Shown piece by piece: positions 1 through 64,000 of a stretch of 64,000 bases of DNA. The notes under the pieces were generated by a model. The model had not been told where the DNA came from and made no database searches. It saw only the letters and a list, made by a program, of their open reading frames with translations. Each line of letters starts with the position of its first letter. The first letter of the stretch is position 1. The position numbers and the translations under genes were made by a program. This DNA comes from Ignavibacteriota bacterium (GTDB taxonomy: Bacteria > Bacteroidota > Ignavibacteria > UBA10030 > UBA6906): assembly GCA_963801355.1 (NCBI GenBank), contig CAWDEM010000008.1, positions 2,464,001-2,528,000 of the forward strand. Reading direction: 5' to 3'.

Positions 1-212
1 TCGAACACAATGAAAATCAAGGCGATAACGTAGAAACGGATGTTGAACCTCATGCGGGAATCGCCGACCGGGCTTTCGCCGCACTCGTAGGTCGTGCGCT
101 TGCTGGGATACGGGCGATCCGGACGGAGAAACCATGCGATCGCCATCCCGATGGCAACGAACACGACACCGATGAGGATGAAAATAAACACACGACCGAA
201 TTCGGTGAGCAT
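1..212 (-). CDS. nuoA: NADH-quinone oxidoreductase subunit A (5' part, runs off window)
   Basis: Manual translation MLTEFGRVFIFILIGVVFVAIGMAIAWFLRPDRPYPSKRTTYECGESPVGDSRMRFNIRFYVIALIFIVF; YECG and FY..A..F..FD NuoA motifs. Confidence 0.93.
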   Translation of the reverse strand, partial: MLTEFGRVFIFILIGVVFVAIGMAIAWFLRPDRPYPSKRTTYECGESPVGDSRMRFNIRFYVIALIFIVF

Positions 213-282
213 CAAACGAGGTCTCCGGAAACAAGAGGGTGAGATTCTACGTGCGAAGACAGGTGTCAAACAACGGTATTTG

Positions 283-311
283 AAGATAGAAAATAATGGT
301 GGAATTGTCAA
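283..311 (-). promoter_or_regulatory. sigma70-type promoter for nuo operon
   Basis: TTGACA-N17-TATCTT on minus strand, about 70 bp upstream of nuoA ATG. Confidence 0.65.
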
Positions 312-372
312 TAACGCCAGCGATGGCCCTGGGGCCATCGCTGGTATCCACAACGTTAGGATCTTCCGGATC

Positions 373-603
373 TCACGCTGTGAGGTCCGCCTGAGGTGAA
401 GAGGGGCTGGGGACAACCTCCCCGTGGCTATTGTACACCTGCAGGGGAAGTTGTCGTGCGGGCTCATTCATGCGTGGAGAAGTAGCGCGCTCTTCCGGCA
501 TCTGCGCCTTGACCGTTTTCGCGGGGGCGTGCTCCGTCACTCTCTCCATCGGCACGGCCGCCACGGTCTGACCCGCTCCGCTCACAACACCATTGCTCGT
601 CAT
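373..603 (-). CDS. Small hypothetical protein (76 aa)
   Basis: ORF with GGAGA SD upstream, fills intergenic gap, preceded by sigma54-like promoter. Confidence 0.55.
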   Translation of the reverse strand: MTSNGVVSGAGQTVAAVPMERVTEHAPAKTVKAQMPEERATSPRMNEPARQLPLQVYNSHGEVVPSPSSPQADLTA

Positions 604-666
604 GCGCTTTTCTCCACCCTCAGTTCAGGACACGTTCCCTGCCGCCTCTCCCCTGGTCAAAAAGAA

Positions 667-682
667 TGCAAAAATCACGCCA
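667..682 (-). promoter_or_regulatory. sigma54 (-24/-12) promoter
   Basis: TGGCGTGATTTTTGCA: GG-N10-GC with TTGCA -12 box, 64 bp upstream of the 76-aa ORF. Confidence 0.6.
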
Positions 683-755
683 TAGTGGAACAACCGAAAA
701 TGTCCGCAAAACGTCCCCGGGACGGCACCGGGAAAGCAGGGGACCCGGGGCTGCG

Positions 756-779
756 TGCACATTTGTACATCTGTACATT
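756..779. repeat. Three tandem 8-bp repeats (TGYACATY), possible activator site
   Basis: tgcacatt-tgtacatc-tgtacatt, each containing a 6-bp palindrome (GTGCAC or TGTACA). Confidence 0.45.
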
Positions 780-795
780 CCCTGATCACCACATC

Positions 796-2505
796 CTAGG
801 GTTTCTTGACGAGGTATCGTTTGACCTTCTGGGTCGTCGTTTTTTCGAACTCGTTCTCGCGGAGATGGAATGTGCGAATCTGCTTGTACCCCGGAAGTTC
901 CTTATTCACTTTCGCCACTTCCGCCCCGATCACTTCCTTCATCAGCTCGTCCGTGATCTGGATTCCCCGCGTCTCGGCAAGCTCGATGAACGCCTCCGCA
1001 TCGGGAACAATCTGCGCAGCGATGATCTCGTCATGCTTCTCGTCCGGCTCTCCGTAGATCATCGACTCCAGCACGTAGGGGCTCCGGTGGAGGATGTCCT
1101 CGATTTCCTCCGGGTACACATTCTCGCCCCGTCGTGAGATGATGACGTTCTTCGTCCGGCCGCTAATGTGCAGAAACCCGTCTTCATCCCGGAAGCCGAG
1201 ATCGCCGGTCTTGAACCATTCACCTTCAAACGTATCACGGGTAGCCTGTTCATTCTTGTAGTAGCCCAGCATGACGTTGGGCCCCTTCGCCCACACCTCA
1301 CCCACCCCTTCGTTGTTCGGCGCATGAATCTTGAGAGTCACACCGGGTAAGGGGAGGCCGGCAGCATTGTCCTTGAAGTTATTCAGCTGGTTCAACGCAA
1401 GGATGGGAGCGGTTTCTGTCAACCCGTACCCCTGCAGGAAATTGAAGCCGAATTCCCGTAATCCTTTTGCCACCGTCGGGTCCGGCGCAGCGCCGCCGGC
1501 TATGAAGAGACGGATCTGCCCTCCGAAACGATCGTGTATCTCCTTGAACACCTGCCGCCTGAAACCCTTCCAGCCAAACCATTCCAGGAAATTGCTGGCC
1601 TTAATCAACGGGGGGACCACCTTGGCGGTCACGGGCTTCTCCTGAATGCCCTTGGAGATGCGTTTGAACATCTTGTCGTACAGCAACGGTATCCCGAGCA
1701 ACACCGTCGCGTGTGATGACTGGAGATCGTCCGTCACCGTCTTCAGCGACCTTGCATAGAACACCGAGGCACCAGTGTAGAGAGGGCACAGCATACCACA
1801 GGTACATTCATAGGTGTGGTGCATCGGAAGCACCGAGAGGAACCGGTCCTCCGGGTAGATCATGAGCATCCCCACCATGCCCACGAGGTTGGCCGCCAGA
1901 TTGGCCTGACTCAACATCACGGCTTTGGCCCTGCCAAGAGACCCTGAAGTGAAGATGATCTCCGCCATTTCTTCCGGCACGATGCGCGGAAGATTGTCCA
2001 CGGTGTGCCCCGGGCTCTGCGTGATCAACTCCATCATGGACAGAATTCCCTCGCCTTCGGCCGGGCGGTCCATGTTCATATAGAATTTCAGGTTCTTCAG
2101 GGACATGCGCCGTTCACTGAGCATGGGTTGAAACGCCTCAGAATAGATCACCGCCACGGAATCCGATTCGTGCAGAATATTCAGGATCTCATTGACCCCC
2201 AGTCTGGCGTCGATCGGCACCACAACATAGTTGAAACACATGAGCGTAAGATAGCTGAGGCCCCATTGCACGCGGTTCTCACCGATGATGGCGATGTGGG
2301 ACCTCTCCGGCAGTCCAAGCGCACGAAGCGCGCCGCCGAAGCGGAGGACCTGTGACAGGATCTCCGCGTAGGTCAACCGCCGCATCGGTGTTTCCTTCAG
2401 ATCCTGAAGCGCCTCTTTGTGCGCGTAGACGTGCGCGGAACGAATCACAAGATCCTGGATGGAGCGGATCTCCGGAACGGTGTTGTAGGTGATTTTGCGT
2501 TTCAT
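796..2505 (-). CDS. fadD: Long-chain-fatty-acid--CoA ligase (AMP-binding)
   Basis: IIFTSGSLGRAK, QGYGLTET and WFKTGDLG motifs; start moved to MKRKITY, which overlaps the fumarase stop (ATGA). Confidence 0.88.
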   Translation of the reverse strand: MKRKITYNTVPEIRSIQDLVIRSAHVYAHKEALQDLKETPMRRLTYAEILSQVLRFGGALRALGLPERSHIAIIGENRVQWGLSYLTLMCFNYVVVPIDARLGVNEILNILHESDSVAVIYSEAFQPMLSERRMSLKNLKFYMNMDRPAEGEGILSMMELITQSPGHTVDNLPRIVPEEMAEIIFTSGSLGRAKAVMLSQANLAANLVGMVGMLMIYPEDRFLSVLPMHHTYECTCGMLCPLYTGASVFYARSLKTVTDDLQSSHATVLLGIPLLYDKMFKRISKGIQEKPVTAKVVPPLIKASNFLEWFGWKGFRRQVFKEIHDRFGGQIRLFIAGGAAPDPTVAKGLREFGFNFLQGYGLTETAPILALNQLNNFKDNAAGLPLPGVTLKIHAPNNEGVGEVWAKGPNVMLGYYKNEQATRDTFEGEWFKTGDLGFRDEDGFLHISGRTKNVIISRRGENVYPEEIEDILHRSPYVLESMIYGEPDEKHDEIIAAQIVPDAEAFIELAETRGIQITDELMKEVIGAEVAKVNKELPGYKQIRTFHLRENEFEKTTTQKVKRYLVKKP

Positions 2506-4025
2506 GGTTTTCCCGGCTCCACAAATTTGGCGAGTTCTTGAGACGAACGCTGTTCGACGTCCGCGTGCAAACTGTTCCCGTGCGCATCCATTGTCACAAT
2601 CGCGGGAAAATCCTTTACCGTAATATGCCACATGGCCTCGGGAATGCCGAAATCCAGAAAATCCACACCCTGGACGCCCGTGATGCACTGCGTGTAGTAT
2701 TGCGCCGCACCGCCGATGGCGTTCAGATACACCGCCCCGACCTCCTGCAGTGCGGCAAGCGTCTTCCGCCCCATCCCCCCTTTCCCGATCACGGCACGTA
2801 TGCGGAACTTGCGAAGGATATCCGCCTGGTACGGTTCTTCCCGGCCGCTCGTGGTCGGCCCGGCTGCATTCAGGTACCACGTGTCGTCCTTCCTCAGGGC
2901 CACCGGACCGCAATGGTATATCGCGCCACCGCTCAACTCCACGGGCGAGTCGTGTGTCATCAGGTGGTGGTGTAAGCTGTCACGTCCCGTATGCATCGGG
3001 CCATTCAGAAGCACGACATCACCGACCTTCAGCGCTCTCACCTGTTCCTCGGCAAGGGGCAGTGTCAACCGGATTTCGCGGCCTGAAAGCGGCACGCCGG
3101 CCCCGCGCGCCATCCTGATCGCGGGGGTATCATCTTTGTAGAGCCAGCGCAGAAGCGCGCCGGTCCGGCTGTCGATGACGACCCCCAGGCGCCGGAAGGC
3201 CCAACAGTTGTACGCGACGGATACGAAAAAGCTGGCCGGCAACCTGTGCAGGGCGGCGATCTTGCAGCCTATCAACGTCGCATTCCCGCCGAACCCCATC
3301 GTCCCGATCCCGAGTTCGTTGGCGTGCTCGAGAATATACTGTTCCAGCCCGGCCAGCTCAGGCACCGGATTGACATCATCCAACGACCGGAACAGCTGCG
3401 CCTTCGCACATTGATACCCTGATGTTCTGTCACCGCCGATCGCCACCCCTATCGCACCGGCGCTGCACCCGTGGCCCTGTGCCTGCCACACCGCGTGGAG
3501 AATGCACTTCCTGACGCCGTCAAGGTTCCGGTCTGCCCTCCCCAGTTGCGGCAATTCACAGGGGACGGAATACTGGATGTTCTTGTTTTCACAGCCGCCG
3601 CCTTTCAGCAGCAGGCGGACTTCAATGTCATCATGTTCCCACTGGTGGAAGTGAACGACAGGAGCGCCTTCACCCAGGTTGTTTCCGCTGTTCTTTCCCG
3701 TCAGGGAATCGACGGCGTTCGGACGGAGTTTCCCCTGCTTCGTGGCCTCGGCGATCGCTTTGCGTATCTCCTCCTCCATGCGAATCTGGTTCGCTCCGGG
3801 CGGGACCATGATCTCGAATGTCGGCATGCCGGTGTCCTGGCAGATCGGCACCTGGCCGTCGCACGCAAGATCAATGTTGACGGCAATGGTCTCCAACGCG
3901 AGCATCGATTGGGTCGCGGGCGTTTCACGATCCCGCGCGGCAATGATCGCCCGGCGCACGTCCGGGGGAAGATTGCTGGACGTCTCCACAATCAGTTCGT
4001 ACATGCTTGACGCAAAATGTTCCAT
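2502..4025 (-). CDS. Class I (Fe-S) fumarate hydratase, fused alpha/beta
   Basis: PICQDTG, KGGGCEN, GPTTS.R and IGKGG motifs; GGAGG SD before MEHFAS. Confidence 0.9.
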   Translation of the reverse strand: MEHFASSMYELIVETSSNLPPDVRRAIIAARDRETPATQSMLALETIAVNIDLACDGQVPICQDTGMPTFEIMVPPGANQIRMEEEIRKAIAEATKQGKLRPNAVDSLTGKNSGNNLGEGAPVVHFHQWEHDDIEVRLLLKGGGCENKNIQYSVPCELPQLGRADRNLDGVRKCILHAVWQAQGHGCSAGAIGVAIGGDRTSGYQCAKAQLFRSLDDVNPVPELAGLEQYILEHANELGIGTMGFGGNATLIGCKIAALHRLPASFFVSVAYNCWAFRRLGVVIDSRTGALLRWLYKDDTPAIRMARGAGVPLSGREIRLTLPLAEEQVRALKVGDVVLLNGPMHTGRDSLHHHLMTHDSPVELSGGAIYHCGPVALRKDDTWYLNAAGPTTSGREEPYQADILRKFRIRAVIGKGGMGRKTLAALQEVGAVYLNAIGGAAQYYTQCITGVQGVDFLDFGIPEAMWHITVKDFPAIVTMDAHGNSLHADVEQRSSQELAKFVEPGKP

Positions 4026-4036
4026 GCAACCTCCAC

Positions 4037-4729
4037 TCAAGTGCTGTAGTCGGGCTGGTTGACATACGGGATGGGGTCGGGAATGCCGGCCTGCTGGAAG
4101 CCGCGCAGGCGGAGCGCGCAACTGTCACACACACCGCAGGCGGCATCTTCGCGTTGATAACACGACCACGTCAGATGAAAAGGTGCTCTGAGTTCAACCC
4201 CTTTGCGAACGATTGCGGTCTTCGTCAGATGAAGAAGCGGCGTGATGATCTGGATGTGCGTCTCAGGCCGGGTCCCCTCGCGGACGACCGCATTGAACGC
4301 TTCATAGAAACTGCGCCTGCAGTCGGGATATCCCGGGGCATCTTCCTCAACCGCGCCGATAAACACTCCTTCCGCCCGGATCACCTCCGCCCAGCTCACC
4401 GCCGCAGCGAGGAGATTCGCATTCCGGAAAGGCACATAGGATGTCGGAATCCCCGCCGGACGCAGATTCGCCGGCGTCACCTGCATCGTGCGGTCTGTGA
4501 GACTCGACCCCCCGATCACTGCTAGGTGTTCCATCGAAACGGACAACGACTTCGTGACGCCGTAGTGAGCGGCAATCTCCCGGAACGCGCGGAGTTCACG
4601 TGCTTCCGTGCGCTGGCCGTAATTCAAATGAAGGAATGCACAGTCGAAGTCGTGCGCGGCAATCGCCGCCGTGACACAACTATCCATCCCCCCGCTGACA
4701 AGCACGACAGCACGAGGTCGTGGCATCAC
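4037..4729 (-). CDS. queC: 7-cyano-7-deazaguanine synthase
   Basis: SGGMDS PP-loop, YGQR, YVPFRN, YPDCR, TWSCY..CGVCDSC Zn site. Confidence 0.95.
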
Positions 4730-4794
4730 GCACCGTGGTAGGATTGACCGAGTTAGAGTTCTGGCATGCGGTGGTGGGACAGTCTCACCGGGCT

Positions 4795-4823
4795 AACATA
4801 AGAAGAACATCAAGGAAATGCAA
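4795..4823 (-). promoter_or_regulatory. sigma70-type promoter for queC-fum-fadD
   Basis: TTGCAT-N17-TATGTT. Confidence 0.5.
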
Positions 4824-4922
4824 GGCGCTGATGATGGCCTTGAGAGGGGGGCCGGGGAGGCCCGGCGAGAGAGAAAGTGCAAGAAAGACGGGTGCTCTAC
4901 CGCGCAAGGTTGGACTAGTGCC

Positions 4923-5020
4923 GTCCCAACGATCTTCTGCTAGCAAAGAACTCGGAGGATCGTTGTTGGGACGTGCCCTGTGCCCCCCCTGTTCATAGCA
5001 AATGAAAGTTGTGGGGGCAC
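4923..5020. repeat. Two adjacent imperfect hairpins sharing TAGCAAA in the loop
   Basis: gtcccaacgatc...gatcgttgttgggac and gtgccccc..ttca-TAGCAAA-tgaa..gggggcac. Confidence 0.5.
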
Positions 5021-5640
5021 TAGGCCAGCACCTGTTTTCTGCGCAGAAGGGTCTGCGCAACTGCCGCGGCGACCACCTCGCCATCTGCCGGTTTCACGAT
5101 AAAATCATCGACGCCGAACCGCTTGCCGGCGATCAGGATGTCCCGATCGATGCGTGTGGCATGGAAGAGAAATGGAATGTCTTTGAAGGCGGGGTTGCTG
5201 CGCACCCAGAGAAAGAGGTCAAACCCGCGAGGCCCGGACTCAAAATTCACCTCTGACACCACGACATCGGGCAGGAGTCTTGACAGCGCCTCGACGGCTT
5301 CGTCATACGTGGCCGCTCCGATCCACTGGTATCCGTGCCGGCGCATGGTCGTGCCAAGGCCGGTGAGCACCCGCTCATCCTGATCAACACAGAGCACCAG
5401 CTCATTTCTCCTCGTGTGTCCGTTGCGCTGGCTGGATCCGGTGTGCCGCTGGCCGATCTCGGTCAGCAGCGCCTCGATCTGGGAACGCAGCGCCAGGCCG
5501 TCGCCGTTGGCAGGATCCATGGTCAGTATGGTGTCGACGGCCTCACGCGCGACCGGGTACCGTCCCATACGGACGAATTCGGAAGCTCTACGGACAAAAT
5601 GCTCGATTTTCGCCTGGTGAAACGTCTCACGGGGTGTCAT
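5020..5640 (-). CDS. Response regulator-like protein (TPR-like N-terminus + atypical receiver domain)
   Basis: VLCVDQDE...PDVVVSEVNF...IPFLF...GVDDFIVKP; start at MTPRETF. Confidence 0.8.
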   Translation of the reverse strand: MTPRETFHQAKIEHFVRRASEFVRMGRYPVAREAVDTILTMDPANGDGLALRSQIEALLTEIGQRHTGSSQRNGHTRRNELVLCVDQDERVLTGLGTTMRRHGYQWIGAATYDEAVEALSRLLPDVVVSEVNFESGPRGFDLFLWVRSNPAFKDIPFLFHATRIDRDILIAGKRFGVDDFIVKPADGEVVAAAVAQTLLRRKQVLA

Positions 5641-5784
5641 GAATGGTGCATCCTTCAGTCGGCTGTGTTGATGCGCTGGTTGGAAAGGTGCGCAACGCAA
5701 TCTACACAATTGGCATCGGCAAGGATGTGCCCCATGTCACTGCCTGCCGGGTGTCACCGATGTGCGGCAACACCTGCAGGCGGT

Positions 5785-6657
5785 TCACGGCTGAATGAGA
5801 TTGAGCATCAGGAGGGCGGTAAGAGCGAGGCCCAGGAGGAGACGGTAGACGACAAACACCAGGGTGGTATTCTTCATCAGATAACGGAGCAACCAGGCAA
5901 TAGCGGCATAACCGGATATCGCCGCCACAACCGTCGAGAGCGCAAGGTTGGCGAGGCCGAGTGCGAAAACGTCGTCGCCGGCCCGTAGCATGCCGGCGAC
6001 CTTCAGCAGTTCGAACATGCCGCTCGCAAGCACGGCGGGAATGCTGAGCAGAAAGGAAAAACGTGCAGCGGATTCCCGCTGCAATCCGAGAAACAACCCC
6101 GCCGTGATGGTCGTTCCGGAGCGGGACGCTCCCGGGATCAGTGCACATGCCTGTGCAAAACCGATGACGAGAGCATCCACCCAATGCATCTGATGGATTC
6201 CCCGCACATGCCGTGCGAGCTTCTCAGCCAGCCAGAGGAGCGCGGCGAGCCCGACCAGGCTTGCGACGATGACCAGGAGGCTCTTCGTCAGCGCGCCTTC
6301 GATCTGGTGGCGGAAGAAGTACCCGATCAGGGCCACCGGCAGTGTGCCGAGTGCGATCAGCCAGCCCAGCCGTGCCTCGGGTCCGGCCGGTTGCGACCAG
6401 CTCCCGCGCAGGCGCTGGCGTGCATCACGGAAGACCGCAATGATCATCTGCAGGATATCGCGGCGGAAGTACAGAAGCACGGCGGCCATCGTCCCGAGTT
6501 GCATGACTGCAATGAAGGCAGTCCAGGCTTCGGGATGTTCCTCGCTCACAAGGCCGAGAACCTTTCCGGCGATCGTCAGATGCGCAGTACTGCTGATCGG
6601 CAGGAATTCGGTCAGGCCCTGCACGATGCCGAGAACAATGGCTTCCAGTAAATTCAC
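5785..6657 (-). CDS. uppP: Undecaprenyl-diphosphatase
   Basis: GIVQGLTEFLPISSTAH and PGASRSGTTI motifs. Confidence 0.95.
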   Translation of the reverse strand: MNLLEAIVLGIVQGLTEFLPISSTAHLTIAGKVLGLVSEEHPEAWTAFIAVMQLGTMAAVLLYFRRDILQMIIAVFRDARQRLRGSWSQPAGPEARLGWLIALGTLPVALIGYFFRHQIEGALTKSLLVIVASLVGLAALLWLAEKLARHVRGIHQMHWVDALVIGFAQACALIPGASRSGTTITAGLFLGLQRESAARFSFLLSIPAVLASGMFELLKVAGMLRAGDDVFALGLANLALSTVVAAISGYAAIAWLLRYLMKNTTLVFVVYRLLLGLALTALLMLNLIQP

Positions 6658-6684
6658 GCAATCTCCGTCAGAGTGGCACCATAC

Positions 6685-7815
6685 TCATCCGAGAATCGCC
6701 AGCAACACACCCGCCGCGATAGCCGTACCGATGACGCCCGCCACATTGGGTCCCATGGCATGCATCAGAAGGTAGTTCTGGGGGTTGTACTCCTGCCCGA
6801 TGTTGTGCGAGACACGGGCCGCCATCGGAACGGCAGAGACACCGGCCGACCCGATCAGCGGATTGACTTTTCCACCCGTGAGGCGGTACATCACTTTGCC
6901 GAGGAGCACCCCGCCGACAGTGGAGAACCCGAAAGCAATCACGCCCAGTACGATGATCTTCATCGTCTCCCAGCGCAGGAATACGTCCGCCCCCATGGTC
7001 ATCCCCACACACGTGCCGAGAAAGAACGTTACGATATTGATGAGCTCGTTCTGGGCCATATTGGTGAGACGCTCGACCACACCGCTTTCACGGAGGAGGT
7101 TCCCCCCCATAAGCATAGCCAGCAGCGGCGCAGCAGGAGGGACGACGAACACACCCACGACGGTGACTGCAAGGGGGAAGATGATCTTCACCTTGTGGGA
7201 CACCGGCTTCGGTATCTCCATGACAACGGTGCGTTCCTTTTCGGTTGTGAGCAACCGCATGATGGGCGGTTGAATGAGCGGGACAAGGGCCATATAGGAG
7301 TAGGCGGCCACAGCGATGGGTCCGAGGAGGTGCGGCGCGAGTTTGAGCGTCAGGTAGATGGCCGTCGGTCCGTCGGCGCCGCCGATAATGCCGATCGCCG
7401 CCGCTTCTTTGAACGTGAAGCCGAGAGCGACCGCGGACATGAGCGCAACGAACACGCCAAACTGGGCGGCCGCGCCCAGCAAAAACGTTTTGGGATTCGA
7501 CAGGAGCGGTCCGAAATCGGTCATTGCCCCGATGCCAAGAAAGATCAGCGGCGGAAAAATCTCCAGCTCGATCCCTTTGGAGAGATAGTAGTACAATCCG
7601 CCGATTTCCGACCCGCTGGGCGGCGTCAACAGTCCGTTCCCCGGCAGGTTCGCCAGAAATGCTCCGAGCCCGATCGGCAGGAGCAGGAGCGGCTCAAACC
7701 CCCGGCGGATCGCCAGATAGATAAGCAGTGACGCAACGGTAAGCATCACCACGTTTCCCCAGGTGAGAGACCAGAACCCCATCCCCGCTACAAATTTTTG
7801 CAGATTCTCGATCAT
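6685..7815 (-). CDS. mmdB: Na+-translocating decarboxylase beta subunit
   Basis: [48 protein letters not shown]. Confidence 0.93.
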
Positions 7816-7826
7816 GAGGGATCCGC

Positions 7827-8237
7827 CTATTCGAACGAGAGGAGTACTTGACCCGCCTCGATTTTGTCACCCGGTTTCACTTTGATGGCCTTGATCTTGC
7901 CGTTTTGCGGGGATGAAATATTCGTCTTCATCTTCATCGCCTCGAGGACAAACAGCACGTCATTCTGCTTGACCGTATCCCCTTCCTTGACCGGGATTTC
8001 CAGAACAACCCCATTGATCGGTGATGTCAGCGATTTCTTATCCGCACCCGATACTTTTCCTTTTGGAGAGGCAGTCGAAGGCATGGCCAGGGAAGCGGTT
8101 GGCGGAGTCACATAGCTGTCGACAACCCGTGGGGGGGGGTGGAACGCATGTTGTGGTTCCACTAGATCATCGTCCTGGACGACCTCCACATCGACTTCGT
8201 AGCGTTTGCCGTTGACGGTAATAAGCAGCTTTTTCAT
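7827..8237 (-). CDS. mmdC: Biotin carboxyl carrier (gamma) subunit of methylmalonyl-CoA decarboxylase
   Basis: [14 protein letters not shown]-terminus, Pro/Ala linker, EAMKM biotinylation motif. Confidence 0.9.
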
Positions 8238-8587
8238 AGTGGCGATTTCCTTCTTGAGATTGCATGAGAAGCCATGATGTTGAGCCGCCCGGTGACGGCC
8301 CATGCCGGTTCCGCCGAAGGTTCCAGGAAACGCACGCGGCGGATGGAGATCGGGCGCTTGAGCATGACGGTCGCTGATGCGGCAAGCACGGCGACGATTT
8401 CATCGTTTAGATCGACATCCACCTTGTGCGTGTCGACCTTCGTCGCGTAGTTCTTGATGCGCCGGGAATTCAGCCATTCATCGGCATTTTTTAAGAACCA
8501 GATGAGGCCGGCGAGTGCGCTGAGGACGACCAGGGTCACCGACATGCCGACAACCAGAAGGAGAAGGCTTTGCGTGAAGTTATCCAT
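8234..8587 (-). CDS. OadG/MmdD-family delta subunit
   Basis: Single N-terminal TM (VVGMSVTLVVL), EIVAVLAAS and W...GR motifs, position in operon. Confidence 0.82.
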   Translation of the reverse strand: MDNFTQSLLLLVVGMSVTLVVLSALAGLIWFLKNADEWLNSRRIKNYATKVDTHKVDVDLNDEIVAVLAASATVMLKRPISIRRVRFLEPSAEPAWAVTGRLNIMASHAISRRKSPL

Positions 8588-8603
8588 GTTCCGGTCCCCG
8601 CTC

Positions 8604-10157
8604 TTAGAGCGGTATCAATCCATGTTTTTTCTGCGGACGCTGGTCGCGCTTGTTTCGCAACGATTCCAGGGCGACGGAAAGATAGGCCCGGGTCGCCTTC
8701 GGCTCGATGACGGCATCCACCATGCCGCGCTGCGCCGCCTGGTACGGTGTCGAGAATTCCTGCTTGTATCGGGCGATGAGACGCGCGCGGACCTCTTTGG
8801 GATCAGGGGCATTCTTGATATCGCTGCGGTACAGCACATTTACAGCGCCCTCGGCACCCATGACGGCAATTTCCGCGGTCGGCCATGCGGCAACGCGGTC
8901 CGCCCCCAGCGACTTGGCGCACATTGCCAGATAAGCTCCACCATAGGCCTTGCGGACAACCACCGTGATCTTCGGCACGGTGGAGGCGGAGAATGAAAAG
9001 AGCATCTTCGCGCCATGCCGGATGATCCCGCCGAACTCCTGTTCGACTCCCGGCAGAAATCCCGGGACATCCACGAACTGAATGAGCGGGACATTGAACG
9101 CATTGCAGAAGCGGATGAAGCGGGATGCTTTGTCGGAGGCGTCAATATCAATCGCACCAAATTTCGCTGCGGGCTGGTTCGCCACAACGCCCACCACCCT
9201 GCCGTTGAGCCGCGCAAAGCAGACAATGATGTTCATCGCATAGTGGCTGTGCACTTCGAACAGGGTATCGGGATCGAAAATCCTCTGCAGGATGTCAAAC
9301 ATATTGTACGGATCGCGCGGATCGTCCGGCACCACGGTGTTCAGAGCTTCATCTTCGATAATAGTCAACTCCCCCGTATGCTGTGAGGGGGGATCTTCGG
9401 TGTTGTTATTCGGGAGATAGCTGAGAAGCCGTTGTACGATCTCGATGGCGTCAGCATCATCACGGGCGATGAAATGGACGTTGCCGCTTTGTGCCGACTG
9501 GGCCTCCGCTCCGCCGAGTTCTTCCGCACTGATCGATTCCCCCGTGGCCTCCCGGATCACCTCCGGCCCCGCGATGAACAGCTGCCCGATCCCCTTGACC
9601 ATGACGATGAAATCCGTCAGGGCCGGGGAGTACGCCGCACCTCCCGCACACGGGCCGGCAATGATGGAGATCTGCGGGACGACACCGGAAAGCAGGGTGT
9701 TGTGATAGAAGATCCTGCCGTATCCCTGGAGTGAATCGACACCTTCCTGTATGCGCGCGCCGCCACTGTCATTGATCGCGATGTAGGGTGCACCCGCTTT
9801 CAGTGCCATTTCCATGATATCGCAGATTTTCCACGCGTGCATCAATCCCACGCTTCCACCCATGACGGTGAAATCCTGCGACGAGGCATAGACGAGCCGC
9901 CCCCCGATGGCCCCCAATCCCGTGACCACCCCGTCGGCCGGCAAATCGCGTCCCGCCATGCCGAATGATGTGGAATGATGCTGTACCAGCCGGAAGAGTT
10001 CGTCATAGAAGCCATGATCGAACAACAGGTGAAGGCGTTCATGAGCGGTCATCTTTCCCGCTTTGTGCTGGGCGTCAATCTTCTCCACACCCCCACCCAG
10101 AATCACCAACGCGTTCTTTTCCTTCAATTCCTGGAGTTTTTCCTGTACCGTAGCCAT
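8604..10157 (-). CDS. mmdA: Methylmalonyl-CoA decarboxylase alpha (carboxyltransferase) subunit
   Basis: DSGGARIQEG, GPCAGGAAYSPALTD, DVPGFLPG, RKAYGGAY, KKHG.IPL. Confidence 0.9.
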   Translation of the reverse strand: MATVQEKLQELKEKNALVILGGGVEKIDAQHKAGKMTAHERLHLLFDHGFYDELFRLVQHHSTSFGMAGRDLPADGVVTGLGAIGGRLVYASSQDFTVMGGSVGLMHAWKICDIMEMALKAGAPYIAINDSGGARIQEGVDSLQGYGRIFYHNTLLSGVVPQISIIAGPCAGGAAYSPALTDFIVMVKGIGQLFIAGPEVIREATGESISAEELGGAEAQSAQSGNVHFIARDDADAIEIVQRLLSYLPNNNTEDPPSQHTGELTIIEDEALNTVVPDDPRDPYNMFDILQRIFDPDTLFEVHSHYAMNIIVCFARLNGRVVGVVANQPAAKFGAIDIDASDKASRFIRFCNAFNVPLIQFVDVPGFLPGVEQEFGGIIRHGAKMLFSFSASTVPKITVVVRKAYGGAYLAMCAKSLGADRVAAWPTAEIAVMGAEGAVNVLYRSDIKNAPDPKEVRARLIARYKQEFSTPYQAAQRGMVDAVIEPKATRAYLSVALESLRNKRDQRPQKKHGLIPL

Positions 10158-10187
10158 GTGTTGAGTTCCTGTGGATGTGACGCCGCC

Positions 10188-10592
10188 TCACCGGGCGGCG
10201 CAGAGTTCAACCAGCACGCCGTTCGTTGACCTGGGGTGCAGGAAGGCAATCTGGAGCCCTTCAGCCCCCCCGCGCGGCCGGGGGTCAATGAGCTGCATAC
10301 CACCGTCCTGCAATTCCATCAAACTCCCGGGAAGGTCCGCAACGGAAAACGCAATGTGATGGATCCCCTCTCCCCTCTTCTCGATGAATTTCGCGATCGG
10401 ACTCCCGGGATCTGTCGGCTCGAGAAGTTCGATTTTCGTCTGACCGACTTTAAAAAAGGCCGTCTTCACTTTCTGGTCCGCTACCTCCTCCAGGGCATAC
10501 CATGATGTCCCGAGAAGCCGCTCGAAGACGGGCGCTGATTCCTGGATACTCTTGACCGCGATGCCGATGTGCTCAATATGCGTTGGGTTCAT
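10188..10592 (-). CDS. mce: Methylmalonyl-CoA epimerase
   Basis: HIEHIGIAV, KIELLEP, EGIHHIAF, FLHP..TNGVLVEL. Confidence 0.95.
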   Translation of the reverse strand: MNPTHIEHIGIAVKSIQESAPVFERLLGTSWYALEEVADQKVKTAFFKVGQTKIELLEPTDPGSPIAKFIEKRGEGIHHIAFSVADLPGSLMELQDGGMQLIDPRPRGGAEGLQIAFLHPRSTNGVLVELCAAR

Positions 10593-11605
10593 GAGGATGT
10601 CCGCTCCTGTCGTCGTTCAAAAGCTGCACAGAGGGTGTCCACTGCGCCGGCAACGGTCATTGATCCTGCCTGCACTGCTTGCTCGATGCCCGGGAGCAGC
10701 CGCTGGATCTCCGGGTCTGCGGCAAAGCGGGCGCGGAGACGATCATCAAGCATGCTGTGCATCCAATCCAGCATCTGGGCATGCCGCCGTCGCTGGAACA
10801 TGCCACCTTGCGACGTAACACTGCGAAACTCTTCGGCAGCCCTCCATACGGCGGCGATTCCGTCTCCCTCAAGTGCCGAACAGGTCATGACAGGAGTCGT
10901 CCACCCTTCCGTCGCAGGGACAAAATAATGGAGGGCGTGCGCGGTGTCCGCACGCAGGGCCTCGGCGCGCACGCGATTCTCTCCGTCGGCTTTGTTGATG
11001 ACCACGGCATCGGCCAGCTCCATGACACCCTTCTTGATCCCCTGGAGTTCATCGCCGGCACCCGTGATGAGCAGCAGAAGAAAGAAATCGACCATCGACC
11101 GCACGGCGATCTCGCTCTGACCGACGCCGATCGTCTCCACAAGGATCACGTCATAACCCGCGGCTTCGCACACAAGGATGGACTCGCGGGTTTTGCGCGT
11201 CACCCCGCCGAGGGTTCCCCCCGAGGGAGATGGGCGAATGAAGCACCCGGGGTCCCGCGCAAGCCGTTCCATGCGGGTCTTGTCTCCCAGAACGCTCCCC
11301 CGCGTGACACTGCTGCTGGGATCGACCGCCAGCACGGCAACCCGGTGGTTGGAGGCGGTGAGAAGACGCCCGAGAGCTTCGACAAATGTGCTCTTGCCTG
11401 CGCCCGGAACTCCGGTGATCCCCACGCGCAGGGAACCGCCGGTAACAGGAAGGAGCTGTGCGAGCACTTGTTGCGCAACGGCCGCGTGCGCGGGGGCATT
11501 GCTCTCTATGAGCGTAATCGTCCGTCCGAGAATGACGCGATCACCGGATCGCACGCCGGCGACGTACTCATCGACATTGAGTGCGCGACGCCCCTTCGAT
11601 TCCAC
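10589..11605 (-). CDS. meaB: Methylmalonyl-CoA mutase-associated GTPase
   Basis: GITGVPGAGKST, AVDPSS, GDKTRM, ETIGVGQSE, NKAD. Confidence 0.95.
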   Translation of the reverse strand: MESKGRRALNVDEYVAGVRSGDRVILGRTITLIESNAPAHAAVAQQVLAQLLPVTGGSLRVGITGVPGAGKSTFVEALGRLLTASNHRVAVLAVDPSSSVTRGSVLGDKTRMERLARDPGCFIRPSPSGGTLGGVTRKTRESILVCEAAGYDVILVETIGVGQSEIAVRSMVDFFLLLLITGAGDELQGIKKGVMELADAVVINKADGENRVRAEALRADTAHALHYFVPATEGWTTPVMTCSALEGDGIAAVWRAAEEFRSVTSQGGMFQRRRHAQMLDWMHSMLDDRLRARFAADPEIQRLLPGIEQAVQAGSMTVAGAVDTLCAAFERRQERTSS

Positions 11606-11606
11606 G

Positions 11607-13784
11607 TCAGCCGATTCTCCGCATCAGTTCGTTCAGCATTGTGCCGGCAGCGACAGGGATCACCGTGCCGGGGCCGAAAATTGACGCTGCGCCGTGTGCG
11701 CGCAGAAAATCATAATCCTGGGCCGGGATCACACCCCCCACGACAACGAGAATATCCTCCCGTCCAAGCTTCTTCAGCTCCTCCACCAGCGCCGGCAACA
11801 GTGTTTTGTGACCGCCTGCAAGAGAACTCATGCCCACAATGTGCACATCGTTTTCGACCGCCTGACGGGCTGTCTCTTCGGGTGTCTGAAAGAGCGGTCC
11901 GACATCGACATCGAAACCCAGATCGGCGAATGCCGTGGCAATGACTTTGGCGCCGCGATCGTGACCGTCCTGTCCCATCTTCGCGACCAGGATCCGCGGG
12001 CGACGCCCCTCCATTCGTGCAAACTCGTCCGCCAGTGCCCGAACGTTGCTGACTTCATCTTTCACGGCGTACTCCCGGGAATAGACACCAGTGATCGTGC
12101 GCACAACCGCAGTATGACGGCCCCAGACCTTCTCCATAGCCTGGGAGATCTCGCCGAGGCTCGCCCGCGCCCGCGCAGCATCGATGGCCAGAGCGAGGAG
12201 ATTGCCTTCGCTGGACTCCGCGCTGTGGGTCAGCGCCCGGAGCGCCGCCTGCACCCGCGCCTCATCCCGGCCTGACCGGAGCTCAGCCAGTCGCGCTATC
12301 TGGGCGTCACGCACGGCACTGTTGTCGACTTCGAGAATCTCTATCGGATCCTCTTTCGCAAGCCGGTACGTATTGACGCCTACGACGGTTTCGCGGGCGG
12401 AATCGATATGCGCCTGCCGGCGCGCCGCGGCTTCTTCAATACGCATCTTGGGCAAACCCGTCTCGATGGCTTTGGCCATCCCCCCCAGACTTTCAATCTC
12501 CTGTATGTGCTCCCACGCGCGCCTCATCAACAGATCTGTCAATGCCTCCACATAGTATGAGCCGCCCCATGGGTCAATCACACGGCAAATCCCTGTTTCT
12601 TCCTGCAGGAACAGCTGCGTGTTGCGCGCGATGCGCGCCGAAAAATCCGTCGGCAACGCAATTGCCTCATCAAGCGAATTGGTGTGCAGCGACTGGGTGT
12701 GGCCGAGAGCAGCGGCCATAGCCTCAAGGCACGTCCGGTTGACATTGTTGAACGGATCCTGCTCGGTCAGGCTCCAGCCGGACGTCTGCGAATGCGTCCG
12801 CAACGCCATGGACTTCGGATCACGCGGGTTGAACTGTTTGATGAGCTTCGCCCAGATCAACCTCGCAGCGCGCATTTTGGCGATTTCCATGAAATAGTTC
12901 ATGCCGATCGCCCAGAAGAACGACACACGTGGCGCGAATGCATCGATGTCTATCCCCGCCTTCAACCCCGTGCGCACATACTCCAGACCGTCCGCCAGCG
13001 TATAGGCCATTTCCAGATCCGCCGTCGCACCCGCTTCCTGCATATGGTAGCCGGAAATGCTTATGCAGTTGAACTTCGGCATCCGTTGTGACGTGAACGC
13101 GAAAATATCGGCGATGATGCGCATCGAACCCGCAGGCGGATAGATGTACGTGTTGCGCACCATGTACTCTTTGAGAATGTCATTCTGAATCGTTCCGGCA
13201 AGGTGTTCGGGCGAGATGCCTTGTTCCTCGGCGGCGACAACGTAGAACGCCATGATCGGGAGCACCGCACCATTCATCGTCATGGAGACCGACATCTTGT
13301 CCAACGGTATCCCCTCAAACAAGATCTTCATGTCCAGGATCGAATCGACGGCAACACCGGCTTTGCCGACATCCCCGACAACCCGCGGATGATCTGAATC
13401 ATATCCACGATGCGTGGCAAGGTCGAACGCAATCGAGAGCCCCTTCTGACCGGCAGCCAGGTTGCGACGGTAAAAGGCATTGCTCTCTTCTGCGGTGGAG
13501 AACCCGGCGTACTGGCGGACCGTCCAGGGCTGCATGACGTACATCGTTGCATACGGACCGCGGAGGAAGGGCGGAATGCCCGCGGTGAAGCCAAGGTGTT
13601 CAAGGTGCATCAGATCGTCCGCCGTATACAGAGGCTTGACGGATATCTGTTCATTTGTCTTCCAGAGCAGGTCCCCGGACTTCATGCCCGTGTGTTGTGC
13701 CAGGGCCGCCTCCCAAGAGCCGACGGTGCCCTTCGCGGAAGGAGACAGAAGAGCGACCTGAGAGAAATCGGGCATCGGCTTCAT
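11607..13784 (-). CDS. scpA: Methylmalonyl-CoA mutase large (catalytic, B12-binding) subunit
   Basis: [32 protein letters not shown] (DxHxxG). Confidence 0.96.
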
Positions 13785-15931
13785 GTGCGTACTCCCCTCT
13801 TTGCCAGGAGAGAGCGGAGCGTTTCCAGTACATTCGAACGCATATGAATAAACTCATCGACCCCCGCGGAGCGGAATGATTCCACGTGCTCCTGCGGATA
13901 GCCTGCCAGCACTATCGTCAGGTCCGTACGTTCCCGCCTGACTGCGGCGCAGAATGCCGGTACCAGGGCCGGATATGTATCGTCCGTCGAGCAGAGAGCA
14001 ACAATTCCGGCTCCGGACACGCAAGCCGCGTGAGCCGCTTCCTCCGGCGTGGCAAAGCCGTCGGGGGTGATCACTTCGCATCCGGCGACAGCGAAGTAGC
14101 CCGCGGCGAAATCAGCACGTGGTTTATGCTGTGCGATGGGCCCCATGGTCGCCAGAAAGACGCGCACCGGACTCCCGGTGTGATGTGCGTACGCAACCAT
14201 TGCGTCCCGTAAGGCTTCGAAGCCCGCCGCGCGCCGGGTCGGCACCAGAGGGATCACATCGACCGGCGAGGTCCTGGATGGCGACGGGATGGCGTGCATG
14301 AGTTCGCCCACCGTTGCCTCCCGGCACGCCGCATCGATCAGCGCCGACATGAGACCACCGGAACCTTCGCCCGCCCTCGCCGGGATGCGTGCAAGCGCTG
14401 CAGCACTGCCGGCACGATCACGGCGCATCCGGAACGCACGCACTTCGTCCACACGCTGCGCCTGGATCTCCGCGAGAGTTTCTTCCCGTGCCCCGAGAGG
14501 GTGTTCGCCCGGGTTGGCATACGCCGTGACACCGACAATCGTGTCCTTCCGGCGTGCAACACCCTCCGCGCGTTGCGCGGCAACCTTTTGCACCCGCCTC
14601 TGTATCTCTCCGTTTAGAATCGCCGGGCCGATCCCTCCGGAGGATTCGATTTCCTGAAACACCCGCCAGCTCTTTTGCGCGACCTCGTCCGTCAACGCCT
14701 CGACATACCACGACCCGCCTGCAGGATCAATGACCCTCGGAATATGAGCTTCCGACTGGATCACGATCTGAGTGTTCCGCGCAATCCGCCGCGAGAATTC
14801 GTCGGGGGGCCGGACGGCTTCGTCAAAGAAGCCGACATGCATGCTGTCACAACCGCCCACTCCGCCGGCAAGGGCTTCCGTTGTCGTGCGCAGCATATTG
14901 ACGTACGGGTCGACGGCGGTGACCTCATGGGACGATGTACGAACGTGCAATACCATCTTCTGTGCATCCTCGCTGCCGCCGAACGCATGCACGGCCGTTG
15001 CCCAGAGCACCCTCGCCGCCCTGAACTTCGCCACCTCCATGAAGAACTGCGTCCCGGAGCTGAGGGAGAACCAGACCTGCCGGGCGGCGTCATCCACAGC
15101 CATTCCCCGCCGTATCATCTCACGAACGTACTCAACACCGGATGCGAGGGCACACGCCAGCTCCAGAACAGCATCGGCACCGGCGTCATGGTACGCACGG
15201 GAACGGACGGCGATCGATCGCAGTTCGGGGGCATGCTCCGCCGCCCAGGACGCGGTGAGATGCATTCTGTCATACGCTGTTGCCAGGCCGAACGGCAAAC
15301 TTCCGTTCACAAGCAGAAGACTCAAAGGATCGGTTCCGATGGCTCCCCGGAGTCTGTCGGTCGACATCCCCGATTGCTCCGCCAGCGCCACAAACATGGC
15401 CAGGACCGCGGGCAACCCCAGATCTGCCTCAAGGTGCACCGGGACTCCGGCGATGTCGACTCCGGACAAAACGGTCTGCAGATCCGAAAGTGAAGTGATC
15501 GAGAGGCCCTCGAGGCCCACCGATGATTGAACGGCGGCGTCGGCATCAATGCCGAGCCGGGTCGCCCGGTCCAGAGGGAGATATACCGCAGTCTGGCCCC
15601 TCTCAATGTCGCTCCGCAGGGCCGCGTTTGCATCAGTTGCTTTGCAGTAGGGGATCTCCTGGGCAACCAGCCAGGGGTGAACCACACACCCCGCAGTCTC
15701 TGTTCCCCGGCGAAACGGGGGAAGCCCCGGGAAATCAAGAGCACCCGCCGAATTGCTGCCACCCGCAGTATAGATAGGTTGGAGATCAATGCCTTCGTAC
15801 GTGTGCGTCAGCATTTTCTTCTCAAACGGGACCCCTTTGAGGAGCTTTTCGGTGGCGGCTTTCCATTGTTCGGTGGTGGCGGGAGAAAACTCACTGAAGA
15901 CGAGCTTCTGAGATGGCGAATCCGGTAGCAT
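13781..15931 (-). CDS. mutA: Methylmalonyl-CoA mutase small subunit
   Basis: [34 protein letters not shown], degenerate B12 domain (CSTDDTY); start inferred at MLPDSP. Confidence 0.88.
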
Positions 15932-16016
15932 TACTGTAGTATTCCTCATCCACGAGACAGAGATCAAGGGGTCCGACACGGAGGGACATGCGGAGGGACG
16001 CCCGAACGACCCCGTC

Positions 16017-16045
16017 AATATAGGGAAATATTAGGAAAGAGTGAA
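16017..16045 (-). promoter_or_regulatory. Putative sigma70 promoter of mut-mmd operon
   Basis: TTCACT-N17-TATATT in AT-rich patch. Confidence 0.45.
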
Positions 16046-16047
16046 GC

Positions 16048-16959
16048 TCAACGAAGTGTTGCCTCCAGGGCGCCGCGCAGGGCAGGGTATTTGAAGGTAT
16101 ACCCCGCCTCCAGGAGGCGCGCCGGAAGAATGCGACGGCCGTTCAGTATCATGCCGGCCATTTCGCCGAGGAGCGCTCGCAATACAAAGGAAGGCACGGA
16201 GAGCCAGGACGGCCGCGCGAGGACCCTCCCGAGCTCCCTCGCAAATGTCCTCATTGTGACTGTGTCCGGAGAAACCGCGTTGACAGGACCTGCCATCTCC
16301 GGATGAGTCAGCAGGAAAACCACTGCTCCGACTGCGTCGTCGCGATGCACCCACGGATACCACTGTTTGCCGGAACCGAGAGGACCGCCGACGAACATTC
16401 TGAATGGGACCACCATCCGATCCAGCGCTCCTCCTCCGGGAGCGAGCACAACACCGAACCGTGGGAGTACGACCCTGACGCCAAGGGCGGTGGCAGCGGA
16501 TGCCTCCAACTCCCACTGCCGGCAGGTTGTGCCGAGGAAGTCGTCGCCCGGGCCGTCTTCTTCAGTGACAATGCCCTCACCCGTTGCACCATAGTAGCCT
16601 ACCGCGGAGGCATTGACAAGAACTTCCGGGCGGTGCACGGCGGCTCTCATTGCTGCAACAAGTGCGCGTGTCGAATCGATCCTGCTTTGTGTAATCACGA
16701 CCTTCCTCCGACGGGTCCACCTTCCGCCTGCAAGCGATGCGCCGGAGAGGTTTATCACCGCATGGACTTCCTCCATAGCGTGGCACCATTCGCCTGGAGT
16801 TCTGCCGTCCCAGCGACGAATGTCCACTCCCCCGGGGAAGAGGCCCGGCACCGTGGTGCTCTCGCGGACAAGAGCGACGACCTCATGTCCGCTCGCCGAC
16901 AGTTCCCGTATGAGGGCAGAGCCAATAAATCCTGTCCCTCCGGCAACCAGAATTCTCAT
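16048..16959 (-). CDS. TIGR01777/YfcH-family NAD-dependent epimerase-like oxidoreductase
   Basis: GGTGFIG, NASAVGYYG, LGSGKQW.PWVH.DD. Confidence 0.9.
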   Translation of the reverse strand: MRILVAGGTGFIGSALIRELSASGHEVVALVRESTTVPGLFPGGVDIRRWDGRTPGEWCHAMEEVHAVINLSGASLAGGRWTRRRKVVITQSRIDSTRALVAAMRAAVHRPEVLVNASAVGYYGATGEGIVTEEDGPGDDFLGTTCRQWELEASAATALGVRVVLPRFGVVLAPGGGALDRMVVPFRMFVGGPLGSGKQWYPWVHRDDAVGAVVFLLTHPEMAGPVNAVSPDTVTMRTFARELGRVLARPSWLSVPSFVLRALLGEMAGMILNGRRILPARLLEAGYTFKYPALRGALEATLR

Positions 16960-16999
16960 GCGGACGCCTCCTTCTGACGTCGCTGCAGTCTATGGATCT

Positions 17000-17305
17000 T
17001 CACGGTGAACCTTCTTTTCGAAGAAAGTACTCCCAGAGCACGATGGTCAAGGTAATCAATCCGAATCCGTAGAGAAAATCCTCAAGAGGAATAGTCCAGA
17101 GTCGCACACCGAGGAAATACTCCGGGTTGTAGCTGACGATCGGTCTCCAGGTCAGATACCCGTTGCTGGGAATCTTGAAAAAGAACATGACGCCCATTGC
17201 GACCCAGTATTCGCGCCTGCGCGTCACCGCAGTGCGGAGGAACCGATCCAGCAGGAGCACGAAGACGGCCGATCCCACCGCGAGGAGCGTGTACTCTTTC
17301 ATCAC
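17000..17305 (-). CDS. Lycopene cyclase domain protein (heterodimeric CrtYd-like)
   Basis: Small membrane protein with IPLEDFLY motif. Confidence 0.85.
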   Translation of the reverse strand: MMKEYTLLAVGSAVFVLLLDRFLRTAVTRRREYWVAMGVMFFFKIPSNGYLTWRPIVSYNPEYFLGVRLWTIPLEDFLYGFGLITLTIVLWEYFLRKEGSP

Positions 17306-17616
17306 CCGCTCCTTCTCCGGATGACCAGACGCACGGCTTCATACGTGAAGACCGACACAAACGCTATCACCACGAAGAACAACCACTCCTCCAGCGGCAT
17401 GCCCAGGAGCCGGAACCCCAGGACAAACGACGGATTGAATGACCAGTGACCGCGCGACGTCACCAGGACATCCCACGTCCAATACACCACGCAGACGATC
17501 GCAATGGCCCGCAGCAAAGCGCCCGGATGTTTGTACATCCGGAGGGGCAACACTACGCTCAGGATCAGGGGGAAGACAAGGATGGCTGCCAGGACGAGAA
17601 GATATTCGGTGTTCAT
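17302..17616 (-). CDS. Lycopene cyclase domain protein (heterodimeric CrtYc-like)
   Basis: WD....G.WSFN and MPLEEWLFF motifs. Confidence 0.87.
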   Translation of the reverse strand: MNTEYLLVLAAILVFPLILSVVLPLRMYKHPGALLRAIAIVCVVYWTWDVLVTSRGHWSFNPSFVLGFRLLGMPLEEWLFFVVIAFVSVFTYEAVRLVIRRRSG

Positions 17617-18173
17617 TGCCGGCCGCCCTGTACCGATAGGACATCCGGAGAAGCTTCGAGCTCTGTGGTGACGCTGACCGCAAACGTACGCAGCATATCC
17701 TGGAGGTCATCACGCATGCGGTCGCTGATGAAACCCTCACCCAGTACCGGCGCAAACATGTGGATATCAGCGCCGTTCTCGCGCTCAAGCCGCACGCGAA
17801 GACGGACCTTGAGCAATGTGCGGCGCTCTTCAACGGGAGTCGTCTCAAACCGGAACGACATCCAGTTCGGGGCGGTGACTTCCGGCGTCGCATAGGTCAG
17901 GGCATGGTGTCTGCTGCGTGCCAGCAAGAAATCGGTTCTCACAGGCTCCGCAAACGGCATCCGGCGCTCGGTCCTGTACACCCATTGCTCGTCGCCCGCT
18001 GCGGTAATCGCAACGACTCCCGGCATCGTGCGCCGCAACAGGTGTATGTCATTCAGCGTGCTTCTGATAGACGCTTCGGATTGCCGGACCGGAAATTCCG
18101 CTTCCGCAGTCGCGTCGACAATGAATGAATTTCCGAGTACGAGCGTCAGGACTGCAAGGAGAAGGGCGCTCAT
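17613..18173 (-). CDS. Exported hypothetical protein, SRPBCC/START-like
   Basis: Signal-like N-terminus; MPGV, alternating beta pattern and C-terminal amphipathic helix; translationally coupled in crt cluster. Confidence 0.55.
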   Translation of the reverse strand: MSALLLAVLTLVLGNSFIVDATAEAEFPVRQSEASIRSTLNDIHLLRRTMPGVVAITAAGDEQWVYRTERRMPFAEPVRTDFLLARSRHHALTYATPEVTAPNWMSFRFETTPVEERRTLLKVRLRVRLERENGADIHMFAPVLGEGFISDRMRDDLQDMLRTFAVSVTTELEASPDVLSVQGGRQ

Positions 18174-18637
18174 GGGTTCGACCCGCGGCCGGCATTCACA
18201 TCACTCCCCGGATCCCTGACATCCTTTGCGCGGAAGAGCAGAAGCCCGTACGGTTCGCCGCCGAAGGCGTGATGAACCATGTGCGCCTTTTTCAGGCGGC
18301 GCATGTAGGGGTTCCTGAACACCACTCCCGGGACGCGTCGGTGGACATAGATGTCATGGAGGAAAAAGTAGACCATCCCGTACAGCGTTACGCCGAGAGC
18401 CAGGGCGAGGATGTCGCTGCGCAACGGGTCGCCCACCGCATACCAGATGACGACAATACTGATCGAAGCGAAGAAGAGCGGAAACACGTCGTTCCATTCA
18501 AATACCCCCTTGCGCGGCGTGTGATGGCTCTCGTGAAAAACCCAGAGGAGCTTGTGATAGACGAACCGGTGTGCGAGGTACGAGACAAACTCCATGGTAA
18601 TAAACGCTGCGATGAAGAACAGGGCAAATCGGAGCAT
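18170..18637 (-). CDS. crtZ: Beta-carotene hydroxylase
   Basis: MEFVSYLAHRFVYH, HESHH, FEWND, HDIYVHRR, HMVHH His boxes. Confidence 0.9.
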   Translation of the reverse strand: MLRFALFFIAAFITMEFVSYLAHRFVYHKLLWVFHESHHTPRKGVFEWNDVFPLFFASISIVVIWYAVGDPLRSDILALALGVTLYGMVYFFLHDIYVHRRVPGVVFRNPYMRRLKKAHMVHHAFGGEPYGLLLFRAKDVRDPGSDVNAGRGSNP

Positions 18638-18645
18638 AGGTCTTC

Positions 18646-20076
18646 CTATCGTTGTGACGTGCCGGAATACAGAGCATGTGTCACCAGACGTTCCTCCGCA
18701 TGCTCCACGATCTTCTTTGGGTACTGCCTGCCGAGCAGGCACCCGGAGCTTTCCTGATCCTGCTGCGACATGCGCCACGGTTCATGGATAAACTGAGCGG
18801 GCACGCGTGCCAGCTCCGGGACATACCGTCGTACATACGCCCCTTCGGGGTCGAACTTCTTTCCCTGGAGTACGGGATTAAAAATGCGAAACCACGGCGA
18901 CGCATCGGTGCCCGTGCCGGCCGTCCACTGCCAGCCGCCGTTATTTGACGCCAGATCCAGATCTATCAGTGTTTCTGCAAAGTACCGCTCCCCCCACTGC
19001 CAGTTCAGGTGCAGATCCTTCGTCAGAAATGACGCCACTATCATCCGCGCGCGATTATGCATCCACCCTTCTCCGTCCAGCTGCCGCATCGCCGCATCGA
19101 CGATAGGGTAGCCGGTGGTTCCTGACTTCCAGCGGGCAAATGCCGATGTAGACCGCTGCCAGGAAATGTCCCGGAACTCTTCCCGGAACGCCGTGTCCAG
19201 CACGAACGGAAAGGCCGAGAGAATCTGGTAGTAGAATTCACGCCATATCAACTCCGACACAAAGGTCTCGATGCCGGCACGCGCTCCGCCCCGTTTTTTG
19301 TGGAAGAGTTCTTGTGCCGCCCAGTAGACGCGGCGGGGCGAAATGCTGCCGAGCGACAGGTGATGGGAAAGCCTGGATGTCCCGTCGACAGCGGGAAGAT
19401 CGCGCCGCCGGTCATACGTGTCAACCGGCCCCCGGAGGAAGCGTTCCAGGCGGAGCAAGGGGGAGAAGTCGTCCCTGTCCGTCAGCGGCCGATCGAAACC
19501 CGGGATCCGCTGCAACGGTATTGATCCGGAGGCCATCGGGACTGTCGCCAGCATCCTACTATCGGGAAACGGCCTGGGGAGATCCGCGGCGGCTTCCAGC
19601 CATCGGCGCTTGTACGGCGTGAACACGCGGTACGGTCCGCCACTGTCTGTGCGTATTTCATCTGCTTCCCGGAGCACGCGATCCTTCACCAGGATCAGCT
19701 GTTTGCCGCTCCGGCGCAACGCCGTGGCAATACGTGCATCGCGGCGCCTTGCCGGCTCATCATAAAGGCGCACGGCGTACACCACGTCCGCATTGTACCC
19801 GATCGCGGCCGCCGGAAGTTCAATCTCCGGCGACCCGATACGGACATGCAATCGTGAGCCCCGCGCTCGAAGTCCGGCATCAAGATCAGCGATTGCCCGT
19901 CGCACGAACCGGCGGCGTCGCGTGTCCACAGCGTATGAGGCATCCTCACTCAGTACGAGGACCGGTACAACCTCGTCGGCCTCCAGCAGAGCGTGCCAGA
20001 GCGCGGCATTATCGTCCACGCGGAGCGCCCGGCGCAGCCAGAGAAGAGCCCGCCGGTATTTCGTGGCAGCCGGCAC
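18646..20076 (-). CDS. phrB: Deoxyribodipyrimidine photolyase (class I CPD type)
   Basis: LRVDDN.AL, TSRLS, ELIWREFY, TGYPIVDAAMR, WMHNRARM, NNGGWQW, FRIFNP. Confidence 0.93.
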   Translation of the reverse strand: MPAATKYRRALLWLRRALRVDDNAALWHALLEADEVVPVLVLSEDASYAVDTRRRRFVRRAIADLDAGLRARGSRLHVRIGSPEIELPAAAIGYNADVVYAVRLYDEPARRRDARIATALRRSGKQLILVKDRVLREADEIRTDSGGPYRVFTPYKRRWLEAAADLPRPFPDSRMLATVPMASGSIPLQRIPGFDRPLTDRDDFSPLLRLERFLRGPVDTYDRRRDLPAVDGTSRLSHHLSLGSISPRRVYWAAQELFHKKRGGARAGIETFVSELIWREFYYQILSAFPFVLDTAFREEFRDISWQRSTSAFARWKSGTTGYPIVDAAMRQLDGEGWMHNRARMIVASFLTKDLHLNWQWGERYFAETLIDLDLASNNGGWQWTAGTGTDASPWFRIFNPVLQGKKFDPEGAYVRRYVPELARVPAQFIHEPWRMSQQDQESSGCLLGRQYPKKIVEHAEERLVTHALYSGTSQR

Positions 20077-20081
20077 CGTCG

Positions 20082-21002
20082 CTATCCCTGGCGCGCAAGA
20101 AGAAGGTGTGCGAGATCCCGGAGACGGTCGCTGGCAACTGACGCAGGCACCGCATCAAGGGCCGTGAGCGCTTCGGTGGTGTGATCCGCCACCACCCCCC
20201 ACGTTGCTGTGAACTGGTTGGAGGATTCACGGGCCAGGGTGAGATAGGTCTGCCTGCCATTCTGCGCATCCATCCCGACGGATTTACCTGTTCCGGATTC
20301 GTCTCCTGTGGCGTCCAGAAGGTCGTCCATCGCCTGGTATGCGAGCCCGAGGTGGAATCCGAAATTCCCCAGCGCGTCGACGACGCGCCGGTCGTCCGTC
20401 GCAACCAGGGCTCCGATGCGCGTGCAGGCCTCAACCAATCGGGCGGTTTTCCGTTCCACCATCCACCGGTGATGCAACGGGTCATGTGAGGCCCCTTCCG
20501 GGTTCGCGAACCGGATGTCTGCACACTGTCCCTCGCACAGCTGAAGAAAGCAGGTGGAAAACGTGGAGAGTATCTCCGCTGTGGATCCGGCCTTCGTCAT
20601 CTGTAACGTCCGATACGCAAGGGCGATGAGCGCGTCACCCACGAGAATCGCCATCGGCATCCCGTGCATCACGTGCACCGCCGGCATGCCGCGTCGCAGC
20701 AGGGCGTTGTCCATGATGTCGTCGTGCACCAGGGATGATGCATGAAGCAACTCCAGCGCGGCCGCGGCAGGCAGGGCATTTTCTTCGCGGCCGCCAGCCG
20801 CGGCGCACGCCAGGATTGTCAGCAGCGGACGGATCCGTTTGCCGCCTGCAGTCGACTGCTCAATGATTTCACGGAGCGCCGGGGCTTCGATCTGTTCTAT
20901 CGCTCCACCAATGGTCCGGTCAACGCGGTGCCGGAGATGCTCGTCCCATCGCACGCTGTGGACAGGGGTGTTCATCGTGATGGTCATTGTGTATCGTGTC
21001 AT
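20082..21002 (-). CDS. crtE: Geranylgeranyl diphosphate synthase (polyprenyl synthetase)
   Basis: GGKRIRP, LVHDDIMD..LRRG, KTA, YQAMDDLLD. Confidence 0.85.
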   Translation of the reverse strand: MTRYTMTITMNTPVHSVRWDEHLRHRVDRTIGGAIEQIEAPALREIIEQSTAGGKRIRPLLTILACAAAGGREENALPAAAALELLHASSLVHDDIMDNALLRRGMPAVHVMHGMPMAILVGDALIALAYRTLQMTKAGSTAEILSTFSTCFLQLCEGQCADIRFANPEGASHDPLHHRWMVERKTARLVEACTRIGALVATDDRRVVDALGNFGFHLGLAYQAMDDLLDATGDESGTGKSVGMDAQNGRQTYLTLARESSNQFTATWGVVADHTTEALTALDAVPASVASDRLRDLAHLLLARQG

Positions 21003-21958
21003 AGTGTGAGTACTGAAGCAGAAAAAGACTGAAGACGCCGGCCGGTCTCAGACCGCACCGCCTCCCGTCGTGCCCGATCCAGCAGGAAGTACGGCACGCC
21101 CTCCCGGCGCACGGTGATCAAGGCGGCCAGAAGAAGTTTTGACGGAAGCGGAACGTGCGCCCTTCGCTCGAACACCTGGTAGTCATTTGCTTCGATGGCG
21201 CGAAGGATGCGGCTGTAGAGATCGCTCATCAGCCTGACGCAGTACCGCGAGCCATCATCGGGCAGCAACGCGATTCCCCGGTTTGCCTTCGCGTAAAAAT
21301 CGCGGGCCCGGGAGATCTGGAACCGCATGAAGTCACGGAACGCTGAAGTCACCCGGCGGCCGCGAAGATCGTCCTCCGTGACCCCCCACTCATCCATTTC
21401 GCAGGACGGGAGGTAGATCCGGTGCATACGGAGATCTTCACCGACGTCGCGCAGGATATTCGTGAGCTGCATGGCCGTCCCCAGATCCTCGGCATACGGC
21501 AGCGCATCATCGCTGTCAGGTTGCAGGATCTTGGTCATCATAAGCCCGACCACGGACGCCACATGATAACAATAGGTCCTCAGATCTTCGAACGTCCGCG
21601 GGCGCATTCCTGCAATATCCATCGCCACGCCATCGATCAGGTCGAGGAGATATTCTTTCGGAATACCGAACGTGTGCACAGTTTCCTGCAGAACCGGCAG
21701 AGGTGTTGTCCCGTGATCACCGGCGAAGACTTCCTCCACCCGGCGCCGCATCAGCTGCAGACGGACGGAAGAGGAGGAGGGGTCTGCGGTTTCATCGGCG
21801 ATGTTGTCCACCAGCCTGCAGAAGGAGTACAGTGCATAGGCCGCCTTCCGCTTTCCCGGGGGCAAGGCAAAAGACGCAAAATAGAATGTCCTTGCGTAGC
21901 GGCGCGTTATTGCGCGGGCATCCTCCTGGGTCGTCACAGGATTTTCCTCAACCCTCAT
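20999..21958 (-). CDS. crtB: Phytoene synthase
   Basis: TFYFAS, YSFCRLVDNIAD, YCYHVASVVG, AMQLTNILRDVGED, RIYLP. Confidence 0.93.
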   Translation of the reverse strand: MRVEENPVTTQEDARAITRRYARTFYFASFALPPGKRKAAYALYSFCRLVDNIADETADPSSSSVRLQLMRRRVEEVFAGDHGTTPLPVLQETVHTFGIPKEYLLDLIDGVAMDIAGMRPRTFEDLRTYCYHVASVVGLMMTKILQPDSDDALPYAEDLGTAMQLTNILRDVGEDLRMHRIYLPSCEMDEWGVTEDDLRGRRVTSAFRDFMRFQISRARDFYAKANRGIALLPDDGSRYCVRLMSDLYSRILRAIEANDYQVFERRAHVPLPSKLLLAALITVRREGVPYFLLDRARREAVRSETGRRLQSFSASVLTL

Positions 21959-22851
21959 GACGCTTCACCTGATGTCGACTGGTGTGCCAGAAAATCAAGA
22001 AGATCGTGCGCAGAGGAGAGCACCGCATGCACCGACGGGAATTCCCGCACGCTCTCTGGCACACCGGCTCCTCCAACGAGGATGGTAGCACCCACGCCGT
22101 GTGCGGTCACGCTCAACCGGCGAAGGTCATCAAGGGAGCGTTGCGACTCATCCATGGTCGTCATCGAAAGCGCGAGTATGCTCGGGCGCAACTCTTCCAC
22201 TGCACGCGTGACTGCGGCCGCCGGAGTACGCGCCCCTATATAGTGGGTACACCACCCTTCGGCCTCGAAAACGTAGGATACCGTGCGGAGCCCGATTTCG
22301 TGCAGTTCCTCCCCTATGCAGGCCAGCACCACCGACTTCCCGATGGCGGGTTTGATGAAAATCCCCCCCTGCAGCCGGGCCAGAGCATCCAGCACCTCGT
22401 ACGAGGCCCGGTGCTCCTGGTTGATACCGATCTCAGCGCGCTCCAACAACACGCCGATCTCGGCCATCCCGGGCCGCAGGATGCTGTCGTAGATTTCCCA
22501 GAGTGCAGTCCGGTGTTCGTAGAGATACGAAAAGAACACGGAGAGGTCTGTGCGATCCGGAGAAAGCGCTTTTTCCAGAAAGACCCTGGTAAGTGCCCGG
22601 AAGTCCCTCGCAATGACGGCCATCTGAATCGTGGTACCCTGATTGTCATCCCCGGGGAGGGACAGGACGCCGACAGTCTCGCACTTGTTCCGCTCGGCGA
22701 ATTCGATGACGTCGCGCATGGGAAATTTCCTGTGCCCGCCGGGAGTCTTGTGGCAGTGCAGGGTCCCTTCGTCCGCCCACCGCTTCACCGTTGTTTCGGT
22801 GACGTCGAAGAGGCGCGCAACATCTACTGTGGAGAGTATGGTTTTTCGCAC
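21955..22851 (-). CDS. MerR-like HTH + cobalamin-binding regulator (CarH/LitR-like)
   Basis: HTH with TPGGHRKF, QEH motif, EELHEIGL (ExHxxG), YIGARTP. Confidence 0.88.
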   Translation of the reverse strand: MRKTILSTVDVARLFDVTETTVKRWADEGTLHCHKTPGGHRKFPMRDVIEFAERNKCETVGVLSLPGDDNQGTTIQMAVIARDFRALTRVFLEKALSPDRTDLSVFFSYLYEHRTALWEIYDSILRPGMAEIGVLLERAEIGINQEHRASYEVLDALARLQGGIFIKPAIGKSVVLACIGEELHEIGLRTVSYVFEAEGWCTHYIGARTPAAAVTRAVEELRPSILALSMTTMDESQRSLDDLRRLSVTAHGVGATILVGGAGVPESVREFPSVHAVLSSAHDLLDFLAHQSTSGEAS

Positions 22852-22873
22852 GGGCTACACCATTAGTGGTACA

Positions 22874-24358
22874 TCAGGCTGCAAAATCCTGAAGGATACA
22901 TTTTTCCGTGGCTTCTGCGCCGAGCAGCACACCCGGCACGCCTCCGCCCGGATGCGTACCCGCCCCTACAAAGTAGAGCCTCTGCACGACTTCGCTCCGG
23001 TTGTGCGGGCGGAACAGTGCGCTCTGGGTGAGACGGGGTTCGATGCTGAACGCATTGCCGAGGTGAGCATTCAGTTCGTTCTTGAAATCTTCCGGCGTGA
23101 ACATTTCCAGCACCTCGATGTTCTCACGAAAATCTCTGAGGCCGAAGTCTTCATCGAGAAACTTCAGAACCCGGTCGCGCAACGGCCCGGAGGCCTTCGC
23201 CCAGTCGATGCCGGCTCCCAGATGCGGTACCGGAATCAACAGATACATGCTGTCGGATCCCGCGGGAGCCATGGAAGGGTCGGTCCGCGTCGGCACATGC
23301 AGGTACATCGAGAAGTCCTCCGGAAGACGCTTGCGATCGAAGATATCTCTTACCAGTTCACGATACCTTTCGCTGAGGATGAGTGTATGATGCTTCAACT
23401 CCGGATACTGCTTCTTCACGCCGATGTACAGAAGGAAGCAGCTCATGGAGATGTGCAGGCGGTCGATCGCGCGATCTGACCAGCGCCGGCGCCGGTGCTC
23501 GGGCCGGACCAGGTGCTTATACACCCACGGGACATCACCATTGGACACCACTGCATCCGCCGCGTGCACTTCTCCGTGCACACGGACACCCGTCGCGCGT
23601 CCGTTCTGCACGACAATCTCTTCTACCTCAGCATTGGTGTGGATCGTGCCACCCAATTCCTTGAACAGCCGTTCGAATGCCCGGACAAGGCTGTACATAC
23701 CGCCCATGGCAAACCAGACACCCGCCTCACGCTCAAGATATGGGATCATGGCGTAGATGCTGGGTGCGCGGAACGGCGAACCGCCGATGAAGAGCGGATG
23801 AAAGGAAAAGGCAAACCGGTTGCGTTCATCCCGGAAGTATTTGCTTGCGAAATCATACACCGGACGCAGACTCCCGAGGGCAAGAGCACGTGGAGCGAAC
23901 GAAAGGAACGCCTTCCACGTGAGAAATGGCGTACTTCCCAATCCCTCCGTGATGACGGCATCGTAGATGGGTTTCACGTCTGCAAAGAACCGGTCGTAGT
24001 TGCGCGCATCTTCTGGATTGAAGCGCGCCATCTGCTCTTTCATCCTGTCGGGGCTCCCGACATAATCCAGGTATGTCTTGTCGTGAAAGTAGAGCCGGTA
24101 AAAGGGGTCCAGCGGCACAAGGGTGAGATAGTCTTTCATCGATCTCCCTGCCGCTTTAAAGACACTGTCGATGATGAATGGCGCGGTGATCAGGGAAGGC
24201 CCCATGTCAAAAGTATAACCGTCCCGAACAAACTGGTACGCACGACCGCCAACCCGGGGGCGCTTTTCGAAGACTGTGACCTCGAAGCCCCTCGACTGGA
24301 GCCGGATCGCCTCCGCCAACCCCCCAAAACCTGAACCAATTAAGGCTATTGTCCTCAT
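22874..24358 (-). CDS. crtI: Phytoene desaturase
   Basis: GSGFGGL, GGRAY, FDMGPSLIT, YFVGAGTHPGGGVPGV. Confidence 0.94.
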   Translation of the reverse strand: MRTIALIGSGFGGLAEAIRLQSRGFEVTVFEKRPRVGGRAYQFVRDGYTFDMGPSLITAPFIIDSVFKAAGRSMKDYLTLVPLDPFYRLYFHDKTYLDYVGSPDRMKEQMARFNPEDARNYDRFFADVKPIYDAVITEGLGSTPFLTWKAFLSFAPRALALGSLRPVYDFASKYFRDERNRFAFSFHPLFIGGSPFRAPSIYAMIPYLEREAGVWFAMGGMYSLVRAFERLFKELGGTIHTNAEVEEIVVQNGRATGVRVHGEVHAADAVVSNGDVPWVYKHLVRPEHRRRRWSDRAIDRLHISMSCFLLYIGVKKQYPELKHHTLILSERYRELVRDIFDRKRLPEDFSMYLHVPTRTDPSMAPAGSDSMYLLIPVPHLGAGIDWAKASGPLRDRVLKFLDEDFGLRDFRENIEVLEMFTPEDFKNELNAHLGNAFSIEPRLTQSALFRPHNRSEVVQRLYFVGAGTHPGGGVPGVLLGAEATEKCILQDFAA

Positions 24359-24453
24359 CTCATCCGATTAATGCGATTTGTTCGTTTCAATACACAGATT
24401 AACACAAGACCCTGGATTATGGTTCCCACCACAATCAAATCGGACAGAAAAAG

Positions 24454-25803
24454 TCAGCGAATATCATCCACAATGAGAAAAGTGACCTTTCCGGGCCGTA
24501 TGGTCACGGTTCTGGAGGGGATCCGGAAAGCCTGGTCGGTTGAGGTGACGGTAGCACTATATGACCCGGGCCCCAGTTCCATTCTGGCAAGCTGGATTTG
24601 AGCGGGTAATGTGCGCCACGACCGGACATCCGCCCGTTCGGTCGCACCGACGGCGGCGTCAATGGCAAGTGAGCCGAGGAAGTTGACGAGATCGCTGTTG
24701 GTTTGCTCTTTGAGTTTAGCTTTCGCCGCCTCGGCTGCAAAGAGTTTGATGAGCGCCCGCCCGCCGCTCTTGAGATACACCAGGGCCAGGCGATCTTCGA
24801 GGGTACAGTCCGCGATTGCCGTGATATCCTCAGCGACTGTCGTTTGCGCGTGCACCACATCCACCGAATCGCCGGCGATGCGCACATCGACATCATACGC
24901 GCGCGCGATTCGCATCCGCGGCGTGAACTTCGGCAGTGCGATCTGGAATGTGTGCACAATCCCTGCACTATCGGCAACGGAAACAGCCGGCCGGATCTCC
25001 GTCTTGAGAGGTGCCCGCCCCGCATAGGCAACAACGATGAGACTCCCCCACAGCCCTTCAGTGGTCGCGGTATCTACTCCTCCCAGAGCGCGGTATTTCT
25101 CGTACTCATCCGTGAACGAAAGCCGCTTCGCGGTCCGCACCAGATCCTTCAGCAAAAACGGCGGCGCCTCCGTACCGTACAGACGCGTATACGTCGCATA
25201 CGCATCGTACGCCTTCGAGTACGAAATAAACGCATCATTTAGTTCGCCCCCTGATTCGTACAGCGCCCCGGCAAGATACCGGGCAAAGGCATCTTCCTGG
25301 TACTTGTTCTTCCCTTCGTAGAGGCGGGCGAATTCGCGCAGCTTCAGATCAACTTTGCGGACTTCCACAAGAGCCTCATCGGGGAGTCCCTGCTCCGCAA
25401 AGTTCAGCGCGAGGAAGACGTTGATCAGTACCCTCTCAAAATCCTCTCCGTCGTACGGAAGAACAGTGTCGTTCAGCAGCATCGACATTGCCGAGAGGGA
25501 AACACTCCTGGTATAGAGATCCTCAATCTCCCGTTCCGCGGCGAGCAGATAGGCCGACGAGGAGTCACTCATCCCGGCATAGTGATACAGGAGACCGAGA
25601 TCGAGTTTGTACAGGACAGAGCTCTTGTCGCCGTAGGCGTCGCGGTGGGTGGCAACGGTGTGTATGGCGTCCGGATACCTCCCGGCGCTGATCTCTTCCT
25701 CCAGCGAGAGGTACAATCCGGTCGACGAACCACACCCGGTCAGGAAAAGAAAAAGCGCCGGAGCTACGGACCACGGCGCTTTGGAAAAATACACTCGTGC
25801 CAT
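24454..25803 (-). CDS. COG3014-like TPR lipoprotein
   Basis: Lipobox LTGC; YDGEDFE, ALVEVRK and ADVRSWRTLP motifs; adjacent to lpoB-like gene. Confidence 0.75.
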   Translation of the reverse strand: MARVYFSKAPWSVAPALFLFLTGCGSSTGLYLSLEEEISAGRYPDAIHTVATHRDAYGDKSSVLYKLDLGLLYHYAGMSDSSSAYLLAAEREIEDLYTRSVSLSAMSMLLNDTVLPYDGEDFERVLINVFLALNFAEQGLPDEALVEVRKVDLKLREFARLYEGKNKYQEDAFARYLAGALYESGGELNDAFISYSKAYDAYATYTRLYGTEAPPFLLKDLVRTAKRLSFTDEYEKYRALGGVDTATTEGLWGSLIVVAYAGRAPLKTEIRPAVSVADSAGIVHTFQIALPKFTPRMRIARAYDVDVRIAGDSVDVVHAQTTVAEDITAIADCTLEDRLALVYLKSGGRALIKLFAAEAAKAKLKEQTNSDLVNFLGSLAIDAAVGATERADVRSWRTLPAQIQLARMELGPGSYSATVTSTDQAFRIPSRTVTIRPGKVTFLIVDDIR

Positions 25804-25815
25804 TGCGGGGCGGCG

Positions 25816-26427
25816 TTAGAATTTTGACCCGCTCTGTTCAACCAGCTTCTTGATCTTCTTTTCGCCGATCCAGGCTTTCTTGTTCGTCTCAATATTGACG
25901 AGTTCGAGGTTCACCTGGTAGAATTTCACCCGTGCCCCACCGTCCTGATCGATGATCGACGTGATGTCACCACTCAACATGAAGTCCGCCCCCGTTTCTT
26001 GCTGGAACTTCTTGAGTGATTCGGGGGTCGAGAACTCCTGCTGATCGGTCCGCTCATCCCGGACCTCACTCCGTTCCTCCTTGTTCGCGACGAATTCCAC
26101 GCGCCCGGAATTGATCAGCTCGCGTTCCAGATTTTTCGTGAATGCGGTGGAGGCGATATGCTCGGACGACCGGTTGCGCACACTGCCGACGATGATGACC
26201 GGTGTGCGCTTCTTGTCCGATTTGAATTCGCCAAGCCATGGCCGGTCCAGGACATCCTTGATCATTTCCTCGGCCACCTGGCGTGAATCAGTGTCATTCC
26301 AATCGCCGCTCAGGTCAATTGCCTGATCGGGGTCCACGCGCGTCACCGTCCGTGACTCCCCACAACCCGCAACCAGGACGGCGAGCGCCGCAACCCCCAC
26401 GAGTGCCAACAGACGAATAGATCCCAA
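25816..26427 (-). CDS. Penicillin-binding protein activator LpoB-family lipoprotein
   Basis: TTG start with GGAGGAGG SD; lipobox VAGC; DLSGDWNDTD, VRNRSSEHI, GADFML.G.I. Confidence 0.82.
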   Translation of the reverse strand: MGSIRLLALVGVAALAVLVAGCGESRTVTRVDPDQAIDLSGDWNDTDSRQVAEEMIKDVLDRPWLGEFKSDKKRTPVIIVGSVRNRSSEHIASTAFTKNLERELINSGRVEFVANKEERSEVRDERTDQQEFSTPESLKKFQQETGADFMLSGDITSIIDQDGGARVKFYQVNLELVNIETNKKAWIGEKKIKKLVEQSGSKF

Positions 26428-26476
26428 GAATCCTCCTCCAGGTCACTGAGACTGAATACGGGAAAATCCCGGAGGA

Positions 26477-26505
26477 AAGATACTAAACCGGACGGGAATC
26501 GTCAA
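26477..26505 (-). promoter_or_regulatory. sigma70-type promoter for lpoB-like operon
   Basis: TTGACG-N17-TATCTT. Confidence 0.55.
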
Positions 26506-26515
26506 CACCGTGACA

Positions 26516-26869
26516 TCAATTCACACCAAGCACGTCTTTGATGGCATCCTTGAACGCCTGCTTGGGGAGTGCCCCCATGGCCATTTGTGGCTTCCCTTCC
26601 CTGGGAACAAAGAGGATGGAGGGTATGCTCCGGATGCCGAACATGGAGGCAAGATCCTGCTGATCTTCAGTATCGACCTTGTAGACATTGATCTTCCCGG
26701 CGTACTCCTTCGAAAGCTCCTCAAGCACCGGGGCCACCATCTTGCACGGACCACACCAGTCCGCATAGAAGTCGATGATACAGGGGAGCTCGCCTCCGAA
26801 TTTCCAGTCTTTGTTGTTCTCAAAATCAAAGACTTTGGTGCGAAAAGTCTCCTTTGTGAGATGTTCCAT
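26516..26869 (-). CDS. trxA: Thioredoxin
   Basis: DFYADWCGPCK, GIRSIP; start MEHLTK. Confidence 0.93.
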   Translation of the reverse strand: MEHLTKETFRTKVFDFENNKDWKFGGELPCIIDFYADWCGPCKMVAPVLEELSKEYAGKINVYKVDTEDQQDLASMFGIRSIPSILFVPREGKPQMAMGALPKQAFKDAIKDVLGVN

Positions 26870-26964
26870 TGAGGTCCGCCTTTCCGTTGATGGTGCCTGC
26901 CTCGAAATACCGTCTCTGTTCTTTGTTGATAAGATGCATGGCACCGCCGGCAAGGGTCAGGCCC

Positions 26965-27189
26965 CTAATTGTTCACGGCTGCCGCCGCCTCGTCGACCGC
27001 TTGCCGGAATTGTTCGATACTCTCCTTAAACACGCGAACAGTCACACGTGTCTTCTTGTCCCCGTCATCCAGGCGATTCTCCGTGATGGTGAGGTATTTC
27101 TTGCCGTTTTTGGCCTCTTTCACATCGATGAAATAGGTCGTCCGGCCGGAGCGGACCATGCTGGAGAACAACGCTTCATCTGTTGCCAT
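26965..27189 (-). CDS. DUF3276 / PUR-family ssDNA/RNA-binding protein
   Basis: TYFIDVKE...YLTITE...VFKE single PUR repeat. Confidence 0.82.
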   Translation of the reverse strand: MATDEALFSSMVRSGRTTYFIDVKEAKNGKKYLTITENRLDDGDKKTRVTVRVFKESIEQFRQAVDEAAAAVNN

Positions 27190-27299
27190 AGAGACCTCCC
27201 GTGCTGGTGAGTGATAGTGAGAGACCGTTTCCGCGGTTTACCATATCTACAGGCGGGAGTGCGTTTTTTCGACTGCGGAGGAAAAAAACCGGATCGCTG

Positions 27300-27992
27300 T
27301 CAGGTGCTCTTGCGACCTTCCGGGGAATCTTCGGTGTGTATATCAATAATATGCAGATCCGCAGCGTAGGATTTGGAGTTCACCCGGGTGAGTGACTGTG
27401 CCTTGCGGATGAGGCTCTCGATGCGCAGAAGCTCCGATCCCATGGCCGCAAGGTCACGAACGAGTTCGGGCAGGTTTTCCCGGTTGGCCAGCAGAAGGCT
27501 GTGCTCCTGGAGCAGCTTGGCCGCCGCAAGCGGATTGCCGATTTCATGGGCGACCGCCCCGGCCATCTCCAGCACAGTCGTTTTGCGGATCTGTTCCGCG
27601 AGCTCACGTTCGAGTGCGCGGGTGCGGAAGCCCACCCCGATGCGAGCGACCAACTCCGCATTGTCAAAGGGCTTCGTCAGGTAGTCGTCAGCCCCTTCGC
27701 GAATACCGCGAACGATGTCCGCCCGGCCGCTCCGCGCGGTCACCATGATAGTGTACCGGTTCTTGTGCTCCGGCGACGATCGCATCCGCCGCAGCAGGCT
27801 GATGCCATCCGAGCCGGGGAGGTTCCAGTCCAGAATCAGGACCTCAGGTCCTTGCGCTACCATCACATCCCAGGCTTTCGTGCAGTTTGTGGCGGTGAAG
27901 ACCGCGTGTCCTTCCGCCCTGAGGAGTGCAACGACACCGGTGAGAAAATCCGGATCGTCATCGACGACAAGAATCGATTGCTGCTCTTCCAT
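27300..27992 (-). CDS. Receiver domain + HisKA (DHp) protein lacking HATPase
   Basis: VVDDD, ILDWNLP, DYLTKPF; H-box AHEIGNPL; ends without N/G boxes. Confidence 0.82.
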   Translation of the reverse strand: MEEQQSILVVDDDPDFLTGVVALLRAEGHAVFTATNCTKAWDVMVAQGPEVLILDWNLPGSDGISLLRRMRSSPEHKNRYTIMVTARSGRADIVRGIREGADDYLTKPFDNAELVARIGVGFRTRALERELAEQIRKTTVLEMAGAVAHEIGNPLAAAKLLQEHSLLLANRENLPELVRDLAAMGSELLRIESLIRKAQSLTRVNSKSYAADLHIIDIHTEDSPEGRKST

Positions 27993-28004
27993 CTCATTCT
28001 TTCG

Positions 28005-29039
28005 TTACAGAGAGACGTACCTTTTCCGGATGACAGGGATCAGATATTCCTCAAACGCGCGATGTTCGTCATAGGCAGGCATGAATCCCCAATCCCTCCG
28101 TGCGGCGGAATCATCAACATCCTCCGGCCACGTGTCGACAATTGCCTGACGCTTGTCATCCGGCGAAAAGCGGATCTCGGCATCAGGAAATGCACGGAGC
28201 ACGATTGCCCGTATCTCTCCCGCTGACGGACTGAAGCTACCGATGTTGTACACACTGCGGGAGAGGTCTTTCAAGGGGGCCGAGTGCAGTGCCAGCAGGG
28301 CCGTAATGGCATCGGGCATGGCCATAAATGGAATGCGCACATCCTGCCGGACAAAGCACGCGTAGCTCTTCCCCTGCGCCGCGGCGTGAAGCATCTCGGG
28401 CGCGTAATCACTGGTCCCCCCGCTCGGGATGGTGACCGCCGAGATCAGGCCGGGAAACCTGATCGCGCGGAAATCCACACCCGCTTTCTCCGCATCGGCA
28501 GCCAGCTGACGGTAATGCCTTGTGTAGTACCGGCCGAGGTGCTCGCAGTACAACTTGTTGCAGCCGTACATCGTGATCGGCTGATTCCACTCATGCTCTT
28601 TGACTTTCCCGGCTTTCCGCTTGATCTCAAGAGAAGGAACCCCGTAAACGGCAATAGAGCTCGGGAACATGAACTGGACCGGCGCGCCCTGCCAGCGGGA
28701 TTGCTCAATCGCAAGCTTGAGCAGATACATCGTCCCTTCGACGTTCACCCGGTGGGCGGCTTCGGGCATGAACTCAGCACGGGTGGACAGCAATGCTGCC
28801 AGATGATAGATGGTATGGATTTCGTATTCACTCGCCAGACGCTCCATCAGCCGCACATCAAGGATGTCTCCCACCAGTGTCGCACCGCACTTTGCCTTGA
28901 TCCCGTCATCGACGGGCCGCACGTCGATGGCGATGATGTTCTGATTTCCCTGACTTGCCAGACGTTCAATCAGCCCGTGACCCATTTCGCCGTTTGCACC
29001 GGTAATGAGTGTCGCAGGGGTGCGGATGTGGTCGGTCAT
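28005..29039 (-). CDS. SDR-type L-threonine 3-dehydrogenase-like NAD-dependent epimerase/dehydratase
   Basis: TGANGEMG, YHLAALLS, PSSIAVYG, YGCNK, GGTSDYA. Confidence 0.8.
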   Translation of the reverse strand: MTDHIRTPATLITGANGEMGHGLIERLASQGNQNIIAIDVRPVDDGIKAKCGATLVGDILDVRLMERLASEYEIHTIYHLAALLSTRAEFMPEAAHRVNVEGTMYLLKLAIEQSRWQGAPVQFMFPSSIAVYGVPSLEIKRKAGKVKEHEWNQPITMYGCNKLYCEHLGRYYTRHYRQLAADAEKAGVDFRAIRFPGLISAVTIPSGGTSDYAPEMLHAAAQGKSYACFVRQDVRIPFMAMPDAITALLALHSAPLKDLSRSVYNIGSFSPSAGEIRAIVLRAFPDAEIRFSPDDKRQAIVDTWPEDVDDSAARRDWGFMPAYDEHRAFEEYLIPVIRKRYVSL

Positions 29040-29094
29040 GGAACGTGTTCCTTATGGGCGTGACGGTCACACAAAACGCGGGGTGGGAAGGGTT

Positions 29095-29529
29095 CTACCT
29101 TCCCCCTCGCAGTTGCTGGTTCAGGCGGGAGCGTGTTCCTCCGGGAGGAAGCTTGCCGCGCTTTTCGGGAGGCGTGATAAGATAGGTTAGCCACTCTTTC
29201 ATCTCTTCGACCGGACGGGCCTTGCGCAGGAAACCTTCGTAGCGGGGATCCTGCACTGCATCCAGCGTATGTTGATCGTCGAATGCCGATACGAAGAGAA
29301 ATGGCAGTGTCGCGTACTCCGGCAGCGCCCGCACTGCCCGATGAAAACGGATCCCATCCATGAGGGGCATGTAGATATCAGAAATGACGAAGTCAATATG
29401 AGACTCTTTCAGCTTCTTGAGCCCATCTTCGCCGTTTTCCGCCAGGACAACGTCGTGCTTGAGATCCTTCAAGACACTCCTGAGCACAAGCCTGTATGCC
29501 GGCTCATCATCAACGACAAGGATTGTCAT
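29095..29529 (-). CDS. Single-domain response regulator
   Basis: VVDDE, ISDIYMP, FVSA, LRK. Confidence 0.85.
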   Translation of the reverse strand: MTILVVDDEPAYRLVLRSVLKDLKHDVVLAENGEDGLKKLKESHIDFVISDIYMPLMDGIRFHRAVRALPEYATLPFLFVSAFDDQHTLDAVQDPRYEGFLRKARPVEEMKEWLTYLITPPEKRGKLPPGGTRSRLNQQLRGGR

Positions 29530-29559
29530 AGGAGAACCTCCACTGGTCGAAGAAGGACG

Positions 29560-30006
29560 TTAGTGCTTCGCGGCACAGCCGGCCTCTTCAGCACCGGCAC
29601 ATTTCTTCGCACAGCCTTCCATGGCCTTCCCTTCACAGTTCTTCATGCACTCTTCCTTGGTCTTCCCCTCACAGTTCTTCATGCACTCTTCCTTGGTCTT
29701 CCCCTCACAATTCTTCATGCACTCTTCCATGGTCTTCCCCTCACAGGCTCCGCCCACGGCATGCTTCTTCGCGTGCATTGCACCGGACACCGCAGCCTTT
29801 TTCTCCAATGCCATCCCGCACTTCGTGCATTTGCCCGGTTTGTCTGATGTTACGTCCGAATGCATCGGGCACACGTACTTGTCCGTCGCCTGCGGGGCGA
29901 CCACCTGGGTCTTCTGCTGTTTCGTTGTTCCGGTGGTCTGGGCAACGGTGCTGAACACAACACAACCGGCAAGTGCAACAACGGCGAGGCCAATTCCGAC
30001 TTTCAT
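29560..30006 (-). CDS. Exported heavy-metal-binding-domain protein with Cys-rich repeat tail
   Basis: Signal peptide; YVCPMH...PGKCTKCGMAL; repeated CEGKTxEECMKN. Confidence 0.8.
   Translation of the reverse strand: MKVGIGLAVVALAGCVVFSTVAQTTGTTKQQKTQVVAPQATDKYVCPMHSDVTSDKPGKCTKCGMALEKKAAVSGAMHAKKHAVGGACEGKTMEECMKNCEGKTKEECMKNCEGKTKEECMKNCEGKAMEGCAKKCAGAEEAGCAAKH
29603..29746. repeat. Intragenic 36-bp tandem repeat x4
   Basis: ttcttcatgcactcttccttggtcttcccctcacag unit, three near-identical copies plus one degenerate. Confidence 0.9.
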
Positions 30007-30155
30007 GTTCTAATCCTTCGTAGGATGGGGGAATATGTTGTTGGATGTCAAGTGAGTACAATGTACGACTTCATCATCTTACACGCAACAAGCCGCAAGC
30101 AGACCATGTGCACGGGCTCCGGGAGTCCGTCGGAACTCCGTGCCCATGGTGACTA

Positions 30156-31286
30156 TCACTGCACATATTCCCGGAACACCCTGCGGGTGATGACACAGGT
30201 TATTTCATACGGAATGGTCCCGATGGTCTGCGCAATGTCCCATGCAGTGATGCGTTCCGAACCGGATTGGCCGATAAGGATCACCTCGTCGCCGACCCGC
30301 ACATGCGAATCCGTCCCGAGATCGAGCATCAGCTGATCCATGCAGATCGTCCCTACAACCGGAAACCGCACGCCGTTCACCAGGGCTGACGCTTTTCCCA
30401 TCAAAGCTCTTGGATAACCGTCAGCGTAACCCATCGGCACCGTGGCAATTTGCGTCGTACTCCGGGTGAAATAGCGCCGGCCGTAGGAGATACTCGTGTG
30501 CGGAGGGACAGTCTTGACAAATGCGACTCGGGAGACCAGCGAAAGCACCGGCATCACGGGGTACCGTTCCGGCATACCGGCGCCGGGAGGATAGCCATAG
30601 ATCATGATTCCGGGACGCACGAGGTCAAAATGGGCCTCAGGCATTGAGATGATTGCGCCGCTGTTCGCCATATGGCGCAGCGGAATGGGAATTCCCTCCT
30701 TTTGCGCCGCGTCAAGCAAGTCATGAAAACGGGAAAGCTGCTCACGAGCGAACTGCTGCTCCGGGTCCTCGGAAGCGGCAAAATGACTGTACACGCCTGC
30801 AAGTTCAAGCCAGCGCGAGCGGGCAACACGCTCCAACACCCGGAGTGCGCCGGCTGGAGGCAGACCAAGTCGCCCCATGCCTGTGTCGACCTTCACATGG
30901 ACGCGTACTTTGAGCTCTGAACGGCGGGCGGCGTCTTCTATCCCGTCTGTAGTCTCTTCCGACACCGTGGTGAGCTCGAGACGGTGCTTCAACGCTGCCG
31001 GCAAAGTGTCACTCCGTGGAACTTCGAAGACCAGGATCGCAGCCGACGGCTGGTGCAACCGTAACTCGGCCCCCTCATGAACGCGCGCTACTCCGAAATC
31101 GGTGATGCCGAACTCCTCTGCGGCGCGAGCCATCTGCGGCATGCCGTGTCCGTACCCATCGGCCTTGATGACCGCCATGATGCGGACGCGAGGCCCCACA
31201 TATGACCGGACCGCCTGGAGGTTGTGCCGGAAAGCCCCCAGGCTGACACGGGCGCCGGCGGAAGAAGATGCAGGTTCGTGGTTCAT
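30156..31286 (-). CDS. alr: Alanine racemase
   Basis: AVIKADGYGHG, KVDTGMGRLG, ANSGA, RPGI..YG, GYADG, CMDQ, IPYE. Confidence 0.95.
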   Translation of the reverse strand: MNHEPASSSAGARVSLGAFRHNLQAVRSYVGPRVRIMAVIKADGYGHGMPQMARAAEEFGITDFGVARVHEGAELRLHQPSAAILVFEVPRSDTLPAALKHRLELTTVSEETTDGIEDAARRSELKVRVHVKVDTGMGRLGLPPAGALRVLERVARSRWLELAGVYSHFAASEDPEQQFAREQLSRFHDLLDAAQKEGIPIPLRHMANSGAIISMPEAHFDLVRPGIMIYGYPPGAGMPERYPVMPVLSLVSRVAFVKTVPPHTSISYGRRYFTRSTTQIATVPMGYADGYPRALMGKASALVNGVRFPVVGTICMDQLMLDLGTDSHVRVGDEVILIGQSGSERITAWDIAQTIGTIPYEITCVITRRVFREYVQ

Positions 31287-31330
31287 AGTATGTGTGCAAT
31301 ATCGAGAGAGATCGGATGAATTTCAAGGAA

Positions 31331-31359
31331 TTGCAAAAGATGCCGGTCTTCGCTAAGTT
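31331..31359 (+). promoter_or_regulatory. sigma70-type promoter for S9 peptidase
   Basis: TTGCAA-N17-TAAGTT. Confidence 0.45.
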
Positions 31360-31392
31360 GACGTCGTGACCATTCTGCCGAGGACTCTTCCC

Positions 31393-33462
31393 ATGCATCG
31401 CATTGCACTCTCACTTCTCGTGTGCCTCATGATTGCGCCGGCTGACGCACAACAACGTGCATTCACCATCCCCGACCTGTACCGGCTACGGGCAGTCGAA
31501 GACCCTCAACTCTCGCCCGATGGCAGAGAGATTGCATTCGTCGTCCGGGAAGATGACCTGATCAAAGGCACGGGCAACTCTGACATCTATATGATTCATA
31601 CGGACGGCACACATCTGCGCCGGATGACCTACGACCCGGCCGCAGACCATCATCCCCGCTGGTCTGCCGACGGTGGCTCACTGCTCTTCCTCTCCACGCG
31701 CAAGAACGGCTCCCAGGCATGGGCAATGCCAGCTGACGGAGGTGAACCCCGCCAGCTCACGGACTTCAGCCCGGGAGTGGGTGACCCGATCTGGACTCCC
31801 GATGGACAGGGCATCGTGTTCACATCAGACGTGTTTCCCGAATGCGGCGCGTCGGACAGCTGCAATGCGTCGATCAGTGATGCGATGGCGAAGGGGCCCC
31901 TCAAGGCGCATATGGCCGACGCACTCCTCTATCGCCACTGGACATCCTGGAGGGACGGCAAACGAACTCACGTTCTGCAGTGTCACCTCGCCACAAAGAG
32001 CTACCGCGATCTGACCCCGGGCGATTTCGATTCACCCGCTTTCTCTCTGGGCGGGGGCGGGTTCGCACTCTCCCCCGACGGCAAAGAGCTCTGCTTCGTC
32101 TCCAAGCGCGACGCACATGAAGCCGAGAACACAAACAAAGATCTCTGGATTGTTCCGTTGAGTGGTGGTCCTCCCCGGAATCTCACCGCCGCAAACAAGG
32201 GATCCGACAGCAACCCGGTCTATTCTCCCGACGGCAAGTACATCGCCTATCTGACTCAAGTGACACCGAACTATGAAGCGGATTGCCTGCGCATTGCCCT
32301 GTTCGACCGCCAGACCCGGCAGACAAGCATCCTCAGCGGCGCTTTTGACAACTGGGCGACCGGTCTTGCGTGGGGACATGATGCACGCACGATCTACTTC
32401 ACGGCTGACGTGAAGGGTCATGTGCCCCTGTTCTCCATCGACATCGCCACCAGGGCGATCACGCGGGTCGTTGATGTACAAACCATCGACGCGTTTAGTG
32501 TTGCGGAAACCGGCTCCGGCATCGCTTTTGTCCGCCGATCTGTCGGTGAGCCTCGTGAGCTCTGGGCAGTGGACGCAAAGGGGAATTCCCTCCGCAGGTT
32601 GACGCTGTTCAATAAGGAGATCGAAGATGCGGTGGACATCCGCCCGGCTGAAGAGCTCTGGATTCCCTCCCCCACCGGACGCATGATTCATACGTTCTTG
32701 GTGAAACCCCACGGTTTTGATCCGGCGAAGAAATACCCCCTGATTCTCAATGTTCATGGCGGCCCCCAAATGCAGTGGACCGACGGCTTCCGCGGGGATT
32801 GGCAGGTCTATCCCGGAGCCGGGTACATCGTGGCATTCCCGAACCCCCACGGTTCCACGGGCTATGGACAGGAGTTCACCGCGGCGATATCGAGGGACTG
32901 GGGTGGCAAAGTGTACGAAGATATCATGGCCGTCACGGACTCGCTTGCCCGGCTCCCTTTCGTTGATGCGGGACGGATGGGTGCGATGGGGTGGTCGTAC
33001 GGCGGCTACATGATGATGTGGCTCGAAGGGCACACACAACGGTTCAAGGCCCTGGCTGCAATGATGGGGGTGTACAATCTCACGGCAATGCACGGAGCGA
33101 CGGAGGAACTCTGGTTCCCGGAATACGATCTGCAGGGGACACCGTGGGAGTCAGACCTGTACAAGCAATGGACACCCAATGCGTTCGTCCGAAATTTCAA
33201 GACTCCGTGCCTGGTCATCACCGGCGAACGGGACTACCGTGTTCCTTATACACAGAGTCTGGAGTTCTTCACCGATCTTCAGAAGATGCGTGTGCCGTCC
33301 CGCCTGATCGTGTTTGAAAACGACGGCCACTGGCCTGGTGGGGTCACTTCCATGCCGCTGTACTACAATGCACACCTGGACTGGTTCCACCGGTATCTCG
33401 GGGGACCTCCTGCACCGTACGACATGCAAAAGATGTGGAGGAACCAGGCATTCCAGCGTTGA
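31393..33462 (+). CDS. Exported S9-family (acylaminoacyl/dipeptidyl) peptidase with PD40 beta-propeller
   Basis: Signal peptide, SPDG repeats, VHGGP, GWSYGG, DYRVP, GHW. Confidence 0.9.
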   Translation: MHRIALSLLVCLMIAPADAQQRAFTIPDLYRLRAVEDPQLSPDGREIAFVVREDDLIKGTGNSDIYMIHTDGTHLRRMTYDPAADHHPRWSADGGSLLFLSTRKNGSQAWAMPADGGEPRQLTDFSPGVGDPIWTPDGQGIVFTSDVFPECGASDSCNASISDAMAKGPLKAHMADALLYRHWTSWRDGKRTHVLQCHLATKSYRDLTPGDFDSPAFSLGGGGFALSPDGKELCFVSKRDAHEAENTNKDLWIVPLSGGPPRNLTAANKGSDSNPVYSPDGKYIAYLTQVTPNYEADCLRIALFDRQTRQTSILSGAFDNWATGLAWGHDARTIYFTADVKGHVPLFSIDIATRAITRVVDVQTIDAFSVAETGSGIAFVRRSVGEPRELWAVDAKGNSLRRLTLFNKEIEDAVDIRPAEELWIPSPTGRMIHTFLVKPHGFDPAKKYPLILNVHGGPQMQWTDGFRGDWQVYPGAGYIVAFPNPHGSTGYGQEFTAAISRDWGGKVYEDIMAVTDSLARLPFVDAGRMGAMGWSYGGYMMMWLEGHTQRFKALAAMMGVYNLTAMHGATEELWFPEYDLQGTPWESDLYKQWTPNAFVRNFKTPCLVITGERDYRVPYTQSLEFFTDLQKMRVPSRLIVFENDGHWPGGVTSMPLYYNAHLDWFHRYLGGPPAPYDMQKMWRNQAFQR

Positions 33463-33515
33463 TTGACGGAACATGTGTCCCATATCACAAATCCCGGATT
33501 TTTGTGCCGGCCCCG

Positions 33516-33544
33516 TTGTATTTTCCTCCCGCACATGCTATCTT
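33516..33544 (+). promoter_or_regulatory. sigma70 promoter with extended -10, upstream of apaG-panD
   Basis: TTGTAT-N17-TATCTT with TGn. Confidence 0.5.
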
Positions 33545-33846
33545 TTATCCAGATAGCCCCGAACTCTCCACGTGTTTTAGCTGTTCACAACTGAAGCGAC
33601 CATGTCCGACGTAGTGACCGTATATACCGGTGTGGACGGTATTGAGCCGGCTGTTCCCGGAACCGTCATGAGTGTATACACGATTGCTGTTGTGGGTAGT
33701 CGCCGCGAGGATTTCCGCCGGCGCCCGTTGCAGCTTATCGGGTGGCACCGGTTCATGCGCACGCATACCTACGACAAAGGCGGGAGTGTTGTGGAGACCC
33801 CGGCCCCCCCAACCCTCGATCTCCGCATTTGATTGCCGAGCACACT

Positions 33847-34248
33847 ATGCAACATCTTTTTGCGATGCAACCGTACGAAGCAACAACAGAAAACATCACC
33901 ATCACGGTACGCCCCCTGTACCTGGACGGTCAGTCCGATGCCATCGCAAGGAAATTTGTCTTTGCCTACTTCATTACCATCGAAAACAACGGCACAGAGC
34001 CCGTGCAACTGCTCCGGCGTCATTGGTTTATCCGGAATGCATCCGATGAATTACGGGAAGTCGAGGGAGAAGGGGTTGTCGGCCAGCAACCCGTCATACA
34101 CCCCGACAAGGGACACGAGTACAACAGCTATTGTGTGCTGGACACGTTCGAAGGCACGATGGAAGGCACCTACCTGATGCGCCGCCCCAGTGGCGAGCTG
34201 TTCTATGTGGTCGTTCCCCGCTTCACTCTCCGGGCACAGGCGAACTAG
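33847..34248 (+). CDS. apaG: ApaG/CorD domain protein
   Basis: FVFAYFITIEN, QLLRRHW.I, VEGEGVVGQQP, GTMEGTY (start may be 33865). Confidence 0.92.
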   Translation: MQHLFAMQPYEATTENITITVRPLYLDGQSDAIARKFVFAYFITIENNGTEPVQLLRRHWFIRNASDELREVEGEGVVGQQPVIHPDKGHEYNSYCVLDTFEGTMEGTYLMRRPSGELFYVVVPRFTLRAQAN

Positions 34249-34261
34249 GAGGTCCGAGCCG

Positions 34262-34669
34262 ATGCACCAACAGCCGACACGCCGGATGCTGCGGGCGAAA
34301 ATACACCGTGCGCGGGTCACCGAGGCAAACCTCCACTACGAAGGAAGTCTTACCGTTCCCCCCGGGCTGCTGGATCACGCAGGCATTGCGGAGTACGAGG
34401 CGGTCAACGTGTGGAATGTCACACGGGGGACGAGATTTGAAACGTATGCCATCGCCGGAATCGAAGGCTCAGACGACATTTGCGTCAACGGGGCGGCAGC
34501 CCACCTTGCAGGTCCCGGCGACATTATCATCATCGCAAGTTACGCCGAAGTGCCTGAATCCATGGTCTCCGGTTTCCGCCCCACGGTCGTGTTCGTCGAT
34601 CAGGACAACAAGGTTATCGAAACCGGGCAGGAAGTTCCCGGCCCCCGAACGCATCTCAGGGGATGTTGA
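34262..34669 (+). CDS. panD: Aspartate 1-decarboxylase proenzyme
   Basis: AKIHRARVT..L.YEGS autocleavage site, RFETYAI, NGAAA; GGAGG SD. Confidence 0.94.
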   Translation: MHQQPTRRMLRAKIHRARVTEANLHYEGSLTVPPGLLDHAGIAEYEAVNVWNVTRGTRFETYAIAGIEGSDDICVNGAAAHLAGPGDIIIIASYAEVPESMVSGFRPTVVFVDQDNKVIETGQEVPGPRTHLRGC

Positions 34670-34713
34670 CCACGCGACTCCGCCCGTCCCGTTCATCCGG
34701 AACCCTCCCGTCA

Positions 34714-35145
34714 ATGCGATCCCTGCTCCATGTCGCCGTAGTGCTGCTGTCGTGTGCTCTGCTATCCTGCAGCGAAGATGAACCTGCGACAGGGGTGCTG
34801 CAATTCACCGACAGGCTCACATTGGGCACGGGTGCAAATGCTTCGAACACCTCCCTGACGGGCGAAAGTTCTGCATTCATCAGCCTCGGGGGGGTTGCGG
34901 TTATCTACTGGCGACTCGAGTCAGCTGCGGAGCTCGACGGCGCGGGCGTGGCGTTGAAGATTGAGAAAAAGAGCGGGAGCAACTACACGCTCATAGGGAC
35001 GTACCCGAATGCCAGTCCCCATAACTACGGACATTTCGTCATTTCCTCCATCAGCCTGGCTGATGCCGGCACATTCCGCGCCACGGGATTGCTGACATCC
35101 ACGGCCACAGAAGTTGCATCGACGACGTTTACGGTACAGTGGTGA
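34714..35145 (+). CDS. Hypothetical lipoprotein
   Basis: Lipobox LLSC followed by acidic SEDE; beta-rich mature part. Confidence 0.65.
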   Translation: MRSLLHVAVVLLSCALLSCSEDEPATGVLQFTDRLTLGTGANASNTSLTGESSAFISLGGVAVIYWRLESAAELDGAGVALKIEKKSGSNYTLIGTYPNASPHNYGHFVISSISLADAGTFRATGLLTSTATEVASTTFTVQW

Positions 35146-35233
35146 TCGCCGCGACACCGATCTGATGATCGCCGACGAATGCTCTCCCCTCGGCTTCACG
35201 TGTCAAAGATCTTGCCTTCCAGCCCTTCCCATA

Positions 35234-36235
35234 CTACTTCGCCATAATCATAAGCCGCGCGGCGGAATAGTCACCGGCAGTCAGACGGCAAAAGTAGACA
35301 CCCCCGGCAAGCCCGGTCGCATTGAATGAACGCGTGTGAAGACCCGCTGACAGCTCTTCGTCCACAAGCGTGGAGATCTCACGCCCCAGGGCGTCATACA
35401 CCTGTAACGTCACCCATCCTGCCTTCGGCAGCGAAAAGGCAATTTGCGTGGATGGGTTGAAGGGATTGGGATAGTTCTGATGCAACGCATACGCGGACGG
35501 AATACCGGTCGCCTGATCGCCCACCGCCGTGGAAGAATAGCGCGTGATCCGTACGTCGTCGACGCAGATCTTGTCGGAGTTCGATCCGTCTTCCCCTCCG
35601 TCGTACAGCAGATAGCGGAACGCAACATAGCGTGTCGTCCCCTGCGGAAGGAGCAAAGCCACGCGGGTCCATGCGCTCTTCGGAACATTCATATAGACAA
35701 GACGCGTGAAGCTTCCAACGGCTTTGTCCGTGGTGGACACTCTGACATCGAGAGAATCGGCATAGGAGCCGCTGGAAGAAAGCCGAGACACAGTCCAGAA
35801 GGTCAGGGAATCGACACTTCCGGCCGGGGCGGAACTGCCAGTGTTTGGCGTCACCAACCAATCATCCAGCAAGTACCCGTTTGAGGTGCCCCAATACGCC
35901 GCGGCACACGCGATCCCTTCAAACATCGGGAGTCCGACATCTCCGCCCACAACAAACGATTGATACCAGCACGTATCGCTCGGATCGGCCAAGGTGGTGG
36001 ACACGCCATGGTCATTGTTGATCATGGTCCACCCGGAGTTCAGGAACCAGGCGATTGTCGTGTCGTTGAAGCCTTCTTTGAAGATTTCGACGCCGGCATT
36101 GATCTCATTGGGCGCCGGATTGACAATGACCGGACCGGCCGAGGTCTTTTCTTTCCCCTGTTTCTGGGCGAGCCCTATTCCCGCGACGCACAAGACTAGC
36201 ACAAATACGGTAGCAAAGCGCAGCGCATTTTGCAT
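35234..36235 (-). CDS. T9SS substrate with cleaved-adhesin (choice-of-anchor J-like) domain
   Basis: Signal peptide; GWT.IN.D, DDWLVTP, YVAFRY, VDDVRI; CTD QNYPNPFNP...GVYFCRL. Confidence 0.8.
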   Translation of the reverse strand: MQNALRFATVFVLVLCVAGIGLAQKQGKEKTSAGPVIVNPAPNEINAGVEIFKEGFNDTTIAWFLNSGWTMINNDHGVSTTLADPSDTCWYQSFVVGGDVGLPMFEGIACAAAYWGTSNGYLLDDWLVTPNTGSSAPAGSVDSLTFWTVSRLSSSGSYADSLDVRVSTTDKAVGSFTRLVYMNVPKSAWTRVALLLPQGTTRYVAFRYLLYDGGEDGSNSDKICVDDVRITRYSSTAVGDQATGIPSAYALHQNYPNPFNPSTQIAFSLPKAGWVTLQVYDALGREISTLVDEELSAGLHTRSFNATGLAGGVYFCRLTAGDYSAARLMIMAK

Positions 36236-36267
36236 GGTACCTCCCGCGTAGAGTCGATGATGTGTAA

Positions 36268-36320
36268 GTTGTGATGAATTCCTTTCACAGAAGAATACAT
36301 GCCATACCGGGTAATGTCAA
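36268..36320 (-). promoter_or_regulatory. sigma70 promoter plus operator-like motif (copy 2)
   Basis: TTGACA-N17-TATTCT at 36292-36320; plus-strand motif gttgtgatgaattcctttca at 36268-36287. Confidence 0.7.
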
Positions 36321-36333
36321 GGTCTCTCTTTCA

Positions 36334-37335
36334 CTAGAATTCCAATGCCACCCCGAACCGGTGGACGGAGGGGAGGAGGTCGTACGATACAAAGGCATAA
36401 TCGAAGCCAACATGCAGACTGCCTGCGGGGACGGAAGCGCCCACACCCACCGACCACCTTGCCGTGTCGTCGCCAAACCTGTAGCCCCCACGGACAGAGA
36501 GACACTGCATGATTGTAGCTTCAATTCCCGCGCACACGAGTTCATCATTATCGTTCGGGTGGATGACGTCGGTCGCAAGGAGCACCGACAGTTCGTCGCT
36601 GATATAGGGCGACATGGAGAGTCCGACTTGGAAATGCAGCGGGAGGGGATATCCCTCAGCCTGAATCTGCGCCGGCAGCAGCCGCTCCGTGGAAATGGAC
36701 GAATTTGCGTCATAGTCCACTCCGAGATCTCTGCCCTCGAACGTGAGGTCGCCGCCGAAATTCGTGACGCTCATACCGAGCCGGAGATCCCTGAATCCAA
36801 TTTGGTAGAGGGTTCCGATGTCTACGGCAAGACCGCCGGCAGTCTCGTTCCAGATCCGCTGGTGGACATATTTCGCGGTGAGCCCGACGCTGAAGTCCTC
36901 GGTGAGTTTGCGCGCATAGCTGATCCCGAGCATGAGGTCCTGCGCGTCGAAAGACTGGCCGGAGGTCCCTTCGGGGTCGTCTTCCGTCGTTACCGCGATC
37001 TTGTCCATGGTCATCGACGTGAACGAGAGTCCGAAAGACCCTATTTCGCCGAACGATTGCACGTACGCGGCATGGTTCAACCGGCTCCCCGCCCACCACT
37101 CCTCGTGAGAGGCGATGAGGGCGCTGCCCTTCACTCCGATGGTGCCCGCCGGATTCCAGAAGAGCGCGCTCGCATCATCGCCGCACGATGTGAAGGCGCC
37201 GCCGAGGGCCGCCGCTCGTGCGCCCACGGGTATCTTCAGGAACTGCGCGCCAGCTGTTCCCAGGTTGGGGTTTTGAGCATGAAGCATCCCGACCGACAGG
37301 ACTGCAATCGCACAGCCAAGTGTAAGTCGTCTCAT
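36334..37335 (-). CDS. PorV/PorQ-family outer-membrane beta-barrel
   Basis: GTAGAQFLKIPVGARAAALG, ALFWNPAG, DYAF, terminal Phe. Confidence 0.88.
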   Translation of the reverse strand: MRRLTLGCAIAVLSVGMLHAQNPNLGTAGAQFLKIPVGARAAALGGAFTSCGDDASALFWNPAGTIGVKGSALIASHEEWWAGSRLNHAAYVQSFGEIGSFGLSFTSMTMDKIAVTTEDDPEGTSGQSFDAQDLMLGISYARKLTEDFSVGLTAKYVHQRIWNETAGGLAVDIGTLYQIGFRDLRLGMSVTNFGGDLTFEGRDLGVDYDANSSISTERLLPAQIQAEGYPLPLHFQVGLSMSPYISDELSVLLATDVIHPNDNDELVCAGIEATIMQCLSVRGGYRFGDDTARWSVGVGASVPAGSLHVGFDYAFVSYDLLPSVHRFGVALEF

Positions 37336-37345
37336 GGTCTACCTC

Positions 37346-39817
37346 CTACTTGATCACCGCGAATCGACCGAGCTTTTCCGCGGTGTCGGTCTTGACCAGG
37401 TACACGTACATACCGGCTGCGATCACCCTGTTCCCATCGGTGCGCAGGTCCCAGTTTTCGGTGCCTGTGGTGCCGTCGTGGGTGATGACTTTGATCTTGT
37501 CACCCGCCAAGGTGAAGATGGTAATGGTACAATGGGCGGGGAGATGGTTGAACTTCAACTGGCGTATCGGTTCCTTGCGCAGGACGCCGTATTCCCGCTC
37601 GTAGAGGGAGCCGACGAGATACGGATTGGGAACCACTTTGACGTTGTCCAGTTCATTGGCGCTGATGTCGGTACGTACCTCTACGGGGACTGTTGACACC
37701 ATGAATACATCAGTATAGGTAATCAGACTCGACGAGGAGTCGTTATCCCGCATGACGGCGAACACGATGCCGTCGTCCGTCGCGTAGTGCGTACCGTACC
37801 CAAAGGGGCGAAGGCTCAGGACCGTCGTCCCTCCCGTGGAGGCCACGACTCCGGGATGGATCAGAATGGAATCACCCGTTTCGGGTCTCGCATCTGCCAC
37901 GGAGGCCGTATCGGTCAGGAGGATTCGGAGTCCCGTTCCTCCCATCGTGATCGGCATCCCGGAGGTGTAGGGGCCTGAGGCCCTGATCACTTTCCCTGTG
38001 GTCAGGCTAAGGATAGAGTAGGTCGATGCGGATTTGAACACCAACGCATAGGTGCCGGGATCCGTTTTCACTCCTTCAACTGTTGTCAGGCTGATGATCG
38101 ACTGCAGATTTCCCTTTGCGACGGTGAAGGTGGGGGCAAAACCGATACTGTATTCCTTTCCACCGGCTCCGGGGATGTCAAGCTGCGAAACATCAAGCGT
38201 GACCTTTGCCGATCCGGAATGCGTGATAGTTGAGACCCGGGCCGGAGTTCTTCCTACCGCGCGTGACTCCGGAGTCGCCACGCCGACATTCTGTTCTTCT
38301 GCTGTATAGCCCAGGCTGCTTTCCAGGATCGTTTCATCACTTGTCATCGCATAGGCAGTCACCGAATACCAGTAGGTATAGCCGTTGATAAGAGAGGAAT
38401 CGACGTATGAATTTTGCAGGCCGGTGGATTTGTCAAAGGTCGCGAGCGGAACGGGATCGGATCCCGCCGAAGGGTTCGCGTTGCGATCAATCTGGTCCCA
38501 GTGCTGGCCGAAGTCCACGCTCTTGTACAGGCGGTAGCCCTGGAAGTTTATCTCGTGCGTGATGGGATCGCGTGAAGACTCCGCTGCGTTGTCCCATGTG
38601 ATGGTCGCGCGTCCATCCCCGGAAACAACGGTCACTGCAGGGGTGGTCGGTGCCTTTGGCGTGGCAAAATTGGCACGATAAAGGTCCCACGCATTGCTCG
38701 TGATGGCGTCCATTCCCGCGGCATCGATGGCGGCGATAAACGCCGTGACAAAATGGAGGGTGTCGCCCGGCGCCAGCGTGTAAGGCCCGGAGCCAATGCT
38801 CGACACCAGGTCAATTCCGGCCGATCCGATCGTGGCGGGATCGTCAATATGGATATTGGGCGCGTTTGCGCCGGGATGAAAGTACATTGGCCCGTACCGC
38901 GACGCATGGAGTGAAGGAGAACTCGAATAGATTCCGTATTGCACCGAATCGATGTCGATGTCGTCATCGTACCTCATGTAGTGAAGATCGGTGATGCCAC
39001 GCTGAACACCGTTGATCTCGGGAGTCCGCAGCATGAGGAAGCCGAATCTTCCCGACTGGCCGCCCCACTGCACGGACGTTCCGGCGTCAAGGTACACGAC
39101 CCGCTGCAAGGACTTGTCGAACGCCAGCCGGTCATTCGCGTAATCGACCGCGCTCTCCGACCCGCCGATATCGGGGTCGATATACATGCCAAAATAGACG
39201 TTGTCGTAGGTGTTCTGCGACTTGTTCACGATGTCGAAGCAGTAAATGACCATATCGCGAATGGATTTGGCCCCGAACGCGTATCCCGTTTGATTCACCT
39301 GGATACCGAGGATGCCTTTGCTGTTGGTCGAATCGTTGTAGACGCAATAGCTGTCCTGGCTCGATACGAACACCGGGCTTCCGTCCGCCGCCTTGACAGG
39401 CCATCCGGTGGCCGGCCAGCTGTAGGGTTTGTCGCTCATGGCCACCGTAGCACTGTCGATATTGTTGTACCCCGCGGCCGCCTCCCATTCCTCATTTGTG
39501 GTGAAGCGTCCCTGGATCATATTTCCAGGGATGCCGACGTACGGATTTGCCCGATACACGTATTCGTGCTGACTCTTAATCGGCCATTCGAAGGTTGGGC
39601 CGAGAGCTACAAAGTGAGGATACAATTTCCCGCGATTCTCAAATGCCGATCCCATGTTGCTGCGATTGTGGTTTCCTCCCCCGCGGCTCAGCATGCCGGT
39701 GGTCTTGGCGAGCACGGCCGAAGTCGAAGACTTCGGCCCCCGTTTTTGTGCGGGTGCGGGTACGACCGAGACCAATATTCCCGCAAGAAGGCAGACAACG
39801 AAAGCGCTTCGCATCAT
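37346..39817 (-). CDS. Large exported protein with FN3-like region and variant CTD (VVPNPY...WDL...GMYVY)
   Basis: Signal peptide; SQDSYCVYND, YFGMYIDPDIG, FQGYRLYKS, YWYSVTAY; between TBDR and PorV-like gene. Confidence 0.75.
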   Translation of the reverse strand: MMRSAFVVCLLAGILVSVVPAPAQKRGPKSSTSAVLAKTTGMLSRGGGNHNRSNMGSAFENRGKLYPHFVALGPTFEWPIKSQHEYVYRANPYVGIPGNMIQGRFTTNEEWEAAAGYNNIDSATVAMSDKPYSWPATGWPVKAADGSPVFVSSQDSYCVYNDSTNSKGILGIQVNQTGYAFGAKSIRDMVIYCFDIVNKSQNTYDNVYFGMYIDPDIGGSESAVDYANDRLAFDKSLQRVVYLDAGTSVQWGGQSGRFGFLMLRTPEINGVQRGITDLHYMRYDDDIDIDSVQYGIYSSSPSLHASRYGPMYFHPGANAPNIHIDDPATIGSAGIDLVSSIGSGPYTLAPGDTLHFVTAFIAAIDAAGMDAITSNAWDLYRANFATPKAPTTPAVTVVSGDGRATITWDNAAESSRDPITHEINFQGYRLYKSVDFGQHWDQIDRNANPSAGSDPVPLATFDKSTGLQNSYVDSSLINGYTYWYSVTAYAMTSDETILESSLGYTAEEQNVGVATPESRAVGRTPARVSTITHSGSAKVTLDVSQLDIPGAGGKEYSIGFAPTFTVAKGNLQSIISLTTVEGVKTDPGTYALVFKSASTYSILSLTTGKVIRASGPYTSGMPITMGGTGLRILLTDTASVADARPETGDSILIHPGVVASTGGTTVLSLRPFGYGTHYATDDGIVFAVMRDNDSSSSLITYTDVFMVSTVPVEVRTDISANELDNVKVVPNPYLVGSLYEREYGVLRKEPIRQLKFNHLPAHCTITIFTLAGDKIKVITHDGTTGTENWDLRTDGNRVIAAGMYVYLVKTDTAEKLGRFAVIK

Positions 39818-39852
39818 GGTCTTCTCTTGAATAATCAGCAAAGGTTGCATGG

Positions 39853-42315
39853 TTAGAATCTCAGGCGCGCACCGATGCGCATCCGGCGCGGCGGGCCGTA
39901 GTTGCTCGGATCCTGCATGTACTCCAGGGAATGCCCCCCGTCATAGGTCACATCCGGCTCGCCAGTATCGGTCCAGACGTACACCACGTTTTTCGCGTTC
40001 GTCAGGTTGAGGACTTCAATAAACACTTCAAGGGACAAGGGGGCAATTTTCCACGCTTTGCTGGCCTCCAGATCGATCGAAAAGGTCGGCGGCATGCGTC
40101 CGGAATTCTTCGGAATGTAGTTGCTCCTCCGTGCCGACGGCGTGTAGGGTTCTCCGCTGGCAGCCTTCACCAGAACATCCCACGTGGTGTTTTCCAGCGG
40201 TCGAAGTCCCAGCAGTGAAGGGCCCTCACCCTCGGGAATGCCGACGATCAGGTTCATGTTGAACATGTGTGTCCGGTCCCAGTTGAGCGGATACAGCAAT
40301 GTCGACTTGGTGGTCCCGGGATAATCTTCCTGCTCCGAAGAAGCGCTCCCTTTGGCCACCGAGTAGGTATAGGTGATCATGCCTCCCACATAGCCGACGC
40401 GGCGCATGTTCAGCCGGACTTCGAACGATTTGATGTTGGCATACGCTTCGTTCACGTAGATTGTATAGGCAACGTATCTTCCGCCGGCGTAGGGGTAGTA
40501 GTACTGCGTCCCGATCAGACCGGTGACATCCTTGTATGCCGCCGTGAAGGATCCCGAAAGGGCGTCGGTGAATTGATGGCTGACGCCGACTTCATAGGCC
40601 GTGGTGCGTTCAGGATTCAGATCCGGTTGGCCAAAAAGCGGTTCCTTGACAGCGATGTCATACTGAGAGTTTTCAAACAGCCGCAGGTAATCAGGGTTCT
40701 GGAAAAAACGGCCGTAGGAAAAATGAAGCGATGTCCGATCACTGATCGGGTGGGCAACTCCGAGGCGCGGGCTCCATTGTTGTTTCGGCTGGGACTGGAC
40801 TATTGAGGTCGGATCAAGCGGATTCGATCGGAATGGCGAGCGCTGATTCGCGTAGTCGTAGCGGAGACCAAGGTTTACCACCAGGGCGGAGAGCGAAATT
40901 TGATCCTGCACATATGCCGAACCTTCGAGCGGCTTCTGTTGGAATGAAGTGATGTACGGATTCACCCTTTTGGGGTCGTACACGTCAAGAAAATCGAGTG
41001 TGTGTTTCTTGAATTCAAATCCGGCACGGATTTCGTTCCACGTGTCCGCCTGCCAGGTCGCGTCGCCCTTGATATCAATTGTGGTGGTGGCATTCTTTGT
41101 CAACTCGACCGGGTCCTCCAGCGAATAGAACTCATGACCGTTGCCGGCGCTGCTGACATATTCGTATGAGCCGACAGGGATGTATTGCGAGGTGTCCTTG
41201 TCGACGCCGGAGTAGTACGACTGTGAGAAGTAGGAGACGCGGAGGTCGTAGAAGAATGACGGAGAGACGGTATGCGTGATGCCGAGAATTCCCTGGCGAC
41301 TCATCTCGCGCACGCGCAGGTACTGCTCGGGAATGTATTTCCACCTGTGGTTGTACGGACGGTTGTCCTCGTCGGTGTACCGCCATGTGAGAGTGGTCTT
41401 CACCGACGAAAGGGGCCGCGCGGAGAGCTTGCTGATCAGCGATATGGTCTTGTCCGAGCCGAAGGGAAGCCAACTTCCGCGGGCATCACGTTCGCCGCTC
41501 AGGTAGAACCCGAGATCATCGCCGAATATCGGTCCGCTCAGCGATCCCGTGTACCGGTTCTCGTGATAGGTGGAAAAGGGCTTCACAAGGAAATCGCTGG
41601 TGCGACCTTCAAGGAAGCTCGAGAACGATTTACCTCCCTCCTTTGTGACGATGTTTACGACGCCGCTCATGGCACCGCCGTATTCAGCGTTGAACGTCCC
41701 GCTCATCAACAGGAGTTCGGATATCGCGTCGTTGTGGATCGTGGTCCCGCGGGAGCCGAGGACCGGGTCCTTGACATACATCCCGTCGATCAGATACGCC
41801 ACTTCGTTGCTCCTCCCGCCGCGAATATAAAGGGTGTTACCCGAACCGGCCACGCCTGCCTGAAGAGCGAGCACCTCGGCGAAGTCCTTCGCCGGCAGCT
41901 GGGAGATCTGTTCGCTGCTGACCACTACCACAGACGCCGTCGCGTCCCGCTGGAAGGGAGGTGCGACGGCCTGGACGACAACCTCATCCATGTCGACCGT
42001 CGATGGGGCGCACTGTATGTCGATGGTCGTGGTCCGGTCCAACTCGACCCTCACGTTTTTGATGGACGTGGTTGCGTATCCGATCAACGTGACGCGCAGA
42101 TCATAGGCTCCCGGCGGAATGTTGAGGATGAAGTATGTTCCGTCGGGCCCCGTTGAGCCACCGAGGCGTGTGCCCACAACGGTGACATTCGCTCCGGCCA
42201 GCGGCTCTCCGCGGCCCCGTTCGGTCACCGTGCCGGCGATCTTCCCCGTCGTTCCGGCAAAGAGCGTGGTGCAGAACAGCGCTGCCGCCCAGGTCAGGTG
42301 AAGGAGAGACTTCAT
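39853..42315 (-). CDS. TonB-dependent receptor with N-terminal carboxypeptidase-regulatory-like domain
   Basis: GTTGKIAG, IRGGRSNEVAYLIDG, FNAEYG.AMSGVVNIVTK plug, SPRLG, terminal F. Confidence 0.9.
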   Translation of the reverse strand: MKSLLHLTWAAALFCTTLFAGTTGKIAGTVTERGRGEPLAGANVTVVGTRLGGSTGPDGTYFILNIPPGAYDLRVTLIGYATTSIKNVRVELDRTTTIDIQCAPSTVDMDEVVVQAVAPPFQRDATASVVVVSSEQISQLPAKDFAEVLALQAGVAGSGNTLYIRGGRSNEVAYLIDGMYVKDPVLGSRGTTIHNDAISELLLMSGTFNAEYGGAMSGVVNIVTKEGGKSFSSFLEGRTSDFLVKPFSTYHENRYTGSLSGPIFGDDLGFYLSGERDARGSWLPFGSDKTISLISKLSARPLSSVKTTLTWRYTDEDNRPYNHRWKYIPEQYLRVREMSRQGILGITHTVSPSFFYDLRVSYFSQSYYSGVDKDTSQYIPVGSYEYVSSAGNGHEFYSLEDPVELTKNATTTIDIKGDATWQADTWNEIRAGFEFKKHTLDFLDVYDPKRVNPYITSFQQKPLEGSAYVQDQISLSALVVNLGLRYDYANQRSPFRSNPLDPTSIVQSQPKQQWSPRLGVAHPISDRTSLHFSYGRFFQNPDYLRLFENSQYDIAVKEPLFGQPDLNPERTTAYEVGVSHQFTDALSGSFTAAYKDVTGLIGTQYYYPYAGGRYVAYTIYVNEAYANIKSFEVRLNMRRVGYVGGMITYTYSVAKGSASSEQEDYPGTTKSTLLYPLNWDRTHMFNMNLIVGIPEGEGPSLLGLRPLENTTWDVLVKAASGEPYTPSARRSNYIPKNSGRMPPTFSIDLEASKAWKIAPLSLEVFIEVLNLTNAKNVVYVWTDTGEPDVTYDGGHSLEYMQDPSNYGPPRRMRIGARLRF

Positions 42316-42325
42316 GGTTGGACCT

Positions 42326-43207
42326 CTACTCAGTGAAGTAGTGCCCCGCCTGGCGAAGAAGATCTTCCGTCTTTCTGAGGTTGTCGGTGGCCCGGTGCTT
42401 GCTGCGCAGGGCGACCTCTGTGGTCAGAGCGTTGATCAGGACGGAGATGGCGGAGATGGAGTTGGTGAAGAGCAGATTCTGACTGGCAATCGGCAGAACC
42501 GCTCTGCTGACGAAACAGACGGGTGATGTCACCCGATCGGTCACAGCTACCACTGGAATGCCTCTCGATGCGAGAGCCTGCGCCGTGTCAATCGTCTCGC
42601 GGGAATAGGGCTGGAACGAAAAGGCGACGGCGACGTCCGACGGGCTGACCTGATGAATCTGTTCAAAAAACGTCTCGTGCTCGTGGGCAAAGGGCGTCGA
42701 GCGCACCGCGACCTGATTGAGCGAATACGAGAGCACTCTCGCCAGCAACGAGGAGATGCCCAGACCGAACGTGTAGACGTGGGCAGCCTTGAGGAACATC
42801 TCTGACACCCGGACGAAAACCGCACGATCGATCTGGGTGATGGTCTGATTGATGTTCTTCACGTCCTGCTGCGCTACGGCCGTGAGGGTCTCTTCGTCGC
42901 TCTCTCCCGACAGCAGCGGATATGTTTCGGCGCCTGAGATCTCTGATTGGGCGCCTTCGCGCACCCGCTCCCGGAGCTCGAGGTATCCGGAGAAACCCAG
43001 GCTTTGGGCGAGCCGGACGACGGTCGCCTTGCTCGTCCCACTCAGGTCCTCCAGATTGATCACCGACAGGAAGGGCACCTCCCGGATGCGCTGAAGCAGC
43101 ACGTCAGCCACCTTGCGCTGATTCTCCGGGAGGTTGGGATAAGCAGACTGAACGATAAACGGGAGATCGATCGGAGCTTCCCGTTCCTTTTTAGCCTTTC
43201 GCGCCAT
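42326..43207 (-). CDS. MurR/RpiR-family transcriptional regulator
   Basis: HTH SKATVVRLAQSLGFSGY; SIS domain FGLGIS, VAVTD...SP. Confidence 0.9.
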   Translation of the reverse strand: MARKAKKEREAPIDLPFIVQSAYPNLPENQRKVADVLLQRIREVPFLSVINLEDLSGTSKATVVRLAQSLGFSGYLELRERVREGAQSEISGAETYPLLSGESDEETLTAVAQQDVKNINQTITQIDRAVFVRVSEMFLKAAHVYTFGLGISSLLARVLSYSLNQVAVRSTPFAHEHETFFEQIHQVSPSDVAVAFSFQPYSRETIDTAQALASRGIPVVAVTDRVTSPVCFVSRAVLPIASQNLLFTNSISAISVLINALTTEVALRSKHRATDNLRKTEDLLRQAGHYFTE

Positions 43208-43212
43208 TGCGA

Positions 43213-45150
43213 TTATTTCTGCAGTACCATCTTTGTTGTCGACACAAATGATCCTGCCATAAGCCTGCAGAAGTACACCCCACTGGCCAGCCGGCTGCCG
43301 TCAAATCTGAACGAGAATTGTCCCGCTGGATAGTCTCCATCGGCCAGGATGGCAACTTCACGGCCAAGCAGATCGCAGACAATCAGTTTCACGTGGCCGG
43401 CAACCGGCCACTGACAGTTGACCACTGTCGACGGGTTGAACGGGTTGGGATAATTTTGCCGGAGCGCGAATCCTTCCGGTACGCCGAGGCTCACCTGCTC
43501 GACCGACGTAGAGAGGTTATACCTCTGAACTGCCGCATCGCTCACCGTGCGGAGGCCTTCGAGGCTTGTGCTGTACAGGTACGCTACCGTGTACGCAACT
43601 GAGCCCTTTGCAGCAATCGTCTCGGTTCCAAAATTGAGGTTGAAGAACGAGCCGTTGACCCCTGCCACGATGGGGGCATCGAACCCGGGAAGAGCCGTCA
43701 TACGCCAGCGGGTCGAATCAGTCGCCGCGTCAGCGTTCGCGTCCGTGGGGGAATACACGTCCCAGTCGAGCGCATGGAAGGAAACCGGATCCCGACCGAT
43801 GATCTTTACGCCGGTATACGGTGTTTCACCCTGCCGGAAGAAATACGCCATCTTCTTCGTGGCATCATACGCCACTGTCTCGCCCCCATAGGTCTCGGAG
43901 GGTTCGGGCACGCACCCCATGCCGATGTGCACCGTGCTGGCCGCCGCTGAGTAGTTTGTGATGGTATAGTCCACAAGAACGAACGGGTCGTTCTTCCACG
44001 CGTGGACCCCTCCGAGAACGCGGACGTCCGGAGGGGCGGGCGGATCCTGCCACGAATTGTCGAACAGCGCCGTCGCGACTGTATCGGCCGCCCCGCCGAT
44101 GGAGAGGGCAGCCGACGTCATGACATAGTACGCGTCTTCCTCATAGTCGAACACGTGGGCGGAATCAAGCCCGATGACGAGCGACGCACGACCCAACTGC
44201 GTATAGAAGTCTTTGTCGTAGAGCGCCAAGCTGCCGGCCCTGTTCAACTTGAACCTGACGTTGCCCGTCCCACCGTAGACGTTCTTCACAGCCGACGCGG
44301 CCAGTAACTTGGCATAGCGCTGCTCCGCCGAATCACTCATCGCGCGGAGGCCTTCGAGGCTTGTGCTGTACAGGTACGCTACCGTGTACGCAACTGAGCC
44401 CTTTGCAGCAATCGTCTCGGTTCCAAAATTGAGGTTGAAGAACGAGCCGTTGACCCCTGCCACGATGGGGGCATCGAACCCGGGAAGAGCCGTCATACGC
44501 CAGCGGGTCGAATCAGTCGCCGCGTCAGCGTTCGCGTCCGTGGGGGAATACACGTCCCAGTCGAGCGCATGGAAGGAAACCGGATCCCGACCGATGATCT
44601 TTACGCCGGTATACGGTGTTTCACCCTGCCGGAAGAAATACGCCATCTTCTTCGTGGCATCATACGCCACTGTCTCGCCCCCATAGGTCTCGGAGGGTTC
44701 GGGCACGCACCCCATGCCGATGTGCACCGTGCTGGCCGCCGCCGAGTAGTTTGTGATGGTATAGTCCACAAGAACGAACGGGTCGTTCTTACTTGCGTAC
44801 ACGTTTTCGATGACTCGGGCATCCGGAGGAGGGGGTGGATCCTGCCATGAATTATCGAACAGCGCCGTTGCGACCGTGTCGGCCTTTCCTGCCGACGAGA
44901 GAATGACCGAGGTGGTGAGATACATTGCATCTTCCTCATAGTCGAACACGTGCGCGGAATCAAGCCCGATGACGAGCGACGCACGACCCAACTGCGTATA
45001 GAAGTCTTTGTCGTAGAGCGCCAAGCTGCCGGCCCTGTTCAACTTGAACCTGACGTTGCCCGTCCCACCGTAGACGTTCTTCTGTGCCAACATGCAGGTC
45101 GGGAGCAACAAGACCGCCATGAGAGAAAGTGTAACAAAGGTTCGATTCAT
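43213..45150 (-). CDS. T9SS substrate with two tandem ~265-aa uncharacterised domains
   Basis: Start MNRTFVTL with AGGAGG SD; signal peptide; internal duplication; CTD QNYPNPFNP...SGVYFCRL. Confidence 0.85.
   Translation of the reverse strand: MNRTFVTLSLMAVLLLPTCMLAQKNVYGGTGNVRFKLNRAGSLALYDKDFYTQLGRASLVIGLDSAHVFDYEEDAMYLTTSVILSSAGKADTVATALFDNSWQDPPPPPDARVIENVYASKNDPFVLVDYTITNYSAAASTVHIGMGCVPEPSETYGGETVAYDATKKMAYFFRQGETPYTGVKIIGRDPVSFHALDWDVYSPTDANADAATDSTRWRMTALPGFDAPIVAGVNGSFFNLNFGTETIAAKGSVAYTVAYLYSTSLEGLRAMSDSAEQRYAKLLAASAVKNVYGGTGNVRFKLNRAGSLALYDKDFYTQLGRASLVIGLDSAHVFDYEEDAYYVMTSAALSIGGAADTVATALFDNSWQDPPAPPDVRVLGGVHAWKNDPFVLVDYTITNYSAAASTVHIGMGCVPEPSETYGGETVAYDATKKMAYFFRQGETPYTGVKIIGRDPVSFHALDWDVYSPTDANADAATDSTRWRMTALPGFDAPIVAGVNGSFFNLNFGTETIAAKGSVAYTVAYLYSTSLEGLRTVSDAAVQRYNLSTSVEQVSLGVPEGFALRQNYPNPFNPSTVVNCQWPVAGHVKLIVCDLLGREVAILADGDYPAGQFSFRFDGSRLASGVYFCRLMAGSFVSTTKMVLQK
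43549..45082. repeat. Intragenic direct repeat, 795-bp period (43549-44287 and 44344-45082)
   Basis: Near-identical at DNA level except one ~150-bp diverged patch. Confidence 0.92.
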
Positions 45151-45161
45151 CGTTCCTCCTG

Positions 45162-46553
45162 TTAATGATAGTGGAACAGAAAGGGGGGTATGAGAAGCAA
45201 TAATGCAAGGACAAAGAAAAATACCTGCACTGGAAGCATCCATTTGAACCAGCGTTCCCACGGGATTCCGGCGAGTCCGAGCACGCCCATCGTGACCCCC
45301 GACGTCGGAAGGATTGGATTGATCCACCCCTCGCCGAACTGGAACGCAAGCACCGCCGTCTGCCGGGAAATCCCCACGACATCCGCCAGCGGGGCCATCA
45401 CCGGCATCGTCAGCGCGGCCTGTCCGGAGCCGGAATGCACGAAGAAATTGATGATCCCCTGCGTCACAAACATCGCCTGCGCCGCAAGAATCGGGTGCAA
45501 ACCGGATATCATATTCGCCAGTCCGTACAGCATGACATCCAAAATCTTCCCGTCCGTCGCCACCACAAGAATAGCGCGCGCGCACCCGATGATGAGTGCA
45601 ACCCCCACCATATCCCGGGCCCCTTCCTTGAAGGCATCCGCCGTGGCTGAGACCGAAAGACGGCCCAGAGTCCCCCCGGCAATACCCAGCCCGAGGAAGA
45701 GCCCGGCAATTTCATTGATGTACCACCCGAATTTCAACACGCCCACAACGAGAAAAAGCATTGCCGCGCCGAACAGACCAAGCACAAGACGCTGCGGCAC
45801 CGTCATGCCCGGCTGGGGCGTCCCGGACAGATGCAGGCTGCCCTTCCGTTCACAATCCAGGTCGTACACCGGACTCTGCTCCGGAGATGCTTTGATCTTC
45901 CGTGCATACAGCGCGACAAAGGTGATCATGCAGGTGGTGCTGATGACCCAGATGATCATACGGTATTCGATACCTGAATAGAGGGGGAGTTCCGCAATCC
46001 CCTGCGCAATGCCGATGGTAAACGGGTTCAACACCGCGCCGGCGAATCCCGCCGCCGCCCCCAGGAAAGGGATCGCCGTACCCACAATGGAGTCATAGCC
46101 GAGAGAGAGCGCAAGCGGGATGAAAATAAGCACAAACGGCATCGTTTCCTCACACATCCCGAACACCGCTCCGCCGAGGGAAAAGATGGTCATCGTGACG
46201 GGAATAAAGAACTTCTGGAGGCGCGGGCGACGGGCAAAGGTGAATGCCATCGACTGGACCGCGGTGGTGACCGCACCTGTCTTCTCCAGCACTTTGAACG
46301 TTCCGCCGATAAGGAATACAAACGCGATGATATGGGCCGCTTCGATGAACCCCTTCACCGGCGAAATGAGAAGCGCCCCGATGCCTTGCGGGTTACTCGG
46401 GACTTCCGTAAAAGATCCGGGCACCACGAGCGTTCTGCCGTCTTTCACCTGGCGGGTGTAGCTCCCCCCGGGCAGAACCCACGTCGCCGCCGCCACGAGG
46501 GCGACGACGGAAAAAATCATCACCAGCGTGTGAAAATGAAACGACAGTTTCAT
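45162..46553 (-). CDS. YfcC-family (ion transporter superfamily) membrane transporter
   Basis: PGGSY.R, GMCEET, NPFTIGIAQGIAELP.YSG, SGSGQA..TMP.MAPLAD, PTSG. Confidence 0.88.
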   Translation of the reverse strand: MKLSFHFHTLVMIFSVVALVAAATWVLPGGSYTRQVKDGRTLVVPGSFTEVPSNPQGIGALLISPVKGFIEAAHIIAFVFLIGGTFKVLEKTGAVTTAVQSMAFTFARRPRLQKFFIPVTMTIFSLGGAVFGMCEETMPFVLIFIPLALSLGYDSIVGTAIPFLGAAAGFAGAVLNPFTIGIAQGIAELPLYSGIEYRMIIWVISTTCMITFVALYARKIKASPEQSPVYDLDCERKGSLHLSGTPQPGMTVPQRLVLGLFGAAMLFLVVGVLKFGWYINEIAGLFLGLGIAGGTLGRLSVSATADAFKEGARDMVGVALIIGCARAILVVATDGKILDVMLYGLANMISGLHPILAAQAMFVTQGIINFFVHSGSGQAALTMPVMAPLADVVGISRQTAVLAFQFGEGWINPILPTSGVTMGVLGLAGIPWERWFKWMLPVQVFFFVLALLLLIPPFLFHYH

Positions 46554-47476
46554 GGAATGCCCCTTCGCCGGAGGGGCACGAGCCGGCGCATGTCATAGCG
46601 ATCACCGTCGAGAAGGATGTCCATGCGCACGCCGTCGGCACCCAGGTTACCTTCCGTGTCATTGTGGATGTTCACCGCCCGGGATGCATCGAGTATCATG
46701 ACGCTTCCCTTCCCCGCCACCCGGAAGGTGCTGTCGGGTGCGACGATCACCGCCGTTGCCTCATCTATGCCGATGCCCACATGTGGTGCATGCTCCAGGA
46801 CGACGCTGATCAACCGGTTCATCCGTTTCCGCCGGATGAAATGCTGATCCACGATCACGGTCGTGAGTAATCCCAGCCCCTCCGTGACCACAACGTTGTC
46901 CCGTTTGATGAACACGAACCCGTTCACGGAATCACGGTTCAACTTCTCGTCTCCGGTCAGCATGACGGCACTCATGACGGCCGCACCCGCACTGGTGCCG
47001 CCGATCACCGCCCCCGAGCGGTACAACGCTTTCAGCTTGCCCTGCACCGGCGTTCCCACGAGTTCCTTTGTGATGCGCGATTGGTCCCCGCCGGTGAAGT
47101 ACACCCCCGTGACGCCGTTGAACTCGTCGAGAATGCCGGGGGACATTGCCTGTTCGCGCGTGATGAAAAGCGACCGTGCGCTCCCCACGCCCAACCCGTG
47201 GAACTCTTCTGCCATTTCACGCCCGGTCGTGTCCCCATCGCCGCTGGCCATGGGCAGAATGAGTATGGATGCGTGCGCGGGCCCGCCGGCCAGGCGCACG
47301 TATTCTTTCATGAGGTCGGGGCTGCGGTGACCGCCCCCGATAATAAAGAGATGCCCGCCCCTGGGCCCCCCGCCTGCCGCTGGACCCGAGAGACCGGCAA
47401 GGAGCAGAAGCATGCTGAAGACGACAGCACCCTGGTGACGGATGAAATTCCCCGGGCGGTTGTCAGACGTTCTCAT
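46550..47476 (-). CDS. Cyanophycinase (peptidase S51) with signal peptide
   Basis: IIGGG, FTGGDQ, GGTSAGAA, DQHFIRRKRMNRL, GIGIDEAT; hydrophobic leader VVFSMLLLLAGLSGPAAG. Confidence 0.88.
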   Translation of the reverse strand: MRTSDNRPGNFIRHQGAVVFSMLLLLAGLSGPAAGGGPRGGHLFIIGGGHRSPDLMKEYVRLAGGPAHASILILPMASGDGDTTGREMAEEFHGLGVGSARSLFITREQAMSPGILDEFNGVTGVYFTGGDQSRITKELVGTPVQGKLKALYRSGAVIGGTSAGAAVMSAVMLTGDEKLNRDSVNGFVFIKRDNVVVTEGLGLLTTVIVDQHFIRRKRMNRLISVVLEHAPHVGIGIDEATAVIVAPDSTFRVAGKGSVMILDASRAVNIHNDTEGNLGADGVRMDILLDGDRYDMRRLVPLRRRGIP

Positions 47477-48581
47477 CGGGTGCCCTCTGGATCAGGTCGT
47501 GAGCGATCGCATAGGCGTTCGCAAAATCCCCGAGCAGGATAAATTCGTCTTTGCCGTGCGGATTCTGCGCTCCGACCCCGAGATTGACAGCCGGGAGATT
47601 TTTGGCGTTGAGCATGTTTGCATCGCTGCCGCCGAGATACTCGATCGGATCCGGCACCAGCCCGAGCCGTCGCAGCACAGTGCACGCGCGCCGGAAGACC
47701 GGGGCATCAGACGAGAGTGTGAAGGGAGGGAAATCCACTGCGCTCTGTATTTCCACGGTCGACTGAAACTCACGGCCGGTGGCTTCGAAGAGCGCAGTCA
47801 TATCGCCCAGGTACGCGTCGATCTCCCCGGGCAGAAATGAGCGCACTTCGCCTTCGATGCAGCAGCTGTCGGGGACGACGTTGGTCGCGGTGCCGCCTTT
47901 GATGATGCCGACGCTGGCGGTCATCTTGGGCGCCAGCCGCCCGATACGCATCCGCGCGATCGCGTGGGCGGCCATCTGGATCGCGTTGATGCCTTTCTCC
48001 GGAGCCACCCCCGCATGTGATGCCCGGCCGTGAAATGTCGCCGTGTACACAGACGAGCCGACACACGATTGGATGAACGTCCCGGGCCGCCGCGAGCAGT
48101 CAAAGATATACGCCATCCTCGCGTTGAACGGCGACAGGTCGACGTGCCTGGCACCCCACATGCCCAGCTCCTCCGCAACGGTAAAAACCACCATGGCGTT
48201 GCCCAGCGGTTGCGTTGTTGCGGTTGAACGCAGCGCGTGCAGGAGGATGCTCACGCCCGCACGGTTATCCACACCGAGGATCGTGGATCCGTCACCGGTG
48301 ATGCGATCGGAGGCAACGACCGGGCGGACGCCCGCGGTCGGCGAGGGGGTGTCAAGATGAGCAAACAACACGGTCGCAGGCAGATCCGGGGAAAACGTGT
48401 GCGGCACACAGATCAGGTTGCCGCACCCCGTTCCCAGTACTGATGCAGCATCATCCTCGACAATCCTTACCGGCAGTCCTGACAGCTTCTCCCGGACGAA
48501 GGCAGCCATGGGCGCCTCATGGAGCGACGGCGCGTCAACCCGGACTGCCTCCAGGAACAGCTCCACCAGCGGTGAGAGCAT
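47463..48581 (-). CDS. M20-family peptidase T-like metallohydrolase
   Basis: AHLDT, LGVDNRAG, AEELG, HAG.APEKGINAI, GGSDAN, NPH..DE; no signal peptide. Confidence 0.87.
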   Translation of the reverse strand: MLSPLVELFLEAVRVDAPSLHEAPMAAFVREKLSGLPVRIVEDDAASVLGTGCGNLICVPHTFSPDLPATVLFAHLDTPSPTAGVRPVVASDRITGDGSTILGVDNRAGVSILLHALRSTATTQPLGNAMVVFTVAEELGMWGARHVDLSPFNARMAYIFDCSRRPGTFIQSCVGSSVYTATFHGRASHAGVAPEKGINAIQMAAHAIARMRIGRLAPKMTASVGIIKGGTATNVVPDSCCIEGEVRSFLPGEIDAYLGDMTALFEATGREFQSTVEIQSAVDFPPFTLSSDAPVFRRACTVLRRLGLVPDPIEYLGGSDANMLNAKNLPAVNLGVGAQNPHGKDEFILLGDFANAYAIAHDLIQRAPDENV

Positions 48582-48606
48582 GGGAAAGGGTTTCCAGAAG
48601 AGAGGT

Positions 48607-48659
48607 GTTATGAGAAATTCTTTTCAGCAGAATATACGTCCGGTCCAGGGCAATGTCAA
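48607..48659 (-). promoter_or_regulatory. sigma70 promoter plus operator-like motif (copy 1)
   Basis: TTGACA-N17-TATATT at 48631-48659; plus-strand motif gttatgagaaattcttttca at 48607-48626. Confidence 0.75.
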
Positions 48660-48700
48660 GCTCTCTCTGCAGCACGCAAACCGCGCGAAGCACGCCGCCC

Positions 48701-49855
48701 TTATCTGAATGTCATGGTGATTTCTACGATTTCCGGACTGTTGCCGGTTCTTACCGGGGGGCCCCAGGTACCGGCGCCGCTGGAAACGTAGTAATGCGTC
48801 GAGCCTTTCAGGAGATACCCCCAGCTGATTTCGTATATGGCCGACGTGATGTAATTGAATGGCCAGAGTTGCCCATGATGCGTGTGCCCCGAAAGTTGCA
48901 GGTCAACACCATGGGCTGCCGCCTCGTCCAGGTCGAATGGTTGATGATCCATCAGTATAAGCGGGGCGCGCGCGTCAACACCATCCAGCACTGCATCAAG
49001 TGACTTCCGCGCCTCCCCCCCGAATTGCCTGCTGCTGCGGTCCTGCCTCCCGGCAAGCAGGATGCCCCCATCGATTGCCACACAGGTATCCCTCAGCATG
49101 CGTATCCCGTGTGCTTCCAGGTATGCGCACGCCTTCTCCGCGCCGCCGATATATTCGTGATTCCCCGTGATGCCGTAGACGCCTCTGGGTGCCCTGATCG
49201 AAAGGAGTGTTTCACCGAGATTCTGCCGCAGCACGGGCCCGAGATCCTCATCGACGACATCACCCGCAAAGAGAACGAGGTCCGGACGGAGTTCATTGAT
49301 GCGATCCACAAGGCGTGCGAGGTGCTTCTTGCCAACGATCGTACCCAGATGCACGTCGGAGATCATCACCGCGCGGAGGGAATGGATGCCCTGCGCCTGC
49401 TTGTCGACAGTCACAGACAACCGCTGGATACGAGGCGTTCTGGCATTCCAGTATCCTCCCGCAAGCACCACCATCACGAGCGCGACAACCCCGAGCGTGC
49501 CAATCTGGCGCACCCGGACCGGATCGCCCATAGCGGGCATCGGAATGGGGAGGATCAGCAACACGAGACGCACAAGGTCAACTGCCAGGCAGGCAAGGAC
49601 AAAATAGGCCAGCGCAGCAAGCCAGAACGAGCCAATCCAGACAAACAGGTCACTGACCGCGGAAATCCAGTAGTTCTCCAGCACCCGGCCGATGATGAAC
49701 GAGAGGGAAACAACAGCGAACAGCACGGCGTACCATGTGCGCAGAGATGTCGATGCGGGCAGAGCCTGCCACCCACGGAAAAAGACATACGCATTGACAC
49801 TGAAATAGACCGTGAAGAACACGAGGAAGAAAGTCAGCATGAGGTGCTTTCGCAT
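48701..49855 (-). CDS. Membrane-anchored metallophosphoesterase (YkuE/YaeI-like)
   Basis: N-terminal TMs; SDVHLG, GDVVD, GNHE, DHQP, SGHTHHGQ. Confidence 0.88.
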   Translation of the reverse strand: MRKHLMLTFFLVFFTVYFSVNAYVFFRGWQALPASTSLRTWYAVLFAVVSLSFIIGRVLENYWISAVSDLFVWIGSFWLAALAYFVLACLAVDLVRLVLLILPIPMPAMGDPVRVRQIGTLGVVALVMVVLAGGYWNARTPRIQRLSVTVDKQAQGIHSLRAVMISDVHLGTIVGKKHLARLVDRINELRPDLVLFAGDVVDEDLGPVLRQNLGETLLSIRAPRGVYGITGNHEYIGGAEKACAYLEAHGIRMLRDTCVAIDGGILLAGRQDRSSRQFGGEARKSLDAVLDGVDARAPLILMDHQPFDLDEAAAHGVDLQLSGHTHHGQLWPFNYITSAIYEISWGYLLKGSTHYYVSSGAGTWGPPVRTGNSPEIVEITMTFR

Positions 49856-49877
49856 TATGGACTGATTCGGGTGGGGG

Positions 49878-52691
49878 TCAGGAAGTCCTGATGACCACGA
49901 TCGTCTGGTCGTCGTGAGGTTCACAACCGCTGCTGAACGCCGCAAGATTGTCTGCAACCCGGTCACGGATCTCCTGCGCCGCAAGCGACGCAGAAGCCGC
50001 GAAGATCTCCGTGAGGCGTTCTTCGCCGTATTCACGGCCGGAGGTATCACGCGTTTCCGTCACACCGTCGGTGACCAGCAGAAAGACATCACCGGGTTCG
50101 TAGCATTCCAAACGCTCCTCCAGCTCACTGGCAAAAATGGCGGCGTCACTCAACCCGAGTCCGAGACCCCGCGGCACGATGCGGTCGATGCAGTGTGTCG
50201 ACGCGCGATAGGCAAAAACGGGAAGGTGCCCTGCGCGGACAAGTGTGACCCGACGCTGCTGCGGCATGAAGAGCGCGGCCGCAGCTGTGATGAACGAGTT
50301 CTTCTGCATGTCAGCGCAGAGAAGGCGGTTTGCCCGGAGAAAGAGCTCTCCCGGCCCGAGCCCGAATTGATGCAAGGAACGGAGAATGCCCTGCACCTTC
50401 GACATGTAGAGAGCCGCGGATGTTCCCTTCCCACTGACGTCGCCGACGACAACCATCAGGTCATGACCCGAACCGTCAAGATAGTCGAAGAAATCCCCCC
50501 CGACCTCAAGCGCCGGTGTCGATTGACCCGCGATATCAAGCCCGGCAATCCGCGGGGTGGCAGACGGGAGTGAGCCCAGTTGGATCTGCCGGGCGATGGA
50601 GAGCTCATGACGCATCCGCTCCTGCTCGGCAAGACCCTCATAGAGAAAGGCGTTCTCGATCGACACCGAGAGCTGCTGGGCCACTCCCGCCAGAAATGCA
50701 AGGTCCTCTGCACTCTGGGGGGTGTCGGCCAATTTCTGTCCCACAAGAATGGCACCGGACAGTGTCTCCTTTGACCGGATCGGGATGACATACTCGAACT
50801 GCATTCGTTCCAGGTGAGAGGCGATGTCGGCGGGCATGTGATCCACCCGCATCGAGTCATTGATCGCCGACAGGGTTGCCGCAAAGCGGCCGTCCAGCGC
50901 GCAGGAAAATGTATGCCAAGCCTCGCCGGAGACGCCGGAGGCGGCATCACAGCAACACGTGCTGCCGTCGCGGAAGATCAACAGGGCCGCAGAGCGCAAC
51001 TTCAGCAAATCCATGAGTGCATCTACCAGTCCGCGCACCAGATCCGACATGCTCAGCCTCGTGGCAAGGACACCCGCGATTTCCTGTGCGGCCCGCTTGT
51101 AGTCGAACTGCGCGCGATGGTACTTCCGGTCCAGCAACCGCTGGCCGACGCTCCGCACCTTCCAGAGGGCAAACCAAACGCCCACACCCAGGATCATCGA
51201 AGCCGCCCGTTGGGCGATCACTTGCTCTTCGGGAGTGGGCAACTCCTGACGCACTTCCACCGAGAATCCGCTCAGAACGATATGCGGCAGAGGGAACGGG
51301 ATTGCCGGCAGGGAAAGGAAGCACCAGACCAGAAGCAACGCTACGCAGCCGCCCCAGAGCCAGCTCAGGAGTGAATACTGCACATTGCGACGGACCCTGA
51401 GATCGAGATCGAGGAGTCTGTAGTGGCCGATAGTATAGAGATAGGCCAGTGGAACGAAGATGAGAAGGATGCCGACGACACTGATGAGATCGCCGCGCCC
51501 GAAGATACTCAACAGTGCGGTGCAGACCAACGAGCCGGCAACAGTGAGTATGGCTACAATCTTGATGGGCCGCCCGAGCGCGCGTTGCTGAGGGGTCCCC
51601 GCACGTGTGAAGGGAGGATTGACAACCAGCCCCAGGAAGACAATGAGAGCGAGAAGAAGGAGTTGCCACAAAGTATTATTGAGCAATAGAACGACAGGTG
51701 ACAGGGCGGCAACAACGTACATAACCGTCACACACCGTTTCCTCCAGACAGCGATCTCGCGCTGCCAGGGGAAAAGCAGCCCGGAATGAAAAGCAAATAC
51801 CGCCCCAAGAAACACCCCGTAGACACCGAGGATCCTTTGCACGACCCCGAAGGGCGACAACGAGGGCTCGCGCCGTATTGCCACGATGGCGATGAAGTAG
51901 CCGAGAAACACCATATAGAGGGCAAGCAACCTCGCAGAAAGAAATGCGGGCCTCTTCACACCGAGAAATGTCCCGATCAGGATGTAGACCACACCTGCAA
52001 GGAACAGCATCAGCGTACCGAGGGCAAAACCGAACTTTGCGAGAACAACATGAAGAGTCAATACAGCCCCGTTCCGCGAGACTTCATATGTTGTCGCTTT
52101 CCCGCTCGAACCCTGGCGCATGACCCGGTCAGCTTCCGCCGATGTTTTGAATCCCACCCCGTTGATGCGCTCAATGAAGTCTCCCACTTTTATGCCGGCT
52201 CGATCGGAGGCCCCGCCACGCGCCACCTCAACCACCAGCACCGACGGCGGTTGCTCAGAAAACCGCTCCGGAACGAGGTCCGTGCGGCGGACGAGCCATC
52301 GTATGGTGTGAGGGCCGCTGGGCCGGAGGATGCCTATGGTGACCGAATCGCTGATGATACTTACCAGAGTTCGCCGGAATGACTCCATTGTCCGTACCGG
52401 CGATCGCCCGATGGAAAGTAAAAGATCGTTCTCTTTTATGGAATCACCGGGTGCCGGCGGTCCCCCATAAGCCACTCCTCCCCTAAAAGGCTTGACGTCA
52501 AGAGGCACTCCGGGAAAAGCAGTGCCGACACGTACGTAAGAAGGAACATCCATGAAGATGTTTTCGTCGGTCGGCTGACTTGCAGAATTGAAAAAGGCGA
52601 TGGAGGCAAAGGAAAGAAAAACTGCCGACAGGATCGCAAGCAGAATGCGAAATACCGGATCTTCTAACCGTAAATGGGTCATTGGTGGCAT
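49878..52691 (-). CDS. Membrane sensor: PDZ domains + multi-TM + GAF + SpoIIE/PP2C (RsbU-like) phosphatase
   Basis: ASDRAGIKVGD.I..ING (PDZ); ARQIQ, VGGDFFD, GDVSGKG, AGH, TDGVTE, HDDQT. Confidence 0.88.
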   Translation of the reverse strand: MPPMTHLRLEDPVFRILLAILSAVFLSFASIAFFNSASQPTDENIFMDVPSYVRVGTAFPGVPLDVKPFRGGVAYGGPPAPGDSIKENDLLLSIGRSPVRTMESFRRTLVSIISDSVTIGILRPSGPHTIRWLVRRTDLVPERFSEQPPSVLVVEVARGGASDRAGIKVGDFIERINGVGFKTSAEADRVMRQGSSGKATTYEVSRNGAVLTLHVVLAKFGFALGTLMLFLAGVVYILIGTFLGVKRPAFLSARLLALYMVFLGYFIAIVAIRREPSLSPFGVVQRILGVYGVFLGAVFAFHSGLLFPWQREIAVWRKRCVTVMYVVAALSPVVLLLNNTLWQLLLLALIVFLGLVVNPPFTRAGTPQQRALGRPIKIVAILTVAGSLVCTALLSIFGRGDLISVVGILLIFVPLAYLYTIGHYRLLDLDLRVRRNVQYSLLSWLWGGCVALLLVWCFLSLPAIPFPLPHIVLSGFSVEVRQELPTPEEQVIAQRAASMILGVGVWFALWKVRSVGQRLLDRKYHRAQFDYKRAAQEIAGVLATRLSMSDLVRGLVDALMDLLKLRSAALLIFRDGSTCCCDAASGVSGEAWHTFSCALDGRFAATLSAINDSMRVDHMPADIASHLERMQFEYVIPIRSKETLSGAILVGQKLADTPQSAEDLAFLAGVAQQLSVSIENAFLYEGLAEQERMRHELSIARQIQLGSLPSATPRIAGLDIAGQSTPALEVGGDFFDYLDGSGHDLMVVVGDVSGKGTSAALYMSKVQGILRSLHQFGLGPGELFLRANRLLCADMQKNSFITAAAALFMPQQRRVTLVRAGHLPVFAYRASTHCIDRIVPRGLGLGLSDAAIFASELEERLECYEPGDVFLLVTDGVTETRDTSGREYGEERLTEIFAASASLAAQEIRDRVADNLAAFSSGCEPHDDQTIVVIRTS

Positions 52692-52751
52692 TCTTTGTCA
52701 ATGAATATACGCAATTTCCTCCAAATGGTTTAGAAACGCAGATTTATGGGG

Positions 52752-52768
52752 TGTTGAATATTTCAACA
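52752..52768. promoter_or_regulatory. Palindrome in divergent intergenic region
   Basis: TGTTGAA-TAT-TTCAACA, perfect 7-bp arms. Confidence 0.45.
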
Positions 52769-52946
52769 GTGAGCACTCAATAAGGAGAGCTGATGAGAAG
52801 TTTTTGGTGCATCTCGTTTTTTGATTCTGTAGGTTTGTTGTCACCATCCTATCCGGCAGTCCGCAGTGAATTCGCTTTACCCCTGAGGGTTACGAAAGGC
52901 CGCTAGGTTCTCCAGCTGTTCATGTACCATCAAGAAAGGAAGAGCT

Positions 52947-54209
52947 ATGTCCATTGCACGTTTGTTGTGTGCGTCAATGTTGTTGGCAGCGACGTCGGTC
53001 GATGTTTCGTTTGCCAGCGGGTTCCAGCTCAACGAGCACGGTGCCCGTGCGATGGGTCAGGGTGGGGCCTTCGCAGCTCGTGCCAATGATCTTTCCGCAA
53101 TGTATTTCAATCCCGCCGGATTGGCTTACCAGCAGGGATTCGGTGCGTACGTCGGCGGCACGATGATCCTCCCCAAGACGTCATTCACCAGCCCGGCCGG
53201 AAAACTGACGGATATGGTGAGCCAGACATTCCTCATCCCGAGTGTGTACCTCGGCTACGGGATGGACAACGGGCTCTCTTTCGGCGTGGGTTTCTACGCT
53301 CCGTTCGGACTCGGGACAGAATGGCCTGCGGCCTGGGACGGGCGCTTCGTCGCAGGGAAGACCGACCTCCAGAATCTTGCCCTCAATCCGACGATTGCGT
53401 ACAAAGTGAGCGAGGAGTTCATGATAGGGGCAGGCATGAGTATCACGTTTTCCTCAGTGAAGATGGAATACGATCTCGCCACTCTACCGGGTGCACCGCC
53501 CGGACATATCAATCTTCATGATGCGAGTGGAACCGGTGTCAGTTTCAACGTCGGCGCCATTTACAAACCTCTGCCGGAAATGTCTCTCGGTGCTTCCTAT
53601 CGCCATTCAACAACGGTTGACTACGAAGGCACGGCGGATTTTACGAACATGGGAACATTGGCGTCGTTCTTCCCTGGCGGTACGGGAAAGACCACCATCA
53701 AAGCGCCCGGACAGTTCTTTGTCGGGCTTGCGTACGATCTTACAAAGGATTTTACTCTCGAGGCTGACTATCAATGGATCGGATGGTCATCGTACGACAC
53801 ACTCGGGGTCGTGCTTCCCGATGGTCCTGCCGCTCCGCCGGCACTGGGGGGAAAACCCCTTCAGAAGGCCTCTAAATCAGCAAAGAATTGGGGCGATGCG
53901 TACATGCTCCGGCTTGGCGGGGAATACAGGGTTGACGATCTGACCTTGCGCCTCGGATTCATTTATGATAACTCGGGGCAGCCAAATCTGACCGTGGAAC
54001 CGTTGTTGCCGGATGCGAACAGAGTTGAAGGTACAGTGGGAATCGGCTACAGGTTGACCGAGAGCTGGTCGGTGGATGTTGCCTACCAGTTGATCATGTT
54101 CAGCGACCGCACCGTGACAGGGCCCACGACGGGTGACTTGAACAAGTTCCCGGGCACCTACAAGAGCAGTGCAAACTTGTTCGGTCTCAGCCTAGGATAC
54201 GATTTGTAA
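52947..54209 (+). CDS. fadL: FadL/OmpP1-family outer-membrane hydrophobic-compound transporter
   Basis: ASGFQLNEH, YFNPAG, APFGLGTEW, LPDANR, C-terminal beta strand. Confidence 0.88.
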   Translation: MSIARLLCASMLLAATSVDVSFASGFQLNEHGARAMGQGGAFAARANDLSAMYFNPAGLAYQQGFGAYVGGTMILPKTSFTSPAGKLTDMVSQTFLIPSVYLGYGMDNGLSFGVGFYAPFGLGTEWPAAWDGRFVAGKTDLQNLALNPTIAYKVSEEFMIGAGMSITFSSVKMEYDLATLPGAPPGHINLHDASGTGVSFNVGAIYKPLPEMSLGASYRHSTTVDYEGTADFTNMGTLASFFPGGTGKTTIKAPGQFFVGLAYDLTKDFTLEADYQWIGWSSYDTLGVVLPDGPAAPPALGGKPLQKASKSAKNWGDAYMLRLGGEYRVDDLTLRLGFIYDNSGQPNLTVEPLLPDANRVEGTVGIGYRLTESWSVDVAYQLIMFSDRTVTGPTTGDLNKFPGTYKSSANLFGLSLGYDL

Positions 54210-54275
54210 TTCGCAGTCGGCGCTTGCCGTCGTCGGTCGGTGTGTGCCGTAGGCGGTGCTTGCCGTAATAACTTC

Positions 54276-54317
54276 AAGGCCGGTGCTCAGATGCGAGCAC
54301 CGGCCTTTCTTGCTTTT
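54276..54317 (+). terminator. Intrinsic terminator between convergent genes
   Basis: 13-bp stem AAGGCCGGTGCTC/GAGCACCGGCCTT followed by a T-rich tract. Confidence 0.8.
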
Positions 54318-54348
54318 CTCCTGCGTACCGCGTGAACCGACGGAAGGC

Positions 54349-57300
54349 TCACCTCACGAACATGAGCTTGCGGGTCTGGCGGTAGTCTCCCGCCTGCAAT
54401 GTACAGAGGTACATCCCCGACGCAGTTCCTTCCATGTTCAGCCGGGCATCATGGGTGCCGGCTGTCTGGATCCCATCGACAGGTGTCATCACCAATTGCC
54501 CGAGCACGTTGTAGATTCGAATGATGACGTGCACATCCACAGGCAGCGAGTACCGGATCGTGGTCGCCGGGTTGAAGGGGTTCGGGTAGATCTCATCCAG
54601 ATAATAGTCCGGGGGAACATCGCCGGGAGGCGGTGGAGGAGGAGTATCGGCATTGATGGCGATCAGGCGGACTTCATCGACGTAGTACACGTCTGCGGCG
54701 GGAGCGGTTGTGCCGAACTCGAACCGCAGGCGCCCGTCATTAACCGGCGAAGAGAAGTTGTCCGGCCTGAAATCCACCGAATACACTTTCCAGGCGCTCC
54801 CGAGATCGAAGTGTTTCCCCGCCAGTCCATAGGGCAGATCCGGCGGGCCGGATTTAAGCAGCGATACGTCGCAATCATTCGCGCCGCCCGATTTCGCGGC
54901 GAAACTCAAGCGGTACGTCGAATCCGGGCTCAAGATGAGGTCGTTCTGAAACAGTTGCGAGCTTGTGCCGGCCTCGGGAATGGTGACCTTGACCGCGTTG
55001 TCGCTTTTGTAGCCGGGGGAGGCAATCTCCAGCGCTCCCGCACCGGTGGTGGCAAACGACCACCCAGCGATGCCGTTGTTGAAGTCGGCGTTTGAAACAC
55101 CATTCACCGCCATTGCGGTCGGGAGGCTGAATGTGGTCAGCGCCACTACCCGGGACCATGTGCTGGTGCCACCACTCCCCATCGCATTGACACGCCAGTA
55201 GTATTCCGTCCCGTTCCTGAGTCCATCCACCAGCACACTCGTACCGGTGATCCCTGACCTGTCAAGCTGCAGCTCCTCGAAGGAAAGGCTTGTGGAGACC
55301 TGTACCCCGTAGCTCAGGGCGCCTGGAACACCGTACCAGGTGAGCAGCGGATTCGTGGTGACGCCGGTTGTGCCCGACGCCGGAGCCTCCGTGACAGGCA
55401 CATTTGGTATGACCACCGTGCTTGCCGTCGTGAACGAACTGACGGTCGACCAGGGACTGGTGCCGCCGCTTCCCGCCGCGTTGACACGCCAATAGTAATC
55501 CGACCCATTCGTGAGTCCATCCACCTGCACACTCGTACCGGTGATCCCGGAGCGGTCCAGCTTCAACGTTGTAAAGGAAGAGCTTGAGGAGACCTGCACG
55601 CCATAACTCTGGGCGCCGGAAACGCTTTTCCAGGTAAGCAGCGGATTCGTGGTGACACCGGTTGTGCCTGACGCCGGAGCCTCCGTGACAGGCACATTTG
55701 GTATGACCACCGCGCTCGCCGTCGTGAACGAACTGACGGTCGACCAGGGACTGGTGCCGCCGCTTCCCGTCGCATTGACACGCCAGTAGTATACCGTGCC
55801 ATTCGTGAGTCCATCCACCTGTACACTCGTGCCGGTGATCCCGGACCGGTCCAGCTTCAACGTTGTAAAGGAAGAGCTTGAGGAGACCTGCACGCCATAA
55901 CTCTGGGCGCCGGAAACGCTTTTCCAGGTGAGCAATGGATTCGTGCTGACGCCGGTCGTACCTGACACAGGCCCTTCCGTAACCGGCATACCCGGTATGA
56001 CGCCTGTGCTCGCCGTTGTGAACGAGCTGACAGGCGACCAGGGACTCAGGCCGGCGGCATTGCCGGACCGGACCCGCCAGTAGTACGTGGTGCTCCCCGA
56101 CAGATTGCCCACCGCGTATGATGTATCGGTCAACGGCCCGGCATTCTGTATCACAGAGGAGAACGTGCGGTTGGTGGCCACCTGAGGATAGTAGGCGCTG
56201 GCGCCCGCCACTTTGCGCCACGTCAGTTGCACGGACACTGATAAGTTCCCCGCGCCGTCTGTCGGACTCGCCGGTTGGGGAGAAGGCGGTGCCTGACCTA
56301 CTCCCTGTACAAACTCCTTCGCGCCGATATCCGGGGCTTCTCCTTCGTAGGCAATATGCACCCCCGCGCCCGACACCCAGAAACGGCTTTCCGCGAGGGT
56401 GATAGTGTTGAGCCCCGTGTCAATGGACTCAATCTGCACAGGCGCGTCCGATCCAATCTTGATCACATCCCCCCCGGTGACTCCAAAGCCATCGCAGAAG
56501 AAGCGGGCATCAGCGACACGCAGAGTCCGACTGCCGTTGCCGTCGCCGATTGCGCTGGTGACAGGCCGTCCCGCATTGATCGCGGGGGAGCTCGATCCAA
56601 GGCCGAAGTTCCAGGACTCATCAAAGTCTATCGGGTACCGCGGGACATTGACGAATTGGGGATCCGCCTCGATGCTATGCTCATCCTTCCCGTCCATGTA
56701 GGCGTATCCGCCGAAGCTGTTCAACACTCCACGCCAATTTTGAAGACCTTCGGTGACCGTCGGGGGGTCGGTCATCGAATGAAGGATTTTCACCGGACCC
56801 GTGGCATCGTAATAGAGATTATAGTCCAGAAGGAAATTCGCACCATAATCCATGTCAAGCTTGAGCGCTCCGCTGTTCGGCTGCATGCCGACGATATTGT
56901 TCAGGAACCCGCGCTGATACCCCGGCTTGTTCCAGATTTTCACGCCTGCAAAGTCGGAACGCTCATAGTCTCCATTCGACCCCCGGTAACTGCGCCGGTT
57001 GTTCAAGAACACGTTGTTGTAGTACCGGTACCCATCGAACATGAAGGCGCCGGTGTGATTATCCCACACGACGGAACGACGCACAATAACGTAACGGGAG
57101 ATCTCGCCATTCCCGAGATTGAGGGCCGGCCCGCCTATGTCATCCGGTCCGTCAAATTGGCCGTTATCGTTGCCCTCCGAGCTGTGCAGCAGGCAATTGT
57201 CAACAAGGATGTACCCCGCCCCTTTGAAGTCAATGCAATTCTCCGCTGCATGCCCGAGACGGCTCCGGCGGATAATGACGCCATTATTGTATGTCTGTGA

Positions 57301-58083
57301 TCGGTCCAGGTAGTTCGGTTCGAATTGGATATTGTCCTCGTCCCAGGAGGTGTCCATCACGCAGTCTTCGATCAGCGTCCCCTGCAAGGTGGGGTCAAAC
57401 TTGCTCTGGTCCTCGTGGGGCAGGATGACGACATTGCTGGATCCATGGTTGACGAGCGTATCATACCTGAGGGTCGCGAACCGTGGAAGACCCCCTGCGA
57501 TAACAACACCCATCATCTGACCGCGCACATAGCAGTGCTCGACAACGTTGTGCTGACCCGACACCACAATGCCGCGTGAAAATGCCTGGAGGGTCCCGTA
57601 GTTGAAAGCCGCATCGCCATCGGCGAGCACGCGGCAATACCGAAGCGTGATATGGTTGCCAACAATGTGGATCCAGTACTCCGGGGTTTTGAGAACCTCC
57701 AGGTACGCCTGACAGCGGATGGTGAACCCCTCGATGATGGAATAGCTCGAGGCGACAACGACAACAAGATTGCCGGGCTCGCCTTCGATGACAACAGTCT
57801 CTCCGGGCATGGCAGCGTAGACGATGGGGCTGCCGGAGACACCGCTCCTCACGGGTTTGATCTGCTCCTGGTAGGTGCCTGCACGGACGAGCACTGTATC
57901 GCCCGGTTGCAGGTTTACATTTGCTTTAAAGATCGTCCGCCAGGGCTGCTCAAGCGTTCCTGGATTCTGGTCATTCCCCTGACGTGAGACGACAAACGTC
58001 CGCGCCTGAGCGATCCACGGGGCACAGATGAGAAGGATAAGCAACACCACACCAACTCCACGACGAGCATCAGTCTTTTTCAC
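54349..58083 (-). CDS. T9SS substrate: DUF1565/right-handed beta-helix + 4 FN3 + CBM4/9-like + CTD
   Basis: GND.NPGTLEQPWRTI, PGDTVLVRAGTY, APDIGAKE, YYWRV repeats, NADFNNG..GW, YPNPFNP. Confidence 0.85.
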   Translation of the reverse strand: MKKTDARRGVGVVLLILLICAPWIAQARTFVVSRQGNDQNPGTLEQPWRTIFKANVNLQPGDTVLVRAGTYQEQIKPVRSGVSGSPIVYAAMPGETVVIEGEPGNLVVVVASSYSIIEGFTIRCQAYLEVLKTPEYWIHIVGNHITLRYCRVLADGDAAFNYGTLQAFSRGIVVSGQHNVVEHCYVRGQMMGVVIAGGLPRFATLRYDTLVNHGSSNVVILPHEDQSKFDPTLQGTLIEDCVMDTSWDEDNIQFEPNYLDRSQTYNNGVIIRRSRLGHAAENCIDFKGAGYILVDNCLLHSSEGNDNGQFDGPDDIGGPALNLGNGEISRYVIVRRSVVWDNHTGAFMFDGYRYYNNVFLNNRRSYRGSNGDYERSDFAGVKIWNKPGYQRGFLNNIVGMQPNSGALKLDMDYGANFLLDYNLYYDATGPVKILHSMTDPPTVTEGLQNWRGVLNSFGGYAYMDGKDEHSIEADPQFVNVPRYPIDFDESWNFGLGSSSPAINAGRPVTSAIGDGNGSRTLRVADARFFCDGFGVTGGDVIKIGSDAPVQIESIDTGLNTITLAESRFWVSGAGVHIAYEGEAPDIGAKEFVQGVGQAPPSPQPASPTDGAGNLSVSVQLTWRKVAGASAYYPQVATNRTFSSVIQNAGPLTDTSYAVGNLSGSTTYYWRVRSGNAAGLSPWSPVSSFTTASTGVIPGMPVTEGPVSGTTGVSTNPLLTWKSVSGAQSYGVQVSSSSSFTTLKLDRSGITGTSVQVDGLTNGTVYYWRVNATGSGGTSPWSTVSSFTTASAVVIPNVPVTEAPASGTTGVTTNPLLTWKSVSGAQSYGVQVSSSSSFTTLKLDRSGITGTSVQVDGLTNGSDYYWRVNAAGSGGTSPWSTVSSFTTASTVVIPNVPVTEAPASGTTGVTTNPLLTWYGVPGALSYGVQVSTSLSFEELQLDRSGITGTSVLVDGLRNGTEYYWRVNAMGSGGTSTWSRVVALTTFSLPTAMAVNGVSNADFNNGIAGWSFATTGAGALEIASPGYKSDNAVKVTIPEAGTSSQLFQNDLILSPDSTYRLSFAAKSGGANDCDVSLLKSGPPDLPYGLAGKHFDLGSAWKVYSVDFRPDNFSSPVNDGRLRFEFGTTAPAADVYYVDEVRLIAINADTPPPPPPGDVPPDYYLDEIYPNPFNPATTIRYSLPVDVHVIIRIYNVLGQLVMTPVDGIQTAGTHDARLNMEGTASGMYLCTLQAGDYRQTRKLMFVR
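55120..56001. repeat. Three tandem 294-bp FN3-encoding repeats
   Basis: VIP..PVTE.P.SGTTGV.TNPLLTW...YYWRVNA.GSGGTS.WS with 98-aa period and high DNA identity. Confidence 0.9.
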
Positions 58084-58189
58084 AGAATCTCTCCTTCACA
58101 TGAGTGACTCGATTCCACTGCACTGGTGTTCTTCGATACAGATTACCGTACACTTCTTCCCCCTGGATAACACTCACTGATAGTCCATC

Positions 58190-60070
58190 TCATTCACGTC
58201 CACCGGATGCTCCGTGGAGGTGTGCCTCCAGGCGCCGCGCCAGTGTGCGTCGGCACTTCTCAAACTCATACCCGCGCGTGGCCCACAAGGGCTGATCGCG
58301 CTGGCTGGTAAATGTCGTTCCGTTGTAGTCATTGAACGCCGACGGGACCACGGCGTCCACCACGTCGTTCACAGGAATCCCTGCGCGCGACGCCAGCCAG
58401 AGATATTCGTAGTCCTGCACGCCCCGTCGCAGATTCTTCATCCGGATGCTCGCAACCGGTCCCTTGAGCCCGCGGCTATCACCCGGATGCTTGCGATCTT
58501 CTCCGGTATACACGATGATGCCGGCCGCACGGGGATCCTGCCACACGTTGATGTCGCCGGATGCATAGTAGGCGACCTCCCAGAATGAGTACATGTCGGC
58601 ACCGTACTTCCATGCGATCCAGGGATTGACCCGTGCATCCGCCGCAAAGTTGTCAATCGGGCCCGGATCAGCGAACGAGGGACGCTGGCCATTGTAGAAT
58701 CCCACCTTCTCCCCTGCAGCCCTGCGACCGGGAACGATATGGATATCGAATCCCGTCGTTCCCCCGCTGTCTTTCCATCCGGAATGACCCGTGACCAACC
58801 AGAACGTAATCGCTCCGTAGAGCTCCTCACCGATACGCGTCGTTACCAGCGTGTTGAGCGCTTTGCCCGGACCCTCCCCCGATCTGATCCAGAGCGCCTT
58901 CTTCCTGACTTCAGGCCATCGGGAGTAGGGTGGTTCATCATCAAGGTACTTGAACCGGACGACCGCAGGAGCGCGTTCCCGGAACCATCCCTCCCAGGCG
59001 TCCGCCGCAGCGCTCCAGCTCTCGGGCGTATCGGGAAAAAATCCAGAACGAAATCCGCTCGACGGTTGATCATACGTACCGATGCTGTATGTCTGGTTGC
59101 CAATACCGACCCCGGGGCCATCATACCCGTTGCGCGCGGCGTAGCTCTCACCGGTGTAGTAGCCTGCGAGCCGCTCGCGGAACGTGTCGAGCGTTAACAC
59201 GCCATCCGTCAAGTCCAGCCGATGGCGATGAAATGTCTTCATGTACGCATCAAAGAGAGACCAGTACGCCGGCGAATCCTTTTCAGGACCATGACGTTCG
59301 GGAATTGTCGGCCAGCCCCAGAAGAAATGCGTATGCAGATGTGTCGTATCGGGAAGGGCGAAATCGTACACCCTGAGCCTGACCGGAAGTGAAAACGTCG
59401 TTGTGTCAGACTCCAGGACACGAAACGTTCCTGAAAATTCTCCCGCGGGGGCATCGGGCGGGATGAAGATGTCAACCCAGACCGCCTGATTTTTTCGCGC
59501 CCCGATGTGAAACGGTCTCCCGCCGGCGCCGTGATCGAACGTTCCCCGTGTCTCCGCAGGAACCAGCGCATCAGGGATCCATCCGAGGTGTTCCTTGTCG
59601 GGCAACGGACGTGCGGAGGCAAACCACCACGTGCTCCGTTCTGTCACTTCCATATAGCTTTCAAGGAACAGTTCGATACGCCTTCCCACAAAATCAAACG
59701 GCCCTTCGACAGGAGCCCTGTTCTTGAGCACATACCCGTCGTGCTGGAGACTGTCCAGCCTTACGTCCACATTCCTGGCCCCGGCTCCTTCCGCCTCGAT
59801 GATCACCTGAAAACCGATGACCTCGTTGCGGGCTCCTTCAATATGAATCGTCCGGCCATCCCATACATGGTTCTCGGAATTGCCTTCGGCCCAATGGTCC
59901 AGATCGTCCTGTCGCACCTTTTCGCTTTCGTCAACAGCCCAGACTGCAGTCACGCCGGGGAGTGTCGAGGAGCCATGGCAGCAGCAAAGAACGAATACAG
60001 ACAAAGGGAACAGAATCAGAAGTGCTATGGGAGGAAGGATTGCCGGCTCAGCAGCAGCACCGGAGCGCAT
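58190..60070 (-). CDS. DUF4091-domain protein (GH123-like putative glycoside hydrolase)
   Basis: GARNE..FQV, VYDFALP, YLDDEP acidic pair, SIRMKNLRRGVQDYEYL. Confidence 0.72.
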   Translation of the reverse strand: MRSGAAAEPAILPPIALLILFPLSVFVLCCCHGSSTLPGVTAVWAVDESEKVRQDDLDHWAEGNSENHVWDGRTIHIEGARNEVIGFQVIIEAEGAGARNVDVRLDSLQHDGYVLKNRAPVEGPFDFVGRRIELFLESYMEVTERSTWWFASARPLPDKEHLGWIPDALVPAETRGTFDHGAGGRPFHIGARKNQAVWVDIFIPPDAPAGEFSGTFRVLESDTTTFSLPVRLRVYDFALPDTTHLHTHFFWGWPTIPERHGPEKDSPAYWSLFDAYMKTFHRHRLDLTDGVLTLDTFRERLAGYYTGESYAARNGYDGPGVGIGNQTYSIGTYDQPSSGFRSGFFPDTPESWSAAADAWEGWFRERAPAVVRFKYLDDEPPYSRWPEVRKKALWIRSGEGPGKALNTLVTTRIGEELYGAITFWLVTGHSGWKDSGGTTGFDIHIVPGRRAAGEKVGFYNGQRPSFADPGPIDNFAADARVNPWIAWKYGADMYSFWEVAYYASGDINVWQDPRAAGIIVYTGEDRKHPGDSRGLKGPVASIRMKNLRRGVQDYEYLWLASRAGIPVNDVVDAVVPSAFNDYNGTTFTSQRDQPLWATRGYEFEKCRRTLARRLEAHLHGASGGRE

Positions 60071-60170
60071 CAACCATCGATCCCTTCTGGAACAAAGTGG
60101 TTCAATGTACCGTCATCGGGCAAAAAATGCAACAATTTATCGGATTATTGAGGTTTTTTAATCAAGCCCC

Positions 60171-62954
60171 TCAACGCAGAAGGAGCATCTTGCGTGTGTC
60201 CCTGTGGGTGGTCGTCTGTAACTCGTAGATGTATGTGCCGCTGGCAAGGTTGCCCGGTGTGAAGACCGCGTGATGGACACCGGCGGCCCGCGTTTCATCA
60301 CACAGGACGGCGACTTCCGCGCCCTGGAGATCGAATACTTTGAGCGTGACGTGCCCTTCTTCCGGCAAAACGAACTGAATGGTCGTCCCGGGATTGAACG
60401 GATTGGGATAGTTCTGGCTCAGCGTGTAACGTTCCGGCAGAATCACGTTGACGCTCTCCGCCGCTGACGGCCCCAGCCGGGTCAGAACAATGTCGTCAAT
60501 CACGTACTCGTCACCCGGCGAGGCGTAGGGTGGAAACCAGAACCGCAGACGCCCGTCGGACACGGTTGCATCAATGTTCTCGGTGTCAAAGTTCAGACTG
60601 AACCACCTCCACGCGGGGTCCAGGTCGACCTCTGCGGACCGGAGCCCGTAGTTGGTGTACGGGGCGACGTTCTTGAGCAGACTCACGTTGAAATCATGCC
60701 CGGTTGCTGAACGCGCGGCAAACGTCAGACGATACCGGCTGGATGGCTCCACGGTGAGACCTGCCCGATACACCTGGATGTTGTCGTTGACCTGGGTAAT
60801 ACTGACTTTGCCCGCAAGCGTCCCTTCGTACGCCGTGGTGCAGGCACTAAACGTGCCCTCCCCGTTGGTGTAGAATCCCCACCCCGTCAATCCGGATTCG
60901 AAGCCGCCGTTATCGACCAGATTCTGCGCGCCCTTCCCGGGATTCTCAGAGCCGGACAATGTGGTGAAGGTCGCCACCGCGGACCACGGACCCGCCCCCA
61001 TGGAGTTGAATGCTCTCACCCGCACAAAGTACGATGTGCCGCTTCCCAGGGCGGAAATCGGATAGGCCGTCACTGTCACTCCGGTCTCGTCGACAACGTT
61101 GGAAGCGAATGACGCGCTCGTCGAGATCTGGATCTGGTACCACGCCGCAAACCGGGGGTTCGACCAATGCACGAGTGCCGTGAGAGGTAACGGGGCGGAT
61201 CCGGAGCCTGGTGCGGAGAGAATGGGTGCATCCGGCGTCTGGTCGATACTGACAGAGCCGTCATATTCGTGGATACCCACGTCCGGGGCACTTCCGACCA
61301 TACGCTGCCGATAGCCGGAGACCGTCGAGTACGTGGCAGCGATGAAGACTCCCCGGTCCACACCCACGGTGACGTTGTCGGTGGTATAGAGGATGTTGTT
61401 GTCATAGTCGATGTGCCGTAATTCAGCGCGCACACCGTCGACACTGATGCTGTCGCCCCGATCGTACGGGCTGTCGCCCCACGCATAGTGGAAATAGCTC
61501 GCGTCACTGACGTAGATTGCATCCGATCCGCTTGTGGGCCGCACCGTCGCAGTAAGGGGAACTGCCCGATCGATGCATGGGGAGAGCTCAGAGAGGGTGA
61601 AATCACGATGCTCCTGCATCCCTAGCGAGTCCCTCCACATCGGGGAATCCTCGAAGTTTGATGGCGCCCATACGTTCGGCATCCGGTTCTTGAGCTGTGC
61701 AAGCGTCAGCCACGAATTGGTCGGCCCTGCAGTGCTCCAGAATGCAACGACACTCCCCGGCGTGCCATTCCAGACGAGATTGCACCGGAACGTGTCGCTC
61801 ACCGTGCTGAATGTCTTCCCCTGGTCCACCCACGAAATCGGATAGCTGCCGTCCCGGGCATTCGGGTATGCAATGATGTTGTTGACAAATACGTTCCGCC
61901 CGAAATCCCACACACCAGGATTGTCGTTCTGGATCAACAGGCTGTGTCTGTCGGCTGCAGTCCCGGACTTCCCCATAAAGACGTTGTGGTAGACACGGTT
62001 GTCCACCGGAGTGGAGATCGCGGTGTTGGTGACAAAGCTGTTGTTCGAACCGGGGTTTCTCTCCAAACTGCCCAGGCTCGAGGAGTCATCATAGAATGCG
62101 TTATAGCGAATGATGCTCGTATGGGGGCTGAATTCACAGCTGACCCCTCCCCTGTAGGTATCCACTTCGCCGGGGGACCATGCAAGGTTCCCCTCATAGA
62201 GGCAGCGTGACGTATGGTCGGTGTTGCCAATCCCCACATGACAGTCGTACGCGCGATTGTTGCGCACGATGTTGTACGAATCACCCGGGACGCCGTATGG
62301 AACTGCAATCCCGAAATGACTCACATTGACGATGGTGTTCCCTTCGATAATATTGTACCGTGAATTACCAAACACACATATGCCATCCCCGCGCAGCTGG
62401 TCGCTTGTGATGTCATGATCCTGCCGATCGACGAAGTTGCCGATGAACCTGTTGTAGTCGGTCCCTGAGAACTTGACGGCCGGCCAATCTCCCCATGCCG
62501 GATTGTTATGCGTGCTCCCGCCATAGATGCGGCAATTCAGGATGGCATTATGCGATCCGCCCGTCACGGTGACCGCGGGGGTGCACGCGTAGTGGGCCAT
62601 TTGCAGGCGCAACCCCTGCACGATAATGTAGGATCTGTTGGTAAGGGAAAGCACCGTGTTGTTGATGTACAGTGAGCAGACGTCCGCCTGATAGTTCATG
62701 TACACCAGCGGGTTTCCCGCAGAACCGGAGTTTTGCGGATTGATCTGCGCGGTGTATACCCCTGCCATGATATACACCGTGTCTCCTGCAACGAGCATGC
62801 GGTTGGCTTTGTCGATCGTCCGCCACGGCTGTGCAAGCGTCCCGGCGTTGTCGTCGTTGCCGTGCGTGGCAACCGCAAATGATCTCCCCCACGTGGATGA
62901 CACCTCGCTGAGGCCGAGGACTGCCACTGCGACGACCAACAGCCATTGCTTCAT
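60171..62954 (-). CDS. T9SS substrate: beta-helix + FN3 + CBM4/9-like + CTD (paralog of 54349-58083)
   Basis: GNDDNAGTLAQPWRTI, AGDTVYIMAGVY, SPCIDRA, APDVGIHE, NGGFESG..GW, QNYPNPFNP. Confidence 0.85.
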   Translation of the reverse strand: MKQWLLVVAVAVLGLSEVSSTWGRSFAVATHGNDDNAGTLAQPWRTIDKANRMLVAGDTVYIMAGVYTAQINPQNSGSAGNPLVYMNYQADVCSLYINNTVLSLTNRSYIIVQGLRLQMAHYACTPAVTVTGGSHNAILNCRIYGGSTHNNPAWGDWPAVKFSGTDYNRFIGNFVDRQDHDITSDQLRGDGICVFGNSRYNIIEGNTIVNVSHFGIAVPYGVPGDSYNIVRNNRAYDCHVGIGNTDHTSRCLYEGNLAWSPGEVDTYRGGVSCEFSPHTSIIRYNAFYDDSSSLGSLERNPGSNNSFVTNTAISTPVDNRVYHNVFMGKSGTAADRHSLLIQNDNPGVWDFGRNVFVNNIIAYPNARDGSYPISWVDQGKTFSTVSDTFRCNLVWNGTPGSVVAFWSTAGPTNSWLTLAQLKNRMPNVWAPSNFEDSPMWRDSLGMQEHRDFTLSELSPCIDRAVPLTATVRPTSGSDAIYVSDASYFHYAWGDSPYDRGDSISVDGVRAELRHIDYDNNILYTTDNVTVGVDRGVFIAATYSTVSGYRQRMVGSAPDVGIHEYDGSVSIDQTPDAPILSAPGSGSAPLPLTALVHWSNPRFAAWYQIQISTSASFASNVVDETGVTVTAYPISALGSGTSYFVRVRAFNSMGAGPWSAVATFTTLSGSENPGKGAQNLVDNGGFESGLTGWGFYTNGEGTFSACTTAYEGTLAGKVSITQVNDNIQVYRAGLTVEPSSRYRLTFAARSATGHDFNVSLLKNVAPYTNYGLRSAEVDLDPAWRWFSLNFDTENIDATVSDGRLRFWFPPYASPGDEYVIDDIVLTRLGPSAAESVNVILPERYTLSQNYPNPFNPGTTIQFVLPEEGHVTLKVFDLQGAEVAVLCDETRAAGVHHAVFTPGNLASGTYIYELQTTTHRDTRKMLLLR

Positions 62955-63348
62955 GTACCCGTCCCTTGAATGTGAGCCTTCTCATGTGCTGTAGGTCACA
63001 CCGCATGCCACGGATGACGAGAGTGCTGGCAGTGGGATTCGGGCGAAAACACAGGGAAAGTTCGGGTTCCGGGCGGACAGAAGTGTGCAAGCACAACATG
63101 CGTGAGATGTTTACCAACAGATTCTACAACTTGTGGAACGGCGTGCCTGCATCGGGCATCACAGGCGTGGAATGCCTCATGCGCTCACACCCCGTCACCT
63201 ATGTCGATACCTGGTCAGAGGGGAAGAGAACGACTGATGCGCCGGAAGATCGCATGAGAACTGTCGTTGCGGTGATACGCAAATCTTTGCGGGGTGGAGA
63301 ATTGACGGGGAGTTTCTTACATTGAAGGAACTCTGTGAGGGTGATTTC

Positions 63349-64000
63349 ATGGCAGATACAGGTGTGCTCCAGGTTATCCAGTATCAGAAAACAGGGAAGA
63401 TTTCAGTCGAACGCTTGCCTGCCCCTCCCCTTCGTAATGGGGGTATCCTCGTACAGAACCGATTTTCGCTGATCAGTGCGGGCACCGAACGGACATCGGT
63501 CGAGACTGCTCAGGCGTCGCTCGTAGGCAAGGCGCGGTCCCGCCCCGACCTTGTGAAACAGGTGATTGACAATGCCCGCCTCGAAGGCGCCGTTGCGACA
63601 TATCGCAAAGTCCAGAACCGGCTCGCAAACTACAAAGAACTCGGCTACAGCTCCGCAGGAATTGTCCTCGCATCAGATGTGGATGCGTTCCGGATCGGTG
63701 ATCGCGTAGCCTGTGCCGGGTACGCGTACCACTCCGAAGTAGTCTCCATCCCACGAAACCTTGCAGTCCGGGTGCCCGATGGGGTCTCCCTTGACGAGGC
63801 CGCATTCGCCACGCTGGGAGCGATCGCGCTCCAGGGCGTCCGCCGTGCCGGGATCCACCTGGGAGAAACCGTCGTGGTCATCGGCCTGGGACTGATCGGC
63901 CTGATCACGGTGCAACTCCTCAAAGCTGCCGGCTGTCGCGTTGCGGCTCTCGACATCAGCAAGGCAAACTTCGCCCTGGCGAACGATCTTGGATGTGATG
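63349..64000 (+). CDS. Bi-domain oxidoreductase (MDR dehydrogenase N-part, polysaccharide-cluster type), partial
   Basis: Manual translation MADTGVLQVIQYQKTG...SLISAGTE...KARSRPDLVKQV...LGYSSAG...GLGLIG. Confidence 0.82.
   Translation, partial: MADTGVLQVIQYQKTGKISVERLPAPPLRNGGILVQNRFSLISAGTERTSVETAQASLVGKARSRPDLVKQVIDNARLEGAVATYRKVQNRLANYKELGYSSAGIVLASDVDAFRIGDRVACAGYAYHSEVVSIPRNLAVRVPDGVSLDEAAFATLGAIALQGVRRAGIHLGETVVVIGLGLIGLITVQLLKAAGCRVAALDISKANFALANDLGCD

What the first reader, a model, noticed from the sequence alone, without database searches (positions are those of the whole stretch)
35234..48659. Candidate cyanophycin utilization locus: a PUL-like uptake system for a non-ribosomal polypeptide
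Seen: one strong promoter (TTGACA-17-TATATT) precedes eight tightly packed genes (overlaps or gaps of at most about 35 bp): M20 peptidase, cyanophycinase, YfcC transporter, duplicated-domain T9SS protein, RpiR regulator, TonB-dependent receptor, large CTD protein, PorV-like barrel. A ninth T9SS gene follows with its own promoter. Known: S51 cyanophycinases release beta-Asp-Arg dipeptides from cyanophycin, and Bacteroidota PULs pair TBDRs with surface binders and periplasmic hydrolases. Inference: surface proteins capture cyanophycin, the TBDR imports it, the periplasmic enzyme cuts it to dipeptides, YfcC imports these and the M20 enzyme splits them. There is no cphA synthetase in the window, which fits scavenging rather than storage. 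I do not know of such a complete locus being described.
Basis: partly seen in the sequence, partly recalled or inferred. Interest (0 to 1): 0.88.

Follow-up and report, generated by a model that had tools for sequence, protein, structure and literature searches.

The report
Cyanophycin-scavenging uptake operon in Ignavibacteria
A conserved operon in Ignavibacteria combines an outer-membrane importer, an exported cyanophycin-cutting enzyme, an inner-membrane carrier and a cytoplasmic peptidase, and most likely lets the cell feed on a nitrogen-storage polymer made by other bacteria.

Summary
Eight minus-strand genes lie 14 bp overlapping to 35 bp apart behind a TTGACA-17-TATATT promoter. A ninth gene follows with its own promoter.

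The S51 protein scores as cyanophycinase (179.5 bits, cut-off 126.6). It keeps nine active-site and pocket positions and has a signal peptide. The M20 protein has none. The complete genome has no cphA.

The gene order M20-S51-YfcC-T9SS surface protein-RpiR-TonB receptor-large CTD protein-PorV/PorQ barrel recurs across Ignavibacteria-class MAGs. S51 sits beside M20 in 71 of 75 loci, and the receptor is present in 52 of 54.

In other Bacteroidota, exported cyanophycinases sit in SusC/SusD loci with IaaA or IadA and sometimes YfcC. M20 therefore occupies the isoaspartyl-dipeptidase slot.

New points:
- Two palindromic operators follow the promoter, and one follows the ninth gene's promoter.
- The two surface proteins share an unnamed beta-supersandwich domain.
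- The barrel is predicted to dock the large protein's C-terminal domain.
- Receptor-barrel pairings recur through this SusD-less genome (17 of 21 barrels).

Cyanophycin utilisation loci (2017) and a TonB link (2012) are already in print, so this is a new variant of a known kind. No substrate was tested.

The parts
48631..48659 (-). Promoter P1, TTGACA-17-TATATT
   Evidence: 11 of 12. It is conserved at the same distance from the M20 start in 20 of 21 family-level loci, and TTGACA is kept at that position in many distant loci.
48611..48626 (-). Operator O1, palindrome TGAAAAGAATTTCTCA just after the -10 hexamer; candidate RpiR site
   Evidence: The alignment of upstream regions shows a palindrome at this place in the aligned loci. 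Both half-sites change together (TGAAA/TTTCA, TGAGA/TCTCA, TGTAA/TTACA). One search gives a single exact match in the window.
48581..48596 (-). Operator O2, palindrome TGGAAACCCTTTCCCA ending at the M20 start codon
   Evidence: A second palindrome of the same type lies about 30 bp downstream of O1 in the aligned loci.
47463..48581 (-). M20 metallopeptidase, PepT-like, no signal peptide; candidate cytoplasmic beta-Asp-Arg dipeptidase
   Evidence: H75, D105, E137, E138, D161 and H342 are invariant in 8 of 8 orthologues. The best solved relative is 3gb0 (214.6 bits). The gene overlaps S51 by 14 bp.
46550..47476 (-). Exported S51 cyanophycinase
   Evidence: TIGR02069 179.5 bits against 126.6. It aligns to solved cyanophycinases 7uqv and 3en0. 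Nine active-site and pocket positions are kept in 68-69 of 69 sequences. Sec-type N-termini appear in the orthologues listed.
45162..46553 (-). YfcC/DcuC-family inner-membrane carrier; candidate dipeptide importer
   Evidence: It lies beside S51 in 65 of 67 M20-anchored loci and in 3 of 20 cyanophycinase loci of other classes.
43213..45150 (-). T9SS surface protein (645 aa) with two copies of an unnamed beta-supersandwich domain (aa 22-279 and 287-544) and a type A C-terminal sorting domain
   Evidence: Model m90ead870d305 has pLDDT 79.5. Foldseek hits the N-terminal supersandwich domains of GH94 and GH15 enzymes.
42326..43207 (-). RpiR/MurR-family regulator (HTH_6 plus SIS)
   Evidence: It is present in 53 of 57 loci with room.
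39853..42315 (-). TonB-dependent receptor with an N-terminal carboxypeptidase-regulatory-like domain; not of the SusC/RagA subfamily
   Evidence: TIGR04056 scores 79 bits against a 368 cut-off. It is present in 52 of 54 loci with room.
37346..39850 (-). 834-aa surface protein: signal peptide, supersandwich domain (about 162-392), FN3/Ig-like domains, and a C-terminal beta-sandwich with a conserved VVPNPY motif
   Evidence: No family hit. Model m2bda127458c7 has pLDDT 75.8. See also Foldseek and hhalign to the duplicated domain, probability 98.1%, E 1.2e-13.
36334..37335 (-). PorV/PorQ-family outer-membrane barrel; predicted dock for the C-terminal domain of the 834-aa protein
   Evidence: NF033709 197.9 bits. 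Complex prediction ipSAE 0.89 against a best control of 0.02.
36292..36320 (-). Promoter P2, TTGACA-17-TATTCT
   Evidence: (10 of 12).
36272..36287 (-). O1-like operator TGAAAGGAATTCATCA just after the -10 hexamer of P2
   Evidence: In the genome, the pattern built from the two sites matches exactly only at these two sites. That result is circular as a count; the informative point is the position.
35234..36235 (-). Choice-of-anchor-J domain protein with a T9SS type A tail. In some relatives it sits in slot 4 of the operon.
   Evidence: It occupies slot 4 in L029, L030, L036 and L038 and in L042, L043, L049, L051, L053 and L056.

Best explanation
The locus is a regulated system for scavenging cyanophycin made by other organisms, built on the Ignavibacterial counterpart of a polysaccharide utilisation locus.

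Proposed order of events:
1. T9SS-exported surface proteins carrying a shared beta-supersandwich domain bind soluble cyanophycin or (beta-Asp-Arg)n fragments. The large one is docked by its C-terminal domain on the adjacent PorV/PorQ-like barrel.
2. The TonB-dependent receptor brings the ligand into the periplasm.
3. The exported S51 cyanophycinase trims it to beta-Asp-Arg.
4. The YfcC carrier takes the dipeptide across the inner membrane.
5. The cytoplasmic PepT-like M20 enzyme splits it into Asp and Arg.
6. The RpiR-type regulator controls both promoters through the palindromic operators next to each -10 hexamer.

Shown by sequence: gene identities, the predicted cellular compartment of S51 and M20, operon structure, conservation, and absence of cphA.

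Inferred: the substrate, what crosses the receptor (oligomers rather than whole granule polymer seems likelier), the binding role of the surface proteins, the M20 specificity, and the regulator-operator pairing.
For: S51 is a cyanophycinase by sequence.
- It meets the curated equivalog model.
- It aligns with the two solved cyanophycinases.
- Gln132, Ser162, Asp210, Gln211, His212, Arg216, Arg218, Arg221 and Glu239 are kept in 68-69 of 69 sequences.
- The orthologues listed begin with Sec-type signal peptides. The one cphA-linked cphB examined starts directly at the catalytic core. M20 has no signal peptide.

The genome points to scavenging rather than storage.
- It is 100% complete and has no cphA.
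- In 301 class genomes, 44 have a cyanophycinase over the cut-off and 16 have cphA. All 16 are among the 44, which leaves 28 with the enzyme but no synthetase.

Synteny is deep.
- The full eight-gene order is present in 8 of 12 S51-anchored loci of relatives. One more locus is rearranged, two are cut by contig ends, and one lacks the neighbours.
- In M20-anchored loci with M20 identity down to 38%, S51 is present in 71 of 75, YfcC in 65 of 67, RpiR in 53 of 57 and the receptor in 52 of 54.
- The two halves of the window's operon have different nearest relatives yet remain joined.

The same logic appears with other parts in other Bacteroidota.
- L192 carries SusC (925 bits)-SusD-IaaA-like-cyanophycinase-YfcC.
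- L191 carries IadA (438 bits)-cyanophycinase next to an S51-like 652-aa protein and a SusC-like receptor.
- L197 carries receptor-RpiR-CTD protein-YfcC-cyanophycinase next to an IaaA-like gene.
- Among 20 such loci, IaaA or IadA is adjacent in 7 and M20 in 0. Among the 80 M20-anchored loci, IaaA, IadA and SusD are adjacent in 0.

Other support.
- The M20 metal and catalytic residues are invariant. A distant solved relative is a poly(aspartic acid) hydrolase, 7ljh (52.4 bits).
- The promoter and operators are conserved, with half-sites that change together.
- An O1-like site lies at the same offset in the ninth gene's promoter.
- The barrel is predicted to bind the C-terminal domain of the 834-aa protein: ipSAE 0.89, best of 3 controls 0.02, partner pLDDT at least 78, runs sharing at least 83% of contacts. 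That mark was reached by 58 of 80 solved complexes and 2 of 110 mismatched pairs.
Against: - No experiment or expression data bear on the substrate.
- The supersandwich fold of the surface proteins is best known from carbohydrate-active enzymes, and RpiR/SIS regulators usually sense sugar phosphates. Both would fit a glycan or glycopeptide better than a polypeptide.
- This genome has no secreted or surface cyanophycinase (one S51 only; no match to the T9SS-tailed S51 of relatives). How an insoluble polymer would be made importable is therefore unexplained.
- A cytoplasmic IaaA-like protein (331.6 bits) and a second Asparaginase_2 gene lie elsewhere in the genome and could split beta-Asp-Arg, so M20 is not required by elimination.
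- M20 is not found next to cphA-cphB pairs (0 of 12, 0 of 30), so its link to cyanophycin rests on this locus type alone.
- The 80 loci were chosen by M20 similarity and are related to one another, so the counts overstate independence.
- The complex prediction may reflect solved PorV-cargo structures rather than this pair.
Confidence: 0.62

Rival explanations
1. The locus takes up only small products, beta-Asp-Arg dipeptides or short oligomers released by other organisms' extracellular cyanophycinases. The receptor is a high-affinity gate for these, the periplasmic S51 only finishes oligomers, and the surface proteins are not polymer binders.
For: G000 has no surface or secreted S51. Known cyanophycinases are described as exo-acting enzymes that release dipeptides (PMC10206079, passages seen). 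PMC9974463 argues that many bacteria live on dipeptides released by others (passages seen).
Against: Three T9SS surface proteins with a shared binding-type domain are conserved parts of the operon, which is hard to justify for a 290-Da ligand. Some relatives do carry a T9SS-tailed S51-like protein beside the locus (L031, L061, L073, L076, L079).
Confidence: 0.2
2. The true substrate is another compound, such as a glycopeptide or another beta-aspartyl or arginine-rich peptide. The S51 enzyme is then a cyanophycinase-like peptidase with a different natural substrate.
For: The surface proteins have a carbohydrate-enzyme-like supersandwich fold. The regulator is of the RpiR/SIS type. Paralogous receptor-large protein-barrel triads in the same genome sit beside a GH13 amylase and a GH94 phosphorylase with LacI regulators.
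Against: S51 passes the cyanophycinase equivalog cut-off and keeps the pocket residues. No glycoside hydrolase, sugar kinase or sugar transporter lies in the operon. Homologous S51 genes in other classes sit next to dedicated isoaspartyl peptidases.
Confidence: 0.1
3. Two unrelated modules lie side by side: a peptide-catabolism trio (M20-S51-YfcC) and a receptor module for another nutrient.
For: The two halves have different closest relatives. M20, S51 and YfcC are about 80% identical to L032/L041, whereas RpiR, the receptor, the large protein and the barrel are about 80% identical to L033, and (barrel not covered) to L055/L057/L059. The halves are therefore exchangeable units.
Against: They stay joined across loci with M20 identity down to 38%. 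The gaps within the eight genes are 35 bp or less. One conserved promoter with operators precedes the whole set. SusC/SusD receptors are likewise joined to cyanophycinases in other classes.
Confidence: 0.05
4. The S51 enzyme turns over the cell's own cyanophycin store.
For: S51 is related to CphB.
Against: There is no cphA in a complete genome. S51 carries a signal peptide. cphA-linked cphB genes form a separate, higher-scoring set (225-302 bits; one, G041, 180.7) without M20, YfcC or a receptor nearby.
Confidence: 0.02

Closest known systems
Cyanophycin utilization locus of Salinivirga cyanobacteriivorans L21-Spi-D4 (Ben Hania et al. 2017). I know it only through its citation in PMC10206079 and PMC6243061; the paper itself is not held.
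   Same: It serves a cphA-less Bacteroidota scavenger and groups cyanophycinase genes with an isoaspartyl dipeptidase and a transporter. One of its two cyanophycinases carries a Por secretion domain, like the S51-CTD proteins beside the locus in some relatives here.
   Different: As cited, it uses iadA. Here a PepT-like M20 takes that place, and the genome has no IadA. Here the locus also holds an RpiR regulator and a non-SusC receptor with a PorV/PorQ-like barrel. I could not read the original to compare the transporter or receptor genes.
SusC/SusD polysaccharide utilisation loci, including the cyanophycinase-bearing SusC/SusD loci found here in other Bacteroidota (L186-L188, L191, L192, L195, L196)
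   Same: A TonB-dependent receptor, cell-surface binding proteins, a periplasmic hydrolase, an inner-membrane carrier and a local regulator sit in one operon.
   Different: The receptor is not of the SusC/RagA subfamily (79 bits against 368). No SusD exists anywhere in the genome. The surface partner is a T9SS cargo protein predicted to dock on a PorV/PorQ-family barrel.
TonB-dependent transporter next to a cyanophycinase in Citromicrobium sp. JLT1363 (Tang et al. 2012, PMC3400609; passages seen)
   Same: Gene adjacency was read as TonB-dependent uptake of cyanophycin.
   Different: That case is an alphaproteobacterium and a two-gene adjacency. In the passages seen, no dipeptidase, carrier, regulator or surface proteins were described.
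Isoaspartyl dipeptidases IadA, IaaA and CphZ (PMC10206079 and PMC9974463; passages seen)
   Same: They perform the proposed last step, splitting beta-Asp-Arg in the cytoplasm, and are encoded next to cyanophycinase in cphA-less genomes.
   Different: M20 belongs to a different fold family from all three. PMC10206079 states that the dipeptidases of Firmicutes and Bacteroidota remain undiscovered. The M20 gene was not found beside cphA-cphB pairs, so it may explain only the scavenging loci of Ignavibacteria.
CphE, the extracellular cyanophycinase of Pseudomonas anguilliseptica (Obst et al. 2002; seen only as a reference)
   Same: It is an exported S51 cyanophycinase used to feed on foreign cyanophycin.
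   Different: CphE is described as extracellular. The enzyme here has a Sec signal but no T9SS tail, so it most likely stays in the periplasm behind a receptor.
PorQ-PorZ and PorV-cargo docking in the type IX secretion system, and the peptide or protein importers RagAB and FusA/FusC
   Same: A PorV/PorQ-family barrel holds the C-terminal domain of a T9SS protein at the cell surface. A TonB-dependent receptor imports a peptide or small protein that is then cut in the periplasm.
   Different: Here the barrel and its cargo are encoded inside a nutrient-uptake operon next to the receptor, and 17 of the 21 barrels in the genome lie near a receptor gene.

Membership tests
Cyanophycinase (S51; CphB/CphE/CphI) | Scores above the curated equivalog cut-off of TIGR02069 | tested here: met
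   179.5 bits against 126.6; 179.9 bits in the genome search.
Cyanophycinase (S51; CphB/CphE/CphI) | Ser-His-Glu catalytic residues and the Gln/Asp/Gln/Arg pocket of solved enzymes (the roles of these residues are recalled from the structural literature, not read here) | tested here: met
   The motifs TGGDQ, GTSAG, DQHF, R-x-R-x-x-R and GIDE align with 7uqv and 3en0. All nine positions are kept in 68-69 of 69 sequences.
Cyanophycinase (S51; CphB/CphE/CphI) | Hydrolyses cyanophycin to beta-Asp-Arg | not testable with these tools
   Needs an enzyme assay.
Cyanophycin utilization locus (as cited in PMC10206079) | Cyanophycinase, an isoaspartyl dipeptidase (iadA or iaaA) and a transporter clustered in a genome without cphA1 | tested here: inconclusive
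   Cyanophycinase and a transporter are clustered and cphA is absent. No iadA is in the genome, and the two iaaA-like genes are not clustered with the locus. An M20 gene stands in the dipeptidase position; its activity is unknown.
SusC/SusD-type PUL | SusC/RagA-subfamily receptor | tested here: not met
   TIGR04056 scores 79.1 bits against 368.25, covering the N-terminal 200 residues only. None of the 39 genome matches is over the cut-off.
SusC/SusD-type PUL | Adjacent SusD-family lipoprotein | tested here: not met
   PF07980 has no match in the whole genome, while the control B. thetaiotaomicron rings. The gene after the receptor has no family hit.
T9SS cargo (type A C-terminal domain) | C-terminal sorting domain TIGR04183 / PF18962 | tested here: met
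   Duplicated-domain protein 28.4 bits and choice-of-anchor-J protein 32.0 bits, against a cut-off of 23.
T9SS cargo (type A C-terminal domain) | The same domain in the 834-aa protein | tested here: inconclusive
   There is no HMM hit. The last 100 residues hold an invariant VVPNPY motif, fold as a beta-sandwich, and are predicted to bind the PorV/PorQ-like barrel.
PorV/PorQ family | Scores above the NF033709 cut-off | tested here: met
   197.9 bits against 90. The score is below the cut-offs of the specific PorV (58.7 against 250) and PorQ (102.7 against 220) models.
Peptidase T-like M20 (TIGR01883) | Scores above the model cut-off | tested here: not met
   218.7 bits against 274.25. The protein is an M20 member by Pfam and is closest to solved 3gb0.
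M20 metallopeptidase | Di-metal site and catalytic Glu (His, Asp, Glu-Glu, Asp, His; assignment by analogy, recalled) | tested here: met
   H75, D105, E137, E138, D161 and H342 are invariant in 8 of 8 orthologues.
RpiR/MurR regulators | N-terminal HTH_6 plus C-terminal SIS domain | tested here: met
   PF01418 53 bits and PF01380 60.2 bits. The effector is unknown.

The most novel reading that the evidence does not exclude
Ignavibacteria, which lack SusD, build their nutrient-uptake loci on a different three-part core. It consists of a TonB-dependent receptor, a large T9SS-exported binding protein with an unnamed beta-supersandwich domain, and a dedicated PorV/PorQ-like barrel that holds that protein's C-terminal domain at the surface. 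One such locus is specialised for cyanophycin. In it a PepT-like M20 enzyme is a fourth, unrelated kind of beta-Asp-Arg dipeptidase, after IadA, IaaA and CphZ. An RpiR/SIS regulator senses a peptide-derived signal rather than a sugar phosphate.
Probability: 0.3. Interest if true: 0.8.

Novelty: new variant of a known kind. Interest (0 to 1): 0.6.

Why it matters
Cyanophycin is a widespread store of fixed nitrogen. Who consumes it after producers lyse, and by what route, is poorly known outside a few isolates.

This locus offers three things:
- A testable candidate for a new type of beta-Asp-Arg dipeptidase. PMC10206079 states that the dipeptidases of Bacteroidota remain undiscovered.
- A defined promoter-operator-regulator set for induction studies.
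- A concrete example of how a SusD-less lineage couples type IX secretion to TonB-dependent uptake.

Ignavibacteria-class MAGs carrying the locus come from fens, soils and sediments according to their record titles. The pathway may therefore matter for nitrogen recycling in such habitats.

Tried and rejected
Storage turnover was considered and rejected: there is no cphA and S51 is exported.

I asked whether M20 also accompanies cphA-cphB pairs. It does not, in 0 of 12 class loci of about 12 to 20 kb around cphA and 0 of 30 phylum loci of +/-1.5 kb. M20 therefore cannot be offered as the general missing dipeptidase of cphA-bearing Bacteroidota.

Foldseek on the whole 834-aa model was dominated by FN3 arrays. 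It gave only weak matches for the N-terminal domain. The profile comparison was more informative.

Expression: no RNA holder was listed for window 39000-48700, and read laying was not used.

Literature:
- 'cyanophycin' with 'YfcC' gave 0 papers.
- 'Ignavibacteri' with 'cyanophycin' gave 2 papers; I opened one of them, for another question, and the passages seen did not mention this locus.
- 'cyanophycin utilization locus' gave only the Sharon and Schmeing paper.
- 'Ignavibacteri', 'TonB-dependent' and 'PorV': none of the 15 papers listed (of 71 holding at least two terms) held all three.
- 'Flammeovirga' with 'cyanophycin' gave only the same Sharon and Schmeing paper.
These searches are the whole basis for saying the Ignavibacterial locus is not in print.
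- Subscription journals, including Ben Hania 2017, are not covered.
- Supplements were not consulted. The supplementary cluster tables of PMC10206079 and PMC9974463 and Table S2 of PMC3400609 could list such neighbours.

Genome-wide operator scans found only mismatched sites elsewhere. I draw no regulon from them.

The count of promoter-like sites is not above chance. The promoter claim rests on conservation.

An earlier count said 19 of 21 for promoter conservation. Re-reading one search gives 20 of 21 at 10 or more of 12, and 18 of 21 at 11 or more.

Full report
**What is there.**
- Nine minus-strand ORFs fill window 35234-48581.
- The 'duplicated-domain T9SS protein' is real but starts at 45150, not at the over-long ORF start. 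Its two 258-aa copies are 92% identical, and 300 nt of DNA are 97% identical 795 nt apart.
- The 834-aa protein has no family hit.
- Spacings within the first eight genes run from a 14-bp overlap to 35 bp. A 98-bp gap with its own promoter-like site precedes the ninth gene.
- Record titles of related contigs place the organism among Ignavibacteria-class MAGs.

**The enzyme and the predicted compartments.**
- S51 passes the curated cyanophycinase model (179.5 against 126.6 bits) and aligns over its length with solved cyanophycinases 7uqv and 3en0.
- I aligned the window protein with 67 locus orthologues and one cphA-linked cphB. The serine, histidine and glutamate, plus six pocket positions (Gln132, Asp210, Gln211, Arg216, Arg218, Arg221), are kept in 68 or 69 of 69. 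The functional meaning of those positions is recalled from the structural literature, not read here.
- The locus orthologues listed start with a Sec-type signal peptide. The one cphA-linked cphB I could read begins at the catalytic core.
- M20 starts without any hydrophobic leader and keeps the M20 metal and catalytic residues in 8 of 8 orthologues.
- The predicted order is outer-membrane receptor, periplasmic S51, inner-membrane YfcC, cytoplasmic M20.

**Scavenging, not storage.**
- The genome is 100% complete with 0.14% contamination and has no cphA. The best match scores 130.7 bits against a cut-off of 850. It has one S51 gene.
- In 301 genomes sampled from the class, 16 have cphA over the cut-off and 44 have cyanophycinase over the cut-off. 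All 16 cphA genomes are among the 44.
- The cphA-linked enzymes score 225-302 bits (one, G041, 180.7) and lie next to cphA. The other 28 genomes have the lower-scoring type (156-208 bits).
- Around cphA in 12 of these genomes there is no M20, YfcC or receptor of the locus type.

**Conservation.**
- Twelve S51-anchored loci were fetched from relatives. They come from the 41 genomes searched, 14 of which have cyanophycinase over the cut-off.
  - Eight show the full order: M20, S51, YfcC, a T9SS surface protein, RpiR, receptor, large protein, barrel.
  - One (L037) has the receptor broken up by inserted genes.
  - Two end at contig edges but are consistent with the order as far as they go.
  - One 5.3-kb contig (L039) has S51 without M20.
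- A scan of species-representative genomes with an M20 alignment found 195 relatives, of which the best 80 were kept. One of these lacked a complete M20 ORF.
  - Among loci with enough sequence downstream, S51 follows M20 in 71 of 75, YfcC in 65 of 67, RpiR in 53 of 57 and the receptor in 52 of 54.
  - The large protein and the barrel follow where the 10-kb flank reaches them.
  - M20 identity in this set falls to 38%.
  - The loci were chosen by M20 similarity and are related to one another, so they are not independent.
- Slot 4 varies. It holds one or two genes of the supersandwich family, a fused double-domain form as in the window, or the choice-of-anchor-J protein.

**The same logic with other parts.**
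- In 401 genomes sampled from the phylum, 88 have a cyanophycinase over the cut-off.
- The 30 best-scoring loci are mostly storage pairs: cphA is adjacent in 24 of 30 and M20 in 0 of 30.
- I then fetched +/-6 kb around 20 lower-scoring hits outside the class. Within that distance:
  - 7 hold both SusC and SusD homologues (one more has SusD only, one more a SusC match only).
  - 6 hold an IaaA-like gene and 1 holds IadA.
  - 3 hold YfcC.
  - 3 hold RpiR with a receptor of the window's type.
  - 1 holds cphA and none holds M20.
- Three of these loci were checked by family models.
  - L192 reads SusC (925 bits), SusD, IaaA-like, cyanophycinase (167.8 bits), YfcC, a second S51-like gene, and an arginine-deiminase-family gene.
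  - L191 reads M28, IadA (438 against 331 bits) and cyanophycinase, next to a 652-aa S51-like protein and a SusC-like receptor.
  - L197 reads receptor, RpiR, CTD protein, YfcC and cyanophycinase, next to an IaaA-like gene.
- None of the 80 M20-anchored loci holds IaaA, IadA or SusD.
- M20 therefore stands where known isoaspartyl peptidases stand in equivalent loci. This is the best available argument that it splits beta-Asp-Arg.
- It is an argument from position only. The genome also has a leaderless IaaA-like gene between a methyltransferase-like and a ClpB-like gene (both named by eye from their translations), 64 kb from the locus, and a second Asparaginase_2 gene. It has no IadA and no AstE/AspA-type CphZ.

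**Regulation.**
- The promoter is a phylogenetic footprint. In 20 of 21 family-level loci, a site scoring 10 or more of 12 with a 17-bp spacer ends 46-54 bp before the M20 start. The encoded M20 proteins are only 53-79% identical.
- The aligned upstream regions show two 16-bp palindromes after the -10 hexamer. In the window these are 48626-48611 and 48596-48581.
- Their half-sites change together between lineages, from TGAAA/TTTCA or TGAGA/TCTCA to TGTAA/TTACA in the AT-rich genomes.
- The ninth gene's promoter has a 13-of-16 match to the first palindrome at the same offset from its -10 hexamer.
- I take these as operators of the operon's RpiR protein and as evidence that the ninth gene belongs to the same regulon. 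The pairing is inferred. The effector is unknown, and SIS domains usually bind sugar phosphates.

**The surface module.**
- The duplicated domain was modelled as repeat 2 plus tail (pLDDT 79.5). It is a beta-supersandwich like the N-terminal domains of GH94 phosphorylases and GH15 glucoamylase. An example is 1lf6_A, with TM 0.51 normalised to the query and rmsd 3.7 over 266 columns.
- The 834-aa protein (pLDDT 75.8) has a similar N-terminal domain followed by FN3/Ig-like domains and a C-terminal beta-sandwich.
- Profile comparison shows the two supersandwich domains are homologous: probability 98.1%, E 1.2e-13, 180 columns.
- No catalytic feature is evident, so I read both proteins as binders.
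- The complex prediction for the barrel with residues 730-834 of the large protein gave ipSAE 0.89, 0.89 and 0.90, against a best control of 0.02. Partner pLDDT was at least 78 and the runs shared at least 83% of contacts. That mark was reached by 58 of 80 solved complexes and 2 of 110 mismatched pairs.
- My own alignments were used, and PorV-cargo structures exist. The pass may therefore reflect likeness to solved complexes.

**A general architecture.**
- The genome has no SusD and no SusC/RagA-subfamily receptor over the cut-off. It has 21 PorV/PorQ-family genes over the cut-off.
- By comparing the coordinates, 17 of the 21 lie within 8 kb of a receptor gene on the same strand.
- In at least six places a homologue of the large protein lies between the receptor and the barrel.
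- Two such triads sit beside a GH13 amylase with a LacI regulator and a GH94 phosphorylase with a LacI regulator.
- The receptor-large protein-barrel triad therefore looks like this lineage's counterpart of the SusC/SusD pair, and the cyanophycin locus is one specialised instance.
- None of the 15 papers listed by the search held all three terms; I opened none of them, so whether this arrangement is in print remains open.

**What stays open.**
- This genome has no secreted or surface S51. Several relatives encode a 620-735-aa S51-like protein (open-frame lengths); the one read in full (L031, 685 aa) has a T9SS tail, and this type lies beside or just after the operon in L031, L061, L073, L076 and L079.
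- How granule polymer would be made importable here is not explained. I think soluble fragments or oligomers are the likelier cargo.
- The carbohydrate-type fold of the binders and the RpiR/SIS regulator are the main features that fit a non-peptide ligand better.

**Comparison with print.**
- PMC10206079 (passages seen) cites Ben Hania et al. [quoted passage not shown] It says scavenging clusters with amino-acid transporters are common in cphA-less genomes, and that the dipeptidases of Firmicutes and Bacteroidota remain undiscovered.
- PMC6243061 notes that one Salinivirga cyanophycinase has a Por secretion domain.
- PMC3400609 proposed cyanophycin as a substrate of a TonB-dependent transporter from gene adjacency.
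- The concept is therefore known.
- The parts not found by my searches are the M20 replacement, the RpiR-operator set, the supersandwich surface proteins and the PorV/PorQ-docked receptor module.

Noticed in passing
window 43213-48581 against 36334-45150; L032, L033, L041, L055, L057, L059: The operon is a mosaic. M20, S51 and YfcC are 79-82% identical to the same-genus loci L032/L041. Against L033, L055, L057 and L059 they are only 54-56% (M20, S51) and 69-71% (YfcC) identical. The duplicated protein, RpiR, the receptor and the large protein are 72-86% identical to L033/L055/L057/L059 (the barrel 80% in L033, not covered in the other three). Against L032/L041 they are only 36-62% identical. 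A recombination joint seems to lie between YfcC and slot 4.
   Followed up: partly
window 43519-44292 and 44314-45087: The two domain copies inside one gene are 92% identical to each other. Orthologous double-domain proteins in L033, L055, L057 and L059 are only 72-77% identical to the window's. This suggests gene conversion between the copies or a separate recent duplication.
   Followed up: no
G000 genome; loci L125-L132: 17 of 21 PorV/PorQ-family genes lie within 8 kb of a TonB-dependent receptor gene on the same strand. A 1000-1230-aa homologue of the 834-aa protein often lies between them. Neighbours include a GH13 amylase and a GH94 phosphorylase with LacI regulators. The genome has no SusD.
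   Followed up: partly
L031 1658-3715 (-) and 123-1646 (-); also L061, L073, L076, L079: In L031 a 685-aa S51-like protein with a T9SS tail (TIGR02069 95.8 bits, below cut-off) lies beside the operon, followed by a 507-aa protein with a weak MpaA-like (M14) hit; L061 holds close matches to both. L073, L076 and L079 hold matches to its S51 part just after the operon. By eye, the position of the catalytic Glu reads Tyr in the L031 protein. G000 has no counterpart of the S51 protein.
   Followed up: partly
L037 (G023:C12): In this relative the receptor gene is split into three pieces separated by inserted genes with T9SS tails, and M20 shows a frame break. This could be decay of the locus or an assembly fault.
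   Followed up: no
L192 9277-10224 (+): In the SusC/SusD-type cyanophycinase locus of another Bacteroidota genome, an arginine-deiminase-family gene follows the second S51-like gene. This fits onward use of the released arginine.
   Followed up: no
G000 genome: tblastn with a T9SS C-terminal domain gave well over 100 separate hits across contigs C4 and C8. That is an unusually large T9SS cargo set.
   Followed up: no
window 48701-52691 and 31366-34248: Flanking genes include a metallophosphoesterase (48701-50050), a 937-aa PDZ-GAF-SpoIIE/PP2C phosphatase (49878-52691; the ORFs overlap, so one start is over-called), a PD40 plus S9 prolyl-oligopeptidase-family protein (31366-33462) and an ApaG-domain protein (33742-34248). 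None is obviously tied to the locus.
   Followed up: no
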